Part shown: piece after piece, positions 1 to 64,000 of the stretch
How positions within the stretch are numbered: position 1 is the stretch's first letter
Layout of the letters: every line of letters starts with the position of its first letter
Source: a virus
Length of the DNA: 64,000 nt
Virus record (IMG/VR): IMGVR_UViG_3300022902_000007
Strand: one strand, 5' to 3'
The notes under the pieces: model-generated
Database searches by the model: none
What the model saw: the letters and a program-made list of their open reading frames with translations, nothing else
What the model was told of the DNA's origin: nothing
Program-made: the position numbers and the translations under genes

Positions 1-175
1 TGGAATAGATGACTGCAGGTCCATCTGTACGGTGGAAATTACCGTTTTGGTACCACTCTTGGTAGTCATCAGAATAGACGACTGCAGGACCATCTTCTCG
101 GTGAAGTTTACCGTTGAAGTACCACTTGACGGTACCATTCTCGTAGGTTCTGACTTCTTGGGTTTTGTAGTTCAT
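1..175 (-). CDS. HRxDGPA 22-aa repeat protein (MORN-variant-like), runs off window edge
   Basis: Manual translation MNYKTQEVRTYENGTVKWYFNGKLHREDGPAVVYSDDYQEWYQNGNFHRTDGPAVIYS; 99-176 is identical to 1671-1748. Confidence 0.85.
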   Translation of the reverse strand, partial: MNYKTQEVRTYENGTVKWYFNGKLHREDGPAVVYSDDYQEWYQNGNFHRTDGPAVIYS

Positions 176-710
176 TCACACCATCCTTAGAAGAACACTG
201 ATGACAATGAGTTTCAGAGAAAGACAAAAGAATAGGAGCATTATTCTTCCCAATTGTCGGAAGACTTGTCTTCACGGCGCTTCTTTCGGCGCCGACGTTC
301 CGCCTTTTTCTCTTTTTTGGATTGGCGTCGCTTTGGGCTTTCTTCCCAATCGCGCTCTTTATAGACTTTTTCGTAGTTGCTATTTGATTGTGACATCTTG
401 TCTTGTCTTTGTGGAAAAAATTGCTCTCCTGCCTATTTGAACCAAGAGCCTCTCTCGATATCCCATTCTCTATTCTTACTTTGATGTTGCCATGTCTTGC
501 AACTTCTTTTATCTACTATTTGTAGGAATGGACAGGATTGGATTTACTCGTTCAGCAGGAGAGACTAAAAAGTTGGTCTTTGGCTCGGTCCACGGCTGAA
601 GGAGGAACAGCCTTGTTTTTGGAGTCATCATCTTCTGCCAACACCACTTCTGGACGTTGAGCCAAGGACCAAAAAGTCATTCGCGAGGCAAGCCGGCCTA
701 TGGCCGGCTT

Positions 711-917
711 TTATTCCTTGTTGTCTCTTGCGTCAAGATCAACAGTTCTGATTACCTTGATGATACGCCAGCGGCTGTTGTAGTGCTGGTCGTTCTTCTT
801 GTTGTACTCAGCTGTAGCGAGCTGGAAGCCCAAATGACTCTGGGCTGAATGTAAAGAGCTTCGGGCGGCTGCATGCTTCCACTTGTATTTAGCGAAGTAC
901 TGAATCTCGTATATCAC
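711..917 (-). CDS. hypothetical protein
   Basis: ORF co-oriented with neighbours, GGAG upstream of a GTG start. Confidence 0.5.
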   Translation of the reverse strand: MIYEIQYFAKYKWKHAAARSSLHSAQSHLGFQLATAEYNKKNDQHYNSRWRIIKVIRTVDLDARDNKE

Positions 918-1015
918 TGTTCTCCATACTTCTTCATGAGAAGCTGTTCGAGCCAGTAGAGTCGGGCCTTTTTGGGGCCGTAGAAGTAAACTTCTGTCAT
1001 GTAGAGGAAAAGCAT

Positions 1016-1747
1016 TTAGAGCTCCTGAAGCTGGTACCGAACACCTTCGATCTCAACAATCTTGCCGTTACAACCTTGGGTTTCGTCCGATTGGGTACGA
1101 AGACGGTGCTCTGCTTCGGTGAGGAGTTTGCCGTTGAGGTAATAGTACTTTGTACCACTGGAATAGATGATTGCAGGGCCATCTGTGCGGTGATACTTAC
1201 CGTTTTGGAACCACTCTTGGTAGCCATCGGAATTGATGACTGCAGGTCCATCTTCGCGGTGTCGTTTACCGTTTCGGTACCAGTACTTTGTACCACTGGA
1301 ATAGATGACAGCAGGTCCATCTGGGCGGTGGAGTTTATCGTTTAGGTAATACTGCTTTGTACCATCGGAATTGATGACTGCAGGTCCATCTGTGCGGTGG
1401 GGTTTACCGTTTAGGTACCAAGCCTGGTAGCCATTGGGATTGATGACTGCAGGTCCATCTGTACGGTGACGCTTGCCGTCTTGGTACCAGCGCTTTGAAC
1501 CACTGGAGTAGATGATAGCTGGTCCATCTGTGCGGTGTCGTTTATTGTTTCGGTACCAGCACTTTGTACCATCGGGATAGACAACAGCAGGTCCGTCTGT
1601 GTGGTGACGCTCATCGTTTCGGTACCACTCTTGGTAACCATCTTCACGGGTTACTGCAGGTCCATCTGTGCGGTGAAGTTTACCGTTGAAGTACCACTTG
1701 ACGGTACCATTCTCGTAGGTTCTGACTTCTTGGGTTTTGTAGTTCAT
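1016..1747 (-). CDS. HRxDGPA 22-aa repeat protein, 8 repeats
   Basis: Eight copies of W/YYxNGKxHRTDGPAVI at 66-bp periodicity. Confidence 0.9.
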   Translation of the reverse strand: MNYKTQEVRTYENGTVKWYFNGKLHRTDGPAVTREDGYQEWYRNDERHHTDGPAVVYPDGTKCWYRNNKRHRTDGPAIIYSSGSKRWYQDGKRHRTDGPAVINPNGYQAWYLNGKPHRTDGPAVINSDGTKQYYLNDKLHRPDGPAVIYSSGTKYWYRNGKRHREDGPAVINSDGYQEWFQNGKYHRTDGPAIIYSSGTKYYYLNGKLLTEAEHRLRTQSDETQGCNGKIVEIEGVRYQLQEL

Positions 1748-1750
1748 TGT

Positions 1751-2038
1751 TTACCTTTGCAAGGTCGCTGACAAGTGCTCAAGCACATAGCTATCCATGT
1801 TACATTCTTCAACAGACAGAATAGTATATTGAAGATTTGGGCTTTCATATCCGTTGATCACTTGACTGACCATGTCTTCGTCAAGGCAGCCCATGAGCAG
1901 GAACTTACGTTCTTGTCCAGCCCCTTGAATTTTGTTGTAGACGTAAGTCTTTACGATATAGTTCATTTGGTTAGTCCATTCCCCAGATGTGGCGCCGGTC
2001 CAAGACTCTTTCATAAAGAGTCCTTCTGTACGTGCCAT
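1751..2038 (-). CDS. hypothetical protein (true start possibly at MNYIVK)
   Basis: ORF in tightly packed minus-strand run. Confidence 0.5.
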   Translation of the reverse strand: MARTEGLFMKESWTGATSGEWTNQMNYIVKTYVYNKIQGAGQERKFLLMGCLDEDMVSQVINGYESPNLQYTILSVEECNMDSYVLEHLSATLQR

Positions 2039-2225
2039 TTTCTGGGAATTGCAGTGTTCCTTCTCTCAGTCCAAACTCAGTGAATCTCTTCCACTGTTGT
2101 CTGGATTCTCTTTCGTCTTCTCCAGACCATAGAGTCTCCCAGCCTCCTTGATTCCATCTTCTTACTTCGTACATTGTTTTGGCCTTACAGATAATACACA
2201 TAGACTGTGCGATGTGGAAAGGCAT
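1971..2225 (-). CDS. hypothetical protein (true start probably MYEVRR near 2174)
   Basis: ORF in tightly packed minus-strand run. Confidence 0.45.
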   Translation of the reverse strand: MPFHIAQSMCIICKAKTMYEVRRWNQGGWETLWSGEDERESRQQWKRFTEFGLREGTLQFPENGTYRRTLYERVLDRRHIWGMD

Positions 2226-2631
2226 CTTCGATAATCGCTTTCACAATTGTCCAAGAACCGCCAGCATTGTAACAGCCCATCTTGGGCATGCCTACCTTGA
2301 GCGATGAGTTTCTCTCGTTGAGTCGAAGAGAGATTGCCTTGAGACCGTCAGACAGAGCGTCATAGTTTGTATATCGACGGTCTCGTCCATATCTATGTTG
2401 TGCATATAGATTGACTACCCATTTGCTGTCAGCAACATTTGCAACAGTGAATGTGCCGAGTTTGCCTTCGTCACCTTTTTTGGACTTCTTGTCTGCTTCA
2501 AAAACTTTTGGCCATCTTTTTCTGAGAGCCAGTGCGATACCAGCTCCCATTGTGTGGAAGCAGTTCGCTTGGTGAATCAAGATATTGCAATCTGATTCAA
2601 GTAGGTCACCTCGAATCATTTCAATTGGCAT
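2185..2631 (-). CDS. macro domain (Appr-1''-p processing, Poa1p-like) protein
   Basis: GDLL..ILIHQANCFHTMGAGIA, VVNLYAQ and MPKMGCYNAGGSW are typical macro-domain motifs. Confidence 0.9.
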   Translation of the reverse strand: MPIEMIRGDLLESDCNILIHQANCFHTMGAGIALALRKRWPKVFEADKKSKKGDEGKLGTFTVANVADSKWVVNLYAQHRYGRDRRYTNYDALSDGLKAISLRLNERNSSLKVGMPKMGCYNAGGSWTIVKAIIEDAFPHRTVYVYYL

Positions 2632-3202
2632 TTCTTATCCATCCAGAAGTCTTAGTGACTGGGTTGATGTGGTAGATGTGTTCTTTCTTCAGATTGTTGA
2701 ACATGGCTCCAGGAATCTTTGACTTGCCAGTTCTGGCACAGCTCAGATAGTTGTAAGTACCACCTTTCTTCTTGCCATTCCAACAGATGATGGACACCGA
2801 GGAGTCTTCCAACATCCATTCGTTTCTCCATTCCATCATTTTGTAATAGTAGGAGAGGTTCTTGGCCGCCGACGGGAGAGGTCTTTCCCAAGTCTTGACA
2901 AGAGTCCTGGAACAGCGAATTACGTTTTCATGGTCTTGTATAGCTTGAGGAAGCCATCTGTAAGTCTGGTTGGGAATAGGCTGGTAAGCAAGTACTGGGA
3001 TACTGAGTCTGATGGCCTCGTCCATAGCCCACAAATCGAAGCCAAGGGCAAGACCGCCAATGATTTCTACATCAGGATACTTGTCTTTTGCTCTGTTCAG
3101 AGCTTCTCGTACCTGCTTGCGAATCCAGTTTTGTGGACCAAAACGCTGGTATCCGCCCATACCTTCACCTTGTGGCCTATGACCAGAAAGGGAGATCTTC
3201 AT
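2621..3202 (-). CDS. SLOG superfamily protein (YspA/DUF1273-like)
   Basis: SLSGHRP, GGLALGFD, RNEWMLE and W-x-G-x-x-x-GGT motifs. Confidence 0.8.
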   Translation of the reverse strand: MKISLSGHRPQGEGMGGYQRFGPQNWIRKQVREALNRAKDKYPDVEIIGGLALGFDLWAMDEAIRLSIPVLAYQPIPNQTYRWLPQAIQDHENVIRCSRTLVKTWERPLPSAAKNLSYYYKMMEWRNEWMLEDSSVSIICWNGKKKGGTYNYLSCARTGKSKIPGAMFNNLKKEHIYHINPVTKTSGWIRNAN

Positions 3203-3332
3203 ACTGTTCTCTACATGTTCACTGTTTTGAAGTTCTTTGGAATAAGTTTCATTTTGTTACCATTCCTGCCTTAAGAGCTCCGAAAGACTGTGTCAGAGCC
3301 AGTAGCCAAGATAGTTGTATTTCTTCATTTGT

Positions 3333-3728
3333 TCACTCACAGACTATACTCGCCCACTCGATTGCTTCTGGAGTCCAGTCGTTCTTGGGTAGACAGTATG
3401 CTGAATTGTTCTTGAAGTAGCAGAGATAGTCGAGGTCACAGTCTACACAACGAGTGATTGCTCTTGAGTTTAGAGATTCACATCTGTTATCAGGGGGCTT
3501 GTCGTGTTTCGCCGCGATTGCCTGCTTGATTCTGATTTGTTGTCGCTTCACTTCCCAGGACTGTGCTTCTTTACGGGCCTCTTCTCGAAGTTGCATGAGC
3601 TCAGCATTCTTCTGAGCAGCAAGATCCAGAGCAGTGGGCTCTGGGATGGACAAGATTCCGATGAAGATACCTACAGTAGCTGTTGGCAGTAGGATGGCTA
3701 CGAGAAGAAGCTTGTATCGTTCTTTCAT
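3333..3728 (-). CDS. membrane-anchored hypothetical protein
   Basis: N-terminal hydrophobic helix, Cys-rich C-terminus. Confidence 0.6.
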   Translation of the reverse strand: MKERYKLLLVAILLPTATVGIFIGILSIPEPTALDLAAQKNAELMQLREEARKEAQSWEVKRQQIRIKQAIAAKHDKPPDNRCESLNSRAITRCVDCDLDYLCYFKNNSAYCLPKNDWTPEAIEWASIVCE

Positions 3729-3940
3729 TCTACTTCTTCCATGTTGTTTCTGTTGCTCCAGTTATAGACTCGTAGTGTATGACACTTTGGACATGCTTCC
3801 AGGTCTACTTCGGTTTTGTCATCATGGTAGTTGTCTTCATGCTTGAAGAACAGTCCAGAGACTTTGTAGAAGTGGTCGTACTGATAGCTTTTCTTTTCTT
3901 CATCGTCGATGAAGCCACAAGTTTTGCATTGGGTTTTCAT
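3725..3940 (-). CDS. small zinc-ribbon protein
   Basis: CKTC ... CPKC pairs. Confidence 0.6.
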   Translation of the reverse strand: MKTQCKTCGFIDDEEKKSYQYDHFYKVSGLFFKHEDNYHDDKTEVDLEACPKCHTLRVYNWSNRNNMEEVE

Positions 3941-3943
3941 TTG

Positions 3944-4411
3944 TTATCTCTTGTTCAGAATCTCAATTGCTTGTTGTACTTCTCTGTCAGTGATACCAGT
4001 ACGATAGTCAGTCTGTACAAAGGAACTCAGGTCAGAGAGGTCGAGGTCGTCAATTGCGACCCAGTGAGTGAATGGCCAGCTATTGTCTTTGAGCCATCGG
4101 CGAATTTCTTGACAGCGCTCCTGTTCGAGAGTGGGCGTTTCTTGAATAACTATAGATCTCCACTCTATTCCTGGTGTGTATCCAATGATTTCACCGATGC
4201 AGTCGTAGGATTCAAGCAAGTCTTGGAGCTGGGCAATGGTGCACCCATGTCTCCAATCACTGCTGATTACGAGCTTTGCACCAGTTGCACGGATAATGTC
4301 ATTTACCTTGTTGACCATTGCGGGCCAAAACCAAATTCTTGGAATTTCAAGGCCTGTAGGCTGAGAACCGGAGTTGATTACTCCGTCGAAATCAAGGAAG
4401 ATGCCTTTCAT
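3944..4411 (-). CDS. HAD-family phosphatase (Swiss-Army-knife RNA-repair type HAD)
   Basis: FLDFDGVI, LVISSDWR, RCQEI, VAIDD and TGIT motifs. Confidence 0.85.
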   Translation of the reverse strand: MKGIFLDFDGVINSGSQPTGLEIPRIWFWPAMVNKVNDIIRATGAKLVISSDWRHGCTIAQLQDLLESYDCIGEIIGYTPGIEWRSIVIQETPTLEQERCQEIRRWLKDNSWPFTHWVAIDDLDLSDLSSFVQTDYRTGITDREVQQAIEILNKR

Positions 4412-4414
4412 TAT

Positions 4415-4753
4415 TTACTCACAAGCTTCTTTCGCGGCCTTCAAAACACTTTGTTGGCCAAGAAGATACATGTTGATGAAGTTTCCAAGGATTGAGCTGA
4501 AAATCTCACTGCTTCGGGAAGACATGACAAGCCCGATAGCTTGGTTTACAAACTGTTCGGAATCTCTCCACCCCTTGCGTCCCAAGGCAACCCAAACCAA
4601 TTGAGCTCTTTCATCCATGGAGAAAGTCTTCGGGAAATTGAAGTCACTGCAAGAGAGCAGCACTTCTTTTCTGTCGTCGATTTGGTGTAGGCAATCGTCG
4701 CTCTGTACTTCATTATTCGCCTCTTGAAAGCAGTTCAAAAGAGTGGCCGGCAT
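4415..4753 (-). CDS. hypothetical protein
   Basis: ORF abutting neighbours. Confidence 0.5.
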   Translation of the reverse strand: MPATLLNCFQEANNEVQSDDCLHQIDDRKEVLLSCSDFNFPKTFSMDERAQLVWVALGRKGWRDSEQFVNQAIGLVMSSRSSEIFSSILGNFINMYLLGQQSVLKAAKEACE

Positions 4754-4791
4754 TTAGCCGGCCTTTTCTCTTTCTTTGTCTGTCTGATTCC

Positions 4792-5352
4792 TCAGAAGGG
4801 TCTTAGGAGCCTGACGCCATAGCCTTCTCTTTTGTGAAATGACATCTCACGGAATTCGTATGGAGTCATGTCGCTTGGCAGCTCAATGTATGCTCCAATG
4901 CTAATGTTGTATTCTCCTTCGTAGGCAGTTAGCAGCTTGGCAATTTCTTTGAGAAGCAGCTGTTCTGGTGTCTGGATACGAAGGAGATACTCTTCTTCGG
5001 TGAAGCGCTCATTGTCGAGATACCACTCTTTTGTGCCATCGGAGTAGACGACTGCAGGGCCATCTGTGCGGTGGGGTTTACCGTTTAGGTACCAAGCTTG
5101 GCCACCATCAGAATCGATGACTGCTGGTCCATCTGTGCGGTGACGCTTGCCGTCTTGGTACCAGGCTTGGTAGCCACTGGAATAGATGACTGCAGGTCCG
5201 TCTGTACGGTGAAGTTTACCGTTTAGGTACCATACTTGGTAGCCGTCGGGATGGATGACTGCAGGTCCGTCTGTACGGTGTCGTTTACCGTTGAAGTACC
5301 ACTCAATGGTTCCATTTTCGTAGGTTCTGACTTCTTGGGTTTTGTGGTTCAT
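4792..5352 (-). CDS. HRxDGPA 22-aa repeat protein, 4 repeats plus unique C-terminus
   Basis: Near-identical N-terminus MNHKTQEVRTYENG, four HRTDGPA units. Confidence 0.9.
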   Translation of the reverse strand: MNHKTQEVRTYENGTIEWYFNGKRHRTDGPAVIHPDGYQVWYLNGKLHRTDGPAVIYSSGYQAWYQDGKRHRTDGPAVIDSDGGQAWYLNGKPHRTDGPAVVYSDGTKEWYLDNERFTEEEYLLRIQTPEQLLLKEIAKLLTAYEGEYNISIGAYIELPSDMTPYEFREMSFHKREGYGVRLLRPF

Positions 5353-5355
5353 TGT

Positions 5356-5610
5356 TTACCCCAAGAATTCGTCTTCGCTACTCAGAGATTCGCTGTGGAT
5401 GATGAACTCACCGTCGATGCGAATTACTTCTGGATTGCGTGAAGGGATAGCCTCAATGATTCCCGTAGAGAGTACACAAATGCTGCAGTCACCCTGATAG
5501 GCGACCTTCATCAAGACTGGAGTATCTCTGTCAGTTGGGTATCGGAAGACTTCTCCGATATCGAGGTCACTGAAATGGATGACTTTCTTTCTGCCATGAG
5601 AGATTTTCAT
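5356..5610 (-). CDS. hypothetical protein
   Basis: AGAGGA upstream of ATG; abuts next gene. Confidence 0.6.
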   Translation of the reverse strand: MKISHGRKKVIHFSDLDIGEVFRYPTDRDTPVLMKVAYQGDCSICVLSTGIIEAIPSRNPEVIRIDGEFIIHSESLSSEDEFLG

Positions 5611-5868
5611 TGTTCCTCTCTATTTGTTGTACCAGGTGATGTGTGTCCAGTCCGTGGCTTCCTTTGCACGCCGCCTAATGTCGGCGTGCATTTTGTTTCC
5701 AGGAGCCGGCGCCTAAAACTTGTTCCTAAAGGCCTCAGAAACTTTTTCCTCTGCTTTTCAACAGCTATCTATTTCTCTTACCCCAAATTCTCCCATATCT
5801 CACTTACCAATATAAGCGATGTATTGATGAAGAAGGGTACTTTTTTACCCTCCCCTGAGGGTATCTTT

Positions 5869-6207
5869 TTACTCTGGGGTGAGTCGATAGCGATAGCCAT
5901 TGATTTCGAGGATTTGTCCCTTGAGAGGATGGGTTTGGAGTTCTGGGACGGATTGGGTACGACGCTTGTGCTCTGCTTCGGTGAGGAGTTCATCGTTGAG
6001 GAAATAGTACTTTGTACCATCGGAATCAATGACAGCAGGGCCATCTGTGTGGTGGAACTTACCGTTTTGGTACCAAGCTTGGTAGCCATCGGAATTGGTG
6101 ACTGCAGGTCCATCTACCCTGTGCAATTGTCCATTCTCGTAGTGCCTAACTGTCCCATACTCATCCGTAACAATCTTCGTAGTCATGACTTTCTCCTTGT
6201 ATGTCAC
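5869..6207 (-). CDS. HRxDGPA repeat protein, 2 repeats (true start probably MTTKIV near 6186)
   Basis: HRVDGPA and HHTDGPA units; AAGGAG upstream of the internal ATG. Confidence 0.85.
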   Translation of the reverse strand: MTYKEKVMTTKIVTDEYGTVRHYENGQLHRVDGPAVTNSDGYQAWYQNGKFHHTDGPAVIDSDGTKYYFLNDELLTEAEHKRRTQSVPELQTHPLKGQILEINGYRYRLTPE

Positions 6208-6410
6208 TTTGTAGGCCAGCTTTCGCTGGCCTTATGCAGCCTCTGTGGCTATTTCTGATTGTCTTTGCTTATCTTTCCATATGGGAGAAAAGCTTGGGGT
6301 TTTGCTTGTTGAGGGTGACTTATTGCTTGAAATCTTTTATATTGTTTGCCATAATGAGGAATATATACTCTCCCCATGGAGACTCGTGTTAATCTCAGAA
6401 TGAGGCAAAT

Positions 6411-6614
6411 ATGGCAAAGAACTCCAGAGGCCGGCCCTCCAAGATACTGTTTACTATCCGATTCCAGGATGTCTCTGATTATCTCAATGTTCCTGTAAGG
6501 ACTCTCTATCGGATGAAGGAAAGAGGACATCTCTCTGTAGAGGGGAGCCTTGAAGAGTTCTTGGATTGTCTGTTGAGGCTACGCTTTGAAAAGAAGCTGA
6601 AGGAGCTATTGTGA
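6411..6614 (+). CDS. small helix-turn-helix DNA-binding protein (excisionase/MerR-like)
   Basis: FQDVSDYLNVPVRTLYRMKERG HTH pattern; GAGG upstream of ATG. Confidence 0.7.
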   Translation: MAKNSRGRPSKILFTIRFQDVSDYLNVPVRTLYRMKERGHLSVEGSLEEFLDCLLRLRFEKKLKELL

Positions 6615-6652
6615 AGGGGCTCATAGAGTGAATTGTTGTGGAAGAAGTTTGT

Positions 6653-6829
6653 TTATTCGCCGCGAACTTCCAACACTGCGTACACGCTCAAACAGATGAT
6701 GAACACTACTGCATGATTGACTACACACAGTCTGAATTCTGGTGTAACAGTGTAGAGGATGGTGCTTACCATTGTTGACCATCCTGAATATGTCATCAGG
6801 ATCAGCATTGCGTTCTTGAATTCTTCCAT
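6653..6829 (-). CDS. small membrane protein (58 aa, not in ORF track)
   Basis: Manual translation MEEFKNAMLILM...VLEVRGE; GGAG upstream. Confidence 0.55.
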   Translation of the reverse strand: MEEFKNAMLILMTYSGWSTMVSTILYTVTPEFRLCVVNHAVVFIICLSVYAVLEVRGE

Positions 6830-6975
6830 TGTTTCTCCAGTATTCTTTAAGCGGCGGGCCCTTGAAAGCCCGCCTACTTATTGCTTGGGATGGTCATTCC
6901 TTCTTTTTCCCGAACGATAGAAACTACCATATCGGCCAAAAAGACTCAAATGCCATAGCGGTGGACACTTGTGAT

Positions 6976-7215
6976 TCACTCTTCGAGCTGTTCACACTTC
7001 TCTTCCAGGTCGGAAGGATAGATGTGCTCCAAGTAGGCTCCTGCAAAGAGGCTTGGACCACCAATGCAGATCCAGCAGATGAGGAAAAGGAAGAAATAGT
7101 CACCAGTGCCGTATTTCGAGTTGTTGTTGTCCCAGACATTCTTCATAAAGGCTTTGAAGGCCATGAAGAACAATGCGATGATTGCGAGAAGACCGAGGAT
7201 TTCGAGTGGGTTCAT
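6976..7215 (-). CDS. small two-TM membrane protein
   Basis: Two hydrophobic segments. Confidence 0.6.
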   Translation of the reverse strand: MNPLEILGLLAIIALFFMAFKAFMKNVWDNNNSKYGTGDYFFLFLICWICIGGPSLFAGAYLEHIYPSDLEEKCEQLEE

Positions 7216-7302
7216 TGTTTTCCCTTATAGCAGTTCATGAAGATAGCCCCACTCTTGTGGGGCATTCTCTCGGGCGCGAAACCAAACATTCTTCTTACAA
7301 GC

Positions 7303-7539
7303 CTACAAAGGCAGCTCTCTTACTTCCCTGAAGTAGACTCCATGTTGATGAAGTAGGTCTGCCAATACCATTGGATGATGTGTACCATGTCCCCAATACC
7401 TGACAGCAGACAGGTTGTCTCCGAGTGCCGTGACTGTAGGACCTTTGGTTCCAGTCATCTCTTCGAATGAAGTGAGCTTGTCAACACAGCTTTGTGCATC
7501 TTGGGGATGCACGTTTACTCTGATACGATAGCGTCTCAT
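7303..7539 (-). CDS. hypothetical protein (start moved to MRRYRI)
   Basis: ATGA overlap with the upstream gene; the longer ORF would run through a tRNA. Confidence 0.55.
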   Translation of the reverse strand: MRRYRIRVNVHPQDAQSCVDKLTSFEEMTGTKGPTVTALGDNLSAVRYWGHGTHHPMVLADLLHQHGVYFREVRELPL

Positions 7540-7733
7540 TCCTGACATGTGCAGACTCCGTCTTGGTAGGAGAGCATTTCTTGGCCGCAGGTTACACCGC
7601 AGTTCTTCAGGCTGGATGCATTGGTGGTCGTTACGATGGCAGCCAGCAGACCGAGAAGAGCAGTGAGACAGGCAAGGGTGATGATTGAGATCCCGATGTT
7701 GTCCTTGCCAATTGCGTTGATGAAGCTGGTCAT
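7536..7733 (-). CDS. small membrane-anchored Cys-containing protein
   Basis: TM helix followed by CGVTC..CTC. Confidence 0.55.
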   Translation of the reverse strand: MTSFINAIGKDNIGISIITLACLTALLGLLAAIVTTTNASSLKNCGVTCGQEMLSYQDGVCTCQE

Positions 7734-7764
7734 TTGGTTGGTTCTCTTTTGCGTTGGTTTTAGA

Positions 7765-7839
7765 TGGCAGGCCTACCTGGACTTGAACCAGGGATAAAAG
7801 TTTAGAAGACTTTTGTGATATCCGCTTCACTATAGGCCC
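7765..7839 (-). tRNA. tRNA-Arg(UCU)
   Basis: Cloverleaf: acceptor GGGCCTA/TAGGCCT, D arm GTGA/TCAC, anticodon arm AAAGT-CTTCTAA-ACTTT, T arm CCTGG-TTCAAGT-CCAGG, encoded CCA. Confidence 0.92.
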
Positions 7840-7957
7840 GAAGTCATAAGGAAGCCCCGCTTTCGCGGGGCTTATGGCCTTTTATTCCTTGTGAGGCCAG
7901 GCGGCGATGGCAAGAAAGACAATGACCAGAATCCAGAAGTCCATGAGAGCTCCTCAG

Positions 7958-8329
7958 CTACCAGGTGAAGCCTTTGACTCCATTGTCGAGCTGTACCACT
8001 CTCCACTTCTTCTTGTCAGCGTAGAGGAGGCTCTGGAGCTCTCTGAAGAACCTGTAGGCGAGCTTGTGGTGCTTGCGATACCAGATGTTCTTGAAGAGGA
8101 TGATGCTGCCTTCTGGAAGCAGGTTGAGTTGGTTGAGGAGGTCTTTTACTTGCGCGGCCCTCTTCAGTTGCTCTGCCCTGCTTTCCGCCGCCGCGACTAC
8201 GAACTCCCTCTTGCCATTGTACTGGCCCCACTGGAAGACTCGCCCCCAGAACTCCAGGGCATTGTCTTCATTGCCTCGGGAACCGGGGATGTAGACTCCT
8301 GCTGAATGGAGTCGCTGGTTGACAGACAT
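7958..8329 (-). CDS. hypothetical protein
   Basis: GAGGTGA upstream of ATG; co-oriented. Confidence 0.6.
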   Translation of the reverse strand: MSVNQRLHSAGVYIPGSRGNEDNALEFWGRVFQWGQYNGKREFVVAAAESRAEQLKRAAQVKDLLNQLNLLPEGSIILFKNIWYRKHHKLAYRFFRELQSLLYADKKKWRVVQLDNGVKGFTW

Positions 8330-8337
8330 TGCTCACC

Positions 8338-8511
8338 TCACTTGAGCCTCTTGATTTCTTCGTAGCTGATGATGGATTCTCCAGGACCGAGCTGTGCCTC
8401 GAAGACTTGGAGAGCTTCGTCGAGAGTTTCGACCTCTCCAACGATGTGATAGAGATGTCCAGGCACTATCCAGTTGCGCAGGCGGACCTTGGCGTGGATG
8501 TAGTAGGTCAT
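8338..8511 (-). CDS. hypothetical protein (start MTYYIH)
   Basis: ATGA overlap with the upstream ORF. Confidence 0.5.
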   Translation of the reverse strand: MTYYIHAKVRLRNWIVPGHLYHIVGEVETLDEALQVFEAQLGPGESIISYEEIKRLK

Positions 8512-8783
8512 GTCTCGTCCTTTTCTGCCATCAAGAGACCAATCGCGTTGTTGAGGTGGCATGGGTCCATTTGACTATGGATGTAGTAGAAGTTGTTGCG
8601 ACTGGCGACGACTTCAGAGGTTTCCGTGCAGTATTGCACGAAGTCTTTTGGAGCTCCGTAACCGAGGTCTCTGAGGCACCCGTTGACCATGAAGTGTATC
8701 ATGCGGAGTAGCATTTCATCCTCAGTGAGACGATGAAGAATGAGTCCGCCGTCCACGGAGATAGGCTCGTAGGTAGTCTTCAT
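8508..8783 (-). CDS. hypothetical protein
   Basis: ORF directly downstream of the tRNA. Confidence 0.55.
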   Translation of the reverse strand: MKTTYEPISVDGGLILHRLTEDEMLLRMIHFMVNGCLRDLGYGAPKDFVQYCTETSEVVASRNNFYYIHSQMDPCHLNNAIGLLMAEKDET

Positions 8784-8807
8784 GTGGGTCCCTGGCTTGT
8801 TGAGATG

Positions 8808-8895
8808 TGGTGAGGGCGGTAGGATTCGAACCTACGGTGGACTTTCGTCGTCAGCTTAAAAGGCTGGTCCTCTCGGCCAACTGAGGGACGCCCCA
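8808..8895 (-). tRNA. tRNA with UUU (Lys) anticodon and long variable arm
   Basis: T arm GTAGG-TTCGAAT-CCTAC, anticodon arm CAGC-CTTTTAA-GCTG, variable hairpin GAC-GAAA-GTC, acceptor GGGGCG/CGCCCT, A73-CCA. Confidence 0.85.
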
Positions 8896-8942
8896 TATTT
8901 CTTCATAATACAAGGCCCCCTGCGGGGGCCCTGCTTCAAGCT

Positions 8943-9233
8943 CTACTTGTACGTGTAGAACGCCTGGCTGGTCTCCAGGACCACCATGTTGCGGTTGATT
9001 GCTCGGCTGAGCACGTCCTGACGCTGGTCGTCCACGTTCCTTCCACCGCCCTTGACGGCAGAACCCATCTGCTTGAGGCCACAGAGCCTGATGTAGTAGT
9101 TGGCGCTGATGGGGCAGTCGCGGTTCTTGATGGCGAGCCAACCCAAGCCCCCGACCTTCTTGGTGAAGCGGGAGTCGAAGTTGGTGTTGTAGCTGGTGAT
9201 GCTGAGCACGGAAACCTCCTGTGCAGTGTTCAT
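8943..9233 (-). CDS. hypothetical protein (start MNTAQE)
   Basis: GC3-biased ORF flanked by hairpins. Confidence 0.5.
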   Translation of the reverse strand: MNTAQEVSVLSITSYNTNFDSRFTKKVGGLGWLAIKNRDCPISANYYIRLCGLKQMGSAVKGGGRNVDDQRQDVLSRAINRNMVVLETSQAFYTYK

Positions 9234-9265
9234 AAGGGAGGGCCCCTTGAAGGGGCCCCATCTGA

Positions 9266-9562
9266 CTATCTCACGTGCATTGGAGGCTCGTAGGCCCACA
9301 GAGACCTTCCAGTGTGCTCGTACCAACAGAACTCCAGGTTGCGGAGGTACTCGTCGTCATCGATATCAGCATTGATGACGCAGGCTTCTCCGGAGATGTA
9401 GGCAGCAGAGCCGTTTGGAGCCGCCGTGGAAGATGCGGAGTACCAGAACCTCGGCATGTAGTCGGCAGGACGCATACCAGAAGCGTACAACTGATAGCCA
9501 ACCATGCCAAGGCCCGTGATGAGGAAGAACACGATGAGGATGTTTTCCAGGAAGCGATTCAT
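9266..9562 (-). CDS. membrane-anchored hypothetical protein (start MNRFLE)
   Basis: GAGG upstream, N-terminal TM helix; the longer ORF crosses a terminator. Confidence 0.6.
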   Translation of the reverse strand: MNRFLENILIVFFLITGLGMVGYQLYASGMRPADYMPRFWYSASSTAAPNGSAAYISGEACVINADIDDDEYLRNLEFCWYEHTGRSLWAYEPPMHVR

Positions 9563-9590
9563 TGCAGACCTCTTGTGGAAGTGATTCATT

Positions 9591-9615
9591 GAAAAGGGAG
9601 CCCAAAAGGGCTCCC
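9591..9615 (-). terminator. intrinsic terminator
   Basis: GGGAGCCC-TTTT-GGGCTCCC followed by TTTTC on the minus strand. Confidence 0.6.
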
Positions 9616-9987
9616 TACCAGAAGCATTCTCCCTGGAATCAGGGTTACTGGCTCCTGGATTTCTCTTCAACAATGACCACAGATTGTTAGGCAGTAGAAC
9701 CCTCTTTGTGCAAGTATTCGTGATGTCATTCACGATAGCTGGTTGGGTGCAATCACGTTCCTGACTCTCAACCTATTGGTGTAGGCTTTCTCACACATTG
9801 ACCTTTGACTTGGCTGTATGAGTTGTCGTTCCAGAGCACCAACTCTGGTAATGGTCATAGAGTAGCCCGGTCTCTGACCGGGCCGCCCTTCCAAATTCTT
9901 TCTTTACTCGCCCACAAAAACAATCCCCTCAACCAATCAAACAAGAGACAGGAGGCAGTCTCTTCAGAAAGGATGAGAGGAATGAGT

Positions 9988-10230
9988 CTATGCAGGTTCT
10001 TCTGCCATCTTCTGTGCACGTTCCCATGCCATCTTGAAGGCATCGTAAGAGCCATGACTGATGACCCCGATACCCACCAAGAACAGCACTGGTACCAGAA
10101 CCATCCATGCGAAGACCTGCAGCAACTCCAGGAGTGGAGTCCACTTGAAGGTGATGAAGAGGATGGCAGCTCCGACCAGGAACTTGCCCCACCAGGGGCA
10201 CTGATTGTACAGCTCTTTGAGCTTTTTCAT
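9988..10230 (-). CDS. small membrane protein (start MKKLKE)
   Basis: AAGGAG upstream of ATG; two hydrophobic helices. Confidence 0.65.
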   Translation of the reverse strand: MKKLKELYNQCPWWGKFLVGAAILFITFKWTPLLELLQVFAWMVLVPVLFLVGIGVISHGSYDAFKMAWERAQKMAEEPA

Positions 10231-10359
10231 GGTTTCTCCTTGGAGATTGTTCATAGAGGAGGGCAGGCTCTGCCTGCCAGCAGTGGCACGGCCTTTGTTC
10301 GAGTTTCTCCGATATCGCGGAGTCATAGGTGGGGCTGTGTGTAGGGGTGTGAGCGGAGG

Positions 10360-10396
10360 CCATTAAAAAAGAAGGAGGCCCCCGAAGGGGCCTCCT
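10360..10396 (-). terminator. cUUCGg terminator-like hairpin with conserved TTCTTTTTTAATGG tail (element copy 1)
   Basis: GGAGGCCCC-TTCG-GGGGCCTCC-TTCTTTTTTAATGG. Confidence 0.8.
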
Positions 10397-10410
10397 CGCT
10401 CAGTCTCTGT

Positions 10411-13400
10411 CTACCTCGTGTGCTTGTTGATGGCAGTACACAAGCGACCGGCACCGTTCATCATTGCCTTGCTCGGCTTGGCCCGAGCACGACGCACTGC
10501 GATGGCACTCACCAGACTCTTGCAGTCCGGGCACTCCAGGAACTGGACACCAGTCTCCTCGTAGTGCTTCATGGGCTCTGGGAGGCTGACACTCGTCCCC
10601 TCGATTCTGCCATAGGGCCCGTACATCAGGCTGCTGAGCACCTCGTGGATGTCCTTGAACACAGGCTTACCGTGCTCGTCGGTCTCCTTGAGGAGCATGT
10701 CTGCCATGCTCTCGACAGCCTTGACTCGTTCAGGAGTCATGTAGTCACACCCAGCGTTGACCTGGATGATTCCCAGCTTGTCGAGGACGGGGGATCCTTC
10801 CCAGGCCACTGCTCGGAAGGCACGCTTGATGTGACGCTCGGACAGCTCCTTGTGGGAGCCATACTCACGACTCAGGCTCATCTCTGTTGACCAGATGGTC
10901 AGCAGCTCTTCCCAGGTGAGGTTCTTGAGGCAGTTCCTCAGCTCGACTCGGCAGGCCTCGATGTCACCGTTCCTCTGGTCAGGTTCGAGAGCAGAGCGCA
11001 TGATGCGTCCCACATTCTCACCATACGTCCTGAGGCCAGACTTCTCGTACAGGCCAGGCTCACCATTGACACCACGCTGGTAGGTAGACTCGGGCAGGGC
11101 CATCCTGGGCTCTTCCTTCAGGCCCGCGTACAACAGCACTTCCAGATTCACCGAGAGCTGCTCCGGCATGTTGTCCTTCTTCCAGTCCTGGAACATACCC
11201 CAAGCTTCCCAGGAGCAGTAGTGCACGAGGTTCTGGTTCTCGCCAGTGTACTCCGTACCTACCCAGCCATTGGGATTGATGCGCTTGGAGCGCTCCTGCC
11301 AGGTGTTGGTGTGCTTCCAGGACATGCCCACTGGCCTGCCCTTGTCGTCAGTACCCACGACGTAGCCCAGCTCAGCAGCGGTCCTCTTGACCCACCAGCT
11401 GAACTTGCCAGGGATGAACCCGCCATACTCATCGACATACCAGCTCTCTGGGCCCATGACCATGGAGCGCTTGGTCGAGCCATCCTCTGCAGTAGAATCG
11501 TACTTCCAGCAGCAGCAGGTCTTGCCATTACGTTCGTACTCTTCCACCACTCTCCAGTTGGCCCCGATCATTGCCTTGTCCATGTTGGTGAACAGTGGGT
11601 TGCGCTTGAGCTGATCGATGAACTCCTGGTTGAGGCACATTGCTGCCATCATTGGCATGGTCTCATCCAGAGCCAGGAACATTGCGCAGGCATTCGTCGC
11701 CATGCCCACTGGTCCCTGTCCGTCCACGGCGATCAGCTTGACTCCATCCCAGCTCTTGGTCGGGATCTTGTCCAGGTGACCGTCCGTGTTCTTCTTGGGC
11801 TCGATGAGGTACACATCTTCAGGCTTGCCCAGCAGCGGGATGCGAGACTCGTAGAACCTGATCATTTCTGGATCCCAGGAGCACGCCACTCCATCACCGT
11901 CGTCGTCACCCATGAGCAGATGCTCCATGTCCATTGGGTTCATGAAGATGGTGTTGGACGGGACGATGTAGTCGGTCCTGCCTTTGATCAGCATGTGGCT
12001 GAAGGCCTCCACGATCTCTGCTTCCATCAAGCAGGCTGGCTGCAGGCCGGGAGCACGGGTGATGGCAAGTCTGTCTCCCACCCTGTACCTCCGCTTGCCA
12101 TTGATCTTCATGGCTGCCATGACGACCTCACCGGGCTCCAGGCTGTTGTCCATCACGACCACGGGAGCCTCGCACATGATGCCTGCACCCTGCTGGATGT
12201 GGTAGAGCTGACGCCCCAGTTCATCCATCAGTTGTTCTGACACCTGAGGTACGGTCTTGGGATCGACACCCAGCTTGTCGCAGATGGCACAGACCATGCC
12301 GAGGTTCTCGTCGCGCTTCATGACGATTTCCATGAGCTCATCCATGGTGAGCTTCTCGAAAGCCTCCTCCACCCTGGTCTTGATGAACGCCTGGTTCTCC
12401 GGGGAGTTCTCAGCGAACTGCAGGGCTTGGAAGTTCAGCTTCTGCTGGCGTGGCTTGGTCCAGGTCTGCATGATGCCCAGATGCAGCTTGATATTGGCCG
12501 TGAGACCGTTGGCATGCAGCTTCTTGGCGTCAGCCTTCCTGGTTCCCTTGATCTGCAGTGGGTCGATCCAGATGGCAGGCTTTCCGCTCTTGTCGACGCA
12601 GCGCTCATCACACACCAGGATGCCCTTCACGAAGACCTCACGGCCCAGGTTGAAGGCTCGGATCTGCACGACGTTCCGCTTGTGACGCGGGATGCCCAGC
12701 GCTTCCCAGATGTCGTGTTCCGGATGGATGCAGCCACAGCCGTCACTGCCAGCAGCCTCTCCCATCCAGTTCTCACGAGTCTTGATGATGCAGTCGTAGT
12801 CATCGATGTGCACCATGGGTCCACACAAACCGCTGACGTAGGCACGGAAGTCTACGGCCACCGGGAAGATGTCGGACAGCACCCTGACGACCTCCTTCTT
12901 GATGGCCCACTTGCCCTTGACCAGGATGTAGCCAGCCTTGTGAACGGGAGACCAGAAGTCAGCCGGGATGTCAGGCTGAGAGCCATCCTCTTCCAGCGGC
13001 AGGTTGTTCTGGAACCGGATCACGGGCAGGTCGTACTTCTTGCCCCAGTAGTGGGTGATGAGACCCACGGGGCCGTTGCTCACCACGTAGCCAGCCTTGA
13101 GACGCTCGGTGTTCCCTTTGGCGGGCTTGTAGATATTCACGATCGGCATGCTCCTCCAGCCCTCTGCCTTGGCCCTGGTACGAGCCACACTCTTCAGGCT
13201 AGTGGTGAGGTCGTCGTATTCCTGCAGCTCATCCTCGGGGCTCTTCCCCAGCATCAGTTCCACGAACAGGTCAGCGTACTCACTGATCTTGGTCTCGACG
13301 GTGACGAGCTTGCTCGCCAGGTACTGGGCAGCCCAGCAGGTGGTGTTGTCCATTTGTGCCTCCTTGGCGTTGTTGGACGGGTTGTCGTTGAGGTAGCTCT

Positions 13401-13674
13401 TGATGTAGATTTCGTTAGGCCTTGGACCCAGAGGGGCCATGCCCATGACTGTCTCGAAGTCGCCATCGCCCCGCAGATGGTAGTAGTAGGACCACTCGTC
13501 ACAGGCTCGACAGTGGACATGACCATCTTCGCAAGCGGTATGCACCAGGAACCCATCTCCGTGGGTCGGGCAGTTTTCACTGTGGTCGATGTCGTTGAGT
13601 TCGCAGCACTTACAGTGGCTTCCCCCATAGGGGTTGCCCATGATGCAGGTGTTGGCAGTGTCGGTGATAGCCAT
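10411..13674 (-). CDS. single-chain two-barrel RNA polymerase, YonO/QDE-1(RdRP)-like
   Basis: Ordered motifs SDGCGCI, VVQIRA..VKGIL, AITRAPGL and MGDDDGD (DxDGD at 11893-11907), matching cellular RdRP and SPbeta YonO patterns. Confidence 0.85.
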   Translation of the reverse strand: MAITDTANTCIMGNPYGGSHCKCCELNDIDHSENCPTHGDGFLVHTACEDGHVHCRACDEWSYYYHLRGDGDFETVMGMAPLGPRPNEIYIKSYLNDNPSNNAKEAQMDNTTCWAAQYLASKLVTVETKISEYADLFVELMLGKSPEDELQEYDDLTTSLKSVARTRAKAEGWRSMPIVNIYKPAKGNTERLKAGYVVSNGPVGLITHYWGKKYDLPVIRFQNNLPLEEDGSQPDIPADFWSPVHKAGYILVKGKWAIKKEVVRVLSDIFPVAVDFRAYVSGLCGPMVHIDDYDCIIKTRENWMGEAAGSDGCGCIHPEHDIWEALGIPRHKRNVVQIRAFNLGREVFVKGILVCDERCVDKSGKPAIWIDPLQIKGTRKADAKKLHANGLTANIKLHLGIMQTWTKPRQQKLNFQALQFAENSPENQAFIKTRVEEAFEKLTMDELMEIVMKRDENLGMVCAICDKLGVDPKTVPQVSEQLMDELGRQLYHIQQGAGIMCEAPVVVMDNSLEPGEVVMAAMKINGKRRYRVGDRLAITRAPGLQPACLMEAEIVEAFSHMLIKGRTDYIVPSNTIFMNPMDMEHLLMGDDDGDGVACSWDPEMIRFYESRIPLLGKPEDVYLIEPKKNTDGHLDKIPTKSWDGVKLIAVDGQGPVGMATNACAMFLALDETMPMMAAMCLNQEFIDQLKRNPLFTNMDKAMIGANWRVVEEYERNGKTCCCWKYDSTAEDGSTKRSMVMGPESWYVDEYGGFIPGKFSWWVKRTAAELGYVVGTDDKGRPVGMSWKHTNTWQERSKRINPNGWVGTEYTGENQNLVHYCSWEAWGMFQDWKKDNMPEQLSVNLEVLLYAGLKEEPRMALPESTYQRGVNGEPGLYEKSGLRTYGENVGRIMRSALEPDQRNGDIEACRVELRNCLKNLTWEELLTIWSTEMSLSREYGSHKELSERHIKRAFRAVAWEGSPVLDKLGIIQVNAGCDYMTPERVKAVESMADMLLKETDEHGKPVFKDIHEVLSSLMYGPYGRIEGTSVSLPEPMKHYEETGVQFLECPDCKSLVSAIAVRRARAKPSKAMMNGAGRLCTAINKHTR

Positions 13675-13735
13675 GATTGCCTCCTAAGCATATGGCTTGT
13701 TGATGGTCGTCTCCATACAGAGTGTAGGGATTGGA

Positions 13736-13775
13736 CCATTAAAAAAGAAGGAGCCCGCCCCCGAAGGGGCGGGCT
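13736..13775 (-). terminator. cUUCGg hairpin element copy 2, upstream of RNAP gene
   Basis: AGCCCGCCCC-TTCG-GGGGCGGGCT-CCTTCTTTTTTAATGG. Confidence 0.8.
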
Positions 13776-13789
13776 ATCATGAACACGAG

Positions 13790-15109
13790 CTACTCAGGCA
13801 GCATGTTCACCAGCAGTGCAGCCAGTTGACGCATCTCTGCTGACACGGCCTTGTTGCAGGGTCCTTGGAGTTGATGGATCTTGCCTCTCGTGGCATGGAG
13901 GCTCGCCTTCTCACCATCTGCTCTCCTCAGATGCCAGAGGGTCTCCATCCTCCCATCGTACATGAGATTGTTGATGCAGTTGTTCCAGTAGCCACCGATG
14001 CAATGATGCATCTCTTGGCCTTCCTCCCAGCTCCGAAGTTCTGAGCCGATGAGCTCACATCCTTCAGGCCACTGCATCTGCTTCATGGCTTCGATCTTGG
14101 CTTCATACTTGGTCCGAGCTTCTGCCAGTTTCTTGTTTCTGTTGTCTGCGATCTCTTTGTACCGCTGTTGTCGGATCTCTACGACTCTGTTGTTCTCTTC
14201 AACCAGTCTGTCATGGATTGCCATGAGCTGAGTCCTGGTGAGTCGTTGCTGTGTCCACTCTGGCCTCTCACAGAGGCCCCGCCTGCGATGCATCCGGACA
14301 GTGTCTCTGTACTCCTGCAGCAGCCCCTTCCGCCCATAGTACTGGAGATGGGGGTGGCTCCCGACCAAGGCTGGATCACGCGAGACCATCTGGATATAGA
14401 GAGTCAGGCTGTCTTGACTCATGGGCTCTCTGACCCGAAGGCCAATCGCAGCATTCCTTCCATGTGCGCTCATCTTCAACAAGTTGTTCCTGATCTGGGC
14501 AGGAGTGCCAGGCTTGAGGCGGCGAAGGATGGCCTTGTCCTTCAGCCCCTTCACCATCAGCTTGGCGCAATGCTTGCGGCTCCTCCATCCGCTATTCAAG
14601 ACGAGTCTGAGGGTATTGCCAGTGTTTGTAATCCACTGATATGCTGGGTGCCTACCGTTGGCCAGCAGCCAGTCGAGTCCAGCCCGACCCTGGAAGTTGA
14701 GAACGACAATCGCAGACTTGGAGATAATTGTGAACCCTTTCTCCTTCAGCTCCTCCAGGAGCTTCTTGGTCTTGCTGTTCTCCAACGCCTGCTGGTAGAG
14801 CCAGGCGTAGTGCCTGTAGAGGGCTGCGTTGGGGTCTCGCATCACGGCGCCCCAGGACTTGAACCCGAGGGTCTTGGTGACGATATGGATGGGGTTCGTG
14901 ACCTCAGACTCGTCTTGGCGCAGTTCCTGTGCACCGAGGTAGTCGAACATGTCCAAAGGATTCCAGTGCATCTTGTTCTGCATGAAGTGCCAGCGTCCCT
15001 GGTAGTCTCCGTCGAAGATGATCCAGGTCTTCCTGGTCTTGCAGTTGCTGTGGAAGCAGAAGCCTCCACCGTTGGTGCAGATGTCAGAGAGGGTGCGAGT
15101 GAATGACAT
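13790..15109 (-). CDS. PcfJ-like domain protein (start MSFTRT)
   Basis: C-terminal EEGQEMHHCIGGY...QLQGPCNK motif; AGGAGG upstream of 15109. Confidence 0.75.
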   Translation of the reverse strand: MSFTRTLSDICTNGGGFCFHSNCKTRKTWIIFDGDYQGRWHFMQNKMHWNPLDMFDYLGAQELRQDESEVTNPIHIVTKTLGFKSWGAVMRDPNAALYRHYAWLYQQALENSKTKKLLEELKEKGFTIISKSAIVVLNFQGRAGLDWLLANGRHPAYQWITNTGNTLRLVLNSGWRSRKHCAKLMVKGLKDKAILRRLKPGTPAQIRNNLLKMSAHGRNAAIGLRVREPMSQDSLTLYIQMVSRDPALVGSHPHLQYYGRKGLLQEYRDTVRMHRRRGLCERPEWTQQRLTRTQLMAIHDRLVEENNRVVEIRQQRYKEIADNRNKKLAEARTKYEAKIEAMKQMQWPEGCELIGSELRSWEEGQEMHHCIGGYWNNCINNLMYDGRMETLWHLRRADGEKASLHATRGKIHQLQGPCNKAVSAEMRQLAALLVNMLPE

Positions 15110-15147
15110 GATAGTACCTCCTACATGTCTTGTGTATGGCAGTATTG

Positions 15148-15184
15148 CCACTAAAAAAGAAGGCGGGGCCCCGAAGGGCCCCTC
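15148..15184 (-). terminator. cUUCGg hairpin element copy 3
   Basis: GGGGCCC-TTCG-GGGCCCC-GCCTTCTTTTTTAGTGG. Confidence 0.8.
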
Positions 15185-15188
15185 AGTC

Positions 15189-15365
15189 TCAGTCGCTTCT
15201 CTTGGCATGGTATGTCTCATGCCTTCTCATGTCTGTCAGGTATGGCTTCAGCAGTGCCTTCATGGAGCGCTGCTTCCACCTTGTCCCACAGACTTCACAC
15301 TCGTAGTACAGCCACTTCCTGCCAGTCTTCACCAGCTTGAAGTGACCACTACACCCGCAGGTCAT
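15189..15365 (-). CDS. small zinc-ribbon protein (58 aa, not in ORF track)
   Basis: Manual translation MTCGCSGHFK...YECEVCGTRW...; ATGA overlap with the upstream gene. Confidence 0.6.
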   Translation of the reverse strand: MTCGCSGHFKLVKTGRKWLYYECEVCGTRWKQRSMKALLKPYLTDMRRHETYHAKRSD

Positions 15366-15706
15366 GACTGCCAGACTTCTAGGATCTCATCGATCTCTTC
15401 CTGACTGAGGCCTTGCTCTTCGCAGTAGATCTGAACCAAATCGGTAGCCAGTCTGAAGTCGAGGAAGAAGTAGTCATCTGACATGTGCGCATATTGCTCA
15501 ACCTCGTAGGTTTCGCAATAGGTTCCGTCAGGCCACACGAACAGTCCGTCGTTTGTAGGCTCCGGCGTGTAGGCTTCTTTGACGAAGATCTCCTTGGCCC
15601 TCTCGTACCACTTGTGACACAGGTGACTGAACCACGTGCCGAGGCTGACACCGAGGAGGGCACCGAAGATGCCGAGGATGATCGCGATGATGATGGGAAG
15701 GTCCAT
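15362..15706 (-). CDS. membrane-anchored hypothetical protein
   Basis: AAGGAG upstream; N-terminal TM helix. Confidence 0.7.
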   Translation of the reverse strand: MDLPIIIAIILGIFGALLGVSLGTWFSHLCHKWYERAKEIFVKEAYTPEPTNDGLFVWPDGTYCETYEVEQYAHMSDDYFFLDFRLATDLVQIYCEEQGLSQEEIDEILEVWQS

Positions 15707-15735
15707 CTTGTTTCTCCTTGTATGGACGGAAGTGT

Positions 15736-15773
15736 CCGCTAAAAAAGAAGAAGCGGGCCCCGAAGGGCCCGCT
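15736..15773 (-). terminator. cUUCGg hairpin element copy 4
   Basis: AGCGGGCCC-TTCG-GGGCCCGCT-TCTTCTTTTTTAGCGG. Confidence 0.8.
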
Positions 15774-15788
15774 CAACTCTCTGTCGCT

Positions 15789-16445
15789 CTACGCAGCCAG
15801 ACGTGCCTTCCGCCTGATCTGGACCACGGTCTTACCATGATGCCAGTTGTCGCTGCCGAAGATCGAGGCCCTCAGTCCGAAGTCCTCCACCATCTGCATC
15901 ACGACTTGCTTGTCACTCTGCTGCAGGAGCTGGCTGACGAAGCACCTGACAGGATCTGCCTTGATCTGGTTCTTCAGAGTCCGGGCGAGATCCATGGCCT
16001 TCTCGTACTTGCCATACTTGTCCTGCTGCGCAGCACAGTTGACGTTCTCATCCAGCTCGTGGTGCTGGCCAGTGAACAGGACGGACTTCTTGACCCAGTT
16101 GCCAGTTCCCATGGCCTGGTCGAGTTCTTCCTGACTGACGTTGTCGTACCAGAAGCTGTCATCCATGGCGTGGTCTGGAACTTCTTCCATGCTGTACACG
16201 TACAGTGGCTGGTCGTAGTCTTCCATGCCCTCCAGGTCCATGTCCATAACGAGGCCCAGCATGTCTTCCGAGATGCTCTCACTCGTGGTGCTGACGTTGG
16301 GCTCGAAGTGGAAGCGTACTTGCCGTGGCTGGACGCAGTTGGTGAGGAAGCCCACCAGGAAGGGCATGCTGATCATGCTGATGATGGCGAAGTAGATGGC
16401 GAAGACGCCACCGTTGAAGGTATTGGCGAGGGTGATGTAGTCCAT
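15789..16445 (-). CDS. membrane-anchored acidic hypothetical protein
   Basis: AGGAGG upstream; N-terminal TM helix. Confidence 0.7.
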   Translation of the reverse strand: MDYITLANTFNGGVFAIYFAIISMISMPFLVGFLTNCVQPRQVRFHFEPNVSTTSESISEDMLGLVMDMDLEGMEDYDQPLYVYSMEEVPDHAMDDSFWYDNVSQEELDQAMGTGNWVKKSVLFTGQHHELDENVNCAAQQDKYGKYEKAMDLARTLKNQIKADPVRCFVSQLLQQSDKQVVMQMVEDFGLRASIFGSDNWHHGKTVVQIRRKARLAA

Positions 16446-16479
16446 GATTCCTCCTGTGGATTTGGACTGTTGGTGTCGT

Positions 16480-17168
16480 AGCTGTCTCTCTGCTGTGGGT
16501 GCTGCACCTATCCCAGCTTGGTCTCTCCTGCGGTTTGATCCACTGGATAACCGGGTGCTTCTGTAGTATGAAAGAGCGGTATGTTTAGGCTCGTCCTCAC
16601 GAGTGCTCTATATAGCCGCTATGCCATAGAGCCGAACGCTCCCCATGGAGCAACCCTTCGATTCCGGGCCAGAACCCTGGTAGCCCCAGGTGGCAGCTCC
16701 TGTCCTGTGGAGCCAAGGTCTAAGTGTTGGTTACTACCCGTTCACACACGGGGTCACATGGAGTGATGGTGTCTACTGTTCTCCTACTCGCTCTCACTCA
16801 GAGCCAGCCTGTATTGCTACTCTTGGACACAGACGTCCTCACTTGGGTCTTGCCAAGACAACGTACCTACTACACGGCCCTTTTCTGATAGCAAGCCATC
16901 AGGCCCTTACTGCAGGCGGGCCTACAGACCATGGTTGGGTACAGCACTACCTCTCTACCTATCCCTGGTAGACTCAGGGGATAGAGTGTATTGGCCTTAC
17001 CATCAGCCAATACATGGGGGTTGGACCCACGATAGTCCCTGCACATACGAGTATATGCAGAGGTATGCTCACCACTATGGGCTTGCATACGCATACAGGT
17101 CAGTTTCGTGTCATGACCAGGACTGCGAGGGCTTTCGCTGTGTCATACCATGTGGTATGTGTTGCCAC
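16480..17168 (-). ncRNA. candidate large structured non-coding RNA (~700 nt)
   Basis: No credible ORF; many stem-loops; GNRA loops (GAAA, GCAA) read on the minus strand; boundaries approximate. Confidence 0.55.
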
Positions 17169-17205
17169 TAAATAAAAAGGAGAACCCCTCCGAAGAGGGG
17201 TTCTC
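17165..17205 (-). terminator. cUUCGg hairpin element copy 5
   Basis: GAGAACCCCTC-TTCG-GAGGGGTTCTC-CTTTTTATTTAGTGG. Confidence 0.8.
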
Positions 17206-17212
17206 GGTAGTC

Positions 17213-17335
17213 TCAATGACTGTGATTGATGTGGACAGAGGAATGAGGCTTGGCAACCTTCTTGCCACTACGCTTGGCCTTCTTGCGAAGACGCTTGGCG
17301 ATGGTCCACTGTCTGGTCTTCTGCTTGCGCTTCAT
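17213..17335 (-). CDS. 40-aa highly basic peptide, first gene of the left arm (not in ORF track)
   Basis: AAAGGAG upstream; MKRKQKTRQWTIAKRLRKKAKRSGKKVAKPHSSVHINHSH. Confidence 0.65.
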   Translation of the reverse strand: MKRKQKTRQWTIAKRLRKKAKRSGKKVAKPHSSVHINHSH

Positions 17336-17550
17336 GACTTCTCCTTTTGTGGGGGTGGGCACCGAACGGCAGGGTATCCACCATTTCTACCCAATCAATA
17401 CCAGGTCTACATCCTCTATTTTTCATTCTCGTCCAGTCTTCTCTTCCTTGTTTTCCATATACATATATACCTTTTCCATCTCCTCTCTCTTTTCTATCTT
17501 GTTTCTCTCCCCAAAAATATATTTTTCCTAAATCCGTCCCTATATGGGTT

Positions 17551-17564
17551 TTTTGCTATAATAC
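17551..17564 (+). promoter_or_regulatory. extended -10 type promoter (TGnTATAAT) heading the morphogenesis arm
   Basis: TTTTGCTATAATAC; near-copy TTTTGCTACAATAC at 43172-43185. Confidence 0.55.
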
Positions 17565-17582
17565 CCTTGCCCTTTTCCAAAA

Positions 17583-17864
17583 ATGTTTTTGCAATGGAGT
17601 TTTCTCTTGAATTCGGAAGAACTTTACTCGTTTTCTCTTGATTTCAACGAATTTGTAAAATCTTCTAGACAATTGGACGCATTCCATTGGTATAGATACA
17701 AATATTTCGTTGACAACTCGAACTTTGACGACCCAAAGAAAGAATGTAGATACGTCATCAAGACGAAGCAACTCGGTGAAGATCAGAAGTCGCAGTTGAA
17801 GCAAGAGTTGAAAACATGCAAGGATCTACTGGAATCACTGTTGGAGAGGATAGAAGATGAGTAG
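17583..17864 (+). CDS. hypothetical protein
   Basis: ORF overlapping the next start; start codon uncertain. Confidence 0.5.
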   Translation: MFLQWSFLLNSEELYSFSLDFNEFVKSSRQLDAFHWYRYKYFVDNSNFDDPKKECRYVIKTKQLGEDQKSQLKQELKTCKDLLESLLERIEDE

Positions 17865-18651
17865 TCGAGAGATGATCCAGCGCGAGAAACTACAAACCCT
17901 CCAGAAGATGGAGAGCCAAGAAGAAGCAATCCAAGAGATTACCAAACTGGAGCCTGAGTATCAGGGCTACCTGGATAGACTGAGTTCGAAACAGCGCCGG
18001 CGAGCACAGTCTTCCATCACTGCCATGCGTACCGGCCTACACTCCATTGCACCCTTGGTATGTGGTGGACCTGGAAGGTGCTTGTTCTTTGACAGATGCC
18101 CGATCCCAGAGGTAGATCCCATCACTGGTGAAGTAGACAACGGTCCTATTGAACACTATCCCATTCATCGCGGCTGCATCATGGAAAAGATGTACATGTC
18201 ACAGAAGGTGGTTGAATATGTTCAACACTTGGACGTGAACCCAAACAACCCCATCGAGATGGCTATTGCAAATGACCTGGCCATCATTGACCTGTATAAG
18301 TACAGGGCTGTAGCCATCCTCTCTTCTGGAGACAAGGACGGACATGGTCAGGACTTCATGCGAATGGACATAGTCGGATTCAACGAAGAGACTGGTGATG
18401 CGGCCTACACCACGAACACCCATCCAGCTCTGGAAGTAATAGAGCAGCTGGAGAAGAGGAGAGAACGCTTGATTGACAAGCTGATGGAGACTAGAAAGGC
18501 CAAGACGGATCTGGCGATAAAACTGGGACAGGGTACGGAGAGCAACGTCCTGTTGGAAGAGATCAAGAAGTTGAGGGATGCGATCGAGGGCGGCGCGAAC
18601 GTAGTGGATGCAGAATACGAGGACATCGAACTATTGGATGGAGCTATCTAA
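17857..18651 (+). CDS. probable terminase small subunit
   Basis: Helical, Cys cluster, HPALEVIEQLEK segment; position at the start of the packaging/head arm (inference). Confidence 0.5.
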   Translation: MSSREMIQREKLQTLQKMESQEEAIQEITKLEPEYQGYLDRLSSKQRRRAQSSITAMRTGLHSIAPLVCGGPGRCLFFDRCPIPEVDPITGEVDNGPIEHYPIHRGCIMEKMYMSQKVVEYVQHLDVNPNNPIEMAIANDLAIIDLYKYRAVAILSSGDKDGHGQDFMRMDIVGFNEETGDAAYTTNTHPALEVIEQLEKRRERLIDKLMETRKAKTDLAIKLGQGTESNVLLEEIKKLRDAIEGGANVVDAEYEDIELLDGAI

Positions 18652-19082
18652 TGATCACGCCTGAAGAAGTATATGAGTTGATGGGATATGAAGACCCTGA
18701 TGCATGGATATACAAGAAGGTCGAAGAAAACTGGGAAGAGATGAAGAAGACATATGTCGATGATGGTAGGGAATATCTGTCCTGTCTTTCGGCCAGGTGC
18801 CTTCTCGAAGAGCTCGCGAGTGGCAGCGGTAGAACCACCCAGATGATAGTGCATGGGCTGTGCGAGGCCTTCAAGGAAGAATACGTCGTAATCATTGGAG
18901 ACCCAGATCATGTCCATCATATCCAGAGCCGAGTCAGAAAGATTGCTTGGAAGATAGCCGAATCCACGGGTCGTTATCTTTTCGTCTGTGTTGCTTCTGA
19001 TGAATCCAGCCTTCCAGGGACGCCCAGCCTTCTTCTCAAAGACCACGCGCTGGAATACCAGGAGCTGTACGGTACAGAATAG
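18651..19082 (+). CDS. hypothetical protein with degenerate P-loop-like SGSGRTT
   Basis: TAATG coupling to the upstream gene. Confidence 0.5.
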   Translation: MITPEEVYELMGYEDPDAWIYKKVEENWEEMKKTYVDDGREYLSCLSARCLLEELASGSGRTTQMIVHGLCEAFKEEYVVIIGDPDHVHHIQSRVRKIAWKIAESTGRYLFVCVASDESSLPGTPSLLLKDHALEYQELYGTE

Positions 19083-19106
19083 ACCAGTCTTCCCTCCCGG
19101 TGAATC

Positions 19107-22100
19107 TTGGACCCAATCAAACATCTTCGTTCCGTAACGGCCCCTCTTCAGGGAGGGATCCTGGACATAGAGACTCTTTCTCTCGAAAGAGCTTCCCCTG
19201 TTCACGAAGTGGCTTATGCCATCCCCTCCAGAGGGAAGGCCTATCAATGGCTGATGGATCCCACTTATGCTGCGGTGACTCCAGCGAAGGCACAGGACGT
19301 ACTACAGCTGGCGGTCTCGAATCGGGACGCGCTCTCCAGACTTCCTCTAAAAGAGGCGCTGGGCAGAGAGGTTTTCTGGACGGATGTCATTCGTGTACAC
19401 GCCCTCATGCGTTCAGGCTCTCTCAGGGGGCCTCAGACGGCTCAGGATCTATCCAAGGCCTTGGGCAAGGGGTCTTACTCCACAATTCAGCAAGCGCTCT
19501 CCTCGTCGCTTCCAGGAGGCTCCACGGTAAGAGGAGTATTAGGAGGGTCTGACAAGTGGTTGCTCAGACAGCTGGAGGCTGGGACTTATCCATGGCTGGG
19601 TGGAGGCAAGGCTGAAACCCAGAGGATCCCGGGGTATCATTCTGTCAGTAGTCAGAGAAGCTCCATGGAGAAACTCTTTGGTCCGGGGTCTCCCCTCTTG
19701 AGAGAGATGAAGCAGAGAGTGACATGGATTCAGAATACGCCGTTCGAGTCCAGCAGAATTGGGGCCTGGCTCAGGATAGCCGAGGGAGAAGGAAAGCAGA
19801 CTGCTCTGAAAGACACGGTGAGATGGAGGACCACTGCAGGACTGGAGGACTTGTACGTAACTGGGCCGGAGGTAAACAGGGCGAGGGCATTGGCTCAGCT
19901 TACTGGAGACTGGTCTGGAGTATGGAAAGCCTATGCAAAGCACTCTGGGCCTGGTGATGTCAGAGACATCATGGACGTCATGAAGGCGAACCAGAGTTAC
20001 GCAAGGCAGTTGGGATTGCTGAAGACTCGGAACAATCAATACTTTGGCTTGAGTGTGGACTTCGCTACCAGGATCTTCAAGCTGACTGAAAGAGGAGCAA
20101 ACCTGAAAGGAGCACTGGCTCACAAAGAGGCTCACGTAGCCTTGCTGGATGCTGCCAGGGATGAAGGGTACTTGGTTCAGAGGGCCACCACCATGGCTGC
20201 TACCATGAACGAGGTTGCGAAGGGGACCGAAGAGGGTAAAGCCCTGATGAACATGGCTCGACAGAAGCGTGGTCCCATGTTCCAGGCAGTGAAGTTCTTC
20301 AGTGCGATGGAGTACTTCCAGAAAGACTTGCAAGAAGCCAACTTGGTCCAGAGGTTAGGTAGGGCGTTTGAGGATTTTGCAACTCAAGGCGTGTCAATGC
20401 AGCACGCAGGACACAAGTTGGTTCGGTCTGAGATGGTTTCCAACACTGGACAGAGAACTATAGGACATCTGGGTGTGCCAGGAAAGAGAGAGGCAATATT
20501 CGAGGTTGGAGAGCTGCTACAGTTCCTCAAGGGAACTGGACAATACGAAGGTCTGGACATTGATCGTGTGTCTGGCAAGATGATAGAGCAGATGGTGAAC
20601 AAAGGAGGGCTAAGTTATCAGGATGGGATAGGGAAGGTAATAAATGAAAATTTGTTGAGAGGAGCGGCCAGAGATTATACAGACCAGATCGTAGACAGGA
20701 AGATGAGTTTCGCGATCAACAGGATCGCCAATGCTCCTGGAGGAGTGACCGGCTGGTTCGAGAGTCTGGGAGAGGAAGTACCACTTGCAGCGAGGAGGTC
20801 GGCTGTCGGGAAGCTTTTCGAGAATGCTTCTTTGAAAAGGGCTGGATGGATGGCGGCTGGGGTCGCTGCAAGCATGGTAGCCGTCGGAACCATGGCGAAG
20901 GGATTCAGGGGGCCGCAAAAGTCTACTCCGAGTCTCAGGACCATGGACTACGAGAGCTGGTTGGCATACCAGAGAGAGTTCTCTGGTCAGGAAGACTTCA
21001 CAGCTCCAGGTAAGGGTAAGGCAGAGGGCGGGATAGCGGCTTCTCTAAGAAGGGCGTTCACTGACTTTGGATCCCCTTACAGGGGGCCATGGAGCTCTCA
21101 GAGAGTGCTTGTCGAGCAGGAGTTGTTGAGAGAGAGGGAGAGATACAGGAGGGAGGCGTTCGGAGTGATTCATCATCATCCGGATGTAGGCTTGTTTTCC
21201 AGGATCAAGACATTAATGCCTTCCAAGAGAGTCTCTTCTCTGATTACGTCAGGGATAGAGAGAGCTGATCTGAACAAGTACTCTGGAATAAAAGGTGATG
21301 GCCTGTTCGAAGTCAATCTCAAGGACGGTGGATGGAAGCTGACTGTAGACGATGCTGACACGATCACGATCCAAAGAGGCAAGCTGTTCGGGGACAGATA
21401 CTCCTTTAGACTCTCTGGTATAGACGCGCCGGAGACGCGACACGGGAAGCAGGCAGGACAGCCATATTCCCAGGAGGCTACAGAGAAGCTCAAAGCGTTA
21501 CTTCGAGAGAGAGAGAGCCTGAAGCTGGTCTTCGACCCTCAGAACGTAACGTATGGACGTGCTGTCGGTGTGTTGGTAGCTGATGGACAGAACATCAACA
21601 TGGAGCTGGTGAGAAGAGGCAAGGTCGCTGCCCTGGCTTACGGCCCAGCTTCTGAACGCATGTTGGATGCAGGGCCCATGGCTTCCTTGGAGAAGAGGGC
21701 CAGAGAGGCTGATGCCGGTATGTGGAACGAGCCATTCTGGCAGGCTTACGAGGACACACTGAGAGGGCAGAGACTGACCTTCAACCAGATCGCCTCCATG
21801 AGCAGAGTGGCCAAGAGTTCGACAATGACGTCAGCAGTGAGTCTGATGAAGCAGGCCCAGGCTCAGGGGTTCTACTCGAACTATCAGATGACTGCAGCTT
21901 CAGAGATAAGTGAGAGAATCAAGACAGCAGGGATAGAGGATGACTACAGATTTCCTCTGCAGCATTCTTCCAGGAATGCGCCCCACAACAACTACATGTT
22001 GGAGATGCAGAGTGATCTTGGAAGCTGGATCAAGACCAAAGGCGGGAAGGCTCAGAACAAGTTTTCCCACAAGCAGGGGATAGATAGACTGAACAAGCAT

Positions 22101-22271
22101 CTGTCTCTGGACTCGATGGGTAGTTCTACTTCGGTTTGGAATAGACGTAGGCTGCATGCCTTTGATATATATGGTTCTAGATCAGCCCAAAGGAAGAAAG
22201 GTCAAGCTGCCTTGCAGCGAGGCATGAACGAGACAATGTTTGACAGCCCAATCGGGCATCATAGGTGGTAG
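19107..22271 (+). CDS. fusion of DEDDh (DnaQ-like) exonuclease and thermonuclease (SNase) domains
   Basis: ILDIET, QNTPFE and HVALLD (ExoI/II/III-like); DDADTI, RLSGIDAPE, YGRAVG and NINMELVRRG (SNase). Confidence 0.75.
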   Translation: MDPIKHLRSVTAPLQGGILDIETLSLERASPVHEVAYAIPSRGKAYQWLMDPTYAAVTPAKAQDVLQLAVSNRDALSRLPLKEALGREVFWTDVIRVHALMRSGSLRGPQTAQDLSKALGKGSYSTIQQALSSSLPGGSTVRGVLGGSDKWLLRQLEAGTYPWLGGGKAETQRIPGYHSVSSQRSSMEKLFGPGSPLLREMKQRVTWIQNTPFESSRIGAWLRIAEGEGKQTALKDTVRWRTTAGLEDLYVTGPEVNRARALAQLTGDWSGVWKAYAKHSGPGDVRDIMDVMKANQSYARQLGLLKTRNNQYFGLSVDFATRIFKLTERGANLKGALAHKEAHVALLDAARDEGYLVQRATTMAATMNEVAKGTEEGKALMNMARQKRGPMFQAVKFFSAMEYFQKDLQEANLVQRLGRAFEDFATQGVSMQHAGHKLVRSEMVSNTGQRTIGHLGVPGKREAIFEVGELLQFLKGTGQYEGLDIDRVSGKMIEQMVNKGGLSYQDGIGKVINENLLRGAARDYTDQIVDRKMSFAINRIANAPGGVTGWFESLGEEVPLAARRSAVGKLFENASLKRAGWMAAGVAASMVAVGTMAKGFRGPQKSTPSLRTMDYESWLAYQREFSGQEDFTAPGKGKAEGGIAASLRRAFTDFGSPYRGPWSSQRVLVEQELLRERERYRREAFGVIHHHPDVGLFSRIKTLMPSKRVSSLITSGIERADLNKYSGIKGDGLFEVNLKDGGWKLTVDDADTITIQRGKLFGDRYSFRLSGIDAPETRHGKQAGQPYSQEATEKLKALLRERESLKLVFDPQNVTYGRAVGVLVADGQNINMELVRRGKVAALAYGPASERMLDAGPMASLEKRAREADAGMWNEPFWQAYEDTLRGQRLTFNQIASMSRVAKSSTMTSAVSLMKQAQAQGFYSNYQMTAASEISERIKTAGIEDDYRFPLQHSSRNAPHNNYMLEMQSDLGSWIKTKGGKAQNKFSHKQGIDRLNKHLSLDSMGSSTSVWNRRRLHAFDIYGSRSAQRKKGQAALQRGMNETMFDSPIGHHRW

Positions 22272-23224
22272 AGATGGCAGGACCGAGTGCACTAAGAGCA
22301 ATGCTTTCAGCCGCTGGGAACAGTACTGGGAGTTATCTGTCTCCTGGGATGATGTTTACTGCTGGTTTCTCGGTGCCTGGAGAAGGCGTGTACCACAAGC
22401 CTGGTGAGTCCATCTGGCAGTTCGGCAACATGGGTATCAGGAAGGGCCCTGGTGTCATGCCAGACATCATGACGGATGCTCAGCTGTCTGCAACGAAGGT
22501 CCACGGTGGGAAGACCATGCAGCAGGCGCTGGCTCCTGGAAGGGCCACTCAGTGGCTCCAAAGACGGGGAAAGGCTGGAGCGATGCTTGGAAAAGCCGCT
22601 CCTTTTACTGTCCCTGGACTGGCAGTAGGCATGTCTGGGTACTTTATGTACAAAGGCTACAAGGGTGAGATGGGGGCAAGATCCGGTGTGGCTGGAGCCT
22701 GGGACGCTGGCATCATGGATTTGTCTGTGAGTTCTGCGATTATGCGTTTTGGGGCCAAGACTACTGCAGCTGGAGCTGGCGTGATGATGACTCGTGCCCC
22801 TGGGCTGCTCAGGATAGCAGGCGTTGGTATGCTGGGTGCATTCCCTGGAGCTTCTGTGGGTCAGGCACTGGCAGGGACTCCTGGCGCGCTCATTGGCGGT
22901 TACGCTGGTGGTGCATTGGCCTCTGCTGCGATAGCTCATCCGATCATTGCTGCTGGTGCGGCTGCCACGGTAGGTGGAGCATACATAGTCGGGAAGGGAG
23001 CCTACTCCCTGATGAAGACTGGGTATAGGAAGAAGCAGTATCAGAAGAGGATAGACACGGCTGGAGACATGAATGCGTTCATGACCCAGGGTGCAATAAC
23101 CATGCGGCAGAGAAGCATAGATGCAATGCGCAGGTCGGGTATCCCGGCCAGGCAGGCGATGGGGATGGAGAGTACGTTTGCTCATTCGTCCAGAAACTAT
23201 TTCAGTACTTATAGACAATTTTAG
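22265..23224 (+). CDS. glycine-zipper membrane-type virion protein
   Basis: Gly/Ala-rich hydrophobic helices with GxxxG repeats. Confidence 0.55.
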   Translation: MVEMAGPSALRAMLSAAGNSTGSYLSPGMMFTAGFSVPGEGVYHKPGESIWQFGNMGIRKGPGVMPDIMTDAQLSATKVHGGKTMQQALAPGRATQWLQRRGKAGAMLGKAAPFTVPGLAVGMSGYFMYKGYKGEMGARSGVAGAWDAGIMDLSVSSAIMRFGAKTTAAGAGVMMTRAPGLLRIAGVGMLGAFPGASVGQALAGTPGALIGGYAGGALASAAIAHPIIAAGAAATVGGAYIVGKGAYSLMKTGYRKKQYQKRIDTAGDMNAFMTQGAITMRQRSIDAMRRSGIPARQAMGMESTFAHSSRNYFSTYRQF

Positions 23225-23294
23225 GAGAAGAGATGATCAAGAATGATACAGAATTCATTTATGCACTGATAGAACTCCAGACCTACTTTTTTCA

Positions 23295-25568
23295 TTGGCC
23301 TATGTAAACATGAATCCTCACATCGAACGACATCTTACTGATCTCTATGTCACGAACGAGTATGGGATCACTCATCCGAACCCTTTGGCGAAGCCACACC
23401 CAGAGCTGATTGAACACTTCGAACAGGAGTATGGGATCAGGACTGACGTGCACATGACTTGCATTGCCTGTCAGATAAGACAGATGTACAAGTACAAAGA
23501 CTTCGCGAAGAAGGACGAGAAGCCAAAATTCGATGTAACATGTAATTTCATTCCTAAAGGATTGCCTCCTGGGACAGGCAAGAAGATAAGGCAGATCGCA
23601 GCCAAGAATGCGATAGACATCAAGCATGCAAGAAGGGTCGTATTGTCTACGATTGATCCTGTAGCTTGGAGTGAGCTCATGCTGGGCTTTGATGACGATG
23701 ACCCAGAATGGTTCCTGAGAAGCTATCAGAAAGAGCTGATCAGGTGTACTGGCAAGAGAGTCAGCATGGTGTGGGGGCGCCGCTCAGGAAAAAGTTTCGG
23801 GATGGCTATCAAGCTCATCTTTCTGGCTTACAACAAGTTGGTAAAGGCTGGTAGGAACAGTCAGGGAGAGCAGCTATATCGCGGGCCGAAGATTTATGTA
23901 ATCACGCCTTTCCAGTCGCAGCTCACCAACATTTTCAATGATATTGAGTCTTTGATCAAGAAGAACCCGGAACTTGTATCGATGGTCAAGTCAGGACATG
24001 CTGGGAGCCTTTATACCAAGTCCCCCACATACAATTTGGTACTGAGGAATGGAGCAACCATTACAGGCTTTGTCTCCGGTATTGGCGTCAAGAGTGATGG
24101 CTCCGGCGGTGGTACGCTCCGTGGTGGTGGCGCAGACTATGTATATCTGGACGAGATGGACATGATCCCTGAAGAGATCCTCTCCAAGGTAATCATTCCA
24201 ATTCTCCACACCTCCAAAGACGGAAGCATGTATGCTACGTCTACGCCTATTGGCAAGCGAGGGAGATTCTTCCAGTGGACTAATCAGAATCCCAAGTACA
24301 AGTCTGACCACTATCCGTCATCAGTACTTCCACACTGGGAATCGATCAAGGAAGAGGCAAGGGAAGAAGCAGGCACTGAAGAGAACTTCATGGCTGAGTA
24401 CATGGCCATGTTCATCGAGGGTGGCTACGGTGTGTTCAGGCCTTCTCTCATTCATGCTGCAAGAGCAGACTATGAATACGCAGAGACGCAGGCAGAGTCT
24501 TATCCATTCTGGTCCAAGAAGATGGGTATACCAGATTTCAAGAACATGTCGATAATGATTGGGATTGACTGGAACAAGAATGCGGGAACAGAGTTCTATG
24601 TGATTGGGTATTCCCATTCAACGGGCCGGATAGTGGCTTTGGAGTCACACAACATTTCTACTTCTGAATTCTCTGGCAAGAAGTGGATGGAGGAGGTACT
24701 CCGTTTGAATTTCAAATGGAAGCCGTCGTTCATATATGCCGATGAAGGCTGGGGACATCACATCATCGAGGATCTGCAATACCATGCGTCCCAGTTGCGT
24801 GGCAGAAAGAAGCTCAGTGAGTTCGAGAAGCAGTCGATTCAATTACTCGATAGGCTCGTGTCTTTCAACTTCTCCAAGAAGGTAGTCTTGAGAAGCCCGA
24901 TTGACGGTAAGAAGTTCGAGAAGTCTGGGAAGCACTTCCTCGTAGAAAATGCTGTCAGAATTCTGGAGGCTGGAGCTTTCTCCTACCCGGAGAATGATAA
25001 GGTGCTTACTGATCAGTTCACGAACTACGTCATTCTCAGACGACATCCGTCCAACAACAAGCCGGTGTATGGTTGCAACAATGACACTATTGGTGATCAC
25101 AGGCTGGACGCCGTGATGCTGGCTCTCGCTGCTGTATCTTTGGAGTGCTCTGATTTCAGTCCAAGTAATCATGTGAGCTCGTCACTCTCCTTCAAGGCCA
25201 GAGGTGATGCTCCTGGGGACTATGTACACCCTATTCAGGAAGCTCACGATTTAATTGAGTCTGCAAAAAGAGCTGGTGTGCCAGCCATTCTGAATGTCTT
25301 GGCTCTTAGAAGAGGGAACAATCCGCAAGACGAAGAGCACATAAGAAAGAAATGGGCAGAAGAAGAGAAGGAAGAGCCAGTCGGACGCTTCAAACGCTCA
25401 CGAGAACGTGGTAAACTCAGGGGCAGCCAACAAAAGGGTGATAATCTTTTGTATGAAACAATGAGCAGTTCTTCTGGAAGGCCATCTTTCGCGAAGTTTA
25501 GCGGAAGGAAGAGAAGAGTCGGTTCTGGGAGATCCTCTGGCAGAGGTAACATTCGGAGAGTGAGATGA
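23295..25568 (+). CDS. terL: terminase large subunit
   Basis: LRSYQ, GRRSGKS (Walker A), YVYLDE (Walker B), STP and IGIDW nuclease motif. Confidence 0.9.
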   Translation: MAYVNMNPHIERHLTDLYVTNEYGITHPNPLAKPHPELIEHFEQEYGIRTDVHMTCIACQIRQMYKYKDFAKKDEKPKFDVTCNFIPKGLPPGTGKKIRQIAAKNAIDIKHARRVVLSTIDPVAWSELMLGFDDDDPEWFLRSYQKELIRCTGKRVSMVWGRRSGKSFGMAIKLIFLAYNKLVKAGRNSQGEQLYRGPKIYVITPFQSQLTNIFNDIESLIKKNPELVSMVKSGHAGSLYTKSPTYNLVLRNGATITGFVSGIGVKSDGSGGGTLRGGGADYVYLDEMDMIPEEILSKVIIPILHTSKDGSMYATSTPIGKRGRFFQWTNQNPKYKSDHYPSSVLPHWESIKEEAREEAGTEENFMAEYMAMFIEGGYGVFRPSLIHAARADYEYAETQAESYPFWSKKMGIPDFKNMSIMIGIDWNKNAGTEFYVIGYSHSTGRIVALESHNISTSEFSGKKWMEEVLRLNFKWKPSFIYADEGWGHHIIEDLQYHASQLRGRKKLSEFEKQSIQLLDRLVSFNFSKKVVLRSPIDGKKFEKSGKHFLVENAVRILEAGAFSYPENDKVLTDQFTNYVILRRHPSNNKPVYGCNNDTIGDHRLDAVMLALAAVSLECSDFSPSNHVSSSLSFKARGDAPGDYVHPIQEAHDLIESAKRAGVPAILNVLALRRGNNPQDEEHIRKKWAEEEKEEPVGRFKRSRERGKLRGSQQKGDNLLYETMSSSSGRPSFAKFSGRKRRVGSGRSSGRGNIRRVR

Positions 25569-26008
25569 TAAGTTTGATGAAAAACGCACTGAGTGCTGGG
25601 GCTGGCATGTGGGGCGGCAAGTCTGCCAAGTTCATGGGAGCTGCTTCTGCCATGGGGAGCTCTGTTGGCTCATTCTTTACCAAGAACAAGATTGGTGCCG
25701 GAATAGGCCTGATGGGGATTGGTGGTGTTGCCTCGATGATGACTGGCGGAACCTTCATGTCAGGCGCCCTGATGGGCGGTGCTGGCGCCTTCGCAGGTCG
25801 CGGATTGCACAATAGACGAGCTGGCCTTGGGAAATTCGCTTCTGGCGCTCCGAAGGTAGGCAGTCGTATGCAAAACGCCCTGTCTCATTCAGGTTTTACT
25901 CGCAGCAGAGCGATGATGGGTGGCGCCGCTCTCGGCGGCGCTATTTTTGGCAATAGGAAGAATTCCCACAAACGTGGATTCAACTCTGGAAGAGGAGCCC
26001 GATTCTAA
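25565..26008 (+). CDS. Gly-rich basic glycine-zipper protein
   Basis: Composition; ATGA overlap with terL. Confidence 0.55.
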   Translation: MISLMKNALSAGAGMWGGKSAKFMGAASAMGSSVGSFFTKNKIGAGIGLMGIGGVASMMTGGTFMSGALMGGAGAFAGRGLHNRRAGLGKFASGAPKVGSRMQNALSHSGFTRSRAMMGGAALGGAIFGNRKNSHKRGFNSGRGARF

Positions 26009-26443
26009 ATGCCCCTAAAATTTTACGATGACTCTTACTCAGAGCTGAACACTGATCCACTACGCTTCTCCCTGGATGGGCATAGCGGCGGTTCACACGA
26101 AAGGCTCTTCTATCTGAGAAACCACGATCCTGCTGTTTACTATACTAACGTGACAATTCAGCCAGTAACCACTTCCGCATATGATGACAATGGAGAATTC
26201 GGAGAGACTGGCTGGGGCGTCAAGGTGATGTATGGAAAGCGTCGGCCTACCGAAGCTGAGTGGGATAGAGTCAGAAGCGGTGATGCCGTAGTGATCCCGG
26301 ACATTGGCTCGACAGAAGCGGCTGACACATTCACCAACCATCCTATCTGGGTTAGATACTATTGTCCTGGCAACATCTCTGCACAGATCAGGGAAGCTAC
26401 TCGACTGAAAGTCTCCTACTACATCCGCAATGTTGGTGCTTAG
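26009..26443 (+). CDS. hypothetical virion protein (beta-rich)
   Basis: AGAGGAG upstream; operon position. Confidence 0.6.
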   Translation: MPLKFYDDSYSELNTDPLRFSLDGHSGGSHERLFYLRNHDPAVYYTNVTIQPVTTSAYDDNGEFGETGWGVKVMYGKRRPTEAEWDRVRSGDAVVIPDIGSTEAADTFTNHPIWVRYYCPGNISAQIREATRLKVSYYIRNVGA

Positions 26444-26940
26444 TGAGTTTTCCAGAGAGACAATACAAACCCGAGTTCCGTGAGGTCGAGGCAGAGCTTC
26501 GTGGAGGTAAGGCTCGTAAGCCAAGACAGCAGGACATAGCTTCTGTGAAAGACTTGGCGATTGCCATAACTGACGAGAAGAAGCGGACCATAGAGCAGAT
26601 AGATCAGGTAGAGCCCCAGAAGCCACTGACCCAAGAAGAAGCTGAAGCGATTCAGCAAGACGTGGCGACTTTATTGGACAAAGCAACCAGAGTCAAAAGA
26701 AAGGTCGGGTATCTGGCAAAGACAGTAGATGAAGCAGTAGAGGCTTATAATCCTGCAATGACGATCTTCAGGTACGATCTCTCGAAGAGACCCCGGCTGA
26801 AGAAGGCAATGAAGGCAATCTTTGGTAGCTCTCGTCCTACAATTAGTTACTCTGATTACCTACAGGCCCTCAGAATAAAGAGAGAGATGGAAGAGAAAGA
26901 GGGGAAGGCAGTCTTTGAGGAGGATAACTTCGATGACTAG
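26443..26940 (+). CDS. hypothetical protein (start GTG 26443)
   Basis: TAGTG coupling to the upstream gene. Confidence 0.55.
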   Translation: MSFPERQYKPEFREVEAELRGGKARKPRQQDIASVKDLAIAITDEKKRTIEQIDQVEPQKPLTQEEAEAIQQDVATLLDKATRVKRKVGYLAKTVDEAVEAYNPAMTIFRYDLSKRPRLKKAMKAIFGSSRPTISYSDYLQALRIKREMEEKEGKAVFEEDNFDD

Positions 26941-27232
26941 TTTCCTCAAAGCAGCTATCAGAGGTGAGGAGCCAGATACGGACAACGATCCTGCTGAGCT
27001 CGAAGAGATCTATTTGAGACTATTCCCCAAGATTGGCAGAGACTTCGTTCACCGTGATGACCTCATGCATATCTTGCGAACGGTCCTGTCATTCTTGGAC
27101 GTGGATCCCTATGAGCTTGATTTAGATACTGACTCCATGGCCAGATTGAGAGCAATTGAATATAGGTCTGTATTGGAAAGTGGTGTTTCTGAACAGATAT
27201 TTGAAGACCTTATCAATCTCGGAGATGTATAG
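26933..27232 (+). CDS. hypothetical protein
   Basis: GAGGAGG upstream of ATG 26933. Confidence 0.6.
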   Translation: MTSFLKAAIRGEEPDTDNDPAELEEIYLRLFPKIGRDFVHRDDLMHILRTVLSFLDVDPYELDLDTDSMARLRAIEYRSVLESGVSEQIFEDLINLGDV

Positions 27233-28857
27233 TGGGTAAAAAAGCCGAAGAGCAATACAGGTATCAGTGGGCTTGTCACATCGTGGATGTATATGAGCAG
27301 ACTGCTATTCGGAAAGGCACACGAGCAGGTGCCATGGTAATGGCCAGGGCTCCGCTCGAAGCTTCACTCCAGGTCTTGGAGAGCTCAGAAAGGATCTTGC
27401 AATCTTTCACGAAGACGGCTGTGTCCACAGACAATGGAGAGACATCCAGGAATGCTACATGGTCAGCTCGTTCAGAGTCAGGCTCTGTAGATCTCAGCGG
27501 TTGTCAGAGTGTCTTGGATCCTTCTGAGGATTTCACTGGGCTCGAATTGACGAATCCCTCAGTAGGAATTGAGGCCCATGTCGATCCACTTGCACAAGCT
27601 GCTGAAGCGTGGAATGATGCTGCTGACAAGCTTGGTCTCGGCGATCTGGATATCGATGTCTCGAAAATGAAGGAGTACATGGAGGAGTGCCTTCAGTGTG
27701 ACTTCCAGATCGACTTCGATTGGCAGATACAGCCAGTCAATTTGCTCGGGCCCATAAATGATCTTCTGAATGATATTGAAGGCATCGCTGACCAGTTCTC
27801 GTCACGGATTGATCCGTTCAACATGCTGAACAACCTGTGTGACACCTTTGAAGGCTTTCGTTTTACCTGCGTACCAGATCTTTTCCAATTGATCATGTCT
27901 CTACAGATGCTACTCAAAAAGTACATCATGTTTGGGCTGGACATCAGGATTGACTGGACAGCTATTGCTGGTCCCCTTCTAAAAGTAATTATCGACGCCA
28001 TTGTTACCTTCCTCCAGCAGATTGTATCAATTCTACTGGCTCCGATTGACTGTGTACTTACCAATCTGAAGTCTGTCGACGAATTACTGAATGAATCAAT
28101 CAAGACTGCCAATATGAGTATCGCCGCCGGCCAAGCTCTTGGTGACACTTTTGGAAAGGGAGGAATCCCTGGCCTGGCTGGAGAAACCGAGTTGGATGTC
28201 TCTGGTTACGTGAATTTAAAGAAAGAAACAGGAGAAGATGACGACAGAGGCTTCGGAAACCTGTTTACGACTGGAAGTAACAGCATCTTCAACTTCGATG
28301 CCAGCTCTGGTTCTGGCGCTGAAGGCGCTAATATCCCCATTGGTTTCAGGCTTGGAGCCAATGACACTTTCGATTCAAGAATGAAAGACCCGACCATTAA
28401 GTATGCAAGTCCTCTACAGCAGGCAATCATGATGGTTCAGGAAGCCCGAGAATACATGGCCAGTCTGTTTGACAATATTCTCTACTCTTTCAAGAGCTTG
28501 AACGCTTTTGTGGCTGGCGGTATTGGCCTTCAGATGAACAATGCTGGTATGATAATGGCTATCCTCGATATGATCTCGCTGATCAAGATGCTTGCAGGAC
28601 TCCTTGGAAAAGGTGGTGCTGATGACTGGTGCCAGATGATAAAAGACAATCCAGACCTCGTTAGAAGTTACTTCGAGGGCTCATACCCAAACATGGAGAT
28701 TCTCTCTGGCGGCAAGCTCAGCAATGAGCTCAAACTCAAGGCTGGGCCATGGGAAGGAACCTTGCAGCTTGACAGCAGATGCGCAGGTCAGCGTACTACT
28801 GAGCAGCAACAAATGCTGACAGGTTGGATCAGCGACCTTGAGAGGAGCATGAGATAA
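27232..28857 (+). CDS. hypothetical virion-associated helical protein
   Basis: Long ORF coupled to both neighbours; amphipathic/hydrophobic helices. Confidence 0.6.
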   Translation: MGKKAEEQYRYQWACHIVDVYEQTAIRKGTRAGAMVMARAPLEASLQVLESSERILQSFTKTAVSTDNGETSRNATWSARSESGSVDLSGCQSVLDPSEDFTGLELTNPSVGIEAHVDPLAQAAEAWNDAADKLGLGDLDIDVSKMKEYMEECLQCDFQIDFDWQIQPVNLLGPINDLLNDIEGIADQFSSRIDPFNMLNNLCDTFEGFRFTCVPDLFQLIMSLQMLLKKYIMFGLDIRIDWTAIAGPLLKVIIDAIVTFLQQIVSILLAPIDCVLTNLKSVDELLNESIKTANMSIAAGQALGDTFGKGGIPGLAGETELDVSGYVNLKKETGEDDDRGFGNLFTTGSNSIFNFDASSGSGAEGANIPIGFRLGANDTFDSRMKDPTIKYASPLQQAIMMVQEAREYMASLFDNILYSFKSLNAFVAGGIGLQMNNAGMIMAILDMISLIKMLAGLLGKGGADDWCQMIKDNPDLVRSYFEGSYPNMEILSGGKLSNELKLKAGPWEGTLQLDSRCAGQRTTEQQQMLTGWISDLERSMR

Positions 28858-30788
28858 TGCGTGCTGAACTAATCGAGATCTTGGCAGACAGGCTGGCGGG
28901 CAAGAGAAGCAGGCCGGCCATGCTAAAGGCCCCTCCACCCAAGAAGGTCAAGGACAAAAAGATCTCTTATACAGAGAGACACAGGGGGAGCTGGCATGAT
29001 GGCGAATATGATCTTGCAGAAATTCAGATCATTCAGCATACTGATTCATATGTAGCTCGTAGTATTGACCGGAAGCTTCACAGGTTCCTGGTTGCTGGGC
29101 ATGAGTTTGTCGGCCGAAATTCAAAGTATGTAGAATACATTCGCCAGCGCATCCTTGAAATGGAGCTGGCTACAGGCCGTCCTTTCGCTTTGCAAATGGC
29201 GGACACCGCTCGGGACCTTATTCGCTTCAAGAACTGTATGTGGATCAAGGCTCGGAATTCAGAGTTCTCCTCTGGCAAGATTCGTCGCAGTCCCACTGAC
29301 AGAAAACTCGATCCTGTTGCAGGATATTTCATCCTGCCATTCGAAACACTTGAGTTCAAGACCAAGAACAATGGCGATCTCAAGAAAATCCAGCAGGTAA
29401 TGCCTTCTGGCAAGCGAAGAGAATTCTTCGTGGATGATGTCATCCATTTCTACATGAATCGCAATCCGGGTTTTGCAATAGGCACTCCTGATCTGATCCC
29501 CGTTATTGATGATATCGAGTTACTTCGGCGAATTGAAGAGAATGTAGAGGAGCTGCTTGAGTCCAACCTCTATCCGTTGTTCCATTATCAGATTGGCTCT
29601 GATGAGATTCCAGAGAGGAAGGGCCCTGACGGCAGGTCTGAATCTGACATAATGAGAGGCATTGTCGAGTACATGCCTGCTGGCGGTATCTTCTTCTCGG
29701 ATCATCGACACAACATCTCTGCTATTGGTTCAGAGGGTCGTGCTCTCCGTGTAGAAAGCTATTTGGATTACTTCAAGTCACGCTTGTTTGCTGGGCTTGG
29801 AATGTCTGGCATAGACTTTGGTGAAGGCAATACGAGTAATCGATCCACAGCAGATACGATGTCCAAGGGCGCTTTGCAAGACATAGAGGCTCTGCAGATT
29901 TACATGAAGATGTTCGTCGAGAAGGAGGTCATCCAAGAGCTGCTTCTCGAAGGCGGGTTCGGAATGGATGCATTCCTTCCCGAGAACAAAGTAGAAATTC
30001 AGTTTGGAATCATCAACAAGGAAGAACGTTCTCGTCTTGAGAATCAGGCAATACAGAAGTTCCTGAACAATGCGATTACTCATGAAGAGTTTCGCAAGGA
30101 GCTGGGGCTGCCCCCAATGACTGAAGAGGATCTGGAGAATACACACTTCAAGATGTACGAGGAGCCCATGGCCCTCATAAAAGCCAGTGCTCTTGGGCTT
30201 GCCGCTGGCGATGCCCTGGCCAAGGCCCCGACCTCGGCGGTAACGCAGGAAGGCCTGAACAAAGAAAACAAGAGGCAGAAGGAAGAAGCAAAAGCGAAAA
30301 ATGCTCAGGGGCGTCCGCCTTCCAACTCTTCTACAAAAGCCCGTAACGCCAACTCCAATACTACCAGCCCTCGGAATCAGCATGGATCGAGAGGCTCTCA
30401 GAAGTTCAACAAGGATTTCTCTGAGAAAGATCTCTATACCGTATATCTTTCGAGTGGTGGTGAAGATACTTCGCTTCTGAACAACGTGATTCGTGAATTC
30501 AAGGTGGCACGAGCTGAATTCCATGGCATCGTGGCGAATAGAGTCGCCATTGCTGCCGTTGACAACGTTACCGTCAGGGACAGTCTCGATTGGCGCTGGC
30601 AGGGTCTGTGCGATAGGTTCTTCGCCAAGGCTTTCAATGCTGGAGTGATAGTTGGTGCTGAGTCTCTTGACTCCCTGTCACCCAAGGATCTCATTTGTAC
30701 AGATGAGGCTTGTATACAAAAGTTGCTTACGAGTATAACCAATACTGACGAGGTCTTCCGCACGGAAGATATACCTCCATTTTCATAG
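28857..30788 (+). CDS. portal protein
   Basis: Size and position between TerL and protease; DVIHF...GTPDL, NRSTAD and ITHEEFRKELGLPP portal-like motifs. Confidence 0.85.
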   Translation: MRAELIEILADRLAGKRSRPAMLKAPPPKKVKDKKISYTERHRGSWHDGEYDLAEIQIIQHTDSYVARSIDRKLHRFLVAGHEFVGRNSKYVEYIRQRILEMELATGRPFALQMADTARDLIRFKNCMWIKARNSEFSSGKIRRSPTDRKLDPVAGYFILPFETLEFKTKNNGDLKKIQQVMPSGKRREFFVDDVIHFYMNRNPGFAIGTPDLIPVIDDIELLRRIEENVEELLESNLYPLFHYQIGSDEIPERKGPDGRSESDIMRGIVEYMPAGGIFFSDHRHNISAIGSEGRALRVESYLDYFKSRLFAGLGMSGIDFGEGNTSNRSTADTMSKGALQDIEALQIYMKMFVEKEVIQELLLEGGFGMDAFLPENKVEIQFGIINKEERSRLENQAIQKFLNNAITHEEFRKELGLPPMTEEDLENTHFKMYEEPMALIKASALGLAAGDALAKAPTSAVTQEGLNKENKRQKEEAKAKNAQGRPPSNSSTKARNANSNTTSPRNQHGSRGSQKFNKDFSEKDLYTVYLSSGGEDTSLLNNVIREFKVARAEFHGIVANRVAIAAVDNVTVRDSLDWRWQGLCDRFFAKAFNAGVIVGAESLDSLSPKDLICTDEACIQKLLTSITNTDEVFRTEDIPPFS

Positions 30789-30796
30789 AGGCATGC

Positions 30797-32674
30797 ATGT
30801 CTAACAGTTACAAGTTTAATGATTGCATAAAGATTTTGGCTGACCGCAGGGTTGCTGATCTTGATCAAAAGCACAAGAATGCGATTATAGACAAAACCCA
30901 GAAGGGTGATAAGGCCCCTCGCGGATTGGTCATTGAATTAGACCTCACTCATTCTGCCCGTCGTATAAACAACAGGCTGTATTCGTATACTGGACAGAGA
31001 GATGGAATCTCTTCTCTCGTCGAGCCTACACCAAGACCCATTCTCAAGAACCATGATGACAGTGATGTAGATAACTGTATTGGTCGCTTCATCGGTGGCT
31101 CGTATGTAGATCTCGTCCCACACATTGGCAGCTTCTTCAGAGACCTTCGGTCTCTTCAGGCATTCCAACAGGACTATCTGAGCGATGATCCAGAGAAGAT
31201 GTATGACGCCATGGAGCGAAATGGATTACTAACCAATCCGAAGTTCCCTGGTCTTGGAACGATGCGAGCGAAATTACGCATTACTGACAAAGAGGCAATC
31301 GAAAAGTTTTTGGATGAGCGATATCTAAACTTTTCTGCTTCACATGCCTCGGACAGATATACATGCAGTGTCTGCCATCAGGACTGGATCTCTGATGGGC
31401 CCTGCGAACACAGACCCGGAAGAATGTATGACGGAAAGTTCTGCGTCAACATCACTGGTGTCTGGAAGGTCAAAGAGGGTTCTGTTGTAGTCAACGGGGC
31501 TGACGACCTTGCCTATCCCCGCTCGATGAGTATCTCCGATGCTGTCGGGCTACCTGAATTTGTGTCTGATCCTGACTATTGGCAGATCGACAAAACTTCT
31601 ATTTTCATGACTGATTCAACAATCCAAGACATGGAGCTTGACATGACCGTAAAACCCGAGGTGTTAGATCCTCGTGACTACACTCGCAAGCTCGTTGAAG
31701 GCACTGAAGAAGAAGCTATCAAAGAACACACTGATGCTCTCATGGGAGAGACTGTATTCGAAACTACTTATTTGATTCGAATTCATGACAGCCTCCATCA
31801 TGCCTATGACTGGGAGCTGAGGTTTCGTCGTGAGGATGAAGACATGTGTCTTCCCTCGGATGTGTTCAAGCTTCACGCATGTCTTCACGATCTCGCTAAC
31901 GAAAAAGACTTTAGAGGCAGTATCATCAACGGTATACTGGATGGCTTTGATGCCGAAGGTGCTGAAAGCGATGAATACAAGGTGAAGAAAGCCGCCTCTG
32001 ATTCAAAAGAAGGTGCTGACGATGGAGAGACTAAAGAAATTCTGGATGCAGGTTCTGATCCTGCTGGCAAAGGTGCTTCCGCAAAAGTGGAAGACAAAGA
32101 TCCTGATACTGGTAATAAGGCTGAAGACTCAGACGTAGATCCCAAACTGGTTGATGCTCTGTATGAGCTTCTCAAGGACAGACTTGAGGCTCAGCAGAAG
32201 CCTGCTGAGCTTAAAACCTTCGAGCCAGCTGTGGACGAAGAGCTCCAGAAAGACTATGCAGAAGCTCTCAGACAGGTTCAGGAACTAAAAGATCGCCTAA
32301 ATTCAGTACTTGAATACGTCTCTGATGACAAATCCAAAGTTTTTTCAGAAGATTGTGAGAACAAACTTGAAGAAATGTGGGACTGGTTTGGTACCATTGG
32401 TTCTGAAGACAACTCAATTCTTGATAACGTAAACAAAGTAGACAATCCTTCCGAAGCCGGAGCAAGCGTCAAGTCTGAAGACTCAGGAGAAAAAGATCCT
32501 GAGAAGAAAGACGCCAGCACTCTGAGTAGATTCGACAGGAAAGTCTTTGATCAATTTCACAATCTAAAAGATTCTCAAGGTGAAGCAGCAGCAGAGGCCT
32601 ACCTCAACAGTGTGCTCAAATATGTACCACGCGGCTTCCACCCTTCAAATTACAAACTCTCCGAAGGAGAATAA
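30797..32674 (+). CDS. prohead protease with acidic scaffold C-terminus
   Basis: ILKNHD, CSVC..CEHRPG and EGSVVVNGAD motifs; acidic coiled tail; position before the capsid genes. Confidence 0.75.
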   Translation: MSNSYKFNDCIKILADRRVADLDQKHKNAIIDKTQKGDKAPRGLVIELDLTHSARRINNRLYSYTGQRDGISSLVEPTPRPILKNHDDSDVDNCIGRFIGGSYVDLVPHIGSFFRDLRSLQAFQQDYLSDDPEKMYDAMERNGLLTNPKFPGLGTMRAKLRITDKEAIEKFLDERYLNFSASHASDRYTCSVCHQDWISDGPCEHRPGRMYDGKFCVNITGVWKVKEGSVVVNGADDLAYPRSMSISDAVGLPEFVSDPDYWQIDKTSIFMTDSTIQDMELDMTVKPEVLDPRDYTRKLVEGTEEEAIKEHTDALMGETVFETTYLIRIHDSLHHAYDWELRFRREDEDMCLPSDVFKLHACLHDLANEKDFRGSIINGILDGFDAEGAESDEYKVKKAASDSKEGADDGETKEILDAGSDPAGKGASAKVEDKDPDTGNKAEDSDVDPKLVDALYELLKDRLEAQQKPAELKTFEPAVDEELQKDYAEALRQVQELKDRLNSVLEYVSDDKSKVFSEDCENKLEEMWDWFGTIGSEDNSILDNVNKVDNPSEAGASVKSEDSGEKDPEKKDASTLSRFDRKVFDQFHNLKDSQGEAAAEAYLNSVLKYVPRGFHPSNYKLSEGE

Positions 32675-32677
32675 CAA

Positions 32678-34015
32678 ATGGCTGTTAGTCGATATTCTTC
32701 GGTGCTGAAGCGCCGTACTAACATTCTCGACAACATCACTCCTACCCCAGTGGTTCAGGATAACACTCGTGTTCCTGCTGGCGAATGGATGCCTGCTGCG
32801 TGGCTACCCATTGAATGGAGTTCGACTGTTAGCGAAGATTCTTTCGTAATGTCCAGTGGTAAGGTCGTCTCTCTTGATGCAGAAGAGAGAGTATGCCCCT
32901 CTGGTTACCGTCTCCGTACCACCATTGCCAGTACATTTCTCACTTATGCTACAGCTGATGTAAACGCTGGCGTAATTGACATCCGTACCGGCTCCACACT
33001 GCTTACCGCCGCAACCGGTGCTGTTGCTCCTGAAACAGTTGCCACTGCCCTTCTGGCTCGTGGTCTCGTTGAAGAGTCCAGCCTGGTCCTCGGGCACGAC
33101 TACAGTGCTGCTACTCAAGGTGACGTCACTGCCGTGATCGAGGCTTTCATTAGCCATCCTGTCGGTATCCTTGTTGGCGACACTTATGTTTGGGCCGGTG
33201 ACTGGCCCGACCTGACGATGTCCAACTATCAGAAGCAGCATCTCATTCAGTTTGTCACTGGCCTTCAGATGAAGGTTCCTCACCTCGCCGAAAGCACTGC
33301 TGCTACTTCTGCAGCTCTGAACGGTCTTGGTGCGTGGACTGCCGTTGGTGACGGTACCCAGTTCCCTGATGCTGATGCCGCTGGTGCCGAACTCTATGTG
33401 ACCACCACTCAGCTTTCTGGTCTCCAGCGTTACAGCGGCGTGATTGCTGCTACTGACACTGTTACTGGCTATGCTCTCCAGAACGCTCCTGGCTGCAAGA
33501 ACACTGATCGCACTCCACTGAGTGATTCTCTGGGTACTGCCCTGGTCAACGAGAAAACCTCAATTGCCTCGATCAGCTCTGCTGGTGATTATTACTGGGA
33601 TGCCGAAGTTGGCATGCTGCTGCTCTTCACTGCTGCTGACGTTCAGTTCGCTGGTGCCACTACGGTAACTTACTACTACTATGATGGTGGCAGCGCTGCT
33701 GCTCACCGTATGATTCACCTTTGCGACGAAGCCCGTCCTGGTCAGCATGTTACCTATGATGACGACAGTAACTTCGTAGCAGTGGACATCACTCCTGGTT
33801 CTACCAATATGGGTGGTATTCTCGGACGTATTTACAAGATTATCGCAGAGCCTCGTGGCCTCCTTGATCGAGTAGAGACTGCTTGGAGCGCCTCTAACAT
33901 GACTTCTGCTGAGCAGATGCCTGGTACCGCTACCAAGGGTTATACAGATCTCATCACCCGCTCTGGCGAGACGGTTGCTGATCAGATCGCTATCCTCAAC
34001 ATCAAGATCAACTAA
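32678..34015 (+). CDS. capsid decoration/minor structural protein
   Basis: AAGGAG RBS; Thr/Ala-rich; immediately upstream of the major capsid gene. Confidence 0.6.
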   Translation: MAVSRYSSVLKRRTNILDNITPTPVVQDNTRVPAGEWMPAAWLPIEWSSTVSEDSFVMSSGKVVSLDAEERVCPSGYRLRTTIASTFLTYATADVNAGVIDIRTGSTLLTAATGAVAPETVATALLARGLVEESSLVLGHDYSAATQGDVTAVIEAFISHPVGILVGDTYVWAGDWPDLTMSNYQKQHLIQFVTGLQMKVPHLAESTAATSAALNGLGAWTAVGDGTQFPDADAAGAELYVTTTQLSGLQRYSGVIAATDTVTGYALQNAPGCKNTDRTPLSDSLGTALVNEKTSIASISSAGDYYWDAEVGMLLLFTAADVQFAGATTVTYYYYDGGSAAAHRMIHLCDEARPGQHVTYDDDSNFVAVDITPGSTNMGGILGRIYKIIAEPRGLLDRVETAWSASNMTSAEQMPGTATKGYTDLITRSGETVADQIAILNIKIN

Positions 34016-34029
34016 GTTAGGAGTTCTCA

Positions 34030-35325
34030 ATGTCTTTCAAGCTAGTTAAGAGTGGACGAACTCTCGATCTCCCCGGCGGCAAAGAGCAGGCAGCTCAATA
34101 TTTGGCCGACATGATCAGCAATCGTGGCTATCTGCCCGATTCTTCTGAACGGGTAGAGTGGGAAGATTTCGCTGAAACTATCACCTCTCGCGACGTTATC
34201 ACGACCAGTGAGATTACCCCCCTTCTGAATACCTCTCTGGAAATCATCATCCGTGAGCCTATTGAACCAATGCTGGTAATCACCAGCCTGTTCAATCGTG
34301 TCCAGTCCAAGGGCCTGAATACCAATATTCTGGCAGGCGCTCTCGGTGCTATCTATGCACAGGACGTCCAGGAGCATGGTACTTACCCGGAGGTTAGCTT
34401 CCAGATCGGCGGTGCTGTAAGCACTGCTTGGATCGGTAAGTCTGGTATCGCTGCCAAGTTCTCTGACGAAGCAATTCGTTACAGCACCTGGGATATCATG
34501 GCCATGAACCTGCGCCTCATGGGCGCTGCAATGGCTCGCCACAAGGAACAGAAGGCCGTAAACTTCCTCAGAAGTTTGGGCACCACTGTCTTTGACAACG
34601 CTACTCCAGCTGATTCTCTCTACGGTGTTTGCACCGGTCGCGGTATCGACATGCTTGCCAACGGTAGCATGGATATGGATGACCTGGTCAAGGCCTATGC
34701 TCACATGACTGAAGAGGGCTTCCCTCCAAGTACTCTGCTGGTTCACCCCATGACTTATCTCATGTGGCTCCGTGATCCTGTCATGCGCGTTATGATGCTG
34801 AACTTCGGCGGCGGGCAGTACTTCAATCCTTGGACTGGTAATACCGGCCCACAGAGCAATTGGAACAACGGTGCCATGGGCGCTATGGGCCCAAGTCGTG
34901 GTCACAAGCTGGTTCCTGGTGGCTCACCTTCTGGTGAGTCTGCAACAGCTCTTACCGGACGTAGCAATCAGGCCAACAGCACTCCTAACGTGCCTGGGTA
35001 CTTCCCCTTCAGCCTCAACATCATGGCCTCTCCATTCGTACCTTACGATCCTGATACCGACCTGACTGATGTATATCTGCTCAGTGCCGGCAACGTTGGC
35101 TTCCATCTCGTAGATGAAGACCTCACCAACGTCCAGTGGCGTGATGAAGATATCGAAGCTATCAAGGTCAAGCTGCGTGAACGTTATGGCTTCGCTGTCG
35201 CTCACGAAGGCCAGGGCGTAGGCGTCTTCAAGAACGTCAAGGTCGACCGCAACTACTTCGATGGTTCGGTTCCTGCCCTCGGTATCGCCGCCAACGCTAT
35301 CCCATCTGGTACTGCCGTAGTGTAA
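34030..35325 (+). CDS. major capsid protein
   Basis: HK97-like size; LLVHP and KLRERYGF motifs; followed by a strong terminator. Confidence 0.85.
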   Translation: MSFKLVKSGRTLDLPGGKEQAAQYLADMISNRGYLPDSSERVEWEDFAETITSRDVITTSEITPLLNTSLEIIIREPIEPMLVITSLFNRVQSKGLNTNILAGALGAIYAQDVQEHGTYPEVSFQIGGAVSTAWIGKSGIAAKFSDEAIRYSTWDIMAMNLRLMGAAMARHKEQKAVNFLRSLGTTVFDNATPADSLYGVCTGRGIDMLANGSMDMDDLVKAYAHMTEEGFPPSTLLVHPMTYLMWLRDPVMRVMMLNFGGGQYFNPWTGNTGPQSNWNNGAMGAMGPSRGHKLVPGGSPSGESATALTGRSNQANSTPNVPGYFPFSLNIMASPFVPYDPDTDLTDVYLLSAGNVGFHLVDEDLTNVQWRDEDIEAIKVKLRERYGFAVAHEGQGVGVFKNVKVDRNYFDGSVPALGIAANAIPSGTAVV

Positions 35326-35347
35326 TCGTTCTTTGTGATACAATCCA

Positions 35348-35376
35348 GGGCGAGGCATTTGAGCCTCGCCCTTTTT
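35348..35376 (+). terminator. intrinsic terminator after capsid gene
   Basis: GGGCGAGGC-ATTTGA-GCCTCGCCC-TTTTT. Confidence 0.8.
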
Positions 35377-35390
35377 CGTGAGGACAAAGA

Positions 35391-35567
35391 ATGGGTTGGT
35401 TTAAAGAAAGAATCGCAGACGCAGATCAGAACAATGCTTCTCAGCTGGATGCCGTTCGTGGCAGAATGCTAAACATACTCGATGTCGAAGTAGAAGATGA
35501 AGGAGAGTTCATTACTCTCGTTGGCTCTGTTGAGACTGAACCTGTCATTGAGGACAGCGAAGAATAG
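35391..35567 (+). CDS. small acidic protein (58 aa, not in ORF track)
   Basis: GAGGA upstream; MGWFKERIAD...EDSEE. Confidence 0.55.
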   Translation: MGWFKERIADADQNNASQLDAVRGRMLNILDVEVEDEGEFITLVGSVETEPVIEDSEE

Positions 35568-35576
35568 CGGAGGTTT

Positions 35577-36689
35577 TTGATGGCAACTCCTACTGTGCAG
35601 TCCGTTTATCCAAATGATGGGGCCACTGGTACGCCTATTCGAGCCGACATAGAAATTACTTTTGATGTCGGTGTAGATCTGTCACTGGCTAAGTCAAACA
35701 TAGTCCTTTATGGAGCAGACACAGATAGAACTTCTGGTCCTGATAGCGCTTTGTGGATCGATGGAGACACTGGCAGAGATCCATATTTTCTCACGTCCCC
35801 AGGTCTCACTGGCTGGGTGCCTTGTAGTTATGAAACCATCTATGTAGAGACTGACGGTACCGTAGTAGATCCACAGCCAGAGTTCACGTCTCTGGCTCAA
35901 GAAGTTGCTTCTGGTTACTATCAAAAACTAGTGGTGACTCCTGATGCCCCGCTTGCTGCTGAGGTTGAGTATACTGCCTACATCATTGGAGACGCCGAGA
36001 CTGGTACTGATACCGCAACAGGAAGCAGGACTGTTTTTGATGTTGATGATGCGGGAGCTACCAGCGTTACTGCTGGAATTGAAGTATATGGAGGATACTC
36101 TGGAGATGCAGCAGACACCATTCGTGTCAAGATCACTACATCTGGAGATATTGGCACTGCGAAATACAAGTGGTGGTATGCAGATACAGAATTAGAAGCA
36201 GATGCAAGGACGGGGAAGAGGACTTCCAGGAGGTTCCGCAAGCTGGAGGACGGTGTTCAGATTCGCTTTACTGGCTCTGGACTCATCGCTACTGATTATT
36301 ACGACATCAAGGTCTATTCAGTAGATTATCTCGCGAGCTCATATAGCTTCTCTTTTACGACTGGTACGGGCTCTATTGAAGACGTCCCCAGTACTGCTTC
36401 AACTTCTGTCATCGGAACAGTCACGACTGTAGCGACCACTTATCTGGAAGTCGAAAGCATGACTCCAGAGGATGGTTCCTGGCACCAGACCTTTGGAGAC
36501 AGGACTATAACCATTGTCTTTTCTGAGGACCTGGATGCGACAACTGTTACTGACGATACTGTTACGGTGTATGGGTATCCAGTCTCTGGAGACTTTGACG
36601 ATGGGCCACTCACTACGAGCTTTGGCCCGTATGAAGAGTTGTTCAAGAAGCTCAGTATTTCTGACGACACTCTCACGATTGAGTTGTAG
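35577..36689 (+). CDS. Ig-like domain virion protein
   Basis: PTVQSVYPNDGA..IEITFD and SMTPEDG..ITIVFSEDLD (bacterial Ig-like repeats). Confidence 0.7.
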   Translation: MMATPTVQSVYPNDGATGTPIRADIEITFDVGVDLSLAKSNIVLYGADTDRTSGPDSALWIDGDTGRDPYFLTSPGLTGWVPCSYETIYVETDGTVVDPQPEFTSLAQEVASGYYQKLVVTPDAPLAAEVEYTAYIIGDAETGTDTATGSRTVFDVDDAGATSVTAGIEVYGGYSGDAADTIRVKITTSGDIGTAKYKWWYADTELEADARTGKRTSRRFRKLEDGVQIRFTGSGLIATDYYDIKVYSVDYLASSYSFSFTTGTGSIEDVPSTASTSVIGTVTTVATTYLEVESMTPEDGSWHQTFGDRTITIVFSEDLDATTVTDDTVTVYGYPVSGDFDDGPLTTSFGPYEELFKKLSISDDTLTIEL

Positions 36690-36697
36690 GAGTTGAC

Positions 36698-37711
36698 ATG
36701 GCTTTCATGAGAGACGCAGCCCCAGTCGGACAGACAGTAAGCCTACGAGCGATAATCAAGGACCCCACAGGAGAACCTGTGAGCCCGGACGGAGTCACTC
36801 TCACTCTTTATCTCTATGATGAAGACAATGAGACGACTGACCTCGATACAGCTATCGAGGACTCTGATTACACTGGCGCTACGCAGACTATTGCTTTCGC
36901 GTCCCTTACCGAGATCTCCACTGGGTTTTATGAATACCAGTGGGCTATTCCTGCTGGAACTGATGTGGGAACTTGGTATGATTTGTGGGTATGTGAAATT
37001 CAAGGAGTCGAAACTGCTGATTACTTTGAGATAGAAGTCATCGAGACAGGTGATATCGACGTTCAAGACATCTCAACCAATACACTGGTTATCATAGTTC
37101 TTTCTGAGACGATTGCTGCGGACTCTGGGAACACGCTCGAAGAGGAGACTCAGCTCTCGTTTTCCACGAGATACAGTCCCTACTATGCCTCTACAGATTT
37201 AGTAAGGTTAGAATGTGGTTCTTGGATAGATGGAATTCCAGGTGACACTCTGGCCTTGATGATTCACTGGTCGTCCTTGAGTGCGAATGCTTATTGTCCA
37301 GATTCTCCCGGCGGGAACTCACCCCGATTCGAGACAGCAAGAACCAAGTTCGTGATATTCGATGCAGCTCTCCGAGCTCTCATTCTGCCTGCCAATGTCG
37401 GCGGGAAAAAGAAAACTCTTGGTGACTTGATGATTGAAAACAGTTCTCAGTTTGGTGACATCATCGAAGAGCTGAAATGGGAGAGATCTCAGTGGGCTCG
37501 TGTCATGAACGCTGGTGGTGAGATTGTTCCTGGCCAAAGTCTCGAACCCACTTTCGGTGTCAAGGGCATCAAAGATCCTGACCGACGTAAAACTGGTAGG
37601 AGCTGGGCCAAGACTCACGAATACTCTTATCCTCAGCCTCTGGCCAATGGGAAGGTTCGGTTGTCGAGCAGGAACCGTCGTTACAAGCGGGCTTACGTGT
37701 ACGGGGGGTAA
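36698..37711 (+). CDS. head-tail adaptor/neck protein
   Basis: Position; YSPYYAS and KKTLGDL segments. Confidence 0.55.
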   Translation: MAFMRDAAPVGQTVSLRAIIKDPTGEPVSPDGVTLTLYLYDEDNETTDLDTAIEDSDYTGATQTIAFASLTEISTGFYEYQWAIPAGTDVGTWYDLWVCEIQGVETADYFEIEVIETGDIDVQDISTNTLVIIVLSETIAADSGNTLEEETQLSFSTRYSPYYASTDLVRLECGSWIDGIPGDTLALMIHWSSLSANAYCPDSPGGNSPRFETARTKFVIFDAALRALILPANVGGKKKTLGDLMIENSSQFGDIIEELKWERSQWARVMNAGGEIVPGQSLEPTFGVKGIKDPDRRKTGRSWAKTHEYSYPQPLANGKVRLSSRNRRYKRAYVYGG

Positions 37712-37713
37712 AG

Positions 37714-38295
37714 ATGGTTTCTCGGACTCTGTTTCCCAGCGGAACTACTTATGCGCAGACTCGGGTTACTACTCATGGTAGGGAGATAGATCTTCGCCGG
37801 GAGTTTGACGAGATTGTATATGGCGGGCCAAGCTCAATTCCCCACGGAATGAAGCTATTGTTCAGAAAGATGAGGAGAGATACCTCCGACAATACTCTGG
37901 ACTGCGACTGTGTGGATGCCCTTACGAAAGAGCCTGATACTGAAAACAGCTGTCCATTCTGTTTGGGGGAAGGGAAGTATTGGGACGAGGACTGGCTTAT
38001 TGGTTTCGCGAGATACATCGGGGCAGATGGCGGAATGTCCAATCGCCAAAAGACCCTGTTCCCTGGCCCTATCAGAGTTGACTACAGAATCTTTTATCTC
38101 AGATACGACACGGACATTACTTATGCGGACAAGATTGTAGAGCTGCAGCTTGATACAGAAGGAGACCCGGTTGTACCATACAAAAGAGAAACAATCTATA
38201 AACCCCAGACAATCGTAAAATATCGTTCTGATTGGGGCCGGATTGAGTATATCGCAGTGTATTGCCGTGAAGAAGATGCCTTGAGGCCGGAGTAG
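37714..38295 (+). CDS. head closure/neck protein
   Basis: Position; CDC...CPFCLGEG motif. Confidence 0.55.
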   Translation: MVSRTLFPSGTTYAQTRVTTHGREIDLRREFDEIVYGGPSSIPHGMKLLFRKMRRDTSDNTLDCDCVDALTKEPDTENSCPFCLGEGKYWDEDWLIGFARYIGADGGMSNRQKTLFPGPIRVDYRIFYLRYDTDITYADKIVELQLDTEGDPVVPYKRETIYKPQTIVKYRSDWGRIEYIAVYCREEDALRPE

Positions 38296-38298
38296 TCA

Positions 38299-39078
38299 GT
38301 GAGTTCAGAAGAGTCCCATCTCCAAGAAGCTGTTCCAGAAGAACTGCTGGAGGCCAGCAATTTCCTTTCTTTGGTCATTGTCGAGGGGATGCAGGAGATT
38401 ACCTCAGCTGAAATTCCAGTTACAATAAACTCTCCATTCACTCTTGACCTCAGTCGATTCATTCCAAACATAGTTCCACTTACACTGCCTACATTCTTTG
38501 AAAACGTCGCTGATATTATCTCTGATGCCCAAGATCGAGCGGGGCTGTCTTCCAGTAAGTTCATAGAACTGACAGAAGAGTATCCTCCCGATTCGTTTGG
38601 TCATGACGAAGATGAACGTATCTGTTTCAGAGTGCTGAGTCGACATCCAGCCAAAATGGACAGGAAGGCCACCGGTCGCCCTCAGAGGGGTTTCACTCAC
38701 TACTATGAGTGTGTCCAGGGTAGGGACCCAAACAAGGTTCTTGTTATAGAATCTCGGCCTGTCGACCACAAGATCGAATTCACCTGCTGGGCCAAGTCCA
38801 ATAAGCTTGCGAATGCTCGGGCTTTGTGGCTGGAGACTCTTCTGACAAATCATTCCTGGGCAAACAAGATCAAAGGAGCCGAAAGGTTCCATTGGGAAGG
38901 CCGAGGGGCAGATGGGTACATGACAAGCGGCGGACAAAAACTTTTTTACAGGCCACTGAACTTCTTTCTGAGATTTAGAGAGTTTGCAGTAAGAGCTGCT
39001 CCTATCATCAGGAACTTCGAGATCAAATATGGCCTACAAAACTATCTCGTAAACACTTCTACCTATGAAGAAGATTAA
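38299..39078 (+). CDS. tail completion/terminator protein
   Basis: Immediately upstream of the sheath gene; IEFTCWAKSN..ANARA. Confidence 0.55.
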   Translation: MSSEESHLQEAVPEELLEASNFLSLVIVEGMQEITSAEIPVTINSPFTLDLSRFIPNIVPLTLPTFFENVADIISDAQDRAGLSSSKFIELTEEYPPDSFGHDEDERICFRVLSRHPAKMDRKATGRPQRGFTHYYECVQGRDPNKVLVIESRPVDHKIEFTCWAKSNKLANARALWLETLLTNHSWANKIKGAERFHWEGRGADGYMTSGGQKLFYRPLNFFLRFREFAVRAAPIIRNFEIKYGLQNYLVNTSTYEED

Positions 39079-39095
39079 TTCTTCGGAGGTCCAAT

Positions 39096-41405
39096 ATGGG
39101 TTATGAAAACATCCCTTCGGTGACAGCAGAGCTTCCTGATGGAAACCTGCGCACTTCCATGACCTCGAGTCAACCCCGAATTCTCATTCTTGGTGCAGCC
39201 GCCAGTGGTATTACCTATGAACTTTATCAGGTAACCAACGTCGGTGCAGCCGAAACTGAATTTGGCAAGACTTCCGAGATCATCAAGAAGATGCATGAAG
39301 TCATCAATCAGAATGCAGACAACGTTGCGCTAATGCGTATCGGTGGACAGCAGGGCGTTTGCCGCCTGACCACTGCTTCTGGTGGAACCGTCACTTTTTA
39401 CACTCTTTACCGTGATGAAGATATCCTTGATCGCTATTCTCTCGTAATTACCAACGACGCAACCACTAACCGTTATCTTGTCTGGGACAACGAAGACAAT
39501 GAATGGGTTTTCGACACTAACGAAATCAAGGTTATTGATGATGGTATCATCCGTATCGTAGAGAGCGGTACAGTCGATATCATGACTGTTGGTGACATCG
39601 ATGCTCCTGACACTGCTGCTGACTCTCCAACACTTGGTGGCACGGATGTAATCATCGCTGGTGATGACTCAGAGGGGAACCTGGCCACCGTAGCTACTGT
39701 TGACGGTACTGACGGTACTTCGATGAGCATGATTCAGCGTTATGCTGCTCTGAACACTGCCTATCAGGTGATGGATTTCAGAGATGCAGATTATGTCATT
39801 CCTTGTGCGATTCACCTGGATGATGTGAACATCGTCGATAGTGGATCGGCCACGGAACAGTCTCTCTTCTGCTCTCCAGCTGTAACTGATACTTCTGCTA
39901 ATGACCAGCTCTGGTACGTGTGGCAGTACATCTACCGTGGTAAGCTCTACACCTACTTCGTTGAAAGTGCAGATTTCTTCACTCAATATGCCACTGCTGC
40001 TGCTTCAGTAGGCACGGCTACTTCGACTACCCTTACTTATACAGCTGTTAAGAAAAGTGCTGAAGGTGATGCTATCACTGTCCAGCATATTCAAGCTGCC
40101 AGTACTTCTGTCACCACTACGGTCTCTGAGACTGGTGTCGCGATTGTACTTAATATCGATATTGTTGGTGGTGCTACTCAAGCTGATGCTATTCAGGCAG
40201 TCAATGCTGATCTCAATGCTTCTAAGTGGGTCACTGCTGCTACTTCTGCTGGTGCTGTCGTCCTGATTGCCGAGGTTGTTACTTGTGCTGCTGGTGCAGG
40301 CGAGTCTTTCACTACACATGCTGAGCTCACTGGTGATGCAGAGCCAGCTGGTGTACTCACCAAATTCGTCGCAGGTGCTGACGCTGAAATTCGCGAAGTC
40401 AACTTCGTGCATCAGCTTGGTTCTTTCTGCTACACGGCCTCTACCAACTGGAAGTCCATGATCGGCTTCGTGACAACCAAGCCCCCCAGCGCTTTTGATC
40501 GCTATACCGTAGCAACTTGGGTTGGCGAGACTCCCACTTATACTGACAATGGAACCATTGAGTATATCGATAGCTCTGCTGACAATGGCACTGGTCTTCT
40601 TGGGATCAAGTTCATGGCTGGCAAGGCTGGCGCTGCAAGTGATGGCTATCGTGATGGTCTGGTAACTGACGGCGATGCAAATGACAGTTACGCTTACGGT
40701 GGATTCATCCTGACTGACGGTGCTTCGCTTCCTAACGAGCTGCCTTATGGTATCAATGATAGTGACGAAGCTACTGATGTTAATGGTGAGCCAGTTGATC
40801 TCGGCAAGCATCTCTTCGTAACCTACGATTACTGGGTGCATAACAACAGCTACAATGGTGGGACCCGCTATCGCGGTTCTATCGAAGGTATGGTTGCTGG
40901 TAAGTATGCCGTAACTGATGTCCGCAGAGAGCCCATTGGCCCTTCTAACGGACTGATTACTGGTGGATCTCGTCCTTGTCATATCAAGTATCCTCAGATG
41001 AATGACCTGGCTGGCCTCAGAATGATTGGCCTGCGCAGAGAAGACAATGTTGGCTACATCCTCGTGAGTGCCCACACTGCTGCAAACCCAGATTCTGATT
41101 ACACCAAGCTTTCTACCATCCGTAGCGTCAACCGCACTCTGAACAATGTTCGGACGATCTGCAAGCGCTACCTCGGTGAAGCATTCACTGCATCCGTACT
41201 TGCTTCCCTCAATCAGCAGATTGAAGCATACCTTCTTTCTGACAAGCAAGAGGGCTACAACAACGGTGCCGTACACTCGCTTTCCTACGACAACACTGAT
41301 AGAATTCTTGGCAGATTGACAGTTTACGTCAAGATGGTACCCCCAGGCTCTATCGAGTCGATCAATGTTTCCCTATCACTCGCCGCAAGCGAAAGTGATC
41401 TCTAA
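39096..41405 (+). CDS. tail sheath protein
   Basis: Size; C-terminal YTKLSTIR..RYLGE..LTVYVKMVPP..IESI sheath pattern. Confidence 0.85.
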   Translation: MGYENIPSVTAELPDGNLRTSMTSSQPRILILGAAASGITYELYQVTNVGAAETEFGKTSEIIKKMHEVINQNADNVALMRIGGQQGVCRLTTASGGTVTFYTLYRDEDILDRYSLVITNDATTNRYLVWDNEDNEWVFDTNEIKVIDDGIIRIVESGTVDIMTVGDIDAPDTAADSPTLGGTDVIIAGDDSEGNLATVATVDGTDGTSMSMIQRYAALNTAYQVMDFRDADYVIPCAIHLDDVNIVDSGSATEQSLFCSPAVTDTSANDQLWYVWQYIYRGKLYTYFVESADFFTQYATAAASVGTATSTTLTYTAVKKSAEGDAITVQHIQAASTSVTTTVSETGVAIVLNIDIVGGATQADAIQAVNADLNASKWVTAATSAGAVVLIAEVVTCAAGAGESFTTHAELTGDAEPAGVLTKFVAGADAEIREVNFVHQLGSFCYTASTNWKSMIGFVTTKPPSAFDRYTVATWVGETPTYTDNGTIEYIDSSADNGTGLLGIKFMAGKAGAASDGYRDGLVTDGDANDSYAYGGFILTDGASLPNELPYGINDSDEATDVNGEPVDLGKHLFVTYDYWVHNNSYNGGTRYRGSIEGMVAGKYAVTDVRREPIGPSNGLITGGSRPCHIKYPQMNDLAGLRMIGLRREDNVGYILVSAHTAANPDSDYTKLSTIRSVNRTLNNVRTICKRYLGEAFTASVLASLNQQIEAYLLSDKQEGYNNGAVHSLSYDNTDRILGRLTVYVKMVPPGSIESINVSLSLAASESDL

Positions 41406-41415
41406 GGAGTAACGA

Positions 41416-42066
41416 ATGCCTACTTCCTCAGTGCAAATGTCCAGAACCTATACCAGCTTTTCTGGGGTTGACATCAAGGCAGTCGTAGATGGTGAGCCTA
41501 TCGGGCAACTACAGGCGATTTCCTATGCAATCCAGCGTGAAAAAGCTCCCATCTATGTGATGGGTCGAGTCGAGCCTCTGAGCTTCTCTCGTGGTAAGCG
41601 AGGTATCGCTGGGACTCTCATCTCTCTGATGCTTGATGAGCACATGCTTCTGAGCACCCCATGGAACTATCGTGGTTTTGTCGCTGACAATGATGAGGTC
41701 TATCCCTCTGTTGCAGATGCGAATGACGTCTCTATTAGTTCAAGCTCTGGTGGTCTCGCCGACCTCGAAGAGGTTGACGGCGCATCCAGCTTTGATGCTT
41801 CGAATGTCTCTGGTAGTTTTACTCTCACCAATGCCTGGTATGTTGATCAGCTCCCTCCATTCGACGTTGCAATTGTTGCAGTGAATGAGTATGGCAAGGC
41901 TGCTCAGATGCGTATCTATGGTATTGAGATTCTCAATGAGGGCTCAGGGTTCTCTATTGATGACATAGTGATTGAAAATCAAATGACTTACGTTGCAAGA
42001 TCTATATATCACTGGTCACCGATGGGAAGTTACAACATGTCTACCGGTGCCTTCACAAGCACTTAG
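41416..42066 (+). CDS. tail tube protein
   Basis: Follows the sheath gene; SFSGVDI..QAISY..RGKRGIAG..TYVAR. Confidence 0.85.
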   Translation: MPTSSVQMSRTYTSFSGVDIKAVVDGEPIGQLQAISYAIQREKAPIYVMGRVEPLSFSRGKRGIAGTLISLMLDEHMLLSTPWNYRGFVADNDEVYPSVADANDVSISSSSGGLADLEEVDGASSFDASNVSGSFTLTNAWYVDQLPPFDVAIVAVNEYGKAAQMRIYGIEILNEGSGFSIDDIVIENQMTYVARSIYHWSPMGSYNMSTGAFTST

Positions 42067-42081
42067 AACCTGCCTTTTCGC

Positions 42082-42109
42082 AAGGAGCCATTTTTGTGGC
42101 TCCTTTTTT
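42082..42109 (+). terminator. intrinsic terminator after tube gene
   Basis: AAGGAGCCA-TTTTTG-TGGCTCCTT-TTTT. Confidence 0.8.
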
Positions 42110-42192
42110 GTGTGTCCATCTTGGTATTACCTATGCATTTGTGATATATTATAGGAAGTCAACTTACTTGATTCTCTATAGAAGGATACACA

Positions 42193-43146
42193 ATGAAGAA
42201 GATACCTGTTAATGACACCTACTTCTGCAAGCACTGCCAAGAAGAGAGGCCAGCTTCTGATTTCTATTCTCGGAACAAGTCTACATGCAAGAAGTGCATT
42301 GTCGCGAAAAAGAAAGCCCGTAGAACTTCTTGTCCAGTCGATGGCTGTGATGGGACTGTAGATCACCGCTCAAAGACGGGGTTATGTAAGCATCATACAA
42401 ATCTTGCCTGGCACAATGGTGTTGATTATTCAGATCTCGAAGCTATAGCGAGGCTTCAGGTAAAGGAATACAAGTGCAGGGCTTGTGGAGTCAGGGTAAA
42501 TTGTCAGTATGAATATTGTATGAGGTGCACTCAGATCAAACATCATTATCCTGAGTACTCTGATGAAGAGATTGCCATGCATGAAACAAGAGCTGTGAGA
42601 GTTAAGAAGCGCAAAGAGAAGAAGGCTGTATATGAATCTTACTTGGAAGAGAATGAGCTCCGGCTATGTCCGAGGTGCAAGAGTGAGAAGTCGAAAGAGG
42701 AGTGGTATAGTGATCAGAGTTATTGGTGTAAGGCCTGTTATCGTGAGGGGCAGAGGAACTATTATCATAGCTACTTGAAGCATGATCCTTGTCACAACAT
42801 CCGGCATTCTTGCAAGAGAATGGTGTCCAAGGCTCTAAAAAGAGTTGGACACTCTAAAGCTGGGAAATCTTTCTTTGAGCATGTCCCCTATACAGTCCAG
42901 GAGCTTAAGACCCACCTTGAAACCCAGTTCACGCCAAAAATGTCTTGGGATAATTATGGTAGTTATTGGGTCATTGATCACATTGTCCCCCAGGCTGTCT
43001 TTAGTTATACTTCCATGGATTCTGCAATGTTCGAAGCCTGCTGGTCTCTCAAGAATTTACAGCCATTGGAACGAACTGAGAATAATAAAAAATCTTCTAT
43101 CTTTAGAGGCAAACGCTGGAATTATGATCCCAGCCGATGGGAATAA
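42193..43146 (+). CDS. HNH homing endonuclease with N-terminal zinc fingers
   Basis: Multiple CxxC pairs; IDHIVP..NLQPL..NNKKS. Confidence 0.85.
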   Translation: MKKIPVNDTYFCKHCQEERPASDFYSRNKSTCKKCIVAKKKARRTSCPVDGCDGTVDHRSKTGLCKHHTNLAWHNGVDYSDLEAIARLQVKEYKCRACGVRVNCQYEYCMRCTQIKHHYPEYSDEEIAMHETRAVRVKKRKEKKAVYESYLEENELRLCPRCKSEKSKEEWYSDQSYWCKACYREGQRNYYHSYLKHDPCHNIRHSCKRMVSKALKRVGHSKAGKSFFEHVPYTVQELKTHLETQFTPKMSWDNYGSYWVIDHIVPQAVFSYTSMDSAMFEACWSLKNLQPLERTENNKKSSIFRGKRWNYDPSRWE

Positions 43147-43213
43147 TCTTCAGCTCACTTTCCCTTCTTGCTTTTGCTACAATACGACTTGTACCATCTC
43201 TGTGAGGTAATTA

Positions 43214-44146
43214 GTGGCTTTCTCCAAGCGGTATAGATATTCATACTCTGGCGCTGACGTAAAGTGCTGGGCTTATTTTCCTCACTGGGCTGCGGGCTAC
43301 CCAATACAGGAGAATTGGCAAGTCGATCCTCAGAGTATTGGTCAACAGCCAGCTCCAGCTCCGATAGAACTGGAAGCACTGCATACCATATCTGTCTCTA
43401 TTCATGAGCCTCGTGGCCCCGCCAGAAGTCTTGGCTTCAGAAACGTGAAGGGCTTTGCTCGTTCTGTTCGGACGATAGCCGGCTCCATCATCATGACAAT
43501 CATAGAGGACCATCCTCTATTGACAATGATGCGTAAAGATCGTGAGTATGCTGAATACCACATGAAGGCCTCAGGCAGAGATAGACGAATGTGGTCTGCT
43601 GACCTCGATATGTTTGGTGTGGGCAGTATGTTCAGTGCGAATGATCTCAGTGTTCGGCTTCCCACCATGCTTGCTCCATTCAATCTGTTTTCCAGGTATG
43701 TCTCTGAGTCTGGAGTATCAGTCGCAGATGACTTGGTAACCGTGGACACGCTGGTTGGGAAAGGGTCTGGCTTCCAGCAGAATGCAGGGATCGCTCATGG
43801 AGGCTGGCTGCTGTCTGGAGTAGAGCTCGTAGGCGAAGGTGTCACGACCTCTGTGAATGACATGGTCACTGAAGTGATGTATCAATTTGTTGCTCGGGAC
43901 TACAAATCGTTCACTACTTCAGAAGCCGTAGTCAGCGGAAACATCACTAACTTCTTGTATGACCTGGACACTCCAGTGACAGTAGAAGAGAGTCTTCATG
44001 CGACCCTCATGGAAGCATTGGCGCTGCAAGAAGAACAGTCTTGGGCTCAACAGAGTGTATATGCTACTCCACCCGTAGAAGAGGGGCTGCCGTCTCGTGA
44101 ACAGAAATACATACCGACTACCTCTCGTGGTGTGGGGATGATGTAA
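43214..44146 (+). CDS. tube-fold baseplate/tube initiator protein
   Basis: YSGADVK..LHTISVS..RTIAGS..FVAR aligns by eye with the tube protein. Confidence 0.7.
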   Translation: MAFSKRYRYSYSGADVKCWAYFPHWAAGYPIQENWQVDPQSIGQQPAPAPIELEALHTISVSIHEPRGPARSLGFRNVKGFARSVRTIAGSIIMTIIEDHPLLTMMRKDREYAEYHMKASGRDRRMWSADLDMFGVGSMFSANDLSVRLPTMLAPFNLFSRYVSESGVSVADDLVTVDTLVGKGSGFQQNAGIAHGGWLLSGVELVGEGVTTSVNDMVTEVMYQFVARDYKSFTTSEAVVSGNITNFLYDLDTPVTVEESLHATLMEALALQEEQSWAQQSVYATPPVEEGLPSREQKYIPTTSRGVGMM

Positions 44147-44772
44147 TGAGTATTAAAGAATATGGATATGCCTATTTCTGCGGTGCCAATGCCGTGGTCT
44201 CCGTAAATGACTTCCCGGTTCTGGAAGCAGCGGGCATCTCTTACAACGTCATTGATTCTACTACCCCAGTATATGGGTACTCTTCCAAGCTGTTTGATGG
44301 TGTCGCTGCAGGTCAGGTTATCGTTCAGGGTTCGCTTGTCACGAATTTCGTGCATCATGACTATCTGTTCGAGTGTATAAGCTGGGGGCTATCTGGAAAT
44401 CCCACTGTTGGCCAGGCCCAGTATCTTGAAGAACAGGGATTTACTCCTTACGACCCAATTGAGTATCAGAAGCTTACGGAGGATGGCATTCCGCTTTCTC
44501 AAGATGCGATTCGGAATGCCGAAGAACAGTTTTGGACTCTGCCTACTTTGAAGAAGGATACTGGATACGAACAACTCAGAAGCATGTCCCCTCTGGCTTT
44601 CTCGCCAATAAACATTAGCATTTCGTTCGGCAAACGTTATACAATCGATTTGCTTTCGGCTTTCTTCATTGGCAGAGGAAGTACCATCCAGATAGATGAA
44701 AACACAATAATGGAAGAATATCCATTTTTCGCTCGCCAGATGAAGACCAGATATCACAATGAAACGAGGTAG
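44146..44772 (+). CDS. second tube-fold initiator protein
   Basis: YFCGAN..GISY..PVYGY..VQGS..FFAR aligns by eye with the tube protein. Confidence 0.65.
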   Translation: MSIKEYGYAYFCGANAVVSVNDFPVLEAAGISYNVIDSTTPVYGYSSKLFDGVAAGQVIVQGSLVTNFVHHDYLFECISWGLSGNPTVGQAQYLEEQGFTPYDPIEYQKLTEDGIPLSQDAIRNAEEQFWTLPTLKKDTGYEQLRSMSPLAFSPINISISFGKRYTIDLLSAFFIGRGSTIQIDENTIMEEYPFFARQMKTRYHNETR

Positions 44773-44778
44773 TTATAC

Positions 44779-45540
44779 ATGGCAGTTCGAGTAAGTAAGG
44801 TTGATGACAAAACGACAAGAATTGGTCGGGCTCTTGGAGCCAGAGAGACTCAGCTCCTTGAATCAAAGTCTCCCACAGGCGCCGACATTTGGGACAATCT
44901 CGATGATCTCAACGAAGAAGTTGAGGAATCACATGGAGCATTCTTGAAAAATAGCAAGCAGGAGAAAACAGTGAGCAGCCCAGTAGCCCGTCCTACAGGA
45001 CGCAGAGTACCCAGAGCAGTGCAAGCCCAGAGAGAGCTTGCAGAAGAGATCCCCACACCAGCAGAGCCTGAAGAAGATTTTGATACCATGCTCAATAGTG
45101 TTGGCCAAAAGGAAGAGGCTCCTGGTGGAGTCTTCATGAATGAGGATGAGAGGAAGTCCAAGATCCTGGAATACTTGAACAAGCTTCCCAATGCTCCTTC
45201 CGCTGCTCAGATTGCTGAATGGAAAAGAAAGCGTGGTCAGAACGGAGTAAGTGTCATTGTCTTTGATGATGAGAACGTCTTTGTTTATACTTACCTTGAT
45301 AATGCCCAGTGGCGAAAACTACAAGAGAAGATCCAGAAGCTGGCTGAACAGGGTGATAGAGACGCTGAAGATTTGCTCAAGGAGAAGGTCGTGAAGTTCT
45401 GTACCCTGTGGCCAGTGCTTCCAACAGAGTTCTTCTATACTTCTCGGGCCGGCATCCTGGAGAGTCTCTATAACGCCATTTGGACAGAGTCTTATTTCTT
45501 GCGTCCAGAACAAGTTCAGATGCTGACTGTACAGTTGTAG
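44779..45540 (+). CDS. tail assembly chaperone
   Basis: Position; IAEWK..G..VFVY..CTLWP..AG pattern. Confidence 0.6.
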   Translation: MAVRVSKVDDKTTRIGRALGARETQLLESKSPTGADIWDNLDDLNEEVEESHGAFLKNSKQEKTVSSPVARPTGRRVPRAVQAQRELAEEIPTPAEPEEDFDTMLNSVGQKEEAPGGVFMNEDERKSKILEYLNKLPNAPSAAQIAEWKRKRGQNGVSVIVFDDENVFVYTYLDNAQWRKLQEKIQKLAEQGDRDAEDLLKEKVVKFCTLWPVLPTEFFYTSRAGILESLYNAIWTESYFLRPEQVQMLTVQL

Positions 45541-46239
45541 ATGCTCGATATAAATGCAATCCTCGAAACTGCAGGGGGCATCTATCAGACCACTACTCCG
45601 GATGGTCACCAGACGTTCTCCTACAGACTCCTTTCCATGAAGGAGTATAGAGTTTTTGCAGCTTTGAGAGACGGCGGCATATTGCCGCCGCATGAGCTTT
45701 TCACACAAGTATTCGACAGATGTCACTTGGGCAGTTTTGTCCCCGATGCTACCAGGGCGGGAATGATCCCCTCTGTTGGCCAATGGATATTGTGGCTCTC
45801 TGGAGACTGTGAATCACAGACACTCAAACAAGACATTGACCACCTTAGAGAATTGCATCCAGCCGATTCTGTCAATGCATATCAGATGTCTATCATAACC
45901 TCTGTCTTCCCCTATAAGCTAAAAGAGATAGAGGCCTGGCCTCGTACAGAGTTCCATCGTCAGTTCGTAATTGCCGAGAATATCTTGGCGAAGCAAAACC
46001 CTGACTTCGAGCGATTCAATACTTCTCAGATTCTCTCACCCGAACAGGTCGAGAAGCTCAAGCAGAAGCAGAACCCTGCCAACATAGACTTTGCCGCCGA
46101 GAACATGTCGATTCGGAAGGGTATGGGCGCTGGTAACGTAGAGGATATGGAAACTGAAATGGGACAAAAGAGGGCACGGGTGAAAGCTTTGACTCGTGCT
46201 CAGGCAGCAAAAATGGATAGAATACGCCGAGGAGGTTAG
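45541..46239 (+). CDS. second tail assembly chaperone
   Basis: Position before the large tail gene; FSYRLLSMKEY..AG pattern. Confidence 0.55.
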   Translation: MLDINAILETAGGIYQTTTPDGHQTFSYRLLSMKEYRVFAALRDGGILPPHELFTQVFDRCHLGSFVPDATRAGMIPSVGQWILWLSGDCESQTLKQDIDHLRELHPADSVNAYQMSIITSVFPYKLKEIEAWPRTEFHRQFVIAENILAKQNPDFERFNTSQILSPEQVEKLKQKQNPANIDFAAENMSIRKGMGAGNVEDMETEMGQKRARVKALTRAQAAKMDRIRRGG

Positions 46240-46242
46240 TTT

Positions 46243-49200
46243 ATGTCTCCAAAGCGTTGGGATTCCCAAGAGAACGTTCCGTGGAATCCTCCGAGTCATA
46301 GAGCTGGAAAGTTAGCTGTAGCCGCCGCCCTCACAGGCGGCGCTGGTTATGCTGCCATGAACTACCGGTTCTCCAGCGGTACGGCAATGGACTATGCCCA
46401 TGCCGTCATCAGACACACTGGTAACGTCTCACCCTACTCTATCCTAAATACGTTCAGAGGCGCTCAGTGGCTCTCTCCCTGGCTTTCGACAGAAGCCCAG
46501 GGGCTGTCATCGGCGAAGGACCTAAAGCTGTCTGGGAGCCTCCCAGGGGCTCCAGGAGCACGCTATCATCACTGGGCAGAGGAGATGATTGGGGACGATG
46601 CCTCCAAGGAGTGGATTCGCAAGGTAGCTGGTAGTAAGAGATTCCAGCAAGCGGGCTTGGATGTCCAGCCTTTCGAGATGCTGTATTCGAGGGGTGGAAA
46701 AGATACCACTGGTGCTGGCTCACTCTGGGCAAGAGTTCGGGGCGGTGATGCCTGGCAGAAGCTATCTGGCAGTGTTTCGCTATTCGAGGCTACTCCTGTA
46801 GATCCCAAGATAGCAGCGACCAGAGGTATTCAGCAGGAGGCGATGAATCCCGCCCTTACTGGCATCTGGGATGCCATGGGGATGAGTGAGATCTGGGGCA
46901 AGAAGAGCTACGGCAAGTTCAGTCGTGCTTTCAGGACAGTCACTGAAGAAGGCAAGCCTGGAGGGATGTCCAAGTACGTTCCTATCCCTGCATTGCTTGG
47001 CAAAGACATTGATGGGTGGCAAGGAGTCCATAGGAGATTCTCCACATATGTAGGCGGGCCTCTGGCACAGGGCATGGGCCGTATGAATCGTCTGCTCGAA
47101 CAGACGATGGACCAGTTACCGATACTCCGTAACGTGAACTATGCATTCGAGCAACAGTTCAAGACGGGTATGGGAGTTCAGCCAGGCCCTGCTTCGAAAA
47201 TGTTTGCTCGCTTCGGAACACGAGCTGCTGCCGTTGGAGCCATCGGCGTTGGTGTCGCTCAAAGCGATTGGATTCGTAGACACTATGGTGTTGGTGGGCA
47301 TCTTGCCGCGACGGGTCTTACGACTACGGCAATCACGTATGCTGCTCACAAGATGTTCAACAGAACTCCTCTGACCTTTGGAGTAGCTGCTGCTTCTGCT
47401 GTAGGCCAGTTGATTCTTCCAGGTTTCAGAGAAGGCTTGGTTCCCGGCGCGATAACGACTGCATCCAATCTTAGTATTGGCAAGTCGATGGTCGGATCTC
47501 TTACATTCATGAATACTTATAGGAGAACCCTTGAGGGGTTCTTGCCAGGTGCTTCTGATTGGAAGACTTCTGTACTGGCTGGTCTGGGTGTAGCTGGTTT
47601 CTCTTATATGGGCGGGTCCGCTGCGCTCATCAAGAAGCATGGTTATAGAGGAATACTCCCTGCCTCTCTTGAGAAATTCATCGGAGTGGAGGGTGCTGAC
47701 TTTGGCTTGCATGCAGACCCACCGCCAACTATCAGGAGTCTGTATAGAGATGAAGTTCATTCCATAGCTCAAAAGCGTCTCGGAACTGAGTACGGCTCCA
47801 TCATGAGTGAGCGTGGATGGGTAAGTTTCAAGAACCGAAAGATTGATCTGGCTCTACAAAGACAGGGCCAGTCGTCTGGCACTTGGCGTGGCCTCATGGA
47901 TGAGCTGGATCTCGCTTGGGAGACAGCATCTACCAAGTATGGTCAGTTCTTGAGCGGTGAGCTGGAGGGCTATCCTAACCTCAATAATTCTCTGCGTTCT
48001 CGCATTGCGAAGATCAATGGAGAATTCCAGGGAAGAACGGCTTCCGCGACCTCCAAGCGCTTTCTTGCGAAGAGTGGTACCAAAATCTGGCACTCATTCT
48101 TGGGAATGAACCCAGCTGTGGCCTCTCTCAGAGAAGACCTCGGTGTGCTCGGTGCGAAGAGTCATCTTGGCAGGCTTGGCTTGTTGTTTGGTGCTGGTGC
48201 TCTTGGCTGGAGCATGGTTACTGGTGGTCTGCTTGGGTCAATGGAGGACCCCTCTGAGCTTGCTGATATATATTCTGGTCGTCAACACGTTACTGTGAAA
48301 GAAGGTAGGGCCTGGGAAGCTGGCGGTGCGCCATTCGAAGGAAAGAAGCCTCTATATAGTCGTCCTCACAACTTCGCTTTGTTAATGAGCAGAGCAAGGC
48401 AGAAGGCCGTATGGGGAGATGACGAAGACGAGATTAGTCCAGTAAAGAAGTTTTTGCTAAAGAACTTCTCATATGAGCTTGAGAAGAGAACCTATTGGGA
48501 CAGGCCTCATGTTGTCTCCAGCGCTGCTTTCGAGGGCATCCCCGTAATTGGCGGGCTCCTGGCTTCTACAATTGGGCAGATCGTGAAGCCACCGAAGCTT
48601 ATGCATATCTCTGAGTGGGCTCGTCAGGGGCCCAATGGGGAGATCGAGTTTGCGCACAAGCCTGAGTATGGGAACATCTCTTACGAGATGGGAGGGTTGA
48701 CGCCTGGTGCTCCGCACTCCCCATACTCCTCTCCGTTCCAAGCTGGTTATGCTGCATACCAGTACAATGAATTGGCAGGTCTGTTTGGCTGGGCGCTGAA
48801 TACGGCTACCAAGGCTGTGACCGGCTCAGACATGTTTGCCACCCAGCGACCCGTATTGGCATCTGCTGGGGCTATCTCTTCAGCACAGAAGGCATTCTGG
48901 GACCTGGAGCTTGCTGGCGCTCTCGGATTATCAGAAGGTATAAGACGCTTTCTTCCAAGGGACCGGAGCGAAGTAGAAGAATATAATCCACTCATTAACA
49001 ACACTCCCTCATGGCTACCTGACAGATTTGCTTACGGTGATCCGTATCGCTCTGTGGACAGGGGACACGTTCGTCTGCCTGGCCCAGGCTATTCAGCTTT
49101 GCACCCTGAGCTGAAAGGCATGGATCCTGAGAACTATCCACGTATCTATCGCTACATGATTCTTGCTGATGTGGCCAATCAATCCAGAGAGTTCAAGCAG

Positions 49201-50370
49201 ACACGTCAGTCGATGTATCAAAAAAGGGCTTCTGGACAAACAACTGATTCTGAAAATCGGATGATGGACCTGGTTGATTCTCGTCTTGAGAAGATTCAGG
49301 CTTATGATACATTCCAATCCGTACATGACAATGCGATTCAAGTACCTGGGTTATCAAGGGTTAGCCAGGGGATGTGGGCTACTGCCCAGAGAGCTTTCAG
49401 AAAGACTGTCGCTCCAGTGGAGTATCTCACTCCGTTCCGTCCTGTTCAGAAACTTCTGTACGACAGAGACAAGATGGAGGCCTATGAGTGGGAAAGACTA
49501 TACGGCGGCCCCAATGCTTTCTGGGATGCACCTCAGCGTGACTTCCTCAGACCTGCAATGTATTCTGCGTTGCACAATTTAGGCTGGGATGGTAAGCCAC
49601 TATGGAGACAAGAAGTAGATAGAGACAAAGAGTATTTTGACAAGTTGGAATTCGTCAAATGGATGAGAGCTGCAGAGTCGGCCCCGACAGGCCAAGAGCG
49701 GCGGCGAGCGCTTCTCAATGCTCAGAAGACGAAGCATGGTGTGAATCCGCAAGGCAGTCCCCTTTCTATATATGCTTCTCTTCCAGAGTCGGAAAAGAGA
49801 TTCTTTGACGCTTTTACTTTCGCGCCTGAAAAAGACCGTGAGCGTATCAAGGAAATGGTTCCTGCTGATCAGGTTCATCTCTATGAAGCCATCTGGAACA
49901 GAGTTGATTCTGGAGATCGGTCTTTGCATCCGGCATCTCCGACCTCTATTGACGAGGCATATCTCAATGCTCGGTTCCATGATTTACAAGGCTACTTCCA
50001 GCAGAATCCATTGCCGCCAGAAGACTGGTCGGGTTGGAAGAGCAATGTCGAGCTTGATGATATCCAGCTTAGATATGTAGAGAGAATCGGTCGAGATATC
50101 CACGATTACGAGATGTGGGACAGACAGAGTCGGCAGCTCACGAGAAAGCCATACCTGGAAGGCTCCGAAGACTTTTTGTTCGAGGGCCACCCTCTAACTC
50201 GTGACTCCATTGCTTCTCAAATCCATGACATGGGTAGACGTCAATCTGGCCCAGCTCCACAGCTGTCTGTTCATTCAGTTCCCGGCAGCTTGTTTGATAC
50301 ACAGGCCAGGTTCTACCATGACGACAATAGAGAAGACGTGATAGGGAGGTTGTTGAATGCCCTCGAATAA
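46243..50370 (+). CDS. tape-measure-position / ejected virion protein
   Basis: 1375 aa after the chaperones; several Gly/Ala hydrophobic helices. Confidence 0.55.
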   Translation: MSPKRWDSQENVPWNPPSHRAGKLAVAAALTGGAGYAAMNYRFSSGTAMDYAHAVIRHTGNVSPYSILNTFRGAQWLSPWLSTEAQGLSSAKDLKLSGSLPGAPGARYHHWAEEMIGDDASKEWIRKVAGSKRFQQAGLDVQPFEMLYSRGGKDTTGAGSLWARVRGGDAWQKLSGSVSLFEATPVDPKIAATRGIQQEAMNPALTGIWDAMGMSEIWGKKSYGKFSRAFRTVTEEGKPGGMSKYVPIPALLGKDIDGWQGVHRRFSTYVGGPLAQGMGRMNRLLEQTMDQLPILRNVNYAFEQQFKTGMGVQPGPASKMFARFGTRAAAVGAIGVGVAQSDWIRRHYGVGGHLAATGLTTTAITYAAHKMFNRTPLTFGVAAASAVGQLILPGFREGLVPGAITTASNLSIGKSMVGSLTFMNTYRRTLEGFLPGASDWKTSVLAGLGVAGFSYMGGSAALIKKHGYRGILPASLEKFIGVEGADFGLHADPPPTIRSLYRDEVHSIAQKRLGTEYGSIMSERGWVSFKNRKIDLALQRQGQSSGTWRGLMDELDLAWETASTKYGQFLSGELEGYPNLNNSLRSRIAKINGEFQGRTASATSKRFLAKSGTKIWHSFLGMNPAVASLREDLGVLGAKSHLGRLGLLFGAGALGWSMVTGGLLGSMEDPSELADIYSGRQHVTVKEGRAWEAGGAPFEGKKPLYSRPHNFALLMSRARQKAVWGDDEDEISPVKKFLLKNFSYELEKRTYWDRPHVVSSAAFEGIPVIGGLLASTIGQIVKPPKLMHISEWARQGPNGEIEFAHKPEYGNISYEMGGLTPGAPHSPYSSPFQAGYAAYQYNELAGLFGWALNTATKAVTGSDMFATQRPVLASAGAISSAQKAFWDLELAGALGLSEGIRRFLPRDRSEVEEYNPLINNTPSWLPDRFAYGDPYRSVDRGHVRLPGPGYSALHPELKGMDPENYPRIYRYMILADVANQSREFKQTRQSMYQKRASGQTTDSENRMMDLVDSRLEKIQAYDTFQSVHDNAIQVPGLSRVSQGMWATAQRAFRKTVAPVEYLTPFRPVQKLLYDRDKMEAYEWERLYGGPNAFWDAPQRDFLRPAMYSALHNLGWDGKPLWRQEVDRDKEYFDKLEFVKWMRAAESAPTGQERRRALLNAQKTKHGVNPQGSPLSIYASLPESEKRFFDAFTFAPEKDRERIKEMVPADQVHLYEAIWNRVDSGDRSLHPASPTSIDEAYLNARFHDLQGYFQQNPLPPEDWSGWKSNVELDDIQLRYVERIGRDIHDYEMWDRQSRQLTRKPYLEGSEDFLFEGHPLTRDSIASQIHDMGRRQSGPAPQLSVHSVPGSLFDTQARFYHDDNREDVIGRLLNALE

Positions 50371-53300
50371 CTTTGCATACCCGAGAGACACTCAGTCAGA
50401 TGTCTACACAGCCGCTTCATTTTTGAAGAGGGGTGCCAGCATTGTGCCTGCTGCAGTAGGTATCGGTATTGGTGTGAGAGCAGTACTGAGCAATACTCCA
50501 GAAGCCCTCCAGGGGCTTCCTACCAATCACTTAGGAGATGCTGGAGCTCATGTCGGCGGTGCTGTCAGAAAGATGCATCAGTACAAGACGGACAGAGGAA
50601 ACAAAATAGCCGACGAGATTATCGGAAATCTTAGAGAAGGTCTGAGAGACAAGGGGAATCTGAGGCAAGCTCTGCAGTCTTCCCACGAAGAACTAAATGC
50701 GAAGATATCAGCCATCGTTGCAGCCCTGGATGAGCCCAGTATTGCTGGGGACGGCGGAGAGCTTTTACAAAGGAGGAAGGAAGAGCTTCTGTCACTCATG
50801 AGGGAAGAGGGTGATGCAATAGATCAGAAGGCAGCCCAAATGATTGAGGACACTGTCAAGGATATCTATTCAACTGCAACGGCAGATGGTAAGAGAAGAT
50901 TTGGTGAGCATCTGACAAAGTACGAACGACTCCGTAGTCAGCTCGCTCCTCCAGATTTTGTTCACAAGTCTGGTCAATCGTTCTCGACAATAAGTGATAC
51001 AGCCAGTCTCAGCAGCAGAGCCCGTGGTCAGCTCGATTCACTGTCTGGTATGCTCAGAGGCCAAGGTCGTATTGACGTAGTCAAGCACAGTTCTGGTTCG
51101 ACTTACGCTCGTGTATACGCCTCGGATGCTGCGAATGCTCGACATATCATGGACTATCCTCTTCAGTATAGGACCATGGGTGGGGTTCCAATTATTCATA
51201 CAGGTGAGGGGCTTACGACTCCTCGTGCTGCAGATCTGCTTTACACTTCTGCAAGAAATGTGCAAGAAGCCTTTGGCGGCACAGCCAGGGGGGCAACTGT
51301 CACCCGTCAAATGGTACAGGAGAACTTACTGGGTACTGGAAAAGCCTATGATTACAGAGGCTTGCTCAGAGGAGAACTGAGAAGTCGCTTAGGAGCGGCA
51401 AGGGGGAATTTGTCAGCTGTTGAGAACATGAATGAGTTCTCTCGTCAGTATCTGGCCAACATCGACAAGGCTGCTTTCGGCCGAGGAGCTTTTGCCCAAC
51501 ACCTACAAGCCCAGACCGTAAGGACTCATTCCAGAATGACAATCACTGGCTATGAGCAGGTCTCCAAGTCTACAAGGCAGTCTCAAAGGGCAATGCTGAT
51601 GGCAGCCTCTCCTGAAGCTGAGTTGGCTCCTCATGGCTTTGGAGGAGCACGACCTTTCTTCGATCCTGCCGTTGGTCATGAGTTCACTGTGGACCCTACT
51701 GGTAGAATGTCTGCGCAGGTTGGTATCAGGCAATACAAAGGCACTGGAGCAGCGATTACTCGTATCCGGAATCCCTTCCAGACTCGTGCGATGTATCCAG
51801 CCACCATGCGTATCGATCAGGCTCTGAAGAGAACTGAGTCATTCGTCCCCGGAAACAATGTTCCTTCCACTCTTGGTAGCTCTGGTACTTATAGGCATTT
51901 CGGGCAAAACATCGAATGGGCTGATGACATGGTTCGCGGAGGGCTCAACAAGGTTGCTGTGCTGACTCCGGCGAACATGGCGATAGGTCTCGGAGAAGGA
52001 GAGTTCTACACTGGCGGACGATTCGTCGTCGAGTCTCCGATCACGAAGACTGTCTTTGATCCAGGTTCCATGAAGACCCCATCATCGAAGCTCCTCAATA
52101 GACTTGTCAGCGAGGGACAGATCAGCCTTACAAGCGGAGCAGATATCAATCAGTTCTTTGGCGAGACAAAGGGGTTTCTTGGGCTTGGCGGTTCTGGAGA
52201 AACCTATCTCACAAGGAAGCAGGGCCTAATTGGATTGAATCTGACTGCTACGCCGACACAGATTGGAGACAGAAAGGTGTGGGAGATTGTTGGTAGTGGA
52301 CGCTATCTCGAAGACCCAAAGATGTTTGGGATGCATGCGAAGGCTACCTCTCGGCGTATTGGCGCAGCAGGCTTCGGCCGTGTAAGCGGAATGGTTGGTG
52401 CTGATATACTTGGAGAGACAGGTGCACTCGGACTGGGCCGAAGTGATCTCATTGTCGGCCCTGGCAAGATGTTCAAGAAGGGGGCAGGAGGGCTCATTGA
52501 TCAGATGGCCGGAGCCATGGGACTAATGAAGAAGTTCGCTGGTCCCCAAGCTGCTTATCAGGCAGCCACCCAGGGCATGTATGATCCAGCTACTCAGATG
52601 TTCAACAAGTCTACTCTCAATGCGCTGGCTTCTGGCAACACGGGTGTGGTCCTGATGAAGACTGCTGAAAACGTTGCGAGACAGATGGCTCCTATGCAGG
52701 GGCAGATATCACCGAATGTGATGGGCCGAGTATTTGGGAGTCTTCATAGCTACGGTGGTAAGCATGGTGTCAGTCAAGACGCCCTGATGGGTATGCTTGG
52801 GCAACACTTCTCTGCTGATTACATGGCCAAGCTTGGTCCTGCTGTTCAGCAAGGTATCGGCATAACTCCTACGACTCTGTTCTCTGGGCCGACTCTCGGT
52901 TCTTGGGGCTCCACCAGAGCCTCCATGGAGCCTCGCTTTCTCGGCTTGATGCACAAGACGCTAACTGACAGCTTAGGTATGGACAGAAGCTCTGCCAATG
53001 ACATCCTCGCTGGATTCATGGCAAGGAAACCAGGTGCTGCAGATGCATTGAATGCTGCGAAATCTCTCACCAGAATGCAGGCTACCATCTCTGGTGCAAG
53101 ATCGATGCTGGATGAAGACTTGCTTCAGTCCATGAGGAGGGTCGGAGCTAAAGACTTTGCAATGGCTGGCGGCTCAGATGCGGCCATGGAGAAATTCTTG
53201 AGAAGTGTTGGCAGTGATTTTGTACTGGATTTCAGTGGCAATGAGTTTGTTGAGCGAGCCGCTCGCAAAGCTTTCCACAATAATACTTCGTTATTCATTC

Positions 53301-55546
53301 CTGGATCCGAAGCACTCAATCAGATGAACAAGGCCCTCATTAAAGGCCCCTCTGGCAATGTAGAAATCAAACCAGAATTCATCAGGAGAATGGAACGGCT
53401 CAGTGGTGTAGTCAGAGACCTCATGGGTCTCCAGGCAGGAGCCTCTGCGGATCAGATCTCCAGTCATGTCAGCAATCTCACTGGCTGGGCTCATGGAATG
53501 GATCGACTATACGGACAGACTGTTCACAACCTCGGACGTGGGAAGCTTGCTGGCTCGGCTTATGTCAGAGCACAGTCTCTCGTGTTTGGTGAGAATGGCT
53601 CTGCTGACTTCAACATGGAACAGCTGAAGAGAATGCAACAGCAATACACTGGCGCCAAGGGCCATGCTGTCTTCGTTGACTCTCAAGCGTTTCTGTCCAA
53701 GATGAGAGACTCCATATCAGCAGCTGAGAAGGAACTGCTTGGTGCTGGTGAGTTCACTGGGGGAAGAGCCAGAGGCGGAGCTGTCCGTAAGGCTGGCCTT
53801 GAGTATCGTAACTTCTTCCTCGGCTCAGAGAGAGGGATGAGAATGGGCTCAATGAGTCTCATTCAGCGGCACCCGACGTTGACGAATCCTCACATTGCTC
53901 CAACTCAAGTCTATCGTGTCGCTTCCGAGACTGGAACGACTGATGACATATTCAGGAAGTTCGTGCAGACCAGTGCCGGCAAGAAGGCCCTCGCTGAAGT
54001 ACAAGGCAAGGCTGGACAGGGGATCTCTCTTGGAAGTTTCAGTGACATGGCGAAAGTCTGGCAGACGAGGAATAGAGGAGCACGAATCAAGATCAACAAG
54101 TTCTTCCAGTCCATGGCTTCACACGTTACTGATTTCATGACCGAAGAAGGCGGTGGTAAGGTATTCTTCCCGGAGTTTGACGTCAACATTCACTATGCCG
54201 GCGGGAAACTCGAAGGTGTCAACTTCTCTCCTTGGGCTGCAGCTGGCGGTGACCACGATGCAGACATGGCAGGAATGATCTCTGTATTTTCCAAGAAAGG
54301 CCGGGAGCTCACAGGCTCTCCAGCAGCAAGAGAAAAACTTGCTCGTTCTGTCCACAGACAGACCGCCGAGGGCCTGGTCATGAGGAGTCAGATTAGTGAG
54401 GGTATTGCTCGATATGCTGGGGGACTAAGCTCTACTGCAGCCCTTTCGCCATGGGAGCAAGGGCTTGAGTCTGTCTTGAAAGAACAGGCTGGTAAGGATA
54501 TCGGTAAACTTTCTACGACTCTGGGCGCTGTTCGGCAAGGGATCTGGGCTGAAGCCAAGCCAGGCCAAGAACTCATGGCAAGACAAGCAGTCGCGTTTCT
54601 TGGTGGCGCCGAGGAAGCTACACAGATTGCCTCCAAGCACTTGAGTCGTGCTCTTGATGTTGGTAGCGTCTTGAAGGCCACACTCGATCACGCAATGCAA
54701 ACTGGAGAGATTGACAAGTTTGAAAGTCTTGTCAGGAACGTGCTACTCAAAGGCAGTCCTATTCTCGGAGAAGGAATTAGTATTGAAGGTGTCACTGCTG
54801 GGAAGGCTGGCGATATCTCTGCTCGCATGGCAGCAACAGCTGAAAGGAATCTGTCTGGCCAAGCCATTGGGTTCGGCGAAGAGTCCATTGATTTGATTCG
54901 TCGTGCTGCTGTTAGAGCTCAGCAAGAGGGATACAAGGCATCTGTCACGGCGAGGGGTATCGAGTCAGTGGTCGGTAGGCATTCTCCGCAGGCTCAAGTT
55001 GCTGCTGACGCTTTGAGAAATGACTGGAGGCTCATGGCAGCAATGGGTCCGCAGGCGGGGATAGAAGCTGTTGGAGAATTCGCGAGGCAGGTAGGGAATA
55101 GGATCAGTACCTTCAGTAGAGCCATGGACAAGCGTTTCCTCGGGCCTGCTATAGTTGGTATTGGTGCTGCAGTGGGTCTTGGGGCAATGGTCGGGAGTCC
55201 AGGTTACTCTGCTGAGCCATTGATTGCCCCGGGAGAGGTGGTCACTCCGAGAGTCAAAGATGCCGTTGCAGCTGGTAGCCTATTTGATCAAAGTGTCAAG
55301 GCTCCGATGGCAGAGAACTTTGCTTCAAGTGATCGGCTCAACATTACGGATCGTCCAATTAATCCAGGTACTGCATACTTTGAAAGACGAAACGCTTATC
55401 AAATCAGAGGTGGATTGAGGAATCGTTCTGCAATTGGTGAAGTCAGTAATTTCATTAGTGGTATCGGTGGCTCTGCTTCGATTAGAATCAATGATACTCG
55501 CAGGCCATTGACTCCGAATTACATTGACCGAATCACTTCAGAGTAA
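50357..55546 (+). CDS. putative virion RNA polymerase, single chain with beta-like and beta'-like barrel motifs
   Basis: DPKMFGMHAKA and SDLIVGP (beta DK..RHGNKG and vDiilNP-like); GRGKLAGSAY, IQRHPTL and SPWAAAGGDHDADMA (beta' GKR..SGR, NRxPTL and NADFDGD-like), in the expected order. Confidence 0.7.
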   Translation: MPSNNFAYPRDTQSDVYTAASFLKRGASIVPAAVGIGIGVRAVLSNTPEALQGLPTNHLGDAGAHVGGAVRKMHQYKTDRGNKIADEIIGNLREGLRDKGNLRQALQSSHEELNAKISAIVAALDEPSIAGDGGELLQRRKEELLSLMREEGDAIDQKAAQMIEDTVKDIYSTATADGKRRFGEHLTKYERLRSQLAPPDFVHKSGQSFSTISDTASLSSRARGQLDSLSGMLRGQGRIDVVKHSSGSTYARVYASDAANARHIMDYPLQYRTMGGVPIIHTGEGLTTPRAADLLYTSARNVQEAFGGTARGATVTRQMVQENLLGTGKAYDYRGLLRGELRSRLGAARGNLSAVENMNEFSRQYLANIDKAAFGRGAFAQHLQAQTVRTHSRMTITGYEQVSKSTRQSQRAMLMAASPEAELAPHGFGGARPFFDPAVGHEFTVDPTGRMSAQVGIRQYKGTGAAITRIRNPFQTRAMYPATMRIDQALKRTESFVPGNNVPSTLGSSGTYRHFGQNIEWADDMVRGGLNKVAVLTPANMAIGLGEGEFYTGGRFVVESPITKTVFDPGSMKTPSSKLLNRLVSEGQISLTSGADINQFFGETKGFLGLGGSGETYLTRKQGLIGLNLTATPTQIGDRKVWEIVGSGRYLEDPKMFGMHAKATSRRIGAAGFGRVSGMVGADILGETGALGLGRSDLIVGPGKMFKKGAGGLIDQMAGAMGLMKKFAGPQAAYQAATQGMYDPATQMFNKSTLNALASGNTGVVLMKTAENVARQMAPMQGQISPNVMGRVFGSLHSYGGKHGVSQDALMGMLGQHFSADYMAKLGPAVQQGIGITPTTLFSGPTLGSWGSTRASMEPRFLGLMHKTLTDSLGMDRSSANDILAGFMARKPGAADALNAAKSLTRMQATISGARSMLDEDLLQSMRRVGAKDFAMAGGSDAAMEKFLRSVGSDFVLDFSGNEFVERAARKAFHNNTSLFIPGSEALNQMNKALIKGPSGNVEIKPEFIRRMERLSGVVRDLMGLQAGASADQISSHVSNLTGWAHGMDRLYGQTVHNLGRGKLAGSAYVRAQSLVFGENGSADFNMEQLKRMQQQYTGAKGHAVFVDSQAFLSKMRDSISAAEKELLGAGEFTGGRARGGAVRKAGLEYRNFFLGSERGMRMGSMSLIQRHPTLTNPHIAPTQVYRVASETGTTDDIFRKFVQTSAGKKALAEVQGKAGQGISLGSFSDMAKVWQTRNRGARIKINKFFQSMASHVTDFMTEEGGGKVFFPEFDVNIHYAGGKLEGVNFSPWAAAGGDHDADMAGMISVFSKKGRELTGSPAAREKLARSVHRQTAEGLVMRSQISEGIARYAGGLSSTAALSPWEQGLESVLKEQAGKDIGKLSTTLGAVRQGIWAEAKPGQELMARQAVAFLGGAEEATQIASKHLSRALDVGSVLKATLDHAMQTGEIDKFESLVRNVLLKGSPILGEGISIEGVTAGKAGDISARMAATAERNLSGQAIGFGEESIDLIRRAAVRAQQEGYKASVTARGIESVVGRHSPQAQVAADALRNDWRLMAAMGPQAGIEAVGEFARQVGNRISTFSRAMDKRFLGPAIVGIGAAVGLGAMVGSPGYSAEPLIAPGEVVTPRVKDAVAAGSLFDQSVKAPMAENFASSDRLNITDRPINPGTAYFERRNAYQIRGGLRNRSAIGEVSNFISGIGGSASIRINDTRRPLTPNYIDRITSE

Positions 55547-55549
55547 TAT

Positions 55550-58500
55550 ATGACGCTTCCAATCGCCGGGGCAGTAGTTCTTCCTCGGGACATTTTTCGT
55601 GTTAACGATATAAATCTTTCCATTCCTCCCAGTCAGATCTCTGTCAGGAAGGAAGACCTCATTTGGTCATGGAAGACCCTGCGCACCAAGGCATCTACCA
55701 AGGTACCGAGTGGGCATGGAATGGTTCAGGCGTCTCTGTCAATCTATTTCACTCCAGACCTCTTGCTGGACTTGATAAGGCTGATAGTTCAGTTTAGGCA
55801 TTCTCCGTTCTGCTGGGTCGAGAATGAGTACCTGAGACAATCAATATGTCCTCACTGGCCCCTGTATCAGTCAATGGCTTTCACAATGTCGTCGATCCAT
55901 GTAGCCCCCTTTCGGGGGCATCCTGGGACTTTCATTTGTGAGATAGACCTCCGCTGGTTCAATTACTTCCCATATGCTTTCAACTATCTGTTCAGAAGAG
56001 AATGGCTCACTGAGCCTCTGAAGAATCAGAGCAACAATGTTCAGTTGTCCATTCCGACATATGGCAGAGTCGAAGGAATCGACCTTCCTGTCACTCAGAC
56101 AATCATCACGAGTCCTCAAGATCTCGCGAACGCAATAGAAGAGTATGATGTAATCTCTGGTGCAAAGAGAGATATTGTAGCAGGCTCCACAGTCCAAGAC
56201 ATGGAAGCACGGCATGGCGGCGTTGTCTTTGACAACATGCCTCTCCCGAATAGAATGGCCAAGTCAGAGGCTGTGCAAGACCCCGCTGCGTCCAACATCT
56301 ATGTCAGGTATATCAATTCTCTCATGCAAAAGAGATTGTGGGAAGGATTCGGTATTGATGCCGCCGGCGACATCATTGATGCTGTGGATGAAAGGTATTG
56401 GAGCAGATTCACTGCTGGTGAAGAACAGCCTTCGAGGACCTTCCGAATCGTCCGCCGCTTGAATGATATCTCACAGCTTCCTGCTGGAGTTGCTGATGAA
56501 TGGATAACCAAGATTCTTGCAACCACGAAGTACACTACATTCACTTGGCACCAGTATCTCTCTGTAGAGTTGCCTCCAAAACTACAGAAAGCAATGAAGG
56601 AGTTCCACACCAAGATAATTGAAGGAGAAGTGAAGAAGTTCCAATGGATGAGAGAAGAGACCCAGAAGACTCTGGATGAATGGGCCAGTAGGAAATACGG
56701 AGCATCGTATTCCTCTGGTGAGATTATTCCTGGAGCAAAGCCTGGAAACGAAGATTCTCTGAACCACTTGCCTTGGTATCCGCCCTGTAAGGCAGCTCCG
56801 GTAACATCAGTATTTACAATCACTCCTCCGTATAGGCTTCACCCAAAGCTCAACAAGTATCTTCCTCACTATGGACTTGATGTGGGTATCGCCGAAGGCA
56901 CTCCGCTGTACGCTACCAATGACGGTATTCTGTATAAGGAGGAATCCGAGGGCGGTGGACTTGGAGTCTACATCGTTCACAATCCACTTGATATGCGGAC
57001 CAGATATTTGCACATGTCTGGTTATGCTGATGAAGTGGAATCTGGAGAGACCGTGTCACGCGGGCAGTTGATTGGCTATTCGGGCAATACTGGCCGTTCC
57101 AGCGGCCCACATCTTCACTTCGAGATGAAGAAGATTTCGACTGGGCAGTTGCAAGACCCATTCATTCTGCTAACGAACCAGAGCTTCTGGAATAGCAATA
57201 CTGATTATCCTGAGGATGTCGAGGCTTCTGACTTCGGTACGGACATAGATACTGATCTGGATATAGATTCTGACGTAGACACCGATGCCCTCGGAAATGA
57301 TGTTCGAGATCCTGATGGCGACAGTCCCAATGTACCGAGTAACTCAGCAGACATAGAGAAAGGTCTTGGAGACGGCGGGGCTATCGGTCTGACAGATGAA
57401 GAGAAGCAGCTCGTAGCTGATACTTACGCTGAACTCATTGATGAGGGCTGGGTCTATTACGAGAAAGATCAGTCGGTAACCAATGTCTGGCAGCGAGCTG
57501 TATCAATAATGGTTGATACGGACTGGCTGCTTGAAAACAAGGAAGCTACTGGAGAGTTACTGTTCAAGGAAGGGGCTATTATTTCTTCCATGGCTGGTTC
57601 TCTGCAGCATGTCATTGCGAGCATCCCAATTCTCGGCCATGAGTTCCCGACTCATCAGCATCTGGGATCAATTGAGCCTAACTACATGATTGAGTTTGCT
57701 CTCCTGGATGACGGAGAGAAGAATACTGGGATCGGTACGATTGGTAAGATGTTAGAGACCATGAGAGCTTCTCTCCAGGAGAACGCTCGCACATTCAGAA
57801 TCATACCTGACTGCTGGACTCTTGCTACAGACCATTTCATCACTCGTCTCTTCGGTAGTTATTCGGAGACAGACATTCTGTTGGATGACGAAAATGGGCA
57901 AACAGAAATCAAGAAACGCTCAGCTATCTCTGCGTCTCAGACAGAGACGAAGCAGGGTAACCCCGGCTTGTCTGCGATGGTTTTTGAATTCTCGGAGACC
58001 AATCCTTACGAGACTGAGTTCATAGTAGCTGAGCCCAGCCTTGTAGACGATATAGAAGACAGAAGAAAAGAAGTACTCCATGCCTTGTATGACATGTCAC
58101 TATCGGATCCGGGCAAGACTGCAGCTATCCTCGCAATGGGGGAGATGCTCAGTGTAGACGAAATCGATTCATTCAGGCAGAATGATGAGTGGAAAGCAGC
58201 TAATGGAAGAGTGGGTGGAAAAGATCAGTCAGTAGTCACTTTCGACAATTTCTCTGTGGCCGCTGACCCGATGCTGCTGACAGCCGGAGCTGTAGGTCTG
58301 CCTCCATCGTCAACTGACCAGGTAGATCCTGTGCAAGCACTTATCGCCCAAGCTGCTGGGATCGGCACAATCGGTTATCAGGAACACCTGGACCTGATAG
58401 ACATAGATACTGCTTTGAGGAATTCTCCTGAGCTTGATCCTCTGTATGCAGAGGGAGCTGGTTTCGTTTCCGAGACACGGAACGGTGACTTCTATTTCAA

Positions 58501-61500
58501 AGCAGGAGAATATCCATCTACTACAGCTTATGATGCCACTGAGTTCTATAGACTCTATCCAGAGCTGGAAGGTGTGGATCTCGACGAATTGGCTGGGCTT
58601 TACAGTATCCTTCGGTCGCTCCTCAGAGCTACTCGCAGAATGCTGGTTGATGAGGGTGTCCCGAATGCTCATGGCGCTGATGAAGTCTGGAAGAGACTCT
58701 ATGAGATGCCAGACAAAGCTGCGGTCAAGCCTCAGATGTATTCCCAGTTCGTTTACTACCTCGCTCAATTGCTTGGAGGAGATACTGGAATTGAACGTCT
58801 TCATCTTGCAGGTATTGGAGACCGATATATCGATCTCGATGCGATCTCACAAGAAGACAAAGAAGAGCTCAGAGAAAGAGAGCTATTGAACTCAATGAAG
58901 AGTGGTATCTGGCAGCTCTGCTTTGACGCTCCAACTCAGTTGTTCTTGCACACTCTGGCTGCTTATTCATTCTTCAATGATGCTGGTATTCAGGTGCTGT
59001 CTGGTACTGATATTGGAGACATCCAGTGGGGGCAGCTGAACAAGAATCTCAAGCTCTCCTATCAGAGTGAGAAGGCCCAGGATGCTGTTGACGAGTATGT
59101 ATGGCTGCTTCCAATAGACGCCTCAGTTCCTGAACAACTTGCCAATTCGTTCCCCTTGTTGGGAGATGTGGTTTCTCGTGGCGGCGATCTAAGTCAGTCC
59201 TTCGGACTGCATGCGTCTTTCGACAAGTTCCTTCTCTCAAGCTGGCTGATCCATGCAAGGACTTCGGCATTCTGGCCAGAGATAATGAAAGCCAACAGAG
59301 GGAACATCCAGGCATACCAGACGTTGGTTGGAGCTGCAGAACGAGCCTTCCCAGATGACCCAAAAGTTCAAGCTGCTATCGAGCAGGCTGGCAAAGAGGC
59401 CAGCAGTGTGAAATGGACTGCTGATGCCCCTGGGGAAAGCAAAACACAAGAGATCTCAGAAGCCTACAAGGCTGCCGCCGAAGCTGTCATCGAAGCACTC
59501 CCTCAGTCTCACATCAGGTTCCCCTGCAGCACTTCCATAGAGTCCAACAAAATATCTTGGTTGAAGAAGCTGTACCAGACTCTTGCCGACAGAATCTTGG
59601 AAAGTCCTCGACTTCTCGCATTGTTCGGGCTTGAAGATCTCCTGAACTTTGATGCTGGTAGTCAACATCGTGGATCTGAATGCTACCCCGATCTTGACCT
59701 GCCCAAGCATCCTTACTATCCAGAAAACTTCAATGCCACCTCTCCTGATTTCTACATGTGGAACATGTACGAAGATGGCCCTGGTGCTCTAACACAGGAG
59801 ATGTTGCAGGTTGTAAGTGAGCAAGCTACTCAAGCAATTCAGGGCCCTTACGAGCATTTGAAAAGCATGATGGGGAACGGCATCAAGCCGTTTGCAGAGA
59901 GAGATGAATGGCTGACTGTATATGGTGATGACGGCTCTTCTGAACTTACGCCAAGACTTTCAGCATTACGGGCTTCATGGGAGGGATCTGATGAGAACCT
60001 CGTCAAGATGGGGTCTGAATACATCAGTATGCGAGAGATGCAGGCAGCTTTCCCAGACCCTGAAGCTCTGGAAGAATGGAGATCGAGGGGCGACGACGGG
60101 CTGAGGGAGCTTGGGAACAAGGTCAAGTCTTTGAAGGGCACTGCCCAGAGTGTAGAGGCTGTTGATACAGCTATCGGAATGCCTGGAATCAACGACCCAA
60201 AAAGTGATGAATACACGCAGGCCTATTCATTGGAGAACCTGTACAAGACCCTGGTTGATTTGCAACAGGATATCAGGCCTCTCTCTCCTCTCCTCTCTGC
60301 TTTTGATGGTAATCCGCAGTACACTCAGATTCCAAGAGCTGACCTCGACACTTACAAGGACCTCGTAAAGAAGGTCCAAGAGACAAAGACATTCTTTGGT
60401 TCACGAGCTGGTTATCTCGGCGACCGCATCACCAAGGACACAGCCAAGCTGATCACGGATTCTACTACAGACACTCGTGTAGCAGCGTTAGATGCTTACA
60501 CCCATGCTTTCGACCCAGCTTCTCTTTTGAGGCTTGCTCAGGATTCAGCTGCTGACATTCTCTCAGAGAAGATGACTCTACGTAGAGCATATCCTACTTT
60601 CAAGCTGATGTTTGTTGAAGAGGACGAGTTCGAAAGTCGCTGGCTGAACTTTGATGACTTCCACTCTTACAACTCTGTTAAGGAATTTACCATTGTAAGA
60701 AGTCGTGACATGGCTGCCTCTACGGCTCATATCACTCTTCAGAATGTATCTGGAACTCTGGATGGCACCAAGCGAAACGTAATCACTGATTTGGACTATT
60801 TCCAAGAAGCAGAGATAGAGCAGATTGAAGGTGACGCCAAGTATACGATGATGGATGCTCGATCAGAGTCTGCACCAAGAATTGATTCATCTCAAGACCA
60901 GCCGTTTGGAGCCCTGGTCCTTAGGCCAGGGCTGAATGTCCAACTCCGAGTAGGATTCAGCAATGATCCTGGGATGCTCGAAGTGATGCTCTCTGGCCGA
61001 GTCACAGATGTAACCTGGTCTACTAATGGAGACATGGCCGAGATAGTGGTTCAGTCTTTCGGGACCGAGCTCGTACAGGCCCTCAAGGGCAGAGATGAGT
61101 TCTATGACCAAAACGGCGAGCCTAACGCCGAACAGGAGATTTACGAGACTACCCATAAACTGCTGGGGTCAATGATGCTGAGTCCTGAACTCAGACATTT
61201 CGGTAGATGGGAATGGGGCCAGCTTTATCAGTACGGCGAATCCAAAGATTCGCGTCTTGATTTCTATGACTATGCGAGGGATTCTTTCCTGAACAAGTTC
61301 AAGGTGATGACTGGCGTTTCCAGATGGATTGCTCGTCACCCTGTGCTTACATGTGTGTCTGCTATTGGCTTGGCAGCGTTGGCGACCTTTACTCCGATCA
61401 GGGGTGGGGCCGGCTTCCTATCAAAAGGGTTAGCTGGATTCGGAAGGGTCGGCAGGTGGATCGGCCTTGGAAGAGCTGCTGCAACTGTTTCTGATGACGC

Positions 61501-63985
61501 TGCAAGAATTGCTTACAGGACTGCTACAGCGAGAACTGCTCAGAGGGTGACAAGAGCTACGGCAAGAGCCTTGAATAGATCCGGCGGGGCTTCTATCGGA
61601 CAAAAGCTGACGGCTCTCGAAGCTCGGTCGGTGGCTACAGCTGCGGCCTCGGCTGCAGAGAAAGTTGCAGTCGGCTCTGCTGGGAGAGTATCTGCTCGTC
61701 AGATATTCCAGGCTTCATCTGCTGGACGGAAGTTAGCGTTCATAGAGACTGCCGCTGCGTCTGGCACCAGTGTTGATGCCGCAGTTTCTGCGTCTCTGAC
61801 CTCAACAGAACGGCTGGCCTATATCTCTAAGCTCGTTGGTTTCAAGGGTGGACCTGCCCCAGTTAAGTTTGGTGTCTGGACTGCTGGCGGATTTAAACCA
61901 GCGGCTATCGGTGCTGGTAAGTTCGCTTTCGGCCGCCTTGGAGCCTTCACTGGAGCTGGTCTCAGACTTACTTCTCTCGGACTTGGTGTCGCCGGAGCGC
62001 TGGACCTTTCCCGTTATCTCCTATTCACCCCTCTGTATCACAAGACAATTGGCAACTTGAAGAAGTGGTATGCGAGAAACAAAGTCTCTCTGATGCTGTC
62101 GCCGCAGGACGATAACCTCTATCCTCCCTCTCCTAAAGACTATATGCGTATCAAGCCTCCTGGCTTCAAAGAAGCTGTCGGCCGAGTAGCGTGGGGGGCT
62201 GGGAACTCCCTCTTCTCTGTCGCTACACTTACTGGCAATACAGATGATACCGTAGAGAATTGGTGGAAGGCATGGCACAAGTCAGACTGGATGTTGGATA
62301 AGCGAGTTGAGCCTCAGCAGTGTGTCTACCGGCCTCAGAACTCTACTATTTGGGATATCTTCCATGAGATGTCCTTGAGACATCCCGGCTGGATTTATGG
62401 TGCTGTTCCCTATGGAAATAGCTTCCGTTACACCATGTTCTTCGGTGTCCCATCTCAGAGATATTGGAGCAAGCCAGCTGGCAACGACTTCATCTTCAGA
62501 ATGAACATGCTTAGAGATATGCTGGATAAGGGAGAGATTACGAATGAGCAATACAAGAGACTGTATGGTACGCCTGCTTTAGACAAGTTGGCTCGGGAGG
62601 TTGATGATTCCCACAGGTTCGTTACAGATATTGTGGGTGCTGATTATCCTAACGCTGAAGCTTTCGATGACAGCTCTGTAAAGACTGCTCTCACAATCAA
62701 GATGACCAACCAGGCAATGGATGAGTATCTGAAGGGCTTGGAGGCAAGGTTCGTTCCTTTCCGCCGCTATCACATGCTTACTTCCGAGCAGGATATCGTA
62801 GCTAATAACATCATGTCTTCTGAACACAATGTGGCGAATGCTGTCTCTGCCATGTACATGAATGTCGAAGACAAGGATGTTCCTGCTGGCTCTGTCACTG
62901 TAAAAGCCAACACGATGCTTCCTGAGCACAATGTCCGTACTCAAGCAATCAGCTATCCCAACTGCCGTGGTTACACCATGGGCTTGCGCTATGCCATGGG
63001 TCAGCTGATGTACGAGATGAAGCAGATGTATCGTGGTGAGCTACTCGTACTGGGGAATCCAAGGATCCGGCCATGGGATCAGTGCATCTTGATGGACCGC
63101 TACACAGATATGTTTGGTCCGATTGAGGTTGAGCAGGTTGTGGATATGTTCTCTCATGAGACTGGCTACTTGACTGAAATCAAGCCGAATGCTGTTGTGT
63201 TCGCAAACGAGATTGCCACCTGGCCAATCATAGAAGCCCTCAAGCTATTCGTCATGGCTGTGAAGGACAATGAGTCGGGCAGAACCCCGATGGACCCCGA
63301 CCAGATCATCGAGAAGGCCTGGGGTGACTCTGTCTCTGATGAGTTCAAAGAGCATATGTCTCGAAGATATGGTGAGCTTTTTGCTGAAGGTTTCAGGCTT
63401 GAAGACATCTATCCAAATCAGAATCCCGATGCGCTGGGCATCAGAGAAGGAACTGGAGGACTTGCTGCCGCTGCTGACTCTGTCGGGACGCTTGCTCTGA
63501 CTGGGGCTGTTGCGCTGGTTGCTGGTGCTACCACTCTTGCTGGGGTGAAAGTAGCAGGTACTCTTGGCCGTAGCAGCTCTATGCTTACCAAGGTCTTTGG
63601 TGGAATGGCTCTTGGAGCCGTGAGTGGAGGTGTCGTAGCTCAGACCGCCGAAACTGGAATTGCAGCAAAGGGTTTCCTCATAGACAGGCTCGCTGACCCA
63701 CTTGGAATGACCTGGTTGATTGCTGGACCTATCCTCTTCAACAAATGTCTTGAAGAGGATGTGATTGCCGTGATTCCGCTTTTGAAGAATGGACAGCCTG
63801 TTGTCTCTGGCCTCACCTATAAGGATCCTCTTGCTTTCTGGACAAGCATTCGCGGACGTGTTTCCAATATAGTGGATGATACTTACGAAGGTACTCGTGA
63901 TCAACTCACGGATTGGAAGATGTATGGCTTTGAATGGTGGCGTCGTTACAAAGATGAAGACAAAGATGCTCTGTTAGGATGTTAG
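55550..63985 (+). CDS. giant tail-tip/baseplate-hub protein with M23 peptidoglycan peptidase domain
   Basis: HYGLD..YLHM..GNTGRSSGPHLHFE (M23, about 56860-57130); GELLVLGNPRIRPWD hub-like motif near the C-terminus. Confidence 0.75.
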   Translation: MTLPIAGAVVLPRDIFRVNDINLSIPPSQISVRKEDLIWSWKTLRTKASTKVPSGHGMVQASLSIYFTPDLLLDLIRLIVQFRHSPFCWVENEYLRQSICPHWPLYQSMAFTMSSIHVAPFRGHPGTFICEIDLRWFNYFPYAFNYLFRREWLTEPLKNQSNNVQLSIPTYGRVEGIDLPVTQTIITSPQDLANAIEEYDVISGAKRDIVAGSTVQDMEARHGGVVFDNMPLPNRMAKSEAVQDPAASNIYVRYINSLMQKRLWEGFGIDAAGDIIDAVDERYWSRFTAGEEQPSRTFRIVRRLNDISQLPAGVADEWITKILATTKYTTFTWHQYLSVELPPKLQKAMKEFHTKIIEGEVKKFQWMREETQKTLDEWASRKYGASYSSGEIIPGAKPGNEDSLNHLPWYPPCKAAPVTSVFTITPPYRLHPKLNKYLPHYGLDVGIAEGTPLYATNDGILYKEESEGGGLGVYIVHNPLDMRTRYLHMSGYADEVESGETVSRGQLIGYSGNTGRSSGPHLHFEMKKISTGQLQDPFILLTNQSFWNSNTDYPEDVEASDFGTDIDTDLDIDSDVDTDALGNDVRDPDGDSPNVPSNSADIEKGLGDGGAIGLTDEEKQLVADTYAELIDEGWVYYEKDQSVTNVWQRAVSIMVDTDWLLENKEATGELLFKEGAIISSMAGSLQHVIASIPILGHEFPTHQHLGSIEPNYMIEFALLDDGEKNTGIGTIGKMLETMRASLQENARTFRIIPDCWTLATDHFITRLFGSYSETDILLDDENGQTEIKKRSAISASQTETKQGNPGLSAMVFEFSETNPYETEFIVAEPSLVDDIEDRRKEVLHALYDMSLSDPGKTAAILAMGEMLSVDEIDSFRQNDEWKAANGRVGGKDQSVVTFDNFSVAADPMLLTAGAVGLPPSSTDQVDPVQALIAQAAGIGTIGYQEHLDLIDIDTALRNSPELDPLYAEGAGFVSETRNGDFYFKAGEYPSTTAYDATEFYRLYPELEGVDLDELAGLYSILRSLLRATRRMLVDEGVPNAHGADEVWKRLYEMPDKAAVKPQMYSQFVYYLAQLLGGDTGIERLHLAGIGDRYIDLDAISQEDKEELRERELLNSMKSGIWQLCFDAPTQLFLHTLAAYSFFNDAGIQVLSGTDIGDIQWGQLNKNLKLSYQSEKAQDAVDEYVWLLPIDASVPEQLANSFPLLGDVVSRGGDLSQSFGLHASFDKFLLSSWLIHARTSAFWPEIMKANRGNIQAYQTLVGAAERAFPDDPKVQAAIEQAGKEASSVKWTADAPGESKTQEISEAYKAAAEAVIEALPQSHIRFPCSTSIESNKISWLKKLYQTLADRILESPRLLALFGLEDLLNFDAGSQHRGSECYPDLDLPKHPYYPENFNATSPDFYMWNMYEDGPGALTQEMLQVVSEQATQAIQGPYEHLKSMMGNGIKPFAERDEWLTVYGDDGSSELTPRLSALRASWEGSDENLVKMGSEYISMREMQAAFPDPEALEEWRSRGDDGLRELGNKVKSLKGTAQSVEAVDTAIGMPGINDPKSDEYTQAYSLENLYKTLVDLQQDIRPLSPLLSAFDGNPQYTQIPRADLDTYKDLVKKVQETKTFFGSRAGYLGDRITKDTAKLITDSTTDTRVAALDAYTHAFDPASLLRLAQDSAADILSEKMTLRRAYPTFKLMFVEEDEFESRWLNFDDFHSYNSVKEFTIVRSRDMAASTAHITLQNVSGTLDGTKRNVITDLDYFQEAEIEQIEGDAKYTMMDARSESAPRIDSSQDQPFGALVLRPGLNVQLRVGFSNDPGMLEVMLSGRVTDVTWSTNGDMAEIVVQSFGTELVQALKGRDEFYDQNGEPNAEQEIYETTHKLLGSMMLSPELRHFGRWEWGQLYQYGESKDSRLDFYDYARDSFLNKFKVMTGVSRWIARHPVLTCVSAIGLAALATFTPIRGGAGFLSKGLAGFGRVGRWIGLGRAAATVSDDAARIAYRTATARTAQRVTRATARALNRSGGASIGQKLTALEARSVATAAASAAEKVAVGSAGRVSARQIFQASSAGRKLAFIETAAASGTSVDAAVSASLTSTERLAYISKLVGFKGGPAPVKFGVWTAGGFKPAAIGAGKFAFGRLGAFTGAGLRLTSLGLGVAGALDLSRYLLFTPLYHKTIGNLKKWYARNKVSLMLSPQDDNLYPPSPKDYMRIKPPGFKEAVGRVAWGAGNSLFSVATLTGNTDDTVENWWKAWHKSDWMLDKRVEPQQCVYRPQNSTIWDIFHEMSLRHPGWIYGAVPYGNSFRYTMFFGVPSQRYWSKPAGNDFIFRMNMLRDMLDKGEITNEQYKRLYGTPALDKLAREVDDSHRFVTDIVGADYPNAEAFDDSSVKTALTIKMTNQAMDEYLKGLEARFVPFRRYHMLTSEQDIVANNIMSSEHNVANAVSAMYMNVEDKDVPAGSVTVKANTMLPEHNVRTQAISYPNCRGYTMGLRYAMGQLMYEMKQMYRGELLVLGNPRIRPWDQCILMDRYTDMFGPIEVEQVVDMFSHETGYLTEIKPNAVVFANEIATWPIIEALKLFVMAVKDNESGRTPMDPDQIIEKAWGDSVSDEFKEHMSRRYGELFAEGFRLEDIYPNQNPDALGIREGTGGLAAAADSVGTLALTGAVALVAGATTLAGVKVAGTLGRSSSMLTKVFGGMALGAVSGGVVAQTAETGIAAKGFLIDRLADPLGMTWLIAGPILFNKCLEEDVIAVIPLLKNGQPVVSGLTYKDPLAFWTSIRGRVSNIVDDTYEGTRDQLTDWKMYGFEWWRRYKDEDKDALLGC

Positions 63986-64000
63986 AATGTTCAAGCGTGG

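Follow-up and report, generated by a model that had tools for sequence, protein, structure and literature searches.

In Thermus phage P23-45 the injected virion RNA polymerase gp96 is fused to the tape measure protein and uses AT-rich promoters (Chaban et al. 2024, PMC10770324). ChIP-seq places this enzyme on a 9-kb pre-early block that includes the gene for the non-virion polymerase, and 14 starts mapped by ONT-cappable-seq read ...TTATTCCTTT-A(+1), with three mapped terminators situated 6-13 nt ahead of a mapped start (PMC10770324). The T-rich A(+1)TGG sites are those of the virion enzyme, while the non-virion enzyme uses a different, GC-rich motif. There are also seven terminators with a conserved 26-nt motif, which has been ascribed to an unusual termination mechanism. 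The P23-45 genome reads TGG after A(+1) at 10 of 17 sites.

Hairpins are associated with early transcription in two other phage systems. Phage N4 has a T7-like virion polymerase and a DNA hairpin with a 5-7 bp stem and a 3-nt loop upstream of +1. T4-type phages have PeSL (promoter-early stem-loop) repeats, which include a host sigma-70 early promoter.

The window analysed here is the whole stretch of 64,000 nucleotides (64 kb) taken from the virus record IMGVR_UViG_3300022902_000007 in IMG/VR, an uncultured marine phage. It contains five hairpin elements, E1-E5, which divide a block of small genes. Judged from its sequence, each element would end one message and probably start the next.

The five elements and the gene block

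The first-pass annotation had described five minus-strand elements consisting of a cTTCGg hairpin, a T tract and ARYGG, and all five are present where it placed them (Table 1). In each, a GC stem with an invariant cTTCGg loop is followed by a pyrimidine/T tract of 7-12 nt and then by A(A/G)(T/C)GG. The stems are 7-11 pairs long with RNA folding energies between -17.6 and -24.2 kcal/mol, and the exact 15-mer CTTCTTTTTTARYGG is common to four of the five elements. No other TTCG-loop hairpin on either strand of the window has a stem of at least 7 pairs, and the number of chance matches expected for the composite pattern is zero. All five begin 6-14 nt after a stop codon and, as GC-rich stem-loops with an adjoining U-rich tract, have the form of intrinsic terminators. 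The distance from element to the next start codon with a Shine-Dalgarno site is 34-135 nt for four elements and about 725 nt for E1. Directly after E5 come sites of a second family, which have the A-T-G-purine core in common with the elements.

Table 1. Coordinates of the elements, predicted 5' stem-loops and genes in the window (scores in bits refer to the matrix built from the relatives' elements)
Feature	Position	Strand	Description
Head motif GTTCGGTGCCCACC	17354..17367	-	Start of the arm, downstream of an AT-rich divergent region
40-aa highly basic peptide gene	17213..17335	-	First gene of the arm
E1	17165..17205	-	After the 40-aa gene; 11-bp stem cTTCGg (17205-17180), CTTTTTATTT tract, AGTGG (17169-17165); -21.8 kcal/mol; 19.6 bits
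Predicted 5' stem-loop after E1	17148..17168	-	GTGG, 9 nt, CCAC; holds the weak ACATACCA box; +1..+36 fold -8.0 kcal/mol
Unit after E1	15789..17164	-	Non-coding leader of about 720 nt (17164-16446; no Rfam family), then 218-aa gene (16445-15789; no homologue in relatives)
E2	15736..15774	-	Separates the 218-aa and 114-aa genes; 10-bp stem cTTCGg (15774-15751), CTTCTTTTTT tract, AGCGG (15740-15736); -22.1 kcal/mol; 16.4 bits
Predicted 5' stem-loop after E2	15718..15739	-	(C)GGAC, 6 nt, GTCC, then ATACAA (box CCATACAA of the first-pass annotation); -6.3 kcal/mol; A-T covariation class
Two small cargo genes, 114 aa and 58 aa	15189..15706	-	Between E2 and E3; no family match, no homologue in relatives
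E3	15148..15182	-	Separates the 58-aa and PcfJ-like genes; 7-bp stem cTTCGg (15182-15165), GCCTTCTTTTTT tract, AGTGG (15152-15148); -17.6 kcal/mol; 19.2 bits
Predicted 5' stem-loop after E3	15132..15151	-	GTGGC, 6 nt, GCCAT, then ACAC (box CCATACAC of the first-pass annotation); -7.7 kcal/mol; C-G covariation class
PcfJ-like cargo gene	13790..15109	-	Between E3 and E4; PF14284, E 2.6e-7; no homologue in any related locus
E4	13736..13775	-	Immediately upstream of the 1087-aa polymerase gene; 10-bp stem cTTCGg (13775-13752), CCTTCTTTTTT tract, AATGG (13740-13736); -24.1 kcal/mol; 23.6 bits
CCCTACAC after E4	13722..13729	-	Unpaired with ATGG; predicted partner is a downstream TGTATGG; -10.4 kcal/mol, different fold
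RdRP/YonO-like two-barrel RNA polymerase, 1087 aa	10411..13674	-	DDDGD loop; Pfam PF05183, E 5.4e-12; last large gene of the punctuated block
E5	10360..10397	-	Immediately downstream of the 1087-aa polymerase gene; 11-bp stem cTTCGg (10397-10372), CTTTTTT tract, AATGG (10364-10360); -24.2 kcal/mol; 24.4 bits, best match in the window
CCCTACAC after E5	10339..10346	-	Without a convincing hairpin; -1.1 kcal/mol
1729-aa tail-module protein, candidate virion RNA polymerase	50357..55546	+	Homologues in 6 of 6 sufficiently long related genomes

The punctuated block runs from 17.3 to 10.3 kb on the minus strand and diverges from the terminase and structural arm, which begins at 17857 and has TerL at 23295-25568. 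The same layout is found in P23-45 and in the related genomes G001 and G002. The head motif of the arm is nearly invariant in the related contigs L021, L025, L030/L033, L032 and L085. No consensus RNA structure was found for it, and the matrix from the relatives finds no recognisable promoter copy for the first unit of the arm with its 40-aa gene. Conservation in the related loci is seen for a flanking gene of 264 aa (at least 17 loci, 37-52% identity), for the polymerase gene and for the gene of an 80-aa membrane protein. The cargo between the elements is not conserved when cassette content is compared, and the five cargo proteins from the head of the arm to E4 have no homologue in about 40 related loci.

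As the first-pass annotation had remarked, no -35 or -10 sequence is visible. Only 5 sigma-70-like sites are found between 5000 and 24000 when 11 are expected, and none was found that serves the arm or matches at any element.

Conservation in related phages and the second hairpin

The 1087-aa enzyme served as the query for all related loci, and the motif is present in each of them that has enough sequence upstream. The same architecture is present in about 40 distantly related phage contigs encoding a homologue of this polymerase (23-37% identity). The layout of hairpin, T tract, A(R)YGG and second hairpin is seen in 12 of 13 viral contigs and in metagenome contigs that encode the homologue. 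No close relative of the window was found, the nearest polymerase being 37% identical, and a cultured relative was not found in the phage collection.

The motif of the related contigs is located on the strand of the polymerase gene, with 165 distinct matches compared to 49 on the opposite strand. The difference is larger for matches with a perfect GC hairpin at most 22 nt upstream (98 versus 6). A matrix built from 49 elements of the relatives, with the window left out, ranks E5, E4, E1, E3 and E2 as 1-5 of 128 kb with scores of 24.4-16.4 bits. The next match has 15.2 bits, and on shuffled sequences the mean maximum is 13.3 and the highest score 17.1. Phages that retain the motif have G+C contents of 37-50%.

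The two complete genomes that were read whole, G001 and G002, have their elements confined to one cluster of 4-6 kb. In G001 the cluster extends just past the polymerase gene, and in G002 it stops just short of it. The two halves of the element also occur separately. In G001, L023 and L032 the cluster begins with a copy that lacks the upstream hairpin, and a further copy of this kind is found inside the cluster of L024 (4464). The cluster of G001 is closed by a terminator without ARYGG (5213).

A CC(C/A)TACA-like box a short distance downstream was part of the earlier description. The strings are present at the positions given, but the window has no excess of CCMTACA as such (12 copies, 10.6 expected), four of the 12 copies being situated 11-18 nt past an ARYGG. 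As a conserved promoter box it was rejected. In E1-E3 the box is the 3' arm of a small covarying second hairpin, in which the YGG of the motif forms the 5' arm, and in the relatives it is conserved only as this 3' arm, (N')CCR, followed by an A/C-rich leader. In 48 of 77 elements the base that follows GG is complementary to the one preceding the first CCR downstream, and all four Watson-Crick classes are represented (chi-square, p ~1e-7). Folding of +1 to +36 gives a mean of -9.1 kcal/mol compared to -4.6 in controls, and 45 of 54 sequences begin pairing by +4. E4 and E5 barely form the structure, and a convincing YGG/CCR hairpin is absent from their +1 to +36 folds. The covariation implies that YGG belongs to a single-stranded product.

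Candidate polymerases and readings of the elements

One polymerase and one candidate polymerase are encoded in the window. The 1087-aa polymerase has 131 relatives below 1e-10 and aligns weakly with gp64 of P23-45 around the catalytic loop, with a marginal E value of 0.021. A non-virion two-barrel polymerase gene is present in the block, as in P23-45. The 1729-aa protein has an invariant DxDxD loop, which reads GDFDGD in two relatives. Searches gave no PDB or Pfam match for it, profile comparisons showed no similarity to gp96 or the 1087-aa family, and its AlphaFold model is too poor to judge the fold (mean pLDDT 47.6). Every sufficiently complete relative has homologues of both polymerases and the motif co-occurs equally with both, which makes the comparative data silent on which of them reads the elements.

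From the observed anatomy, conservation, distribution and second-hairpin covariation we infer the start site, the termination and the acting polymerase. Each element is probably a fused intrinsic terminator and phage-polymerase promoter of a pre-early gene class, read most likely by the 1729-aa virion protein. The combination of terminator and restart is favoured because the motif is conserved together with the polymerase genes across very distant phages, because it is strand-specific and limited to a cluster whose end is at the gene of the non-virion polymerase, because its halves occur separately at the head and tail of the relatives' clusters, and because its core agrees with starts mapped experimentally for the P23-45 virion polymerase. 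The 1729-aa protein is the preferred reader because the 1087-aa enzyme is absent until its own gene has been transcribed, and because the promoters mapped for the virion enzyme of P23-45 have the same core. Dual terminator/promoter sites for the virion polymerase had been proposed in the first-pass annotation. A terminator and restart for a phage polymerase fits all the comparative evidence, while only analogy connects the elements with the 1729-aa protein.

The GC stem with its UUCG tetraloop and the U tract would terminate the upstream transcript, and the same T/C tract would double as the upstream half of the promoter. Release and re-initiation would then fall within about 10 nt, since the T tract is shared by stop and start. 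The predicted +1 falls on the A of A(A/G)(T/C)GG, give or take 1 nt, at 17169, 15740, 15152, 13740 and 10364. The new RNA would open with YGG, which in E1-E3 would pair with the downstream CCR in a 5'-terminal stem-loop, probably a protective one. An A/C-rich leader would come next, and then the Shine-Dalgarno site and the gene. The block would in this way be split into separate pre-early units with a fast-changing cargo, in which the gene for the 1087-aa non-virion polymerase is the fixed member.

Termination and re-initiation might also be mechanically coupled, although this is doubtful. The few virion-delivered polymerases, possibly fixed at the tail or the entry site, would let go of the RNA at the U tract and begin again about 10 nt downstream, never leaving the DNA. 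Such a stop-restart chain would yield discrete hairpin-capped messages and would go on drawing the end of the genome into the cell until synthesis of the second polymerase. Its footprint would be the short distance between release point and start, with 7-12 nt separating stem and +1 in about 40 phages.

It is possible, but unlikely, that the elements serve the 1087-aa non-virion polymerase, or both polymerases, as promoters and terminators, with a first round from the head of the arm and amplification from the internal sites. The presence of the motif in all loci found through this enzyme, given enough upstream sequence, would agree with such a role. The 161-kb phage G010 has three similar elements before a 2175-aa ORF with a GDNDGD loop, and the sites after E5 indicate that related specificities may exist. 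However, the polymerase gene itself is situated behind E4 and cannot supply the first enzyme, and the T-rich A(+1)TGG sites of P23-45 belong to the virion enzyme and not to the non-virion enzyme with its GC-rich motif.

That the elements are terminators only is quite improbable. The T tract, ARYGG and hairpin would then be an unusual termination signal or a result of shared ancestry, and the arm would be one read-through operon with a single upstream promoter. An unusual mechanism does have a precedent in the seven terminators of P23-45, and the unit after E5 has a 135-nt leader with one more hairpin inside. On the other hand, a T tract, ARYGG and second hairpin free of any terminator head the clusters of relatives, and terminators free of ARYGG close them. 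The covarying hairpin is located past the release point, where a terminator needs nothing, and in P23-45 starts have been mapped to this core.

Recombination modules like the PeSL repeats, in which short repeats let cassettes of small genes swap, had been the other suggestion of the first-pass annotation. The lack of conservation of the cargo speaks loosely for this idea: the five proteins have no homologue in the related loci although the flanking genes are conserved. Identical 15-mers flank the cassettes, and the stem of E3 recurs unchanged in two terminators of L062, where polymerase identity is only 37%. The turnover of cargo may nevertheless be a by-product. The sigma-70 early promoter is missing, and the strict strand and position relative to genes, together with two hairpins selected for pairing, point to a transcriptional or RNA role, so recombination as the main function is very unlikely.

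Promoters for the host RNA polymerase, possibly with a phage factor, after ordinary terminators are hardly credible: TTTAAT in TTTTAATGG matches the -10 hexamer in five of six positions, but the A at -11 is missing, the variants TTTTATGG, TTTAGTGG and TTTTACGG match worse, there is no -35, sigma-70-like sites are rarer than chance, and the motif is kept across phages of varying G+C content (37-50%) that share phage polymerases rather than a host.

Comparison with described systems

The elements resemble intrinsic (Rho-independent) UUCG terminators in their GC-rich stem of 7-11 pairs, the extra-stable cUUCGg loop and the 3' U tract. Unlike in such terminators, conservation runs past the U tract, with ARYGG and a covarying hairpin. 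This sequence is common to phages with unrelated stems and termination alone needs none of it, which bears out the earlier remark that more is conserved than termination requires.

The PeSL repeats are similar in being short repeated regulatory modules that flank small and poorly conserved early genes, but their sigma-70 early promoter is absent at the elements of the window. The similarities to the hairpin promoters of the N4 virion polymerase are an injected polymerase (a candidate in the window), early genes and a hairpin beside the start site. In contrast to N4, the loops have 4 nt, a covarying hairpin is found downstream of the predicted start, hairpin-free copies head clusters in relatives and the polymerases are not T7-like. 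An N4-type hairpin promoter was ruled out on the loops, the hairpin-free copies and the polymerases.

The full P23-45 promoter motif, TTATTCCTTT-A(+1)TGG, is not found at the elements, which have only the core in common with it, and the upstream half (TTATTCC) is absent. With a matrix built from 16 P23-45 sites, the best match in the window has 13 bits, below the mean maximum of 14.4 for shuffled sequences, and E1-E5 are not among the top matches. The results for G001 and G002 are mixed and the elements are not separated. The fusion of terminator and start is the rule in the window, whereas most pairs in P23-45 are 25-35 nt apart. The loops are UUCG, compared to a stem motif of GCTAGC type in P23-45. 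The messages of P23-45 are leaderless with ATG as start codon, whereas the ATGG or GTGG of the window is not a start codon and would open a 5' stem-loop before a Shine-Dalgarno leader. Homology of the window proteins to gp96 was not detected, and to gp64 it is marginal.

The two phages nevertheless share a pyrimidine/T tract abutting an A that is followed by TGG or RYGG (core YTTT-A-TGG), and terminators made of a GC hairpin and a T run with conserved features. Both have a block of 7-9 kb with small genes and a non-virion polymerase that diverges from the terminase and structural arm, and two phage two-barrel polymerases per genome would be a further common feature if the candidate 1729-aa protein is one of them. 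The elements would thus be a new example of the start/stop strategy known from the P23-45 virion polymerase rather than a new strategy.

Anatomy of the elements and of the gene arm

Of all the TTCG-loop hairpins listed in the 64 kb, exactly five are long, and each of these is on the minus strand, from 17205 down to 10372. Together with a reading of that strand, the listing bears out the five terminator-plus-restart elements (E1-E5) that the first-pass annotation had placed there. The stems have 7-11 pairs and folding energies of -17.6 to -24.2 kcal/mol; their sequences differ but the cTTCGg loop is invariant. Every element lies 6-14 nt downstream of a stop codon, and the stem is followed by a pyrimidine/T tract of 7-12 nt and then by A(A/G)(T/C)GG (ARYGG). 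The exact 15-mer CTTCTTTTTTARYGG is common to four of the five, and the chance expectation of the composite pattern is zero. E1-E5 are real, non-random and conserved; they have no Rfam family.

The elements punctuate a minus-strand arm that begins at a divergent region (table). The stretch after E1, either a long leader or a non-coding RNA, matches no Rfam family even at permissive thresholds. Plus-strand genes on the far side of the divergent region encode a conserved 264-aa protein, a protein with a nuclease domain, the large terminase and virion proteins. The 264-aa protein is the best-conserved neighbour of the pre-early block and is kept at the same position, with 37-52% identity, in at least 17 related loci.

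Features of the arm, in the order of the minus strand, and features elsewhere in the window
Feature	Position	Strand	Remarks
Large terminase	23295-25568	plus	
264-aa gene	17857-18651	plus	divergent from the arm; no known family
Divergent region	about 17400-17860		AT-rich
Head motif GTTCGG(A/T)GCC(C/T)ACC	17354-17367	minus	14 nt; very head of the pre-early arm
40-aa basic peptide gene		minus	
E1	stem from 17205	minus	AGTGG; second hairpin GTGG, 9 nt, CCAC
Leader	16446-17164	minus	about 720 nt, non-coding; no credible ORF
218-aa gene		minus	
E2	stem from 15774	minus	AGCGG; second hairpin GGAC, 6 nt, GTCC
114-aa and 58-aa genes		minus	
E3	stem from 15182	minus	AGTGG; second hairpin GTGGC, 6 nt, GCCAT
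PcfJ-like gene		minus	
E4	stem from 13775	minus	AATGG
1087-aa non-virion polymerase	10411-13674	minus	RdRP/YonO-like; PF05183; DDDGD loop
E5	stem from 10397	minus	AATGG
80-aa membrane protein gene		minus	
Second element family	10249-10278, 9853-9884, 9584-9616, 9228-9259, 8901-8934, 7842-7873, 7233-7263	minus	starts directly after E5
tRNA-Lys	8895-8808	minus	second-family copy directly 5'
tRNA-Arg	7839-7765	minus	second-family copy directly 5'
1729-aa candidate virion polymerase	50357-55546	plus	
GC hairpin	275-322	plus	long T/C tract ending TTTTTTGG; 15.2 bits with the relatives' matrix, sixth-best in the window

Conservation in related phages

Homologues of the 1087-aa polymerase number 131 below 1e-10 (HMMER), the best with 38% identity and none of them close, and their alignment was used to retrieve 13 viral and 27 metagenome loci. 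The cultured-phage collection has no DNA or protein match to the region or to either polymerase, and single-protein scans of viral and metagenome contigs had no match. Word-indexed protein searches recovered nothing beyond the proteins of the window itself, and scanning viral contigs for the exact pattern turned up 20 scattered single matches and no relative.

Nearly all loci with enough upstream sequence share one layout on the strand of the polymerase gene: a GC hairpin, a T tract, ARYGG or ATGG/ACGG, and a second small hairpin. Distinct motif matches over all loci number 165 on this strand versus 49 on the opposite one, and those with a perfect GC hairpin at most 22 nt upstream 98 versus 6; the TTCG loop is found in 39 of the 98 perfect-stem elements. 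The complete genomes G001 (161 kb) and G002 (183 kb), both with terminal repeats, have elements only in one cluster of 4-6 kb, which ends just 3' of the polymerase gene in G001 and just 5' of it in G002. The first-pass annotation had proposed comparing the motif across relatives, and the outcome is clearly positive. A weight matrix derived solely from relatives (49 elements, none of them from the window) was run over both strands, and its five best positions were E5, E4, E1, E3 and E2, in that order, at 24.4 to 16.4 bits; the next-best score was 15.2, and the shuffles had a mean maximum of 13.3 and a highest score of 17.1.

The two parts of the element are separable. A T tract, ARYGG and second hairpin with no upstream hairpin stand at the head of clusters at G001 160313, L023 4957 and L032 4916 and inside a cluster at L024 4464, and a hairpin and T tract lacking ARYGG close the cluster at G001 5213. 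Because the halves occur separately in relatives, terminator and restart signal are distinct functions that are usually fused.

Positions +1 to +36 fold with a mean of -9.1 kcal/mol in 54 elements, versus -4.6 in 54 chance motif matches elsewhere, and pairing begins by +4 in 45 of the 54. The 5' arm of this second hairpin is the YGG of the motif and the 3' arm a downstream CCR; the base next to YGG/CCR is complementary in 48 of 77, with C-G, T-A, A-T and G-C classes all represented (chi-square p about 1e-7). Since YGG pairs in the single-stranded product, the transcript must start at or before it. The CC(C/A)TACA-like strings described as a downstream box are present where the first-pass annotation put them and, because the arms pair in E1-E3, CCATACA there is the 3' arm followed by an A/C-rich leader. 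Relatives keep CCR as the 3' hairpin arm, but the YGG/CCR hairpin is not convincing in E4 and E5 (CCCTACAC).

The five proteins encoded between the head of the arm and E4 have no homologue in any related locus. What the related loci do conserve is the divergent 264-aa gene, along with the polymerase and the 80-aa membrane protein. This comparison of cassette content, also proposed in the first-pass annotation, fits a fast turnover of cargo between fixed punctuation marks. Two terminator stems (GGGGCCCttcgGGGCCCCGCC) in the closest relative (L062 145 and 565; polymerase 37% identical) are identical to that of E3 (15165-15182), an identity that points to the elements themselves having been exchanged or having strongly converged.

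The head motif is nearly invariant in phages with polymerases less than 30% identical (L021 1945, L025 5088, L030/L033 4754, L032 4873, L085 about 1320), in which the first T-tract/ATGG site follows closely downstream of it; a search for a consensus RNA structure of the motif gave none. GGAGCCCACCG occurs in terminator TTS11 of the Thermus phage P23-45, and this likeness to the head motif may be coincidence.

In the second element family, a GC hairpin that varies in its loop and lacks a long U tract is followed after 2-6 nt by (T/C/A)ATGA(A/C); the family comprises 7 of 46 minus-strand hairpins versus 1 of 55 on the plus strand. As a class it was not found in relatives. These sites may represent the same start signal in a weaker form, or the class of site used by the second polymerase. 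The ATGs at 10253, 9858, 9590 and 9235 are in frame with the following gene without stops, and leaderless translation as in P23-45 is therefore conceivable at these sites. The genes after 10253, 9590 and 9235 each have a start of their own behind a Shine-Dalgarno site; at 9858 the ATG is itself the first codon of a 42-aa ORF, and the copy at 7238 is out of frame.

Function of the elements and the polymerase involved

The best reading of E1-E5, and in our view a fairly likely one, is that they are terminators fused to promoters, punctuating a class of pre-early genes that is transcribed by a polymerase of the phage, most probably the injected enzyme. Each element would stop the upstream message and restart the next; the stop-restart function as such is quite probable. 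The first-pass annotation had suggested dual sites for the virion RNAP. The layout conserved across relatives and the core shared with P23-45 agree with this, but the comparative data fit either polymerase, since both are present wherever the motif occurs. Logic and analogy favour the virion enzyme, presumably the 1729-aa protein, as the reader, with a chance somewhat better than even: E4 precedes the 1087-aa gene, and the arrangement in P23-45 is the same.

Homologues of this tail-module protein are found in all six sufficiently long related genomes. The DxDxD loop of the family is invariant, with GDFDGD in two relatives. Residues 1299-1303, the presumed catalytic loop, are DHDAD here versus DFDGD, DFDGD and DMDGD in three aligned homologues; of these four sequences, that of the window phage alone lacks the glycine of the universal DxDGD. 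Pfam returned nothing for four homologues, PDB profile searches with alignments of both polymerases gave no match, and hhalign found no similarity between the 1729-aa and 1087-aa families. AlphaFold modelling of residues 1000-1729 from a 4-sequence alignment reached a mean pLDDT of only 47.6, and the ESM Atlas yielded nothing above threshold, its weaker leads being to tail tape-measure families.

The complete phage genome G010 (161.8 kb, 37% G+C) was considered as a control with a virion-type protein and no 1087-aa enzyme, and rejected because similar elements precede a 2175-aa ORF with a GDNDGD loop. Its three elements (19594, 21335 and 22022), built of hairpin, T tract and TTTA(A/G)TGG, lead into this ORF (L096 12974-19501, minus), which also has helix-hairpin-helix motifs; its product may be a polymerase of giant size and great divergence that fills the same role in its genome.

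The first-pass annotation had alternatively seen recombination modules analogous to the PeSL (promoter/stem-loop) repeats of T4-type phages. The turnover of cargo between elements agrees with this and is the sole respect in which the analogy holds, but the window elements, unlike PeSLs, have no host-type promoter. A host sigma-70 promoter is rejected: as had been noted from the sequence, no -35/-10 is visible, and sigma-70-like sites within 5-24 kb are rarer than in shuffles and none serves the arm genes. An N4-type hairpin promoter is contradicted by the 4-nt loops, by polymerases that are not T7-like and by the start-signal copies that head clusters in relatives with no hairpin upstream. Leaderless translation from the ATGG/GTGG of E1-E5 is dismissed because the reading frames do not match the genes: those of E4 and E5 are shifted, and E2 lacks a start codon.

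Comparison with Thermus phage P23-45

Punctuation by a phage polymerase can be compared with P23-45, where, by ChIP-seq, the virion polymerase, which is fused to the tape measure, occupies a pre-early block of 9 kb (genes 59-77), with the gene of the non-virion polymerase among them (PMC10770324). Cappable-seq mapped 14 starts there with an upstream sequence ending ...TTATTCCTTT-A(+1), and seven terminators have a conserved motif in common (PMC10770324). In our reading of the genome, the pre-early strand has 17 such start-type sites, with TGG as the continuation at ten; terminators there take the form of GC hairpins with T runs, and three mapped terminators lie 6-13 nt 5' of a mapped start. 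The pre-early block diverges from the terminase arm in both phages, and their elements share a core of pyrimidine/T tract, A(+1) and TGG. The full P23-45 promoter matrix did not recover the window elements, nor cleanly those of G001 and G002. P23-45 messages are leaderless, whereas those of the window have Shine-Dalgarno leaders. The N-terminus of gp96, the P23-45 virion polymerase, has no significant similarity to the 1729-aa family (hhalign), and gp64, its non-virion polymerase, gives a marginal match to the 1087-aa enzyme around the catalytic loop (E 0.021).

The elements supply exact, testable predictions of five start sites and five release sites; initiation is predicted at the A of ARYGG, at 17169, 15740, 15152, 13740 and 10364, and release within the T tracts. 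Searching metagenomic phage genomes for their compact consensus (GC hairpin, T tract, A(R)YGG, 5' hairpin) is a way to pick out pre-early gene sets, and thus candidate host-takeover genes; the consensus also provides templates for in vitro characterisation of these single-chain polymerases. The punctuation signal has been kept although the polymerases have diverged to 23-37% identity. Stop-restart punctuation is not a new principle here; the elements would carry the pre-early strategy with two polymerases beyond a single group of Thermus siphoviruses, to a wide range of uncultured phages, marine and freshwater, with genomes of 130-190 kb.

What the first reader, a model, noticed from the sequence alone, without database searches (positions are those of the whole stretch)
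10360..55546. Candidate transcription cascade using two different two-barrel RNA polymerases
Seen: two dissimilar large proteins each carry a two-barrel RNAP catalytic loop. One is in the early arm (10411-13674, DDDGD) and one in the tail module (50357-55546, DHDAD). The early arm is punctuated by five conserved elements and shows no obvious sigma70 promoter. Known: N4 uses a virion RNAP then an early-encoded RNAP but both are T7-like, crAss-like phi14:2 injects a single-chain two-barrel RNAP, and SPbeta YonO is a single-chain late RNAP. Inference: a packaged beta/beta'-like enzyme transcribes the early cassettes, including the YonO-like gene, whose product transcribes later genes. I do not know of this pairing being described, but cannot check the literature.
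Basis: partly seen in the sequence, partly recalled or inferred. Interest (0 to 1): 0.93.

Follow-up and report, generated by a model that had tools for sequence, protein, structure and literature searches.

The report
Myovirus with two own RNA polymerases
An uncultured contractile-tailed phage encodes two very different single-chain RNA polymerases, one in the tail tape-measure position and one among its first-expressed genes, and most likely uses them in sequence to start infection, as shown by experiment so far only in the unrelated Thermus phage P23-45.

Summary
Observation confirmed. Both proteins are predicted single-chain two-barrel polymerases. The 1087-aa early protein is QDE-1/RdRP-like (Pfam E 5e-12; Foldseek E 2e-14). 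The 1729-aa protein has no library hit, but its core folds confidently (pLDDT 91), matches beta and beta-prime chains in order, and keeps invariant catalytic Asp/Lys in a family of 76 clusters. It sits in the tape-measure slot defined by cultured phage 0305phi8-36, where that slot's protein is in the virion. Both genes co-occur in 2/2 complete relatives. The five elements are terminator + T-tract + A(R)YGG + 5' hairpin units, conserved in seven genomes; a matrix built from them picks out the mapped virion-RNAP promoters of P23-45. A second element class follows the early RNAP gene. Corrections: the pairing is already described (P23-45 gp96/gp64, PMC10770324); the early enzyme is not YonO by profile; late genes may use host RNAP. 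New here: myovirus lineage, unannotated virion-RNAP family, shared promoter grammar, and a cultured test candidate (ME3 gp36). Nothing is shown by experiment. This scan noted the same system before on other DNA, including probably both relatives I used.

The parts
50357..55546 (+). 1729-aa candidate virion RNA polymerase in the tape-measure slot; hydrophobic helices at residues 26-44 and 1593-1611 flank the polymerase core
   Evidence: slot
51707..54853 (+). two-barrel core (residues 451-1499): beta-like half then beta-prime-like half
   Evidence: AlphaFold pLDDT 90.9, pTM 0.90; VIA top 20 rows all two-barrel RNAP chains
52319..52342 (+). invariant K655 and K662, equivalent to the two lysines of the beta barrel (equivalence inferred from motif and fold)
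54251..54265 (+). catalytic loop D1299-x-D1301-x-D1303
10411..13674 (-). 1087-aa non-virion RNA polymerase candidate of the QDE-1/RdRP-like single-chain group
   Evidence: Pfam PF05183 E 5.4e-12; Foldseek QDE-1 E 1.9e-14; VIA Z 18.5 RDR2, 16.3 QDE-1, 15.0 P74 gp62
11893..11907 (-). catalytic loop D590-x-D592-G-D594
17165..17205 (-). class A element 1: terminator hairpin, T-tract, A(R)YGG start
15736..15774 (-). class A element 2
15148..15184 (-). class A element 3
13736..13775 (-). class A element 4, directly upstream of the early RNAP gene
10360..10397 (-). class A element 5, directly downstream of the early RNAP gene; last of the array
685..10290 (-). region of class B elements: 12 GC-rich intergenic hairpins without U-tract, 8 followed by ATGA within 14 nt; candidate signals of the non-virion RNAP
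   Evidence: (binomial p about 1e-7, pattern chosen after looking)
17352..17410 (-). conserved non-coding element at the early/late divergence point, just upstream of the first class A site in relatives; candidate genome end or packaging site
   Evidence: present in 7 of 7 genomes
13790..16445 (-). pre-early cassettes (218 aa, 114 aa, PcfJ-like 439 aa) with third-position GC 0.72-0.82 against 0.42-0.53 in genes at 1-6 kb
44779..46239 (+). two tail chaperone genes (positional; first one matches ME3_33, E 5e-6)
46243..50370 (+). 1375-aa virion protein, orthologue of 0305phi8-36 gp145 and ME3_35; not the tape measure of that lineage
   Evidence: profile E 2.5e-81 and 1.9e-91
55550..63985 (+). 2811-aa baseplate hub with M23 peptidase, orthologue of gp147 and ME3_37
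17554..17562 (+). extended -10 type site ahead of the first late gene; similar intergenic sites at 35336, 42142, 43175

Best explanation
A three-tier cascade like that of P23-45. (1) The 1729-aa protein is a tape-measure-slot virion protein with an internal two-barrel RNA polymerase [fold predicted; slot shown by synteny; packaging inferred]. On injection its hydrophobic ends stay in the envelope and the core refolds inside the cell [inferred]. (2) It starts at the T-tract/A(R)YGG motif of each class A element and makes short, mostly one-gene transcripts with a protective 5' hairpin, each ended by the terminator whose U-tract overlaps the next promoter [architecture shown; assignment to this enzyme inferred from P23-45]. 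These cassettes lie next to the probable genome end, use host-like GC-rich codons and include the gene of the second polymerase. (3) The QDE-1-like 1087-aa enzyme then transcribes the early/middle arm, probably via class B elements [inferred, about 0.55]. (4) Late structural genes are probably read by host sigma70 RNAP at extended -10 promoters, or else by the second enzyme [weak, about 0.5].
For: Folds and invariant catalytic residues. Both genes in the window and in 2 of 2 complete relatives, with full synteny. Slot: p1375 = gp145 (E 2.5e-81), p2811 = gp147, so the gene between them = gp146, the assigned tape measure found in virions by mass spectrometry. C-terminal hydrophobic helix in 37 of 39 full-length homologues, none in the core. 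Class A motif in 7 genomes, only around the early RNAP gene and on its strand; conservation runs past the U-tract; the first copy has no terminator in four relatives (fold energies -4 to -7); the GG pairs in a 5' hairpin in 33 of 43 sites against a shuffle maximum of 29. P23-45 mapped starts follow an AT-rich motif that overlaps terminators and continues with TGG in 9 of 13 sites; my family-trained matrix puts 8 mapped P23-45 promoters among its top 10 hits in that 10-kb region. 0305phi8-36, whose tape measure has no DxDxD, has no such array. No sigma70 region 2 gene in either complete relative.
Against: Foldseek E-values for the large protein against solved structures are only 2.5e-3 or weaker and VIA Z is about 10. 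The reverse matrix (P23-45-trained) ranks the window's elements only 9th-10th or lower. Since both genes always co-occur, class A cannot be assigned to one enzyme by distribution within the family. In the window itself all five sites have a good terminator, and the 40-aa gene upstream of site 1 has no class A promoter. ME3, with a DxDxD protein in the same slot, shows no class A array. Class B differs in sequence between the window and relatives. Extended -10 sites are not enriched in relatives. A folded 1050-residue core cannot pass a tail tube as such (own knowledge), so storage and refolding are unexplained.
Confidence: 0.66

Rival explanations
1. The large protein is a packaged polymerase, but class A elements are read by the 1087-aa enzyme (or by both), and the packaged enzyme uses some other start, for instance the conserved element at the genome end.
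For: Class A sites were found by their closeness to the early RNAP gene and both genes co-occur; in P23-45 the non-virion enzyme also covers the pre-early region; ME3 has a slot protein with DxDxD but no class A array.
Against: Motif and terminator overlap match the P23-45 virion-enzyme promoters; 0305phi8-36 has the RdRP-like enzyme but neither a tape-measure DxDxD nor the array; a second class exists downstream.
Confidence: 0.13
2. Class A elements are only host intrinsic terminators or RNA processing and recombination sites; early genes are read by host RNAP, and the tail enzyme serves mainly to pull DNA in or to prime.
For: All five window copies are textbook terminators; 33 of 43 family sites have an upstream hairpin below -12 kcal/mol.
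Against: Conserved bases after the U-tract, first copies without terminator, 5' hairpins; no sigma70 excess; a terminator directly ahead of a gene needs a restart.
Confidence: 0.1
3. The tail protein is a structural tape measure carrying a dead polymerase fold.
For: It diverges faster than neighbours (24-44% identity against 38-58% for the 1375-aa protein); the loop reads DHDAD, not DFDGD.
Against: All three Asp, both Lys and R-x-P are invariant at about 21% mean column identity; Ala, Ser and others at the fourth loop position recur in the family.
Confidence: 0.05
4. The 1087-aa enzyme acts on RNA templates (RdRP) or, like YonO, is the late-gene polymerase.
For: Nearest solved folds are QDE-1 and RDR2; YonO transcribes SPbeta late genes (PMC5467207); no phage sigma factor found.
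Against: Characterised phage members of this group (gp64, YonO) are DNA-dependent; class B elements are on the early/middle strand only; extended -10 sites on the late arm.
Confidence: 0.2

Closest known systems
Thermus phage P23-45 gp96 (tape-measure-fused virion RNAP) plus gp64 (non-virion RNAP); Chaban et al. 2024, PMC10770324
   Same: Two single-chain two-barrel enzymes, one in the tape-measure position, one in a short pre-early block beside the early/late divergence; AT-rich start motif overlapping terminators and followed by TGG; second signal class downstream; host RNAP for late genes.
   Different: P23-45 is a siphovirus with a 5002-aa tape measure and N-terminal RNAP; here a myovirus, 1729 aa, RNAP in the middle between hydrophobic helices. 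No sequence or profile match to gp96 or gp64. In P23-45 the two enzymes cluster together as an old duplication; here the early one is much closer to QDE-1/RDR2 and the tail one is about equally far from all groups.
Bacillus phage 0305phi8-36 (gp99 RdRP-like RNAP, gp145-gp147 tail module; PMC2147016) and Acinetobacter phage vB_AbaM_ME3
   Same: Same morphogenesis lineage and gene order; gp99 belongs to Pfam PF05183 and has candidate phage-specific promoters; ME3_36 sits in the same slot, has R-x-P and GGDHDQD and is a structural hit.
   Different: gp146 has no DxDxD; ME3 has no PF05183 match and no class A array; neither slot protein matches the family by sequence.
SPbeta YonO (PMC5467207)
   Same: Single-chain two-barrel phage enzyme of the RdRP-related group.
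   Different: No significant profile match; YonO is a late-gene enzyme of a temperate siphovirus with no virion RNAP described.
crAss-like phi14:2 gp66; N4 vRNAP plus RNAPII; phiKZ/AR9 vRNAP plus nvRNAP (PMC7598289, PMC7824862)
   Same: Injected polymerase starts infection; N4 and phiKZ also hand over to a second phage enzyme.
   Different: N4 enzymes are T7-like; phiKZ enzymes are multisubunit; gp66 is not among the 50 best structural rows for the tail enzyme and is not encoded in a myovirus tape-measure slot.

Membership tests
Two-barrel RNA polymerase superfamily (1729-aa protein) | two double-psi beta-barrels in order, beta-like then beta-prime-like | tested here: met
   model residues 9-400 align to beta chains (Z 8-10.6), 463-1020 to beta-prime chains (Z 7.4-8.4), 614-883 to isolated DPBBs; full-length to QDE-1, RDR2, gp62, gp96; prediction only
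Two-barrel RNA polymerase superfamily (1729-aa protein) | R-x-P then DxDxD; two lysines in the other barrel | tested here: met
Two-barrel RNA polymerase superfamily (1087-aa protein) | paired barrels and DxDGD loop | tested here: met
Two-barrel RNA polymerase superfamily (both) | template-dependent RNA synthesis | not testable with these tools
   needs purified protein
P23-45-type system | RNAP encoded as part of the tape-measure protein | tested here: inconclusive
   slot matches gp146 of 0305phi8-36; no tape-measure Pfam/PHROG hit; ESM feature hits to tape measures only 0.85-0.87; ruler function untested
P23-45-type system | presence in the virion | not testable with these tools
   only the positional counterpart gp146 has mass spectrometry
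P23-45-type system | second single-chain two-barrel RNAP inside the pre-early block | tested here: met
P23-45-type system | AT-rich start motif overlapping terminators, restricted to the pre-early block | tested here: met
   similar, not identical; starts not mapped here
gp96 or gp64 protein families | sequence or profile similarity | tested here: not met
P23-45-type system | two enzymes related by duplication | tested here: inconclusive
   HHalign 0.5%; different nearest folds; no structure-based tree made
YonO family | profile similarity to SPbeta YonO beyond the catalytic loop | tested here: not met
   A4 profile against YonO -0.5 bits; no tblastn hit in phage records
YonO family | transcribes late genes | not testable with these tools
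   indirect signs point to early/middle
RdRP-like (PF05183) single-chain enzymes | score above Pfam cut-off | tested here: met
   45.6 bits against 23.8

The most novel reading that the evidence does not exclude
A wide, unannotated lineage of 0305phi8-36/ME3-like myoviruses injects a new family of single-chain RNA polymerase as the middle of its tape-measure protein, pairs it with a QDE-1-like enzyme of separate origin, and uses the same T-tract/ATGG promoter grammar as the unrelated P23-45 enzyme, so tape-measure RNAP fusion and its promoter are either very old or arose twice; the RNAP domain was lost or never gained in 0305phi8-36 and is kept in cultured ME3.
Probability: 0.45. Interest if true: 0.78.

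Novelty: new variant of a known kind. Interest (0 to 1): 0.62.

Why it matters
If true, the P23-45 strategy is not an oddity of one hot-spring siphovirus but runs through a large myovirus lineage whose tail polymerase no library annotates. It gives a defined short promoter for a factor-free single-chain polymerase, raises the question how a 1050-residue enzyme crosses a contractile tail tube, and points to a cultured phage (ME3 gp36) in which packaging and activity can be tested. It also adds a close phage relative of eukaryotic RNAi polymerases.

Tried and rejected
No whole genome held for the window; metagenome loci could not be searched as genomes, so co-occurrence rests on three genomes. 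Sequence searches of the tail protein against Pfam, PHROG, NCBIfam, PDB and GenBank phages gave nothing. Atlas fold search unavailable. Rfam found only two tRNAs. I first took the 1375-aa gene for the tape measure; rejected because it is the gp145 orthologue; its function stays unassigned. ME3_309 (798 aa) matches a BFVD hit only by length and has no DxDxD, so it is not counted as a second ME3 polymerase. gp66 of phi14:2 is not listed among the tail enzyme's structural rows, which does not exclude kinship. No complex prediction was sent, as no binding is claimed.

Full report
Setting. The window is part of a phage contig of about 150 kb with a minus-strand early arm (1-17.3 kb) and a plus-strand morphogenesis arm: terminase, portal, major head protein, sheath, tube paralogues. 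The only cultured tblastn relative of the sheath is Acinetobacter phage ME3, whose genes are annotated from Bacillus phage 0305phi8-36. So this is a myovirus of the 0305phi8-36/ME3 lineage.

Early enzyme. ORF 10411-13674 (-) scores above the Pfam cut-off for RdRP PF05183. Thirteen homologues keep the DxDGD loop and R-x-P. The model (pLDDT 69, core 80-90) matches QDE-1 at E 1.9e-14 and by VIA RDR2 (Z 18.5, rmsd 4.8, 504 aligned), QDE-1 (16.3), P74-26 gp62 (15.0), gp96 (11.7). Its profile does not recognise YonO, gp64 or 0305phi8-36 gp99 beyond noise. It is an RdRP-like single-chain enzyme; YonO-like is right only in that loose sense.

Tail enzyme. ORF 50357-55546 has no hit in Pfam, PHROG, NCBIfam, PDB or GenBank phages, but 76 clusters at 50% identity are related. 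At 21% mean column identity the three Asp, R1171-x-P1173, K655, K662, R485, Q488 and G1062-K1063 stay fixed or nearly so; DHDAD is a variant of the family's DFDGD. The core model (pLDDT 90.9, pTM 0.90) gives only RNAP chains in the Foldseek top 50, at weak E-values, and only two-barrel enzymes in the VIA top 20: beta chains over the first 400 residues, beta-prime chains over 463-1020, single-chain enzymes over the whole (Z 7-10.6, tied). Hydrophobic helices flank the core across the family (C-terminal 37/39, N-terminal 24/39, core 0/39). The two window enzymes are not alignable.

Where it sits. The order chaperone, chaperone, 1375 aa, RNAP, M23 hub is fixed even in distant homologues. The 1375-aa protein is the orthologue of 0305phi8-36 gp145 and the hub of gp147, so the RNAP gene stands where gp146 stands, the protein assigned as tape measure and found in virions by mass spectrometry (PMC2147016). 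gp146 itself has no DxDxD. ME3_36, 1603 aa in the same slot, has R-x-P and GGDHDQD, the same two hydrophobic ends, and a 1603-residue ME3 entry is a structural hit of my model, though no sequence similarity is detectable. Packaging of the window protein is therefore likely but inferred.

Co-occurrence. Six IMG/VR loci carry the early enzyme; both complete genomes among them (161 and 183.5 kb) also carry the tail enzyme, with whole-arm synteny. Neither has a sigma70 region 2 gene.

Signals. The five elements are hairpin, T-tract, A(R)YGG, small hairpin. The same unit occurs 43 times in seven genomes, always on the early RNAP strand within a few kb of the divergence point. A matrix trained without the window ranks the five first. 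Three things argue for a promoter and not only a terminator: conservation past the U-tract, first copies without a terminator, and pairing of the GG in a 5' hairpin (33/43, shuffle maximum 29). P23-45 has mapped starts directly after an AT-rich motif that overlaps terminators, followed by TGG in 9 of 13 cases; my family matrix finds 8 of those promoters in its top 10 hits in that region, while 0305phi8-36 and ME3 show no array. The reverse test is weaker. Genes in this block have GC-rich third positions. Downstream, a second class of intergenic hairpins lacks U-tracts; relatives have their own strand-biased version. On the late arm four of five extended -10 matches are intergenic, but relatives show no enrichment, so host transcription of late genes is only a hint.

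Known or new. The cascade was shown for P23-45 (PMC10770324), whose authors also list many viruses with two RNAP genes; ME3 and the Microcystis phages are not in that list. Iyer et al. 2021 mention only the YonO-like enzyme for 0305phi8-36 (PMC7824862). I found no paper on a myovirus tape-measure RNAP in the searches run, which cover open-licence papers only. The finding works like P23-45 but its proteins are not members of the gp96, gp64 or YonO families by profile. Earlier notes of this scan report the same system on other genomes, probably including my two complete relatives; they are not independent support, and I had the P23-45 comparison and the motif before reading them.

Verdict. Real, well supported in silico, a new variant of a known kind. 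Shown: folds as predicted, motifs, synteny, signal architecture. Inferred: packaging, activity, which enzyme reads which signal. Confidence in the cascade 0.66; interest 0.62.

Noticed in passing
window 46243-50370; L002 1117-10014; L001 4618-10014: The 1375-aa virion protein (gp145 family) is more conserved than the polymerase next to it and its homologue in L002 appears to carry five inteins, L001 one, all in the conserved C-terminal half. Inteins usually mark an active site, yet no family or fold was found.
   Followed up: partly
window 17352-17410 (-); L047 about 560-620: Conserved element at the early/late divergence in 7 of 7 relatives; its ACCAGGT part also appears at the same point in ME3. 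Candidate terminus or packaging site.
   Followed up: partly
G002, G003, L014, L016 early/middle arm: Hairpins with loop core T[GTC]AC lie almost only on the early RNAP strand (10/1, 14/3, 13/3, 9/1); absent from the window, whose class B differs.
   Followed up: partly
window 16460-17160 (-): About 700 bases without a credible gene right after class A site 1, no Rfam hit; relatives have a similar gap. Possible pre-early non-coding RNA.
   Followed up: no
window 17213-17335 (-): 40-aa very basic ORF with a good ribosome-binding site between the conserved element and class A site 1; not seen at this place in relatives.
   Followed up: no
window 19107-22271 and 22265-23224 (+): 1054-aa protein with an N-terminal DnaQ-like motif and a staphylococcal nuclease domain, and a Gly/Ala-rich 319-aa protein, conserved between small and large terminase genes; possible further ejected proteins.
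   Followed up: no
window 6900-16450 (-): Third-position GC of 0.64-0.82 in the first-expressed genes against about 0.5 elsewhere suggests a GC-rich host; G002 and G003 show the same GC peak.
   Followed up: partly
window 1-1747, 4792-5352, 5869-6207 (-): Four paralogues built from a 23-residue repeat (69-nt period).
   Followed up: no
window 8808-8895 (-): tRNA-Lys(UUU) of 88 nt with a long variable arm; tRNA-Arg(UCU) at 7765-7839.
   Followed up: no
window 42193-43146 (+): 317-aa zinc-finger/HNH-like gene inserted between tail tube genes, with its own extended -10 type site; absent at this place in G002 and G003.
   Followed up: no
BFVD rows: Microcystis phages Ma-LMM01 and MaMV-DC and a siphovirus 'minor tail protein' also give structural hits to the tail polymerase core (E 1e-8 to 2e-3); not checked for catalytic loops.
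   Followed up: no

What the first reader, a model, noticed from the sequence alone, without database searches (positions are those of the whole stretch)
10411..13674. YonO/QDE-1-like RNA polymerase as the largest early gene
Seen: SDGCGCI, QIR..KG, TRAP and MGDDDGD, the ordered signature of eukaryotic RNAi RdRPs and phage YonO-like enzymes. The gene is its own unit between two conserved hairpin elements. Known: SPbeta YonO is a DNA-dependent RNAP. Inference: a middle/late RNAP, although RNA-templated activity (for example on the nearby ncRNA) is not excluded.
Basis: partly seen in the sequence, partly recalled or inferred. Interest (0 to 1): 0.75.

Follow-up and report, generated by a model that had tools for sequence, protein, structure and literature searches.

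The report
Phage QDE-1-like single-chain RNA polymerase
An uncultured marine phage encodes a one-piece RNA polymerase of the ancient "two-barrel" type, most like the polymerases eukaryotes use for RNA silencing; it is probably the second enzyme of a two-polymerase relay that lets the phage transcribe its early genes without the host enzyme, a strategy already known from Thermus phage P23-45.

Summary
ORF 10411-13674 (-) encodes 1087 aa carrying every quoted motif in order, with a strong ribosome-binding site, between two UUCG-loop hairpin elements.

The RNA polymerase reading passes its own refutation test.
- Pfam RdRP (PF05183) scores 45.6 bits against a cut-off of 23.8.
- All inferred active-site residues are nearly invariant across 116 relatives.

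It is not YonO-like by sequence.

The family has about 150 clusters, is metagenome-only and unnamed, and is absent from cultured phages.

Four of four complete related phage genomes also carry the 1729-aa tail-module protein with a DFDGD-type loop. In relatives the polymerase gene again sits behind hairpin/T-run/(A/T)ATGG elements. This is the same cassette layout as the pre-early region of P23-45.

Most likely role: a DNA-dependent, non-virion early or middle polymerase. The "middle/late" label and RNA templating are untested.

It is a new member of a known kind. This scan has already noted similar polymerases in other phages, including an apparently related 161-kb phage.

The parts
10411..13674 (-). 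Complete gene for a 1087-aa single-chain two-barrel RNA polymerase (P0001)
   Evidence: ORF and translation. Pfam PF05183 scores 45.6 bits against a cut-off of 23.8. AF2 model pLDDT 83.4, pTM 0.81. Foldseek and VIA top hits are QDE-1 and RDR2.
13345..13674 (-). N-terminal extension of about 110 aa, rich in Cys and His and specific to this lineage; residues up to about 150 are poorly modelled; possible zinc ribbon
   Evidence: It is not aligned in homologues and has pLDDT below 50. Only sub-threshold hits were found: T7 primase zinc-binding domain, E 0.48, and Zn_ribbon_6, E 0.37.
12439..12810 (-). First double-psi beta-barrel (DPBB1/DPBB-B, aa about 289-412) with D311, Q337-x-R339, K350-G351, K376-G377 and K380
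   Evidence: Beta strands 289-412 in the model. Residue conservation. The spacing D..26..QxR..KG..26..KG mirrors QDE-1 D709, Q736, R738, K743, K767 described in PMC9508822; this mapping is inferred.
12187..12438 (-). Helical connector between the two barrels (aa about 413-496)
   Evidence: Helices 415-496 in the model. The QDE-1 and gp66 connector is described in 10.1101/2020.03.07.982082.
11875..12186 (-). Second, catalytic double-psi beta-barrel (DPBB2/DPBB-A, aa about 497-600) with R540-x-P542
   Evidence: Model strands 500-599. HHalign to P23-45 gp64 covers residues 511-712 at probability 85%. R540 and P542 are invariant.
11893..11907 (-). Metal-binding loop D590-D-D592-G-D594, followed by WDPEMI as in QDE-1 (GDYDGD...WDPDIV)
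   Evidence: The three Asp are each 112/112 conserved. The profile alignment to QDE-1 5fsw shows the shared DGD...DP..V..F stretch.
11602..11709 (-). Long helix pair (aa 656-691) with invariant Q683, D687, K690; candidate bridge-helix region
   Evidence: Model helices 656-668 and 672-687. The motif QEAIDxAKR aligns to gp62/gp64 IQVAVDRQKR. The functional assignment is inferred.
10522..10749 (-). C-terminal region holding the invariant C976, H1037, C1048, C1051; candidate zinc site
   Evidence: Conservation is 108-111 of 109-111 sequences. Metal binding is inferred.
13680..13685 (-). Shine-Dalgarno AGGAGG, 5 nt before the ATG
   Evidence: Sequence.
13736..13775 (-). Upstream element: 10-bp GC stem with CUUCGG loop, then CTTCTTTTTTAATGG. 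It ends the preceding unit (PcfJ-like gene) and is the candidate restart or promoter for the polymerase gene.
10360..10397 (-). Downstream element of the same kind; candidate terminator of the polymerase unit and the last of the five elements
15148..15182 (-). Third element of the same family
15736..15774 (-). Fourth element of the same family
17165..17205 (-). Fifth element, at the head of the minus-strand arm, with no minus-strand gene before it in this window
50357..55546 (+). 1729-aa tail-module protein (DHDAD at 1299; DFDGD or DMDGD in relatives); candidate virion RNA polymerase and partner of the relay
Evidence: Motif alignment. Homologues occur in 4/4 complete related genomes and 2 partial ones.

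Best explanation
The gene encodes an active, single-chain, two-barrel RNA polymerase. It belongs to the clade that joins phage and plasmid single-subunit enzymes with the eukaryotic RNAi polymerases. It most likely acts as a DNA-dependent, non-virion polymerase of the phage.

Proposed course of events:
- A polymerase that is present at infection reads the minus-strand arm from about 17.2 kb. This is most likely the tail-module 1729-aa protein, or else the host enzyme.
- That arm is read as short cassettes, each bounded by a UUCG hairpin plus CTTCTTTTTTA(A/G)TGG.
- One cassette is the polymerase gene.
- The new enzyme then transcribes the following early and middle genes from promoters of its own, which are not yet identified.
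- The structural arm is probably left to host RNA polymerase.

Shown: the fold, the intact active-site residues, the family, the cassette layout, and co-occurrence with the tail-module protein. Inferred: DNA template, timing, which enzyme reads which signal, and absence from the virion.
For: - Pfam RdRP is above threshold.
- HHalign to P23-45 gp64 gives probability 85%.
- D311, Q337, K350, K376, R540, P542, D590, D592 and D594 are invariant or nearly so in 116 homologues. Their order and spacing match the QDE-1 residues that bind metal B, the product strand and the NTP.
- The gene lies in the non-structural arm, 3.5-7 kb from the divergence point with the terminase/portal arm. That arrangement is kept in 11 related loci.
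- All 4 complete related genomes carry both proteins.
- Hairpin/T-run/(A/T)ATGG elements recur on the polymerase strand in relatives whose polymerases are only 23-30% identical. One lies just upstream of the polymerase ORF in at least L003, L008, L009, L011 and L012.
- The P23-45 pre-early region, read by its virion polymerase, has the same layout: a hairpin-T terminator overlapping an AT-rich promoter, including before its nvRNAP gene 64.
- No sigma-70-like site lies before the gene.
- TGnTAYAAT sites lie in three intergenic gaps of the structural arm.
Against: - There is no expression, activity or virion data. No RNA run holds the sequence.
- No promoter for this enzyme was identified.
- The tail-module protein has a non-canonical DHDAD loop in this phage. 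It shows no sequence-level similarity to gp96 or to this polymerase, and I could not fold it.
- The hairpin plus T-run elements look like ordinary intrinsic terminators for host polymerase. The arm could therefore be host-transcribed with read-through.
- The TGnTAYAAT excess is weak: 6 matches against 2.2 expected, and 3 of 100 shuffles reach it.
- The closest characterised relatives by sequence are enzymes that also copy RNA.
Confidence: 0.6

Rival explanations
1. The gene is expressed early by host RNA polymerase. The enzyme is the phage's middle/late polymerase and transcribes the structural arm, as YonO does for SPbeta late genes.
For: YonO is a DNA-dependent polymerase for late genes (PMC5467207, listed). 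The flanking elements resemble host-type intrinsic terminators. The structural arm has few intergenic gaps and could be one long operon.
Against: No sigma-70-like promoter lies upstream of the gene or at the head of the arm. There is no family-level similarity to YonO. Extended -10-like sites sit in three gaps of the structural arm. The co-occurring tail-module protein with a DFDGD-type loop supplies a polymerase at infection, as in P23-45.
Confidence: 0.2
2. The enzyme works mainly on RNA templates. It might copy the roughly 700-nt non-coding transcript at 16480-17168 or phage mRNAs into double-stranded or antisense RNA, for regulation or counter-defence.
For: The best sequence and fold matches are cellular RdRPs. 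The Q-x-R motif, described as typical of RNAi RdRPs (PMC9508822), is present. QDE-1 uses both templates.
Against: The phage two-barrel enzymes for which activity data were read here were shown to work on DNA templates: P23-45 gp64 and gp96 and YonO (abstract). PDB lists crAss gp66 as DNA-dependent. One paper reports that QDE-1-type enzymes transcribe single-stranded DNA more robustly than RNA in vitro. The QVR sequence also aligns in the DNA-dependent gp96, in a non-significant alignment. The non-coding region matches no Rfam family and shows no link to the gene beyond proximity. No defence or anti-defence family matched.
Confidence: 0.08
3. The enzyme is a replication primase-like polymerase. 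It would make RNA primers or R-loops on single-stranded phage DNA rather than mRNAs.
For: QDE-1-type enzymes start de novo on single-stranded DNA. The N-terminal Cys/His segment weakly resembles the T7 primase zinc-binding domain (E 0.48).
Against: The zinc-domain match is not significant, and the segment is absent from relatives. The family-wide link is to the transcription cassette layout and the tail-module protein, not to replication genes.
Confidence: 0.05

Closest known systems
Eukaryotic cellular RdRPs: Neurospora/Thielavia QDE-1 and plant RDR2 (Pfam PF05183; PDB 2J7N, 7Y7S, 5FSW, 7W82, 7RQS)
   Different: It is encoded by a dsDNA phage, not a eukaryote. Sequence identity is only 12-15%. 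No Pfam RdRP_head or RdRP_helical match was found. It has its own Cys/His N-terminus and an invariant C-H-C-C cluster at the C-terminus. There is no RNAi context. Only 8 of 45 family members reach PF05183 at E 0.01, so the family lies at the edge of that profile.
Thermus phage P23-45 gp64 / P74-26 gp62 non-virion RNA polymerase (PDB 8F72, 8F5M; PMC10770324)
   Different: This enzyme is nearly twice as long (1087 against 616 aa). It has extra N- and C-terminal regions that align with QDE-1 and RDR2 instead. gp64 does not hit PF05183. The host and phage type differ: a marine myovirus against a Thermus siphovirus. The partner here is a separate 1729-aa gene beside a 2811-aa protein with tape-measure/peptidase-type PHROG matches, not a fusion.
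Bacillus prophage SPbeta YonO (PMC5467207)
   Same: Single-chain phage polymerase with a DxDGD loop, and a stand-alone gene.
   Different: There is no detectable family-level similarity: HHalign aligns 29 columns around the loop at probability 1%. YonO has no PF05183 hit. tblastn against 50,697 phage records, which include the SPbeta record NC_001884, found nothing.
crAss-like phage phi14:2 gp66 virion RNA polymerase (PDB 6VR4)
   Same: Two-barrel fold of the QDE-1-like clade.
   Different: Only a weak match (Foldseek E 3e-3, TM 0.13-0.23). gp66 is a 2180-aa virion-packaged protein with a DFDID loop and a cleft-blocking domain. The present gene is in the early arm.

Membership tests
Two-barrel (double-psi beta-barrel) RNA polymerase superfamily | Two DPBB domains forming one active site | tested here: met
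   The AF2 model (pLDDT 83.4) has beta-rich regions at 289-412 and 497-600. It aligns to QDE-1, RDR2, gp64 and gp96, and its catalytic barrel aligns to Rpb1.
Two-barrel (double-psi beta-barrel) RNA polymerase superfamily | Metal-binding DxDxD (DxDGD) loop in the catalytic barrel | tested here: met
   D590-D-D592-G-D594. Each Asp is 112/112 conserved in the family.
Two-barrel (double-psi beta-barrel) RNA polymerase superfamily | Conserved basic residues of the other barrel that hold the RNA 3' end and the NTP | tested here: met
   K350 (112/112), K376 (113/113) and K380 (107/113). Equivalence to QDE-1 K743 and K767 is inferred from order and spacing.
Two-barrel (double-psi beta-barrel) RNA polymerase superfamily | Bridge helix and trigger loop after the catalytic barrel | tested here: inconclusive
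   Helices 656-687 carry invariant Q683, D687 and K690 and align with gp62/gp64. No residue-level structural superposition was available.
Two-barrel (double-psi beta-barrel) RNA polymerase superfamily | Template-dependent RNA synthesis | not testable with these tools
   This needs the purified protein.
Cellular RdRP family (Pfam PF05183; QDE-1, RDR1/2/6) | Score at or above the Pfam gathering threshold | tested here: met
   45.6 bits against 23.8, E 5.4e-12, residues 290-609 on profile positions 150-452 of 582. Only 8 of 45 relatives match at E 0.01.
Cellular RdRP family (Pfam PF05183; QDE-1, RDR1/2/6) | Q-x-R in the first barrel in place of the Pol II lysine | tested here: met
   Q337-I-R339. 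Q is 109/111; R is 76/112, with T in 29. The feature is described in PMC9508822.
Cellular RdRP family (Pfam PF05183; QDE-1, RDR1/2/6) | RdRP head and helical C-terminal domains (PF26253, PF26252) | tested here: inconclusive
   No Pfam hit at E up to 1. However, the structural alignments to RDR2 and QDE-1 run on to model residue about 972.
Cellular RdRP family (Pfam PF05183; QDE-1, RDR1/2/6) | RNA-templated synthesis within an RNA-silencing pathway | not testable with these tools
   No assay was possible. The context is a dsDNA phage early arm, with no Dicer- or Argonaute-type neighbour among the proteins scanned.
YonO family (SPbeta) | Detectable sequence homology to YonO beyond the catalytic loop | tested here: not met
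   HHalign of the 60-sequence profile against YonO gives probability 1.2% over 29 columns. There was no tblastn hit in phage records.
P23-45-type non-virion RNA polymerase (gp64/gp62) | Sequence or fold homology to gp64 | tested here: inconclusive
P23-45-type non-virion RNA polymerase (gp64/gp62) | Gene lies in an early cassette region of hairpin terminators overlapping AT-rich promoters | tested here: met
   Five elements in the window. Similar elements occur in relatives. The P23-45 sites are in Supplementary Data 1.
P23-45-type non-virion RNA polymerase (gp64/gp62) | Co-occurs with a tail-module (virion) two-barrel polymerase | tested here: inconclusive
   The 1729-aa protein family co-occurs in 4/4 complete genomes. 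It has DFDGD or DMDGD in relatives. Its polymerase fold was not tested here, and there is no HHalign signal to gp96.
P23-45-type non-virion RNA polymerase (gp64/gp62) | Absent from virions; transcribes early and some middle genes | not testable with these tools
   This needs virion proteomics and ChIP or start-site mapping.

The most novel reading that the evidence does not exclude
A widespread group of uncultured marine myoviruses (132-192 kb) runs a host-independent two-polymerase relay. The relay would use a deeply conserved cis-signal, a GC hairpin, a T-run and then (A/T)ATGG. The second enzyme belongs to one of the phage lineages nearest by sequence to eukaryotic RNAi RdRPs: it hits Pfam RdRP directly and shares QxR and DGD...WDP. 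If so, it is a tractable representative of the proposed phage ancestor of those enzymes. It may also keep their dual DNA and RNA template use.
Probability: 0.3. Interest if true: 0.65.

Novelty: new member of a known kind. Interest (0 to 1): 0.5.

Why it matters
Phage-encoded two-barrel polymerases are the proposed source of the eukaryotic RNAi RdRPs (10.1101/2020.03.07.982082). Only a few have been studied: YonO, crAss gp66, and P23-45 gp64 and gp96.

This family is unnamed and absent from cultured phages. It is abundant in seawater: near-identical DNA is held in 20 runs from 17 studies. It is detectable by the eukaryotic RdRP profile itself.

The family gives a compact enzyme of about 950-1100 aa with a confident model. 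That enzyme could be used to test template choice (DNA or RNA) and promoter recognition. It would also extend the P23-45 virion/non-virion relay from one Thermus siphovirus group to marine myoviruses.

It does not open a new category.

Tried and rejected
**Searches that found nothing**
- PHROGs, NCBIfam and PADLOC gave no match for the protein.
- phmmer and family-profile searches against PDB sequences gave only sub-threshold hits: gp62 at E 0.18-0.5 and QDE-1 at E about 1.
- tblastn and megablast against 50,697 phage records found nothing.
- The word-indexed 5.8-billion protein search found only the protein itself.
- The single-protein scan of IMG/VR found nothing.
- The scan of 185,579 species genomes found only two marine MAG contigs, so there is no host clue.
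- No listed holder of the DNA is an RNA run.
- Rfam found no family in 16300-17900.

**Tools or inputs that failed**
- The 60-sequence alignment was too diverse for pattern scanning.
- Single-sequence AlphaFold was useless, pLDDT 32.
- Protein comparison failed on the large alignment. I used hhalign in a script instead.
- No whole genome is held for this window.

**Comparisons that gave no signal**
- HHalign of the tail-module family against this family and against gp96 showed no signal.

**Ideas tested and not supported**
- A second hairpin class downstream of the gene, followed by GGCT-N5-7-ATGA, is not above chance: 8 matches against 4.3 expected.
- A fixed 'TACAC' box after the elements was rejected because its distance varies from 7 to 16 nt (my reading).
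- An N-terminal zinc ribbon is not significant.
Full report
**1. Observation**

The minus-strand ORF 10411-13674 is open for 1087 codons. Its ATG follows AGGAGG with a 5-nt spacer.

All quoted motifs are present in order:
- SDGCGCI at 310-316
- QIR at 337-339
- KG at 350-351
- TRAP at 539-542
- MGDDDGD at 588-594

It is the largest ORF of the minus-strand arm, which runs from the window start to about 17.2 kb. From about 17.2 kb the plus-strand arm begins, with terminase (23295-25568), portal (28857-30788), capsid (34030-35325) and tail sheath (39096-41405), followed by three giant proteins.

The gene is bracketed by two members of a five-member element family on the minus strand. The stem-loops lie at 17205-17180, 15774-15751, 15182-15165, 13775-13752 and 10397-10372.
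- Each has a 7-11 bp GC-rich stem whose sequence differs between copies while pairing is kept.
- Each has a CUUCGG loop and is followed by CTTCTTTTTTA(A/G)TGG or a near variant.
- Each folds at -22 to -27 kcal/mol, z -2.4 to -3.7.

**2. What the protein is**

Sequence and fold evidence:
- Pfam RdRP (PF05183) matches residues 290-609 at 45.6 bits against a cut-off of 23.8, E 5.4e-12.
- A full HMMER pass over 1.84 billion representatives found 151 relatives, 75 of them below 1e-30 and the best at 38% identity. Where a source could be seen, all came from metagenomes and none had a functional name.
- With a 60-sequence alignment, AlphaFold gave a confident model: pLDDT 83.4, pTM 0.81. Only the first 150 or so residues are unmodelled.
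- Foldseek against PDB ranks QDE-1 first (E 5e-13). Next are RDR2 (6.5e-12), the P23-45-type non-virion polymerase (1.6e-7), P23-45 gp96 (2.5e-4) and crAss-like gp66 (3e-3), followed by cellular and poxvirus large subunits.

The stated refutation test, "no RdRP/YonO profile or structure match", therefore fails, and the polymerase reading stands.

**3. Active site**

Conservation in 116 homologues:
- D311: 111/112
- Q337: 109/111
- K350: 112/112
- K376: 113/113
- R540: 114/115
- P542: 115/115
- D590, D592, D594: each 112/112
- Q683: 112/113; D687: 113/113; K690: 112/113

In QDE-1, D1007, D1009 and D1011 bind the metals, and D709 helps hold metal B. Q736, R738, K743 and K767 hold the product strand and the NTP. 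Q-x-R replaces a Pol II lysine (PMC9508822).

The order and spacing here (D311, then Q337-x-R339, K350 and K376, with D590-x-D-x-D in the second barrel) fit that pattern. This mapping is an inference from order and spacing, not from a superposition.

The profile alignment to QDE-1 shows that similarity continues past the loop: family GDDDGD...DP..V.LF against QDE-1 GDYDGDMAWVCWDPDIVENF. This protein reads GDDDGDGVACSWDPEMIRFY.

In a low-probability HHalign alignment, P23-45 gp96 shows QVR and KG at the positions aligned to QIR and KG. If that alignment is right, Q-x-R is not peculiar to RNAi enzymes.

Nothing suggests an inactivated enzyme.

**4. Which family**

It is not YonO-like in the family sense.
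- HHalign of the family profile against SPbeta YonO aligns only 29 columns at the loop, probability 1%.
- YonO has no PF05183 hit.

It is related to P23-45 gp64. HHalign gives probability 85% across the catalytic barrel and the following helix. However, the eukaryotic enzymes align over more of the chain, model residues 170-973 against 200-850.

The family sits at the edge of PF05183. Only 8 of 45 members match at E 0.01, and this protein is the best of them.

Phage proteins with PF05183-type similarity have been reported before, in Faecalibacterium and actinobacteriophages (10.1101/842583). BFVD holds phage proteins named "RNA dependent RNA polymerase" that match the model. The kind is therefore known; this family and its setting are not described in what I could search.

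**5. Setting**

- The DNA is held near-identically by 20 seawater or marine metagenome runs from 17 studies.
- IMG/VR holds 13 related loci on contigs of 32-192 kb.
- In 11 of them the polymerase gene lies 5-7 kb from, and divergent to, homologues of the 264-aa protein (17857-18651) and the 1054-aa SNase-domain protein (19107-22271). The genes in between are not conserved.
- The 1729-aa tail-module protein (50357-55546) has homologues in all four complete related records and in two partial ones.
- Where this phage has DHDAD, the relatives have DFDGD or DMDGD.
I could not repeat that, and HHalign gives no signal to gp96 or to the present family.

**6. The elements and the likely mechanism**

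In relatives whose polymerases are only 23-30% identical, the same kind of element recurs on the polymerase strand. It is a GC hairpin, a T-rich run, then (A/T)ATGG or ACGG.
- L008 has six, ending TTTTCTTTCTATGG or a close variant; L009 has five.
- One lies just upstream of the polymerase ORF in L003, L008, L009, L011 and L012. One lies further upstream in L010 and L013.

In P23-45 the virion polymerase gp96 reads the pre-early region as short units. In these units a hairpin-T terminator overlaps the next AT-rich promoter (ttTATTCCTTTA), and one such unit is the gp64 gene. gp64 then transcribes early and some middle genes, and host polymerase transcribes the late ones.

The present arm has the same layout.
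- The first element stands at the head of the arm with no minus-strand gene before it in this window, so it cannot be only a terminator there.
- No sigma-70-like site precedes the polymerase gene.
- Three intergenic gaps of the structural arm carry TGnTAYAAT, at 17554, 35336 and 43175. The statistic is weak: 6 matches against 2.2 expected.

I therefore read the gene as the non-virion second polymerase of a relay. It would be expressed from a cassette that is read by an enzyme present at infection, and would act on DNA.

The template, the timing and the assignment of signals to enzymes are inferences.

**7. Rivals**

- RNA-templated function is not excluded by sequence, but nothing in the context supports it, at about 0.08.
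- A primase-like role rests only on non-significant N-terminal similarity, at about 0.05.

**8. Verdict**

It is a new member of a known kind. This scan has already reported similar QDE-1-like phage polymerases in many genomes. One is a 936-residue enzyme of a 161-kb phage that was read as the second enzyme of a P23-45-like relay. I found the same pairing independently here.

Noticed in passing
window 13345-13674 (-), aa 1-110 of the polymerase: A Cys/His-rich N-terminal extension, with a CxCC...C..H...H..C...HxHC..C pattern. It is absent from relatives. It has a sub-threshold resemblance to the T7 primase zinc-binding domain (...DGHxxCxxCxxW; E 0.48). It could be a lineage-specific DNA-recognition module.
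   Followed up: partly
window 10522-10749 (-), aa 976-1051: C976, H1037, C1048 and C1051 are invariant across the whole family. This is a likely structural zinc site. I did not see an equivalent site described in the QDE-1 and gp64 text passages I read.
   Followed up: partly
window 7765-7839 (-) and 8808-8895 (-): tRNA-Arg(TCT) and an 88-nt tRNA-Lys(TTT) call lie inside the early arm, downstream of the polymerase gene. The Lys call overlaps the end of ORF 8851-9261.
   Followed up: no
window 4745-4763, 5665-5690, 6215-6235, 6853-6874, 7240-7262, 7856-7880, 9855-9885 (-): Downstream of the last T-run element, the intergenic hairpins change character: GC stems with GAAA-type or longer loops and no T-run. 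A shared GGCT-N5-7-ATGA tail on three of them is not above chance (8 against 4.3 expected). They could mark a switch of transcription machinery or be RNA-stability hairpins.
   Followed up: partly
window 8000-16000: G+C is 0.535-0.58 across the polymerase gene and its neighbours, against 0.45-0.53 elsewhere in the window.
   Followed up: no
window 13790-15220 (-): The gene just upstream encodes a 476-aa protein with a PcfJ-like domain (PF14284, E 2.6e-7), a family known from conjugative plasmids. It is not conserved next to the polymerase in relatives by tblastn.
   Followed up: partly
window 17857-18651 (+) and 19107-22271 (+): A 264-aa protein with no family match and a 1054-aa protein with a staphylococcal-nuclease domain are the best conserved neighbours of the polymerase across relatives (37-52% and 28-39% identity). 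They always lie divergent to it, at the head of the packaging arm.
   Followed up: partly
window 1-176, 1086-1765, 4967-5370, 6021-6196: Several early-arm ORFs are built from 69-nt (23-codon) tandem repeats that are shared between at least three loci.
   Followed up: no
window 17554, 35336, 43175 (+): TGnTAYAAT extended -10-like sequences lie in three of the few intergenic gaps of the structural arm. This recalls, from my memory of earlier P23-45 literature, the extended -10 promoters used by host polymerase for P23-45 middle and late genes.
   Followed up: partly
window 50357-55546 (+), aa 1299-1303: The tail-module protein has DHDAD where three relatives have DFDGD or DMDGD. The second and fourth positions vary while all three Asp are kept.
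   Followed up: partly
L008 4204-9300, L009 4761-9290, L012 5124-9450, L003 8371-13300: Related phages carry arrays of hairpin/T-run/(A/T)ATGG elements on the polymerase strand, up to six in 5 kb. The signal is conserved far beyond the level of protein identity.
   Followed up: partly

Follow-up and report, generated by a model that had tools for sequence, protein, structure and literature searches.

What lies between two early genes of an uncultured marine phage, where some 0.7 kb of the window (the whole 64-kb stretch of DNA that was analysed) is free of any credible open reading frame? The initial annotation had proposed a large structured non-coding RNA of no known family. Comparison with related phages upholds this proposal, as no Rfam family matches, the counterparts in relatives are non-coding, and their structure is conserved with compensatory changes; on these comparative grounds we conclude that the stretch belongs to a new family of conserved, structured non-coding RNAs, absent from Rfam. 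The proposal needs qualifying in that the window copy is a trimmed form of a 1.0-1.3-kb RNA and has no terminator of its own. We regard it as very probable that the stretch encodes a structured RNA which is functional and belongs to a new family, forming the 5' portion of the second early unit, and we infer that it acts as a folded RNA rather than as a spacer. As to the best explanation overall, we lean, with somewhat better than even confidence, towards a new structured RNA family that is co-transcribed with the gene behind it, whose 218-aa product starts MDY (Table 1), and that may be a partner of this MDY protein.

Place of the stretch and its relatives

There is no ORF of at least 100 aa in 16446-17172, in agreement with the earlier reading. 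The sense-strand ORFs that are present are of 74, 39 and 33 aa, the 74-aa ORF being the longest on that strand, and in independent assemblies of the same phage the gene callers either left the gap empty or called just a 40-aa ORF. It had also been noted that the region begins directly after a repeated element, and it does so: the element consists of the minus-strand terminator at 17180-17205 and the box TTTTTATTTAGTGGCAAC (Table 1).

The same phage is present in 19 marine DNA runs from 16 studies and in one RNA run. Sixteen loci of this phage were retrieved via the 218-aa and RNA polymerase (RNAP) proteins of the window; L016 was left out of the comparison, and the other 15 have 0-1 differences over the region and therefore carry no covariation information. 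A BLAST search with the region against 50,697 GenBank phages gave no match, scans of IMG/VR guided by the 218-aa, PcfJ-like and RNAP proteins yielded no relatives, and none were found in the GTDB genomes scanned with an alignment of the 264-aa protein. The TTTTTATTTAGNGGCAA box was discarded as a lead in IMG/VR, since all of its 58 matches were due to chance and none had a hairpin upstream. A single distant homologue of the 218-aa protein is encoded on L017, an ENA contig of 1.9 kb that ends just past the homologue's gene; the 1054-aa SNase-domain protein has homologues in L076, L077, and L078 (59%, 57%, and 52% identity, respectively), with a long tail of further relatives at 37% identity or less; and the 264-aa protein alignment recovered JGI contigs including L080, L081, and L082. 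Over the region, L082 and L076 share about 88-89% identity; L080 and L081 are near relatives of L077. The protein fragment P0087 is 71% identical to the 264-aa protein of the window, and judging from this identity its source is probably the closest relative of the window.

Five further related marine phage lineages carry an ORF-free stretch of 1.0-1.3 kb in the same place as that of the window. The order common to the lineages is, on the sense strand, a hairpin with a T tract and a TTTAGTGGC-type box, the ORF-free stretch, an RBS, and a small gene, and there are colinear sequence blocks between lineages. The small gene is of the MDY type in L076, L077, and L082, where it encodes a homologue of the 218-aa protein or a protein similar to it, and the adjacency of RNA and MDY gene holds across all lineages. 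Strong terminators bracket the unit of RNA and gene, and none divides it in the window, L076, or L077. At 0.73 kb, the window copy is the shortest known copy of an RNA family that spans 0.7-1.3 kb.

Moreover, the distant relatives L083, L092, and L091, which were identified by 53% identity in the 264-aa protein or by about 36% in the SNase protein, keep an ORF-free stretch of 1.0-1.4 kb at the same place, and its mean local folding z-score on the sense strand (-1.9, -2.8, and -2.4, respectively) is always below that of the antisense strand. None of the covariance models described below reaches L091, L092, or L083, R1 giving no match in L083 even with the filters off; what L091 and L092 have in common with the aligned lineages is just the architecture and good folding. 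Since these distant relatives keep an ORF-free stretch that folds well, the class could extend far beyond the six aligned lineages. As separate observations on these phages, the early arm of L091 (1-6400) contains several large gene-free stretches (4998-6399, 3447-4072, 2193-3016, and 1-1807), and the terminase-like gene of L077 (11562-14942) is enlarged to 1126 aa with Pfam matches to an intein and a LAGLIDADG endonuclease, its counterpart in the window (23295-25568, 757 aa) having no intein insertion.

Table 1. Features of the structured RNA region and of its flanks in the window
Feature	Position	Strand	Basis or remark
Small gene upstream of the RNA	17213-17335	minus	on the same strand as the RNA; closed by the terminator 17180-17205
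Intrinsic terminator of the preceding small early gene	17180-17205	minus	11-bp stem, UUCG loop, U tract
Box TTTTTATTTAGTGGCAAC 3' of the terminator	17161-17178	minus	also behind terminators in relatives
Structured RNA region, no ORF	16446-17172 (727 nt)	minus	5' end inferred from the box; 3' limit is the RBS of the next gene
Conserved motif ACAGCGAAAGCC with GAAA-loop mini-hairpin	17130-17141	minus	sequence comparison
Hairpin GGUCA...UGACC	17098-17118	minus	L017 counterpart at the aligned position is GGUAAUGC...GCAAUACC
Hairpins M2 (17063-17090) and M3 (17040-17059)	17021-17099	minus	model R2, weak but top and colinear
Two perfect hairpins, 9 bp and 7 bp	16959-17014	minus	not aligned to relatives; strongest local folding signal
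Conserved core	16733-16873	minus	model R1, covariation
Core hairpin with CAAGA(A/C) loop	16842-16857	minus	
Core closing helix GUCUGUG/UACAGGC	16828-16834 paired with 16807-16813	minus	
Core hairpin GCUCU-GAGUG-AGAGC	16790-16804	minus	the core also contains CACCA
Core hairpin CCCG...CGGG	16737-16752	minus	
3' module, hairpins 16676-16690, 16653-16669, 16638-16651	16617-16698	minus	model R3
Nested hairpin domain GCUCUAU...AUAGAGC, then CUCGU-GAGG-ACGAG	16590-16632	minus	
218-aa gene, product starts MDY	15789-16445	minus	RBS 16450-16455; next terminator 15751-15774

Non-coding conservation and covarying helices

The short sense-strand ORFs, and the 40-aa ORF called in one assembly, could be taken to mean that the stretch is a decayed gene or holds unannotated small ORFs. 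This is most improbable. In the relatives, mismatches show no periodicity by codon position (44/43/41, p 0.95, and 135/147/125) and indels break the frame, their lengths of 1, 2, 4, 7, 20, 28, etc. not being multiples of three, whereas a coding control gave 114/27/14 mismatches per codon position (p 1e-25), with all of its indels 3 or 6 long. When L076 is compared with L082, conservation of the stretch exceeds that of the adjoining 264-aa gene (88% vs. 81% identity); between L076 and L077 the values are 60% for the stretch and 70% for the gene. In addition, the structure signal set out below is missing from the coding control. Runs of 20-25 nt, e.g., UUGUUCUGCAAAUGAGGUUCUUUGA, are identical across L076, L082, and L077; they are predicted to be largely unpaired, and on this predicted fold they are candidate binding or tertiary-contact sites.

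Conservation of structure was assessed in two ways. Firstly, RNAalifold was run on an alignment of L076, L082, and L077 against class-preserving column shuffles, which gave z-scores of -3 or lower in 9 of the 14 windows of the stretch, with a minimum of -6.4, compared with +0.6 to -2.0 on the sense strand of a coding-gene control. Secondly, because whole-length MAFFT alignment of all lineages was unreliable, blocks and covariance models were used, and the three models (R1, R2, and R3) were built from relatives only, with the window sequence left out. R1, which represents the core block (187 positions) and was built from L076, L082, L077, and L017, has its sole match in the 64 kb at 16733-16873(-), with 44.7 bits and an E-value of 2.5e-11; elsewhere it matches L078 weakly, at the expected place, and in a control of 477 kb of unrelated viral DNA it scores 6.5 bits at best. 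R2, for the 5'-middle domain, and R3, for the 3' module, were both built from L076, L082, and L077, and both match the window weakly: R2 at 17021-17099(-) (8.4 bits, E 0.05 in 3 kb; the top match with filters off) and R3 at 16617-16698(-) (14.9 bits, E 0.05 in 189 kb and 8e-4 in 3 kb). R2 also matches L017 at 35 bits (E 1e-7), and R3 has no match elsewhere. The three matches in the window occur in the same order as in the relatives. According to the model alignment, two internal sub-domains of the relatives are absent from the window copy, which accounts for its smaller size, and the M4 sub-domain of the relatives is absent from the R2 block at 17021-17099. Comparative support does not extend to the hairpins at 16959-17014 or to the 3'-terminal 170 nt of the window copy, and these hairpins may be lineage-specific peripheral stems.

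Compensatory changes are frequent in the modelled pairs. In the core alignment, 92.3% of the cells are paired and 17 of the 37 pairs have both-sided changes, and in the alignment of the 5' domain the corresponding figures are 93.9% and 21 of 47, all of these being figures for structures that were derived from the same sequences and for alignments that were fitted to the models. Neither result was equalled in 500 shuffles, and slid controls had 27-44% of the cells paired and at most 10 pairs with both-sided changes. The independent covariation events are few, the lineages numbering only five or six. Covariation is plainest in the closing helix of the core, with the sequences GUCUGUG/UACAGGC (window), UCUCGAU/AUCGAGA (L017), UCCUGAA/AUCAGGA (L077), and UUUCAAC/GUUGAGA (L076). 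Since G-U pairs are invariant in helix 1, the RNA strand is the gene-sense strand, that is, the minus strand of the window.

The same pairs bear on the idea that the stretch works at the level of DNA, as a replication origin, a packaging site, or a protein-binding region, and that its hairpins are incidental. The stretch contains no gene and is close to the AT-rich junction from which the two arms diverge, both of which would suit such an element. However, the compensatory changes preserve RNA-type pairs, an invariant G-U pair being an A-C mismatch on the other strand; UUCG and GNRA loops are features of RNA; the stretch contains no iterons or direct repeats; and its GC content, about 54%, is similar to that of coding DNA. 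A DNA-level element is thus very improbable, and we return to the reading of the stretch as a structured RNA.

Folding energy by itself is equivocal, being only partly convincing as proof of structure. For the region as a whole, with 20 shuffles per strand, the MFE z-scores were -1.55 (minus) and +0.18 (plus). Folding beyond that of shuffled controls was found for 16875-17174, where 150-nt windows on the minus strand gave z-scores of -2.3, -4.0, and -2.3, with weaker values on the plus strand, but not for 16425-16949, where they lie between +1.1 and -1.3; about 60% of the window copy is without excess folding energy.

The individual elements listed in the initial annotation are present in the window copy. 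All of the stems were found (17144-17159, 17063-17090, 17040-17059, 16987-17014, 16959-16984, and 16902-16922); the nested domain, which had been placed at about 16574-16641, was located at 16590-16632; and so were the motifs GCGAAAGC (17131-17138), GTAGCAATAC (16811-16820), and GGGTCCAACCC (17018-17028). The conserved motif ACAGCGAAAGCC has the aligned counterparts ACAGAGCGAAAGCC in L017 and GCAGCGGAAGGCC in L082. The motif GTGAGGACG does occur twice, as had been observed (16834-16842 and 16592-16600), and we dismissed its duplication as a signal, as a single repeated 9-mer is roughly what chance would give in about 720 nt (about one pair expected, by our own estimate). The sequence GTA-GCAA-TAC, which had been taken for a GNRA hairpin, is likewise present, but as a hairpin it would compete with the closing helix of the core that is conserved in relatives, and because of this conflict it is probably not the native fold.

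With regard to known families, no Rfam covariance model reached its gathering threshold in the window or in the loci of eight relatives; at relaxed thresholds there was only noise in the window at E-values up to 10 and nothing in the full-size relatives at E-values up to 1. The models for GOLLD, ROOL, OLE, RNase P, tmRNA, 6S RNA, riboswitches, and group I and group II introns gave no match. As the stretch lies outside any gene, it has no flanking exons such as an intron would have.

Transcription of the RNA and its proposed link to the MDY protein

Transcription of the minus strand would start at or just after the terminator and TTTAGTGGC box near 17172, the box TTTTTATTTAGTGGCAAC being the likely start of the RNA unit in the form of a promoter or a processing signal, and the transcript would continue, with no terminator in between, into the gene of the 218-aa MDY membrane protein. 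Because the RNA runs without a terminator into the MDY gene, the two make up one early transcription unit, and since it has no terminator of its own the window RNA counts, formally, as the 5' portion of the next gene's transcript. The window copy retains the conserved core and several modules, peripheral sub-domains having been lost. In a seawater metatranscriptome run, a single 367-nt contig with a depth of 5.2 lies at 16707-17073, and nothing else is covered in 14000-19000; the data are unstranded, and the run itself was found using this sequence. The flanks of 16707-17073 are covered in three DNA runs. One unstranded contig from one run thus hints that the RNA part of the unit accumulates above its neighbours.

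The MDY protein has an N-terminal hydrophobic helix and a basic C-terminal tail. A hydrophobic N-terminal 19-mer (Kyte-Doolittle 1.9-2.6) was found in four of the five MDY homologues scored, and most of them have K/R-rich tails. As the mode of action we tentatively rank first, by analogy, a partnership in which the MDY protein would bind the RNA through its basic tail and anchor it through its membrane helix, like OLE RNA with OapA. The OLE gene typically adjoins a membrane-protein gene, and the product of the latter, OapA, binds OLE RNA (PMC11332333). Both OLE (RF01071, about 600 nt) and the RNA described here (700-1300 nt) are large ornate RNAs, and in both systems the RNA gene is directly beside the gene of a small membrane protein of unknown family. 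However, the OLE model does not match the phage RNA in sequence or structure, Pfam detects no relation between the MDY protein and OapA, so that the likeness is by analogy alone, and OLE belongs to the chromosomes of Gram-positive extremophiles (Firmicutes) whereas the present RNA belongs to a marine phage. It also counts against a partnership that the MDY protein matches nothing in Pfam or PHROG, that its L017 homologue is without the hydrophobic helix, and that the absence of a terminator behind the RNA suits a cis-acting leader equally well.

Such a leader would act by antitermination, as HK022 put or EAR-like RNAs do, or would control the translation or stability of the MDY message. We hold this to be possible though doubtful. 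It accords with the undivided unit of RNA and gene in the window, L076, and L077, with the invariant adjacency to the MDY gene, and with the division of the early arm into cassettes by strong terminators, because of which a control of read-through would be useful. HK022 put RNA and EAR-type leaders are about 70-120 nt long and have two or three stems; like them, the RNA described here is a cis-transcribed structured RNA near the start of a terminator-containing early phage operon, but it is 6-15 times larger and of another architecture, and only its position in a terminator-rich arm is consistent with their mode of action. With 0.7-1.3 kb and at least 15 helices it is far above the cis-regulatory RNAs that are known, which are many times smaller. 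Moreover, no conserved pairing with the RBS (anti-Shine-Dalgarno) was seen on inspecting the alignments, and the contig of the RNA run lies on the RNA and not on the gene behind it, which suggests separate accumulation. An arginine-rich N-like peptide (17213-17335) acting with a boxB-like GAAA hairpin was considered and rejected, as this upstream small gene is not conserved in the relatives, where unrelated small genes are found at that place. Its 40-aa product (minus strand; MKRKQKTRQWTIAKRLRKKAKR...) is extremely basic, with a pI of 12, and resembles the arginine-rich motifs of N-type antiterminators.

The confinement of the metatranscriptome contig to the RNA would also fit a stable RNA that is processed out of the transcript and acts in trans, independently of the MDY protein, be it as a decoy or sponge for a host or defence factor, as an assembly of the GOLLD/ROOL kind, or as a ribozyme. 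The position in the early arm agrees with this, and the size, the gain and loss of modular peripheral hairpins around a core, and the long conserved unpaired stretches resemble ornate RNAs. GOLLD (RF01998) and ROOL (RF03087) are large phage-associated RNAs that form RNA-only cages (10.1101/2024.12.08.627333). The present RNA has in common with them the size class, the carriage by phages, and many helices around conserved junctions; it differs in that it matches neither model, is not beside tRNA genes (those of the window are 8-9 kb away), has no terminator of its own, and always has the same protein gene behind it. As the OLE, RNase P, and intron models do not match either, we consider a trans-acting RNA independent of the MDY protein unlikely, and the partnership with this protein is retained as the first-ranked mode of action.

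Large ornate RNAs of bacteria and phages, such as OLE, GOLLD, ROOL, HEARO, and raiA, are few and their jobs are mostly unknown, and each of them has opened new biology or a new architecture. It is conceivable, if speculative, that the RNA described here represents a new large ornate class across a broad clade of uncultured marine myoviruses, working either as an RNP with the MDY protein or as a ribozyme or RNA-only assembly in early host takeover. Its natural size variants of 0.73-1.3 kb suit structure work, and its constant travel with one small membrane protein provides a concrete candidate for a partner. As an RNA of the early arm, it may bear on the start of infection in phages whose transcription machinery, which includes a YonO-like polymerase, is poorly understood.

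This polymerase is encoded in the window at 10411-13674(-) (YonO/QDE-1-like, Pfam PF05183); in a word-based search of 5.8 billion proteins it found its own 90% cluster only, and the neighbouring SNase-domain protein has dozens of relatives. A hairpin, often with a UUCG loop, followed by a T tract and a box TTTA(G/A)(T/C)GG(C/T) recurs behind nearly every early gene of these phages. Such composites of terminator and box are found on the minus strand of the window at 10365-10408, 13744-13787, 15154-15197, 15743-15786, and 17161-17205, and among the relatives in L076 (eight copies with hairpin in 11 kb), L077, L080-L083, and L017 (1740-1800). They are conserved among lineages with proteins that are just 50-60% identical, and may combine a terminator with a promoter or processing signal for an RNA polymerase of the phage itself. 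Several ORFs on the minus strand of the window, at the distal end of the early arm, contain arrays of a 69-nt (23-codon) repeat (1-1765, 4967-5370, and 6021-6196).
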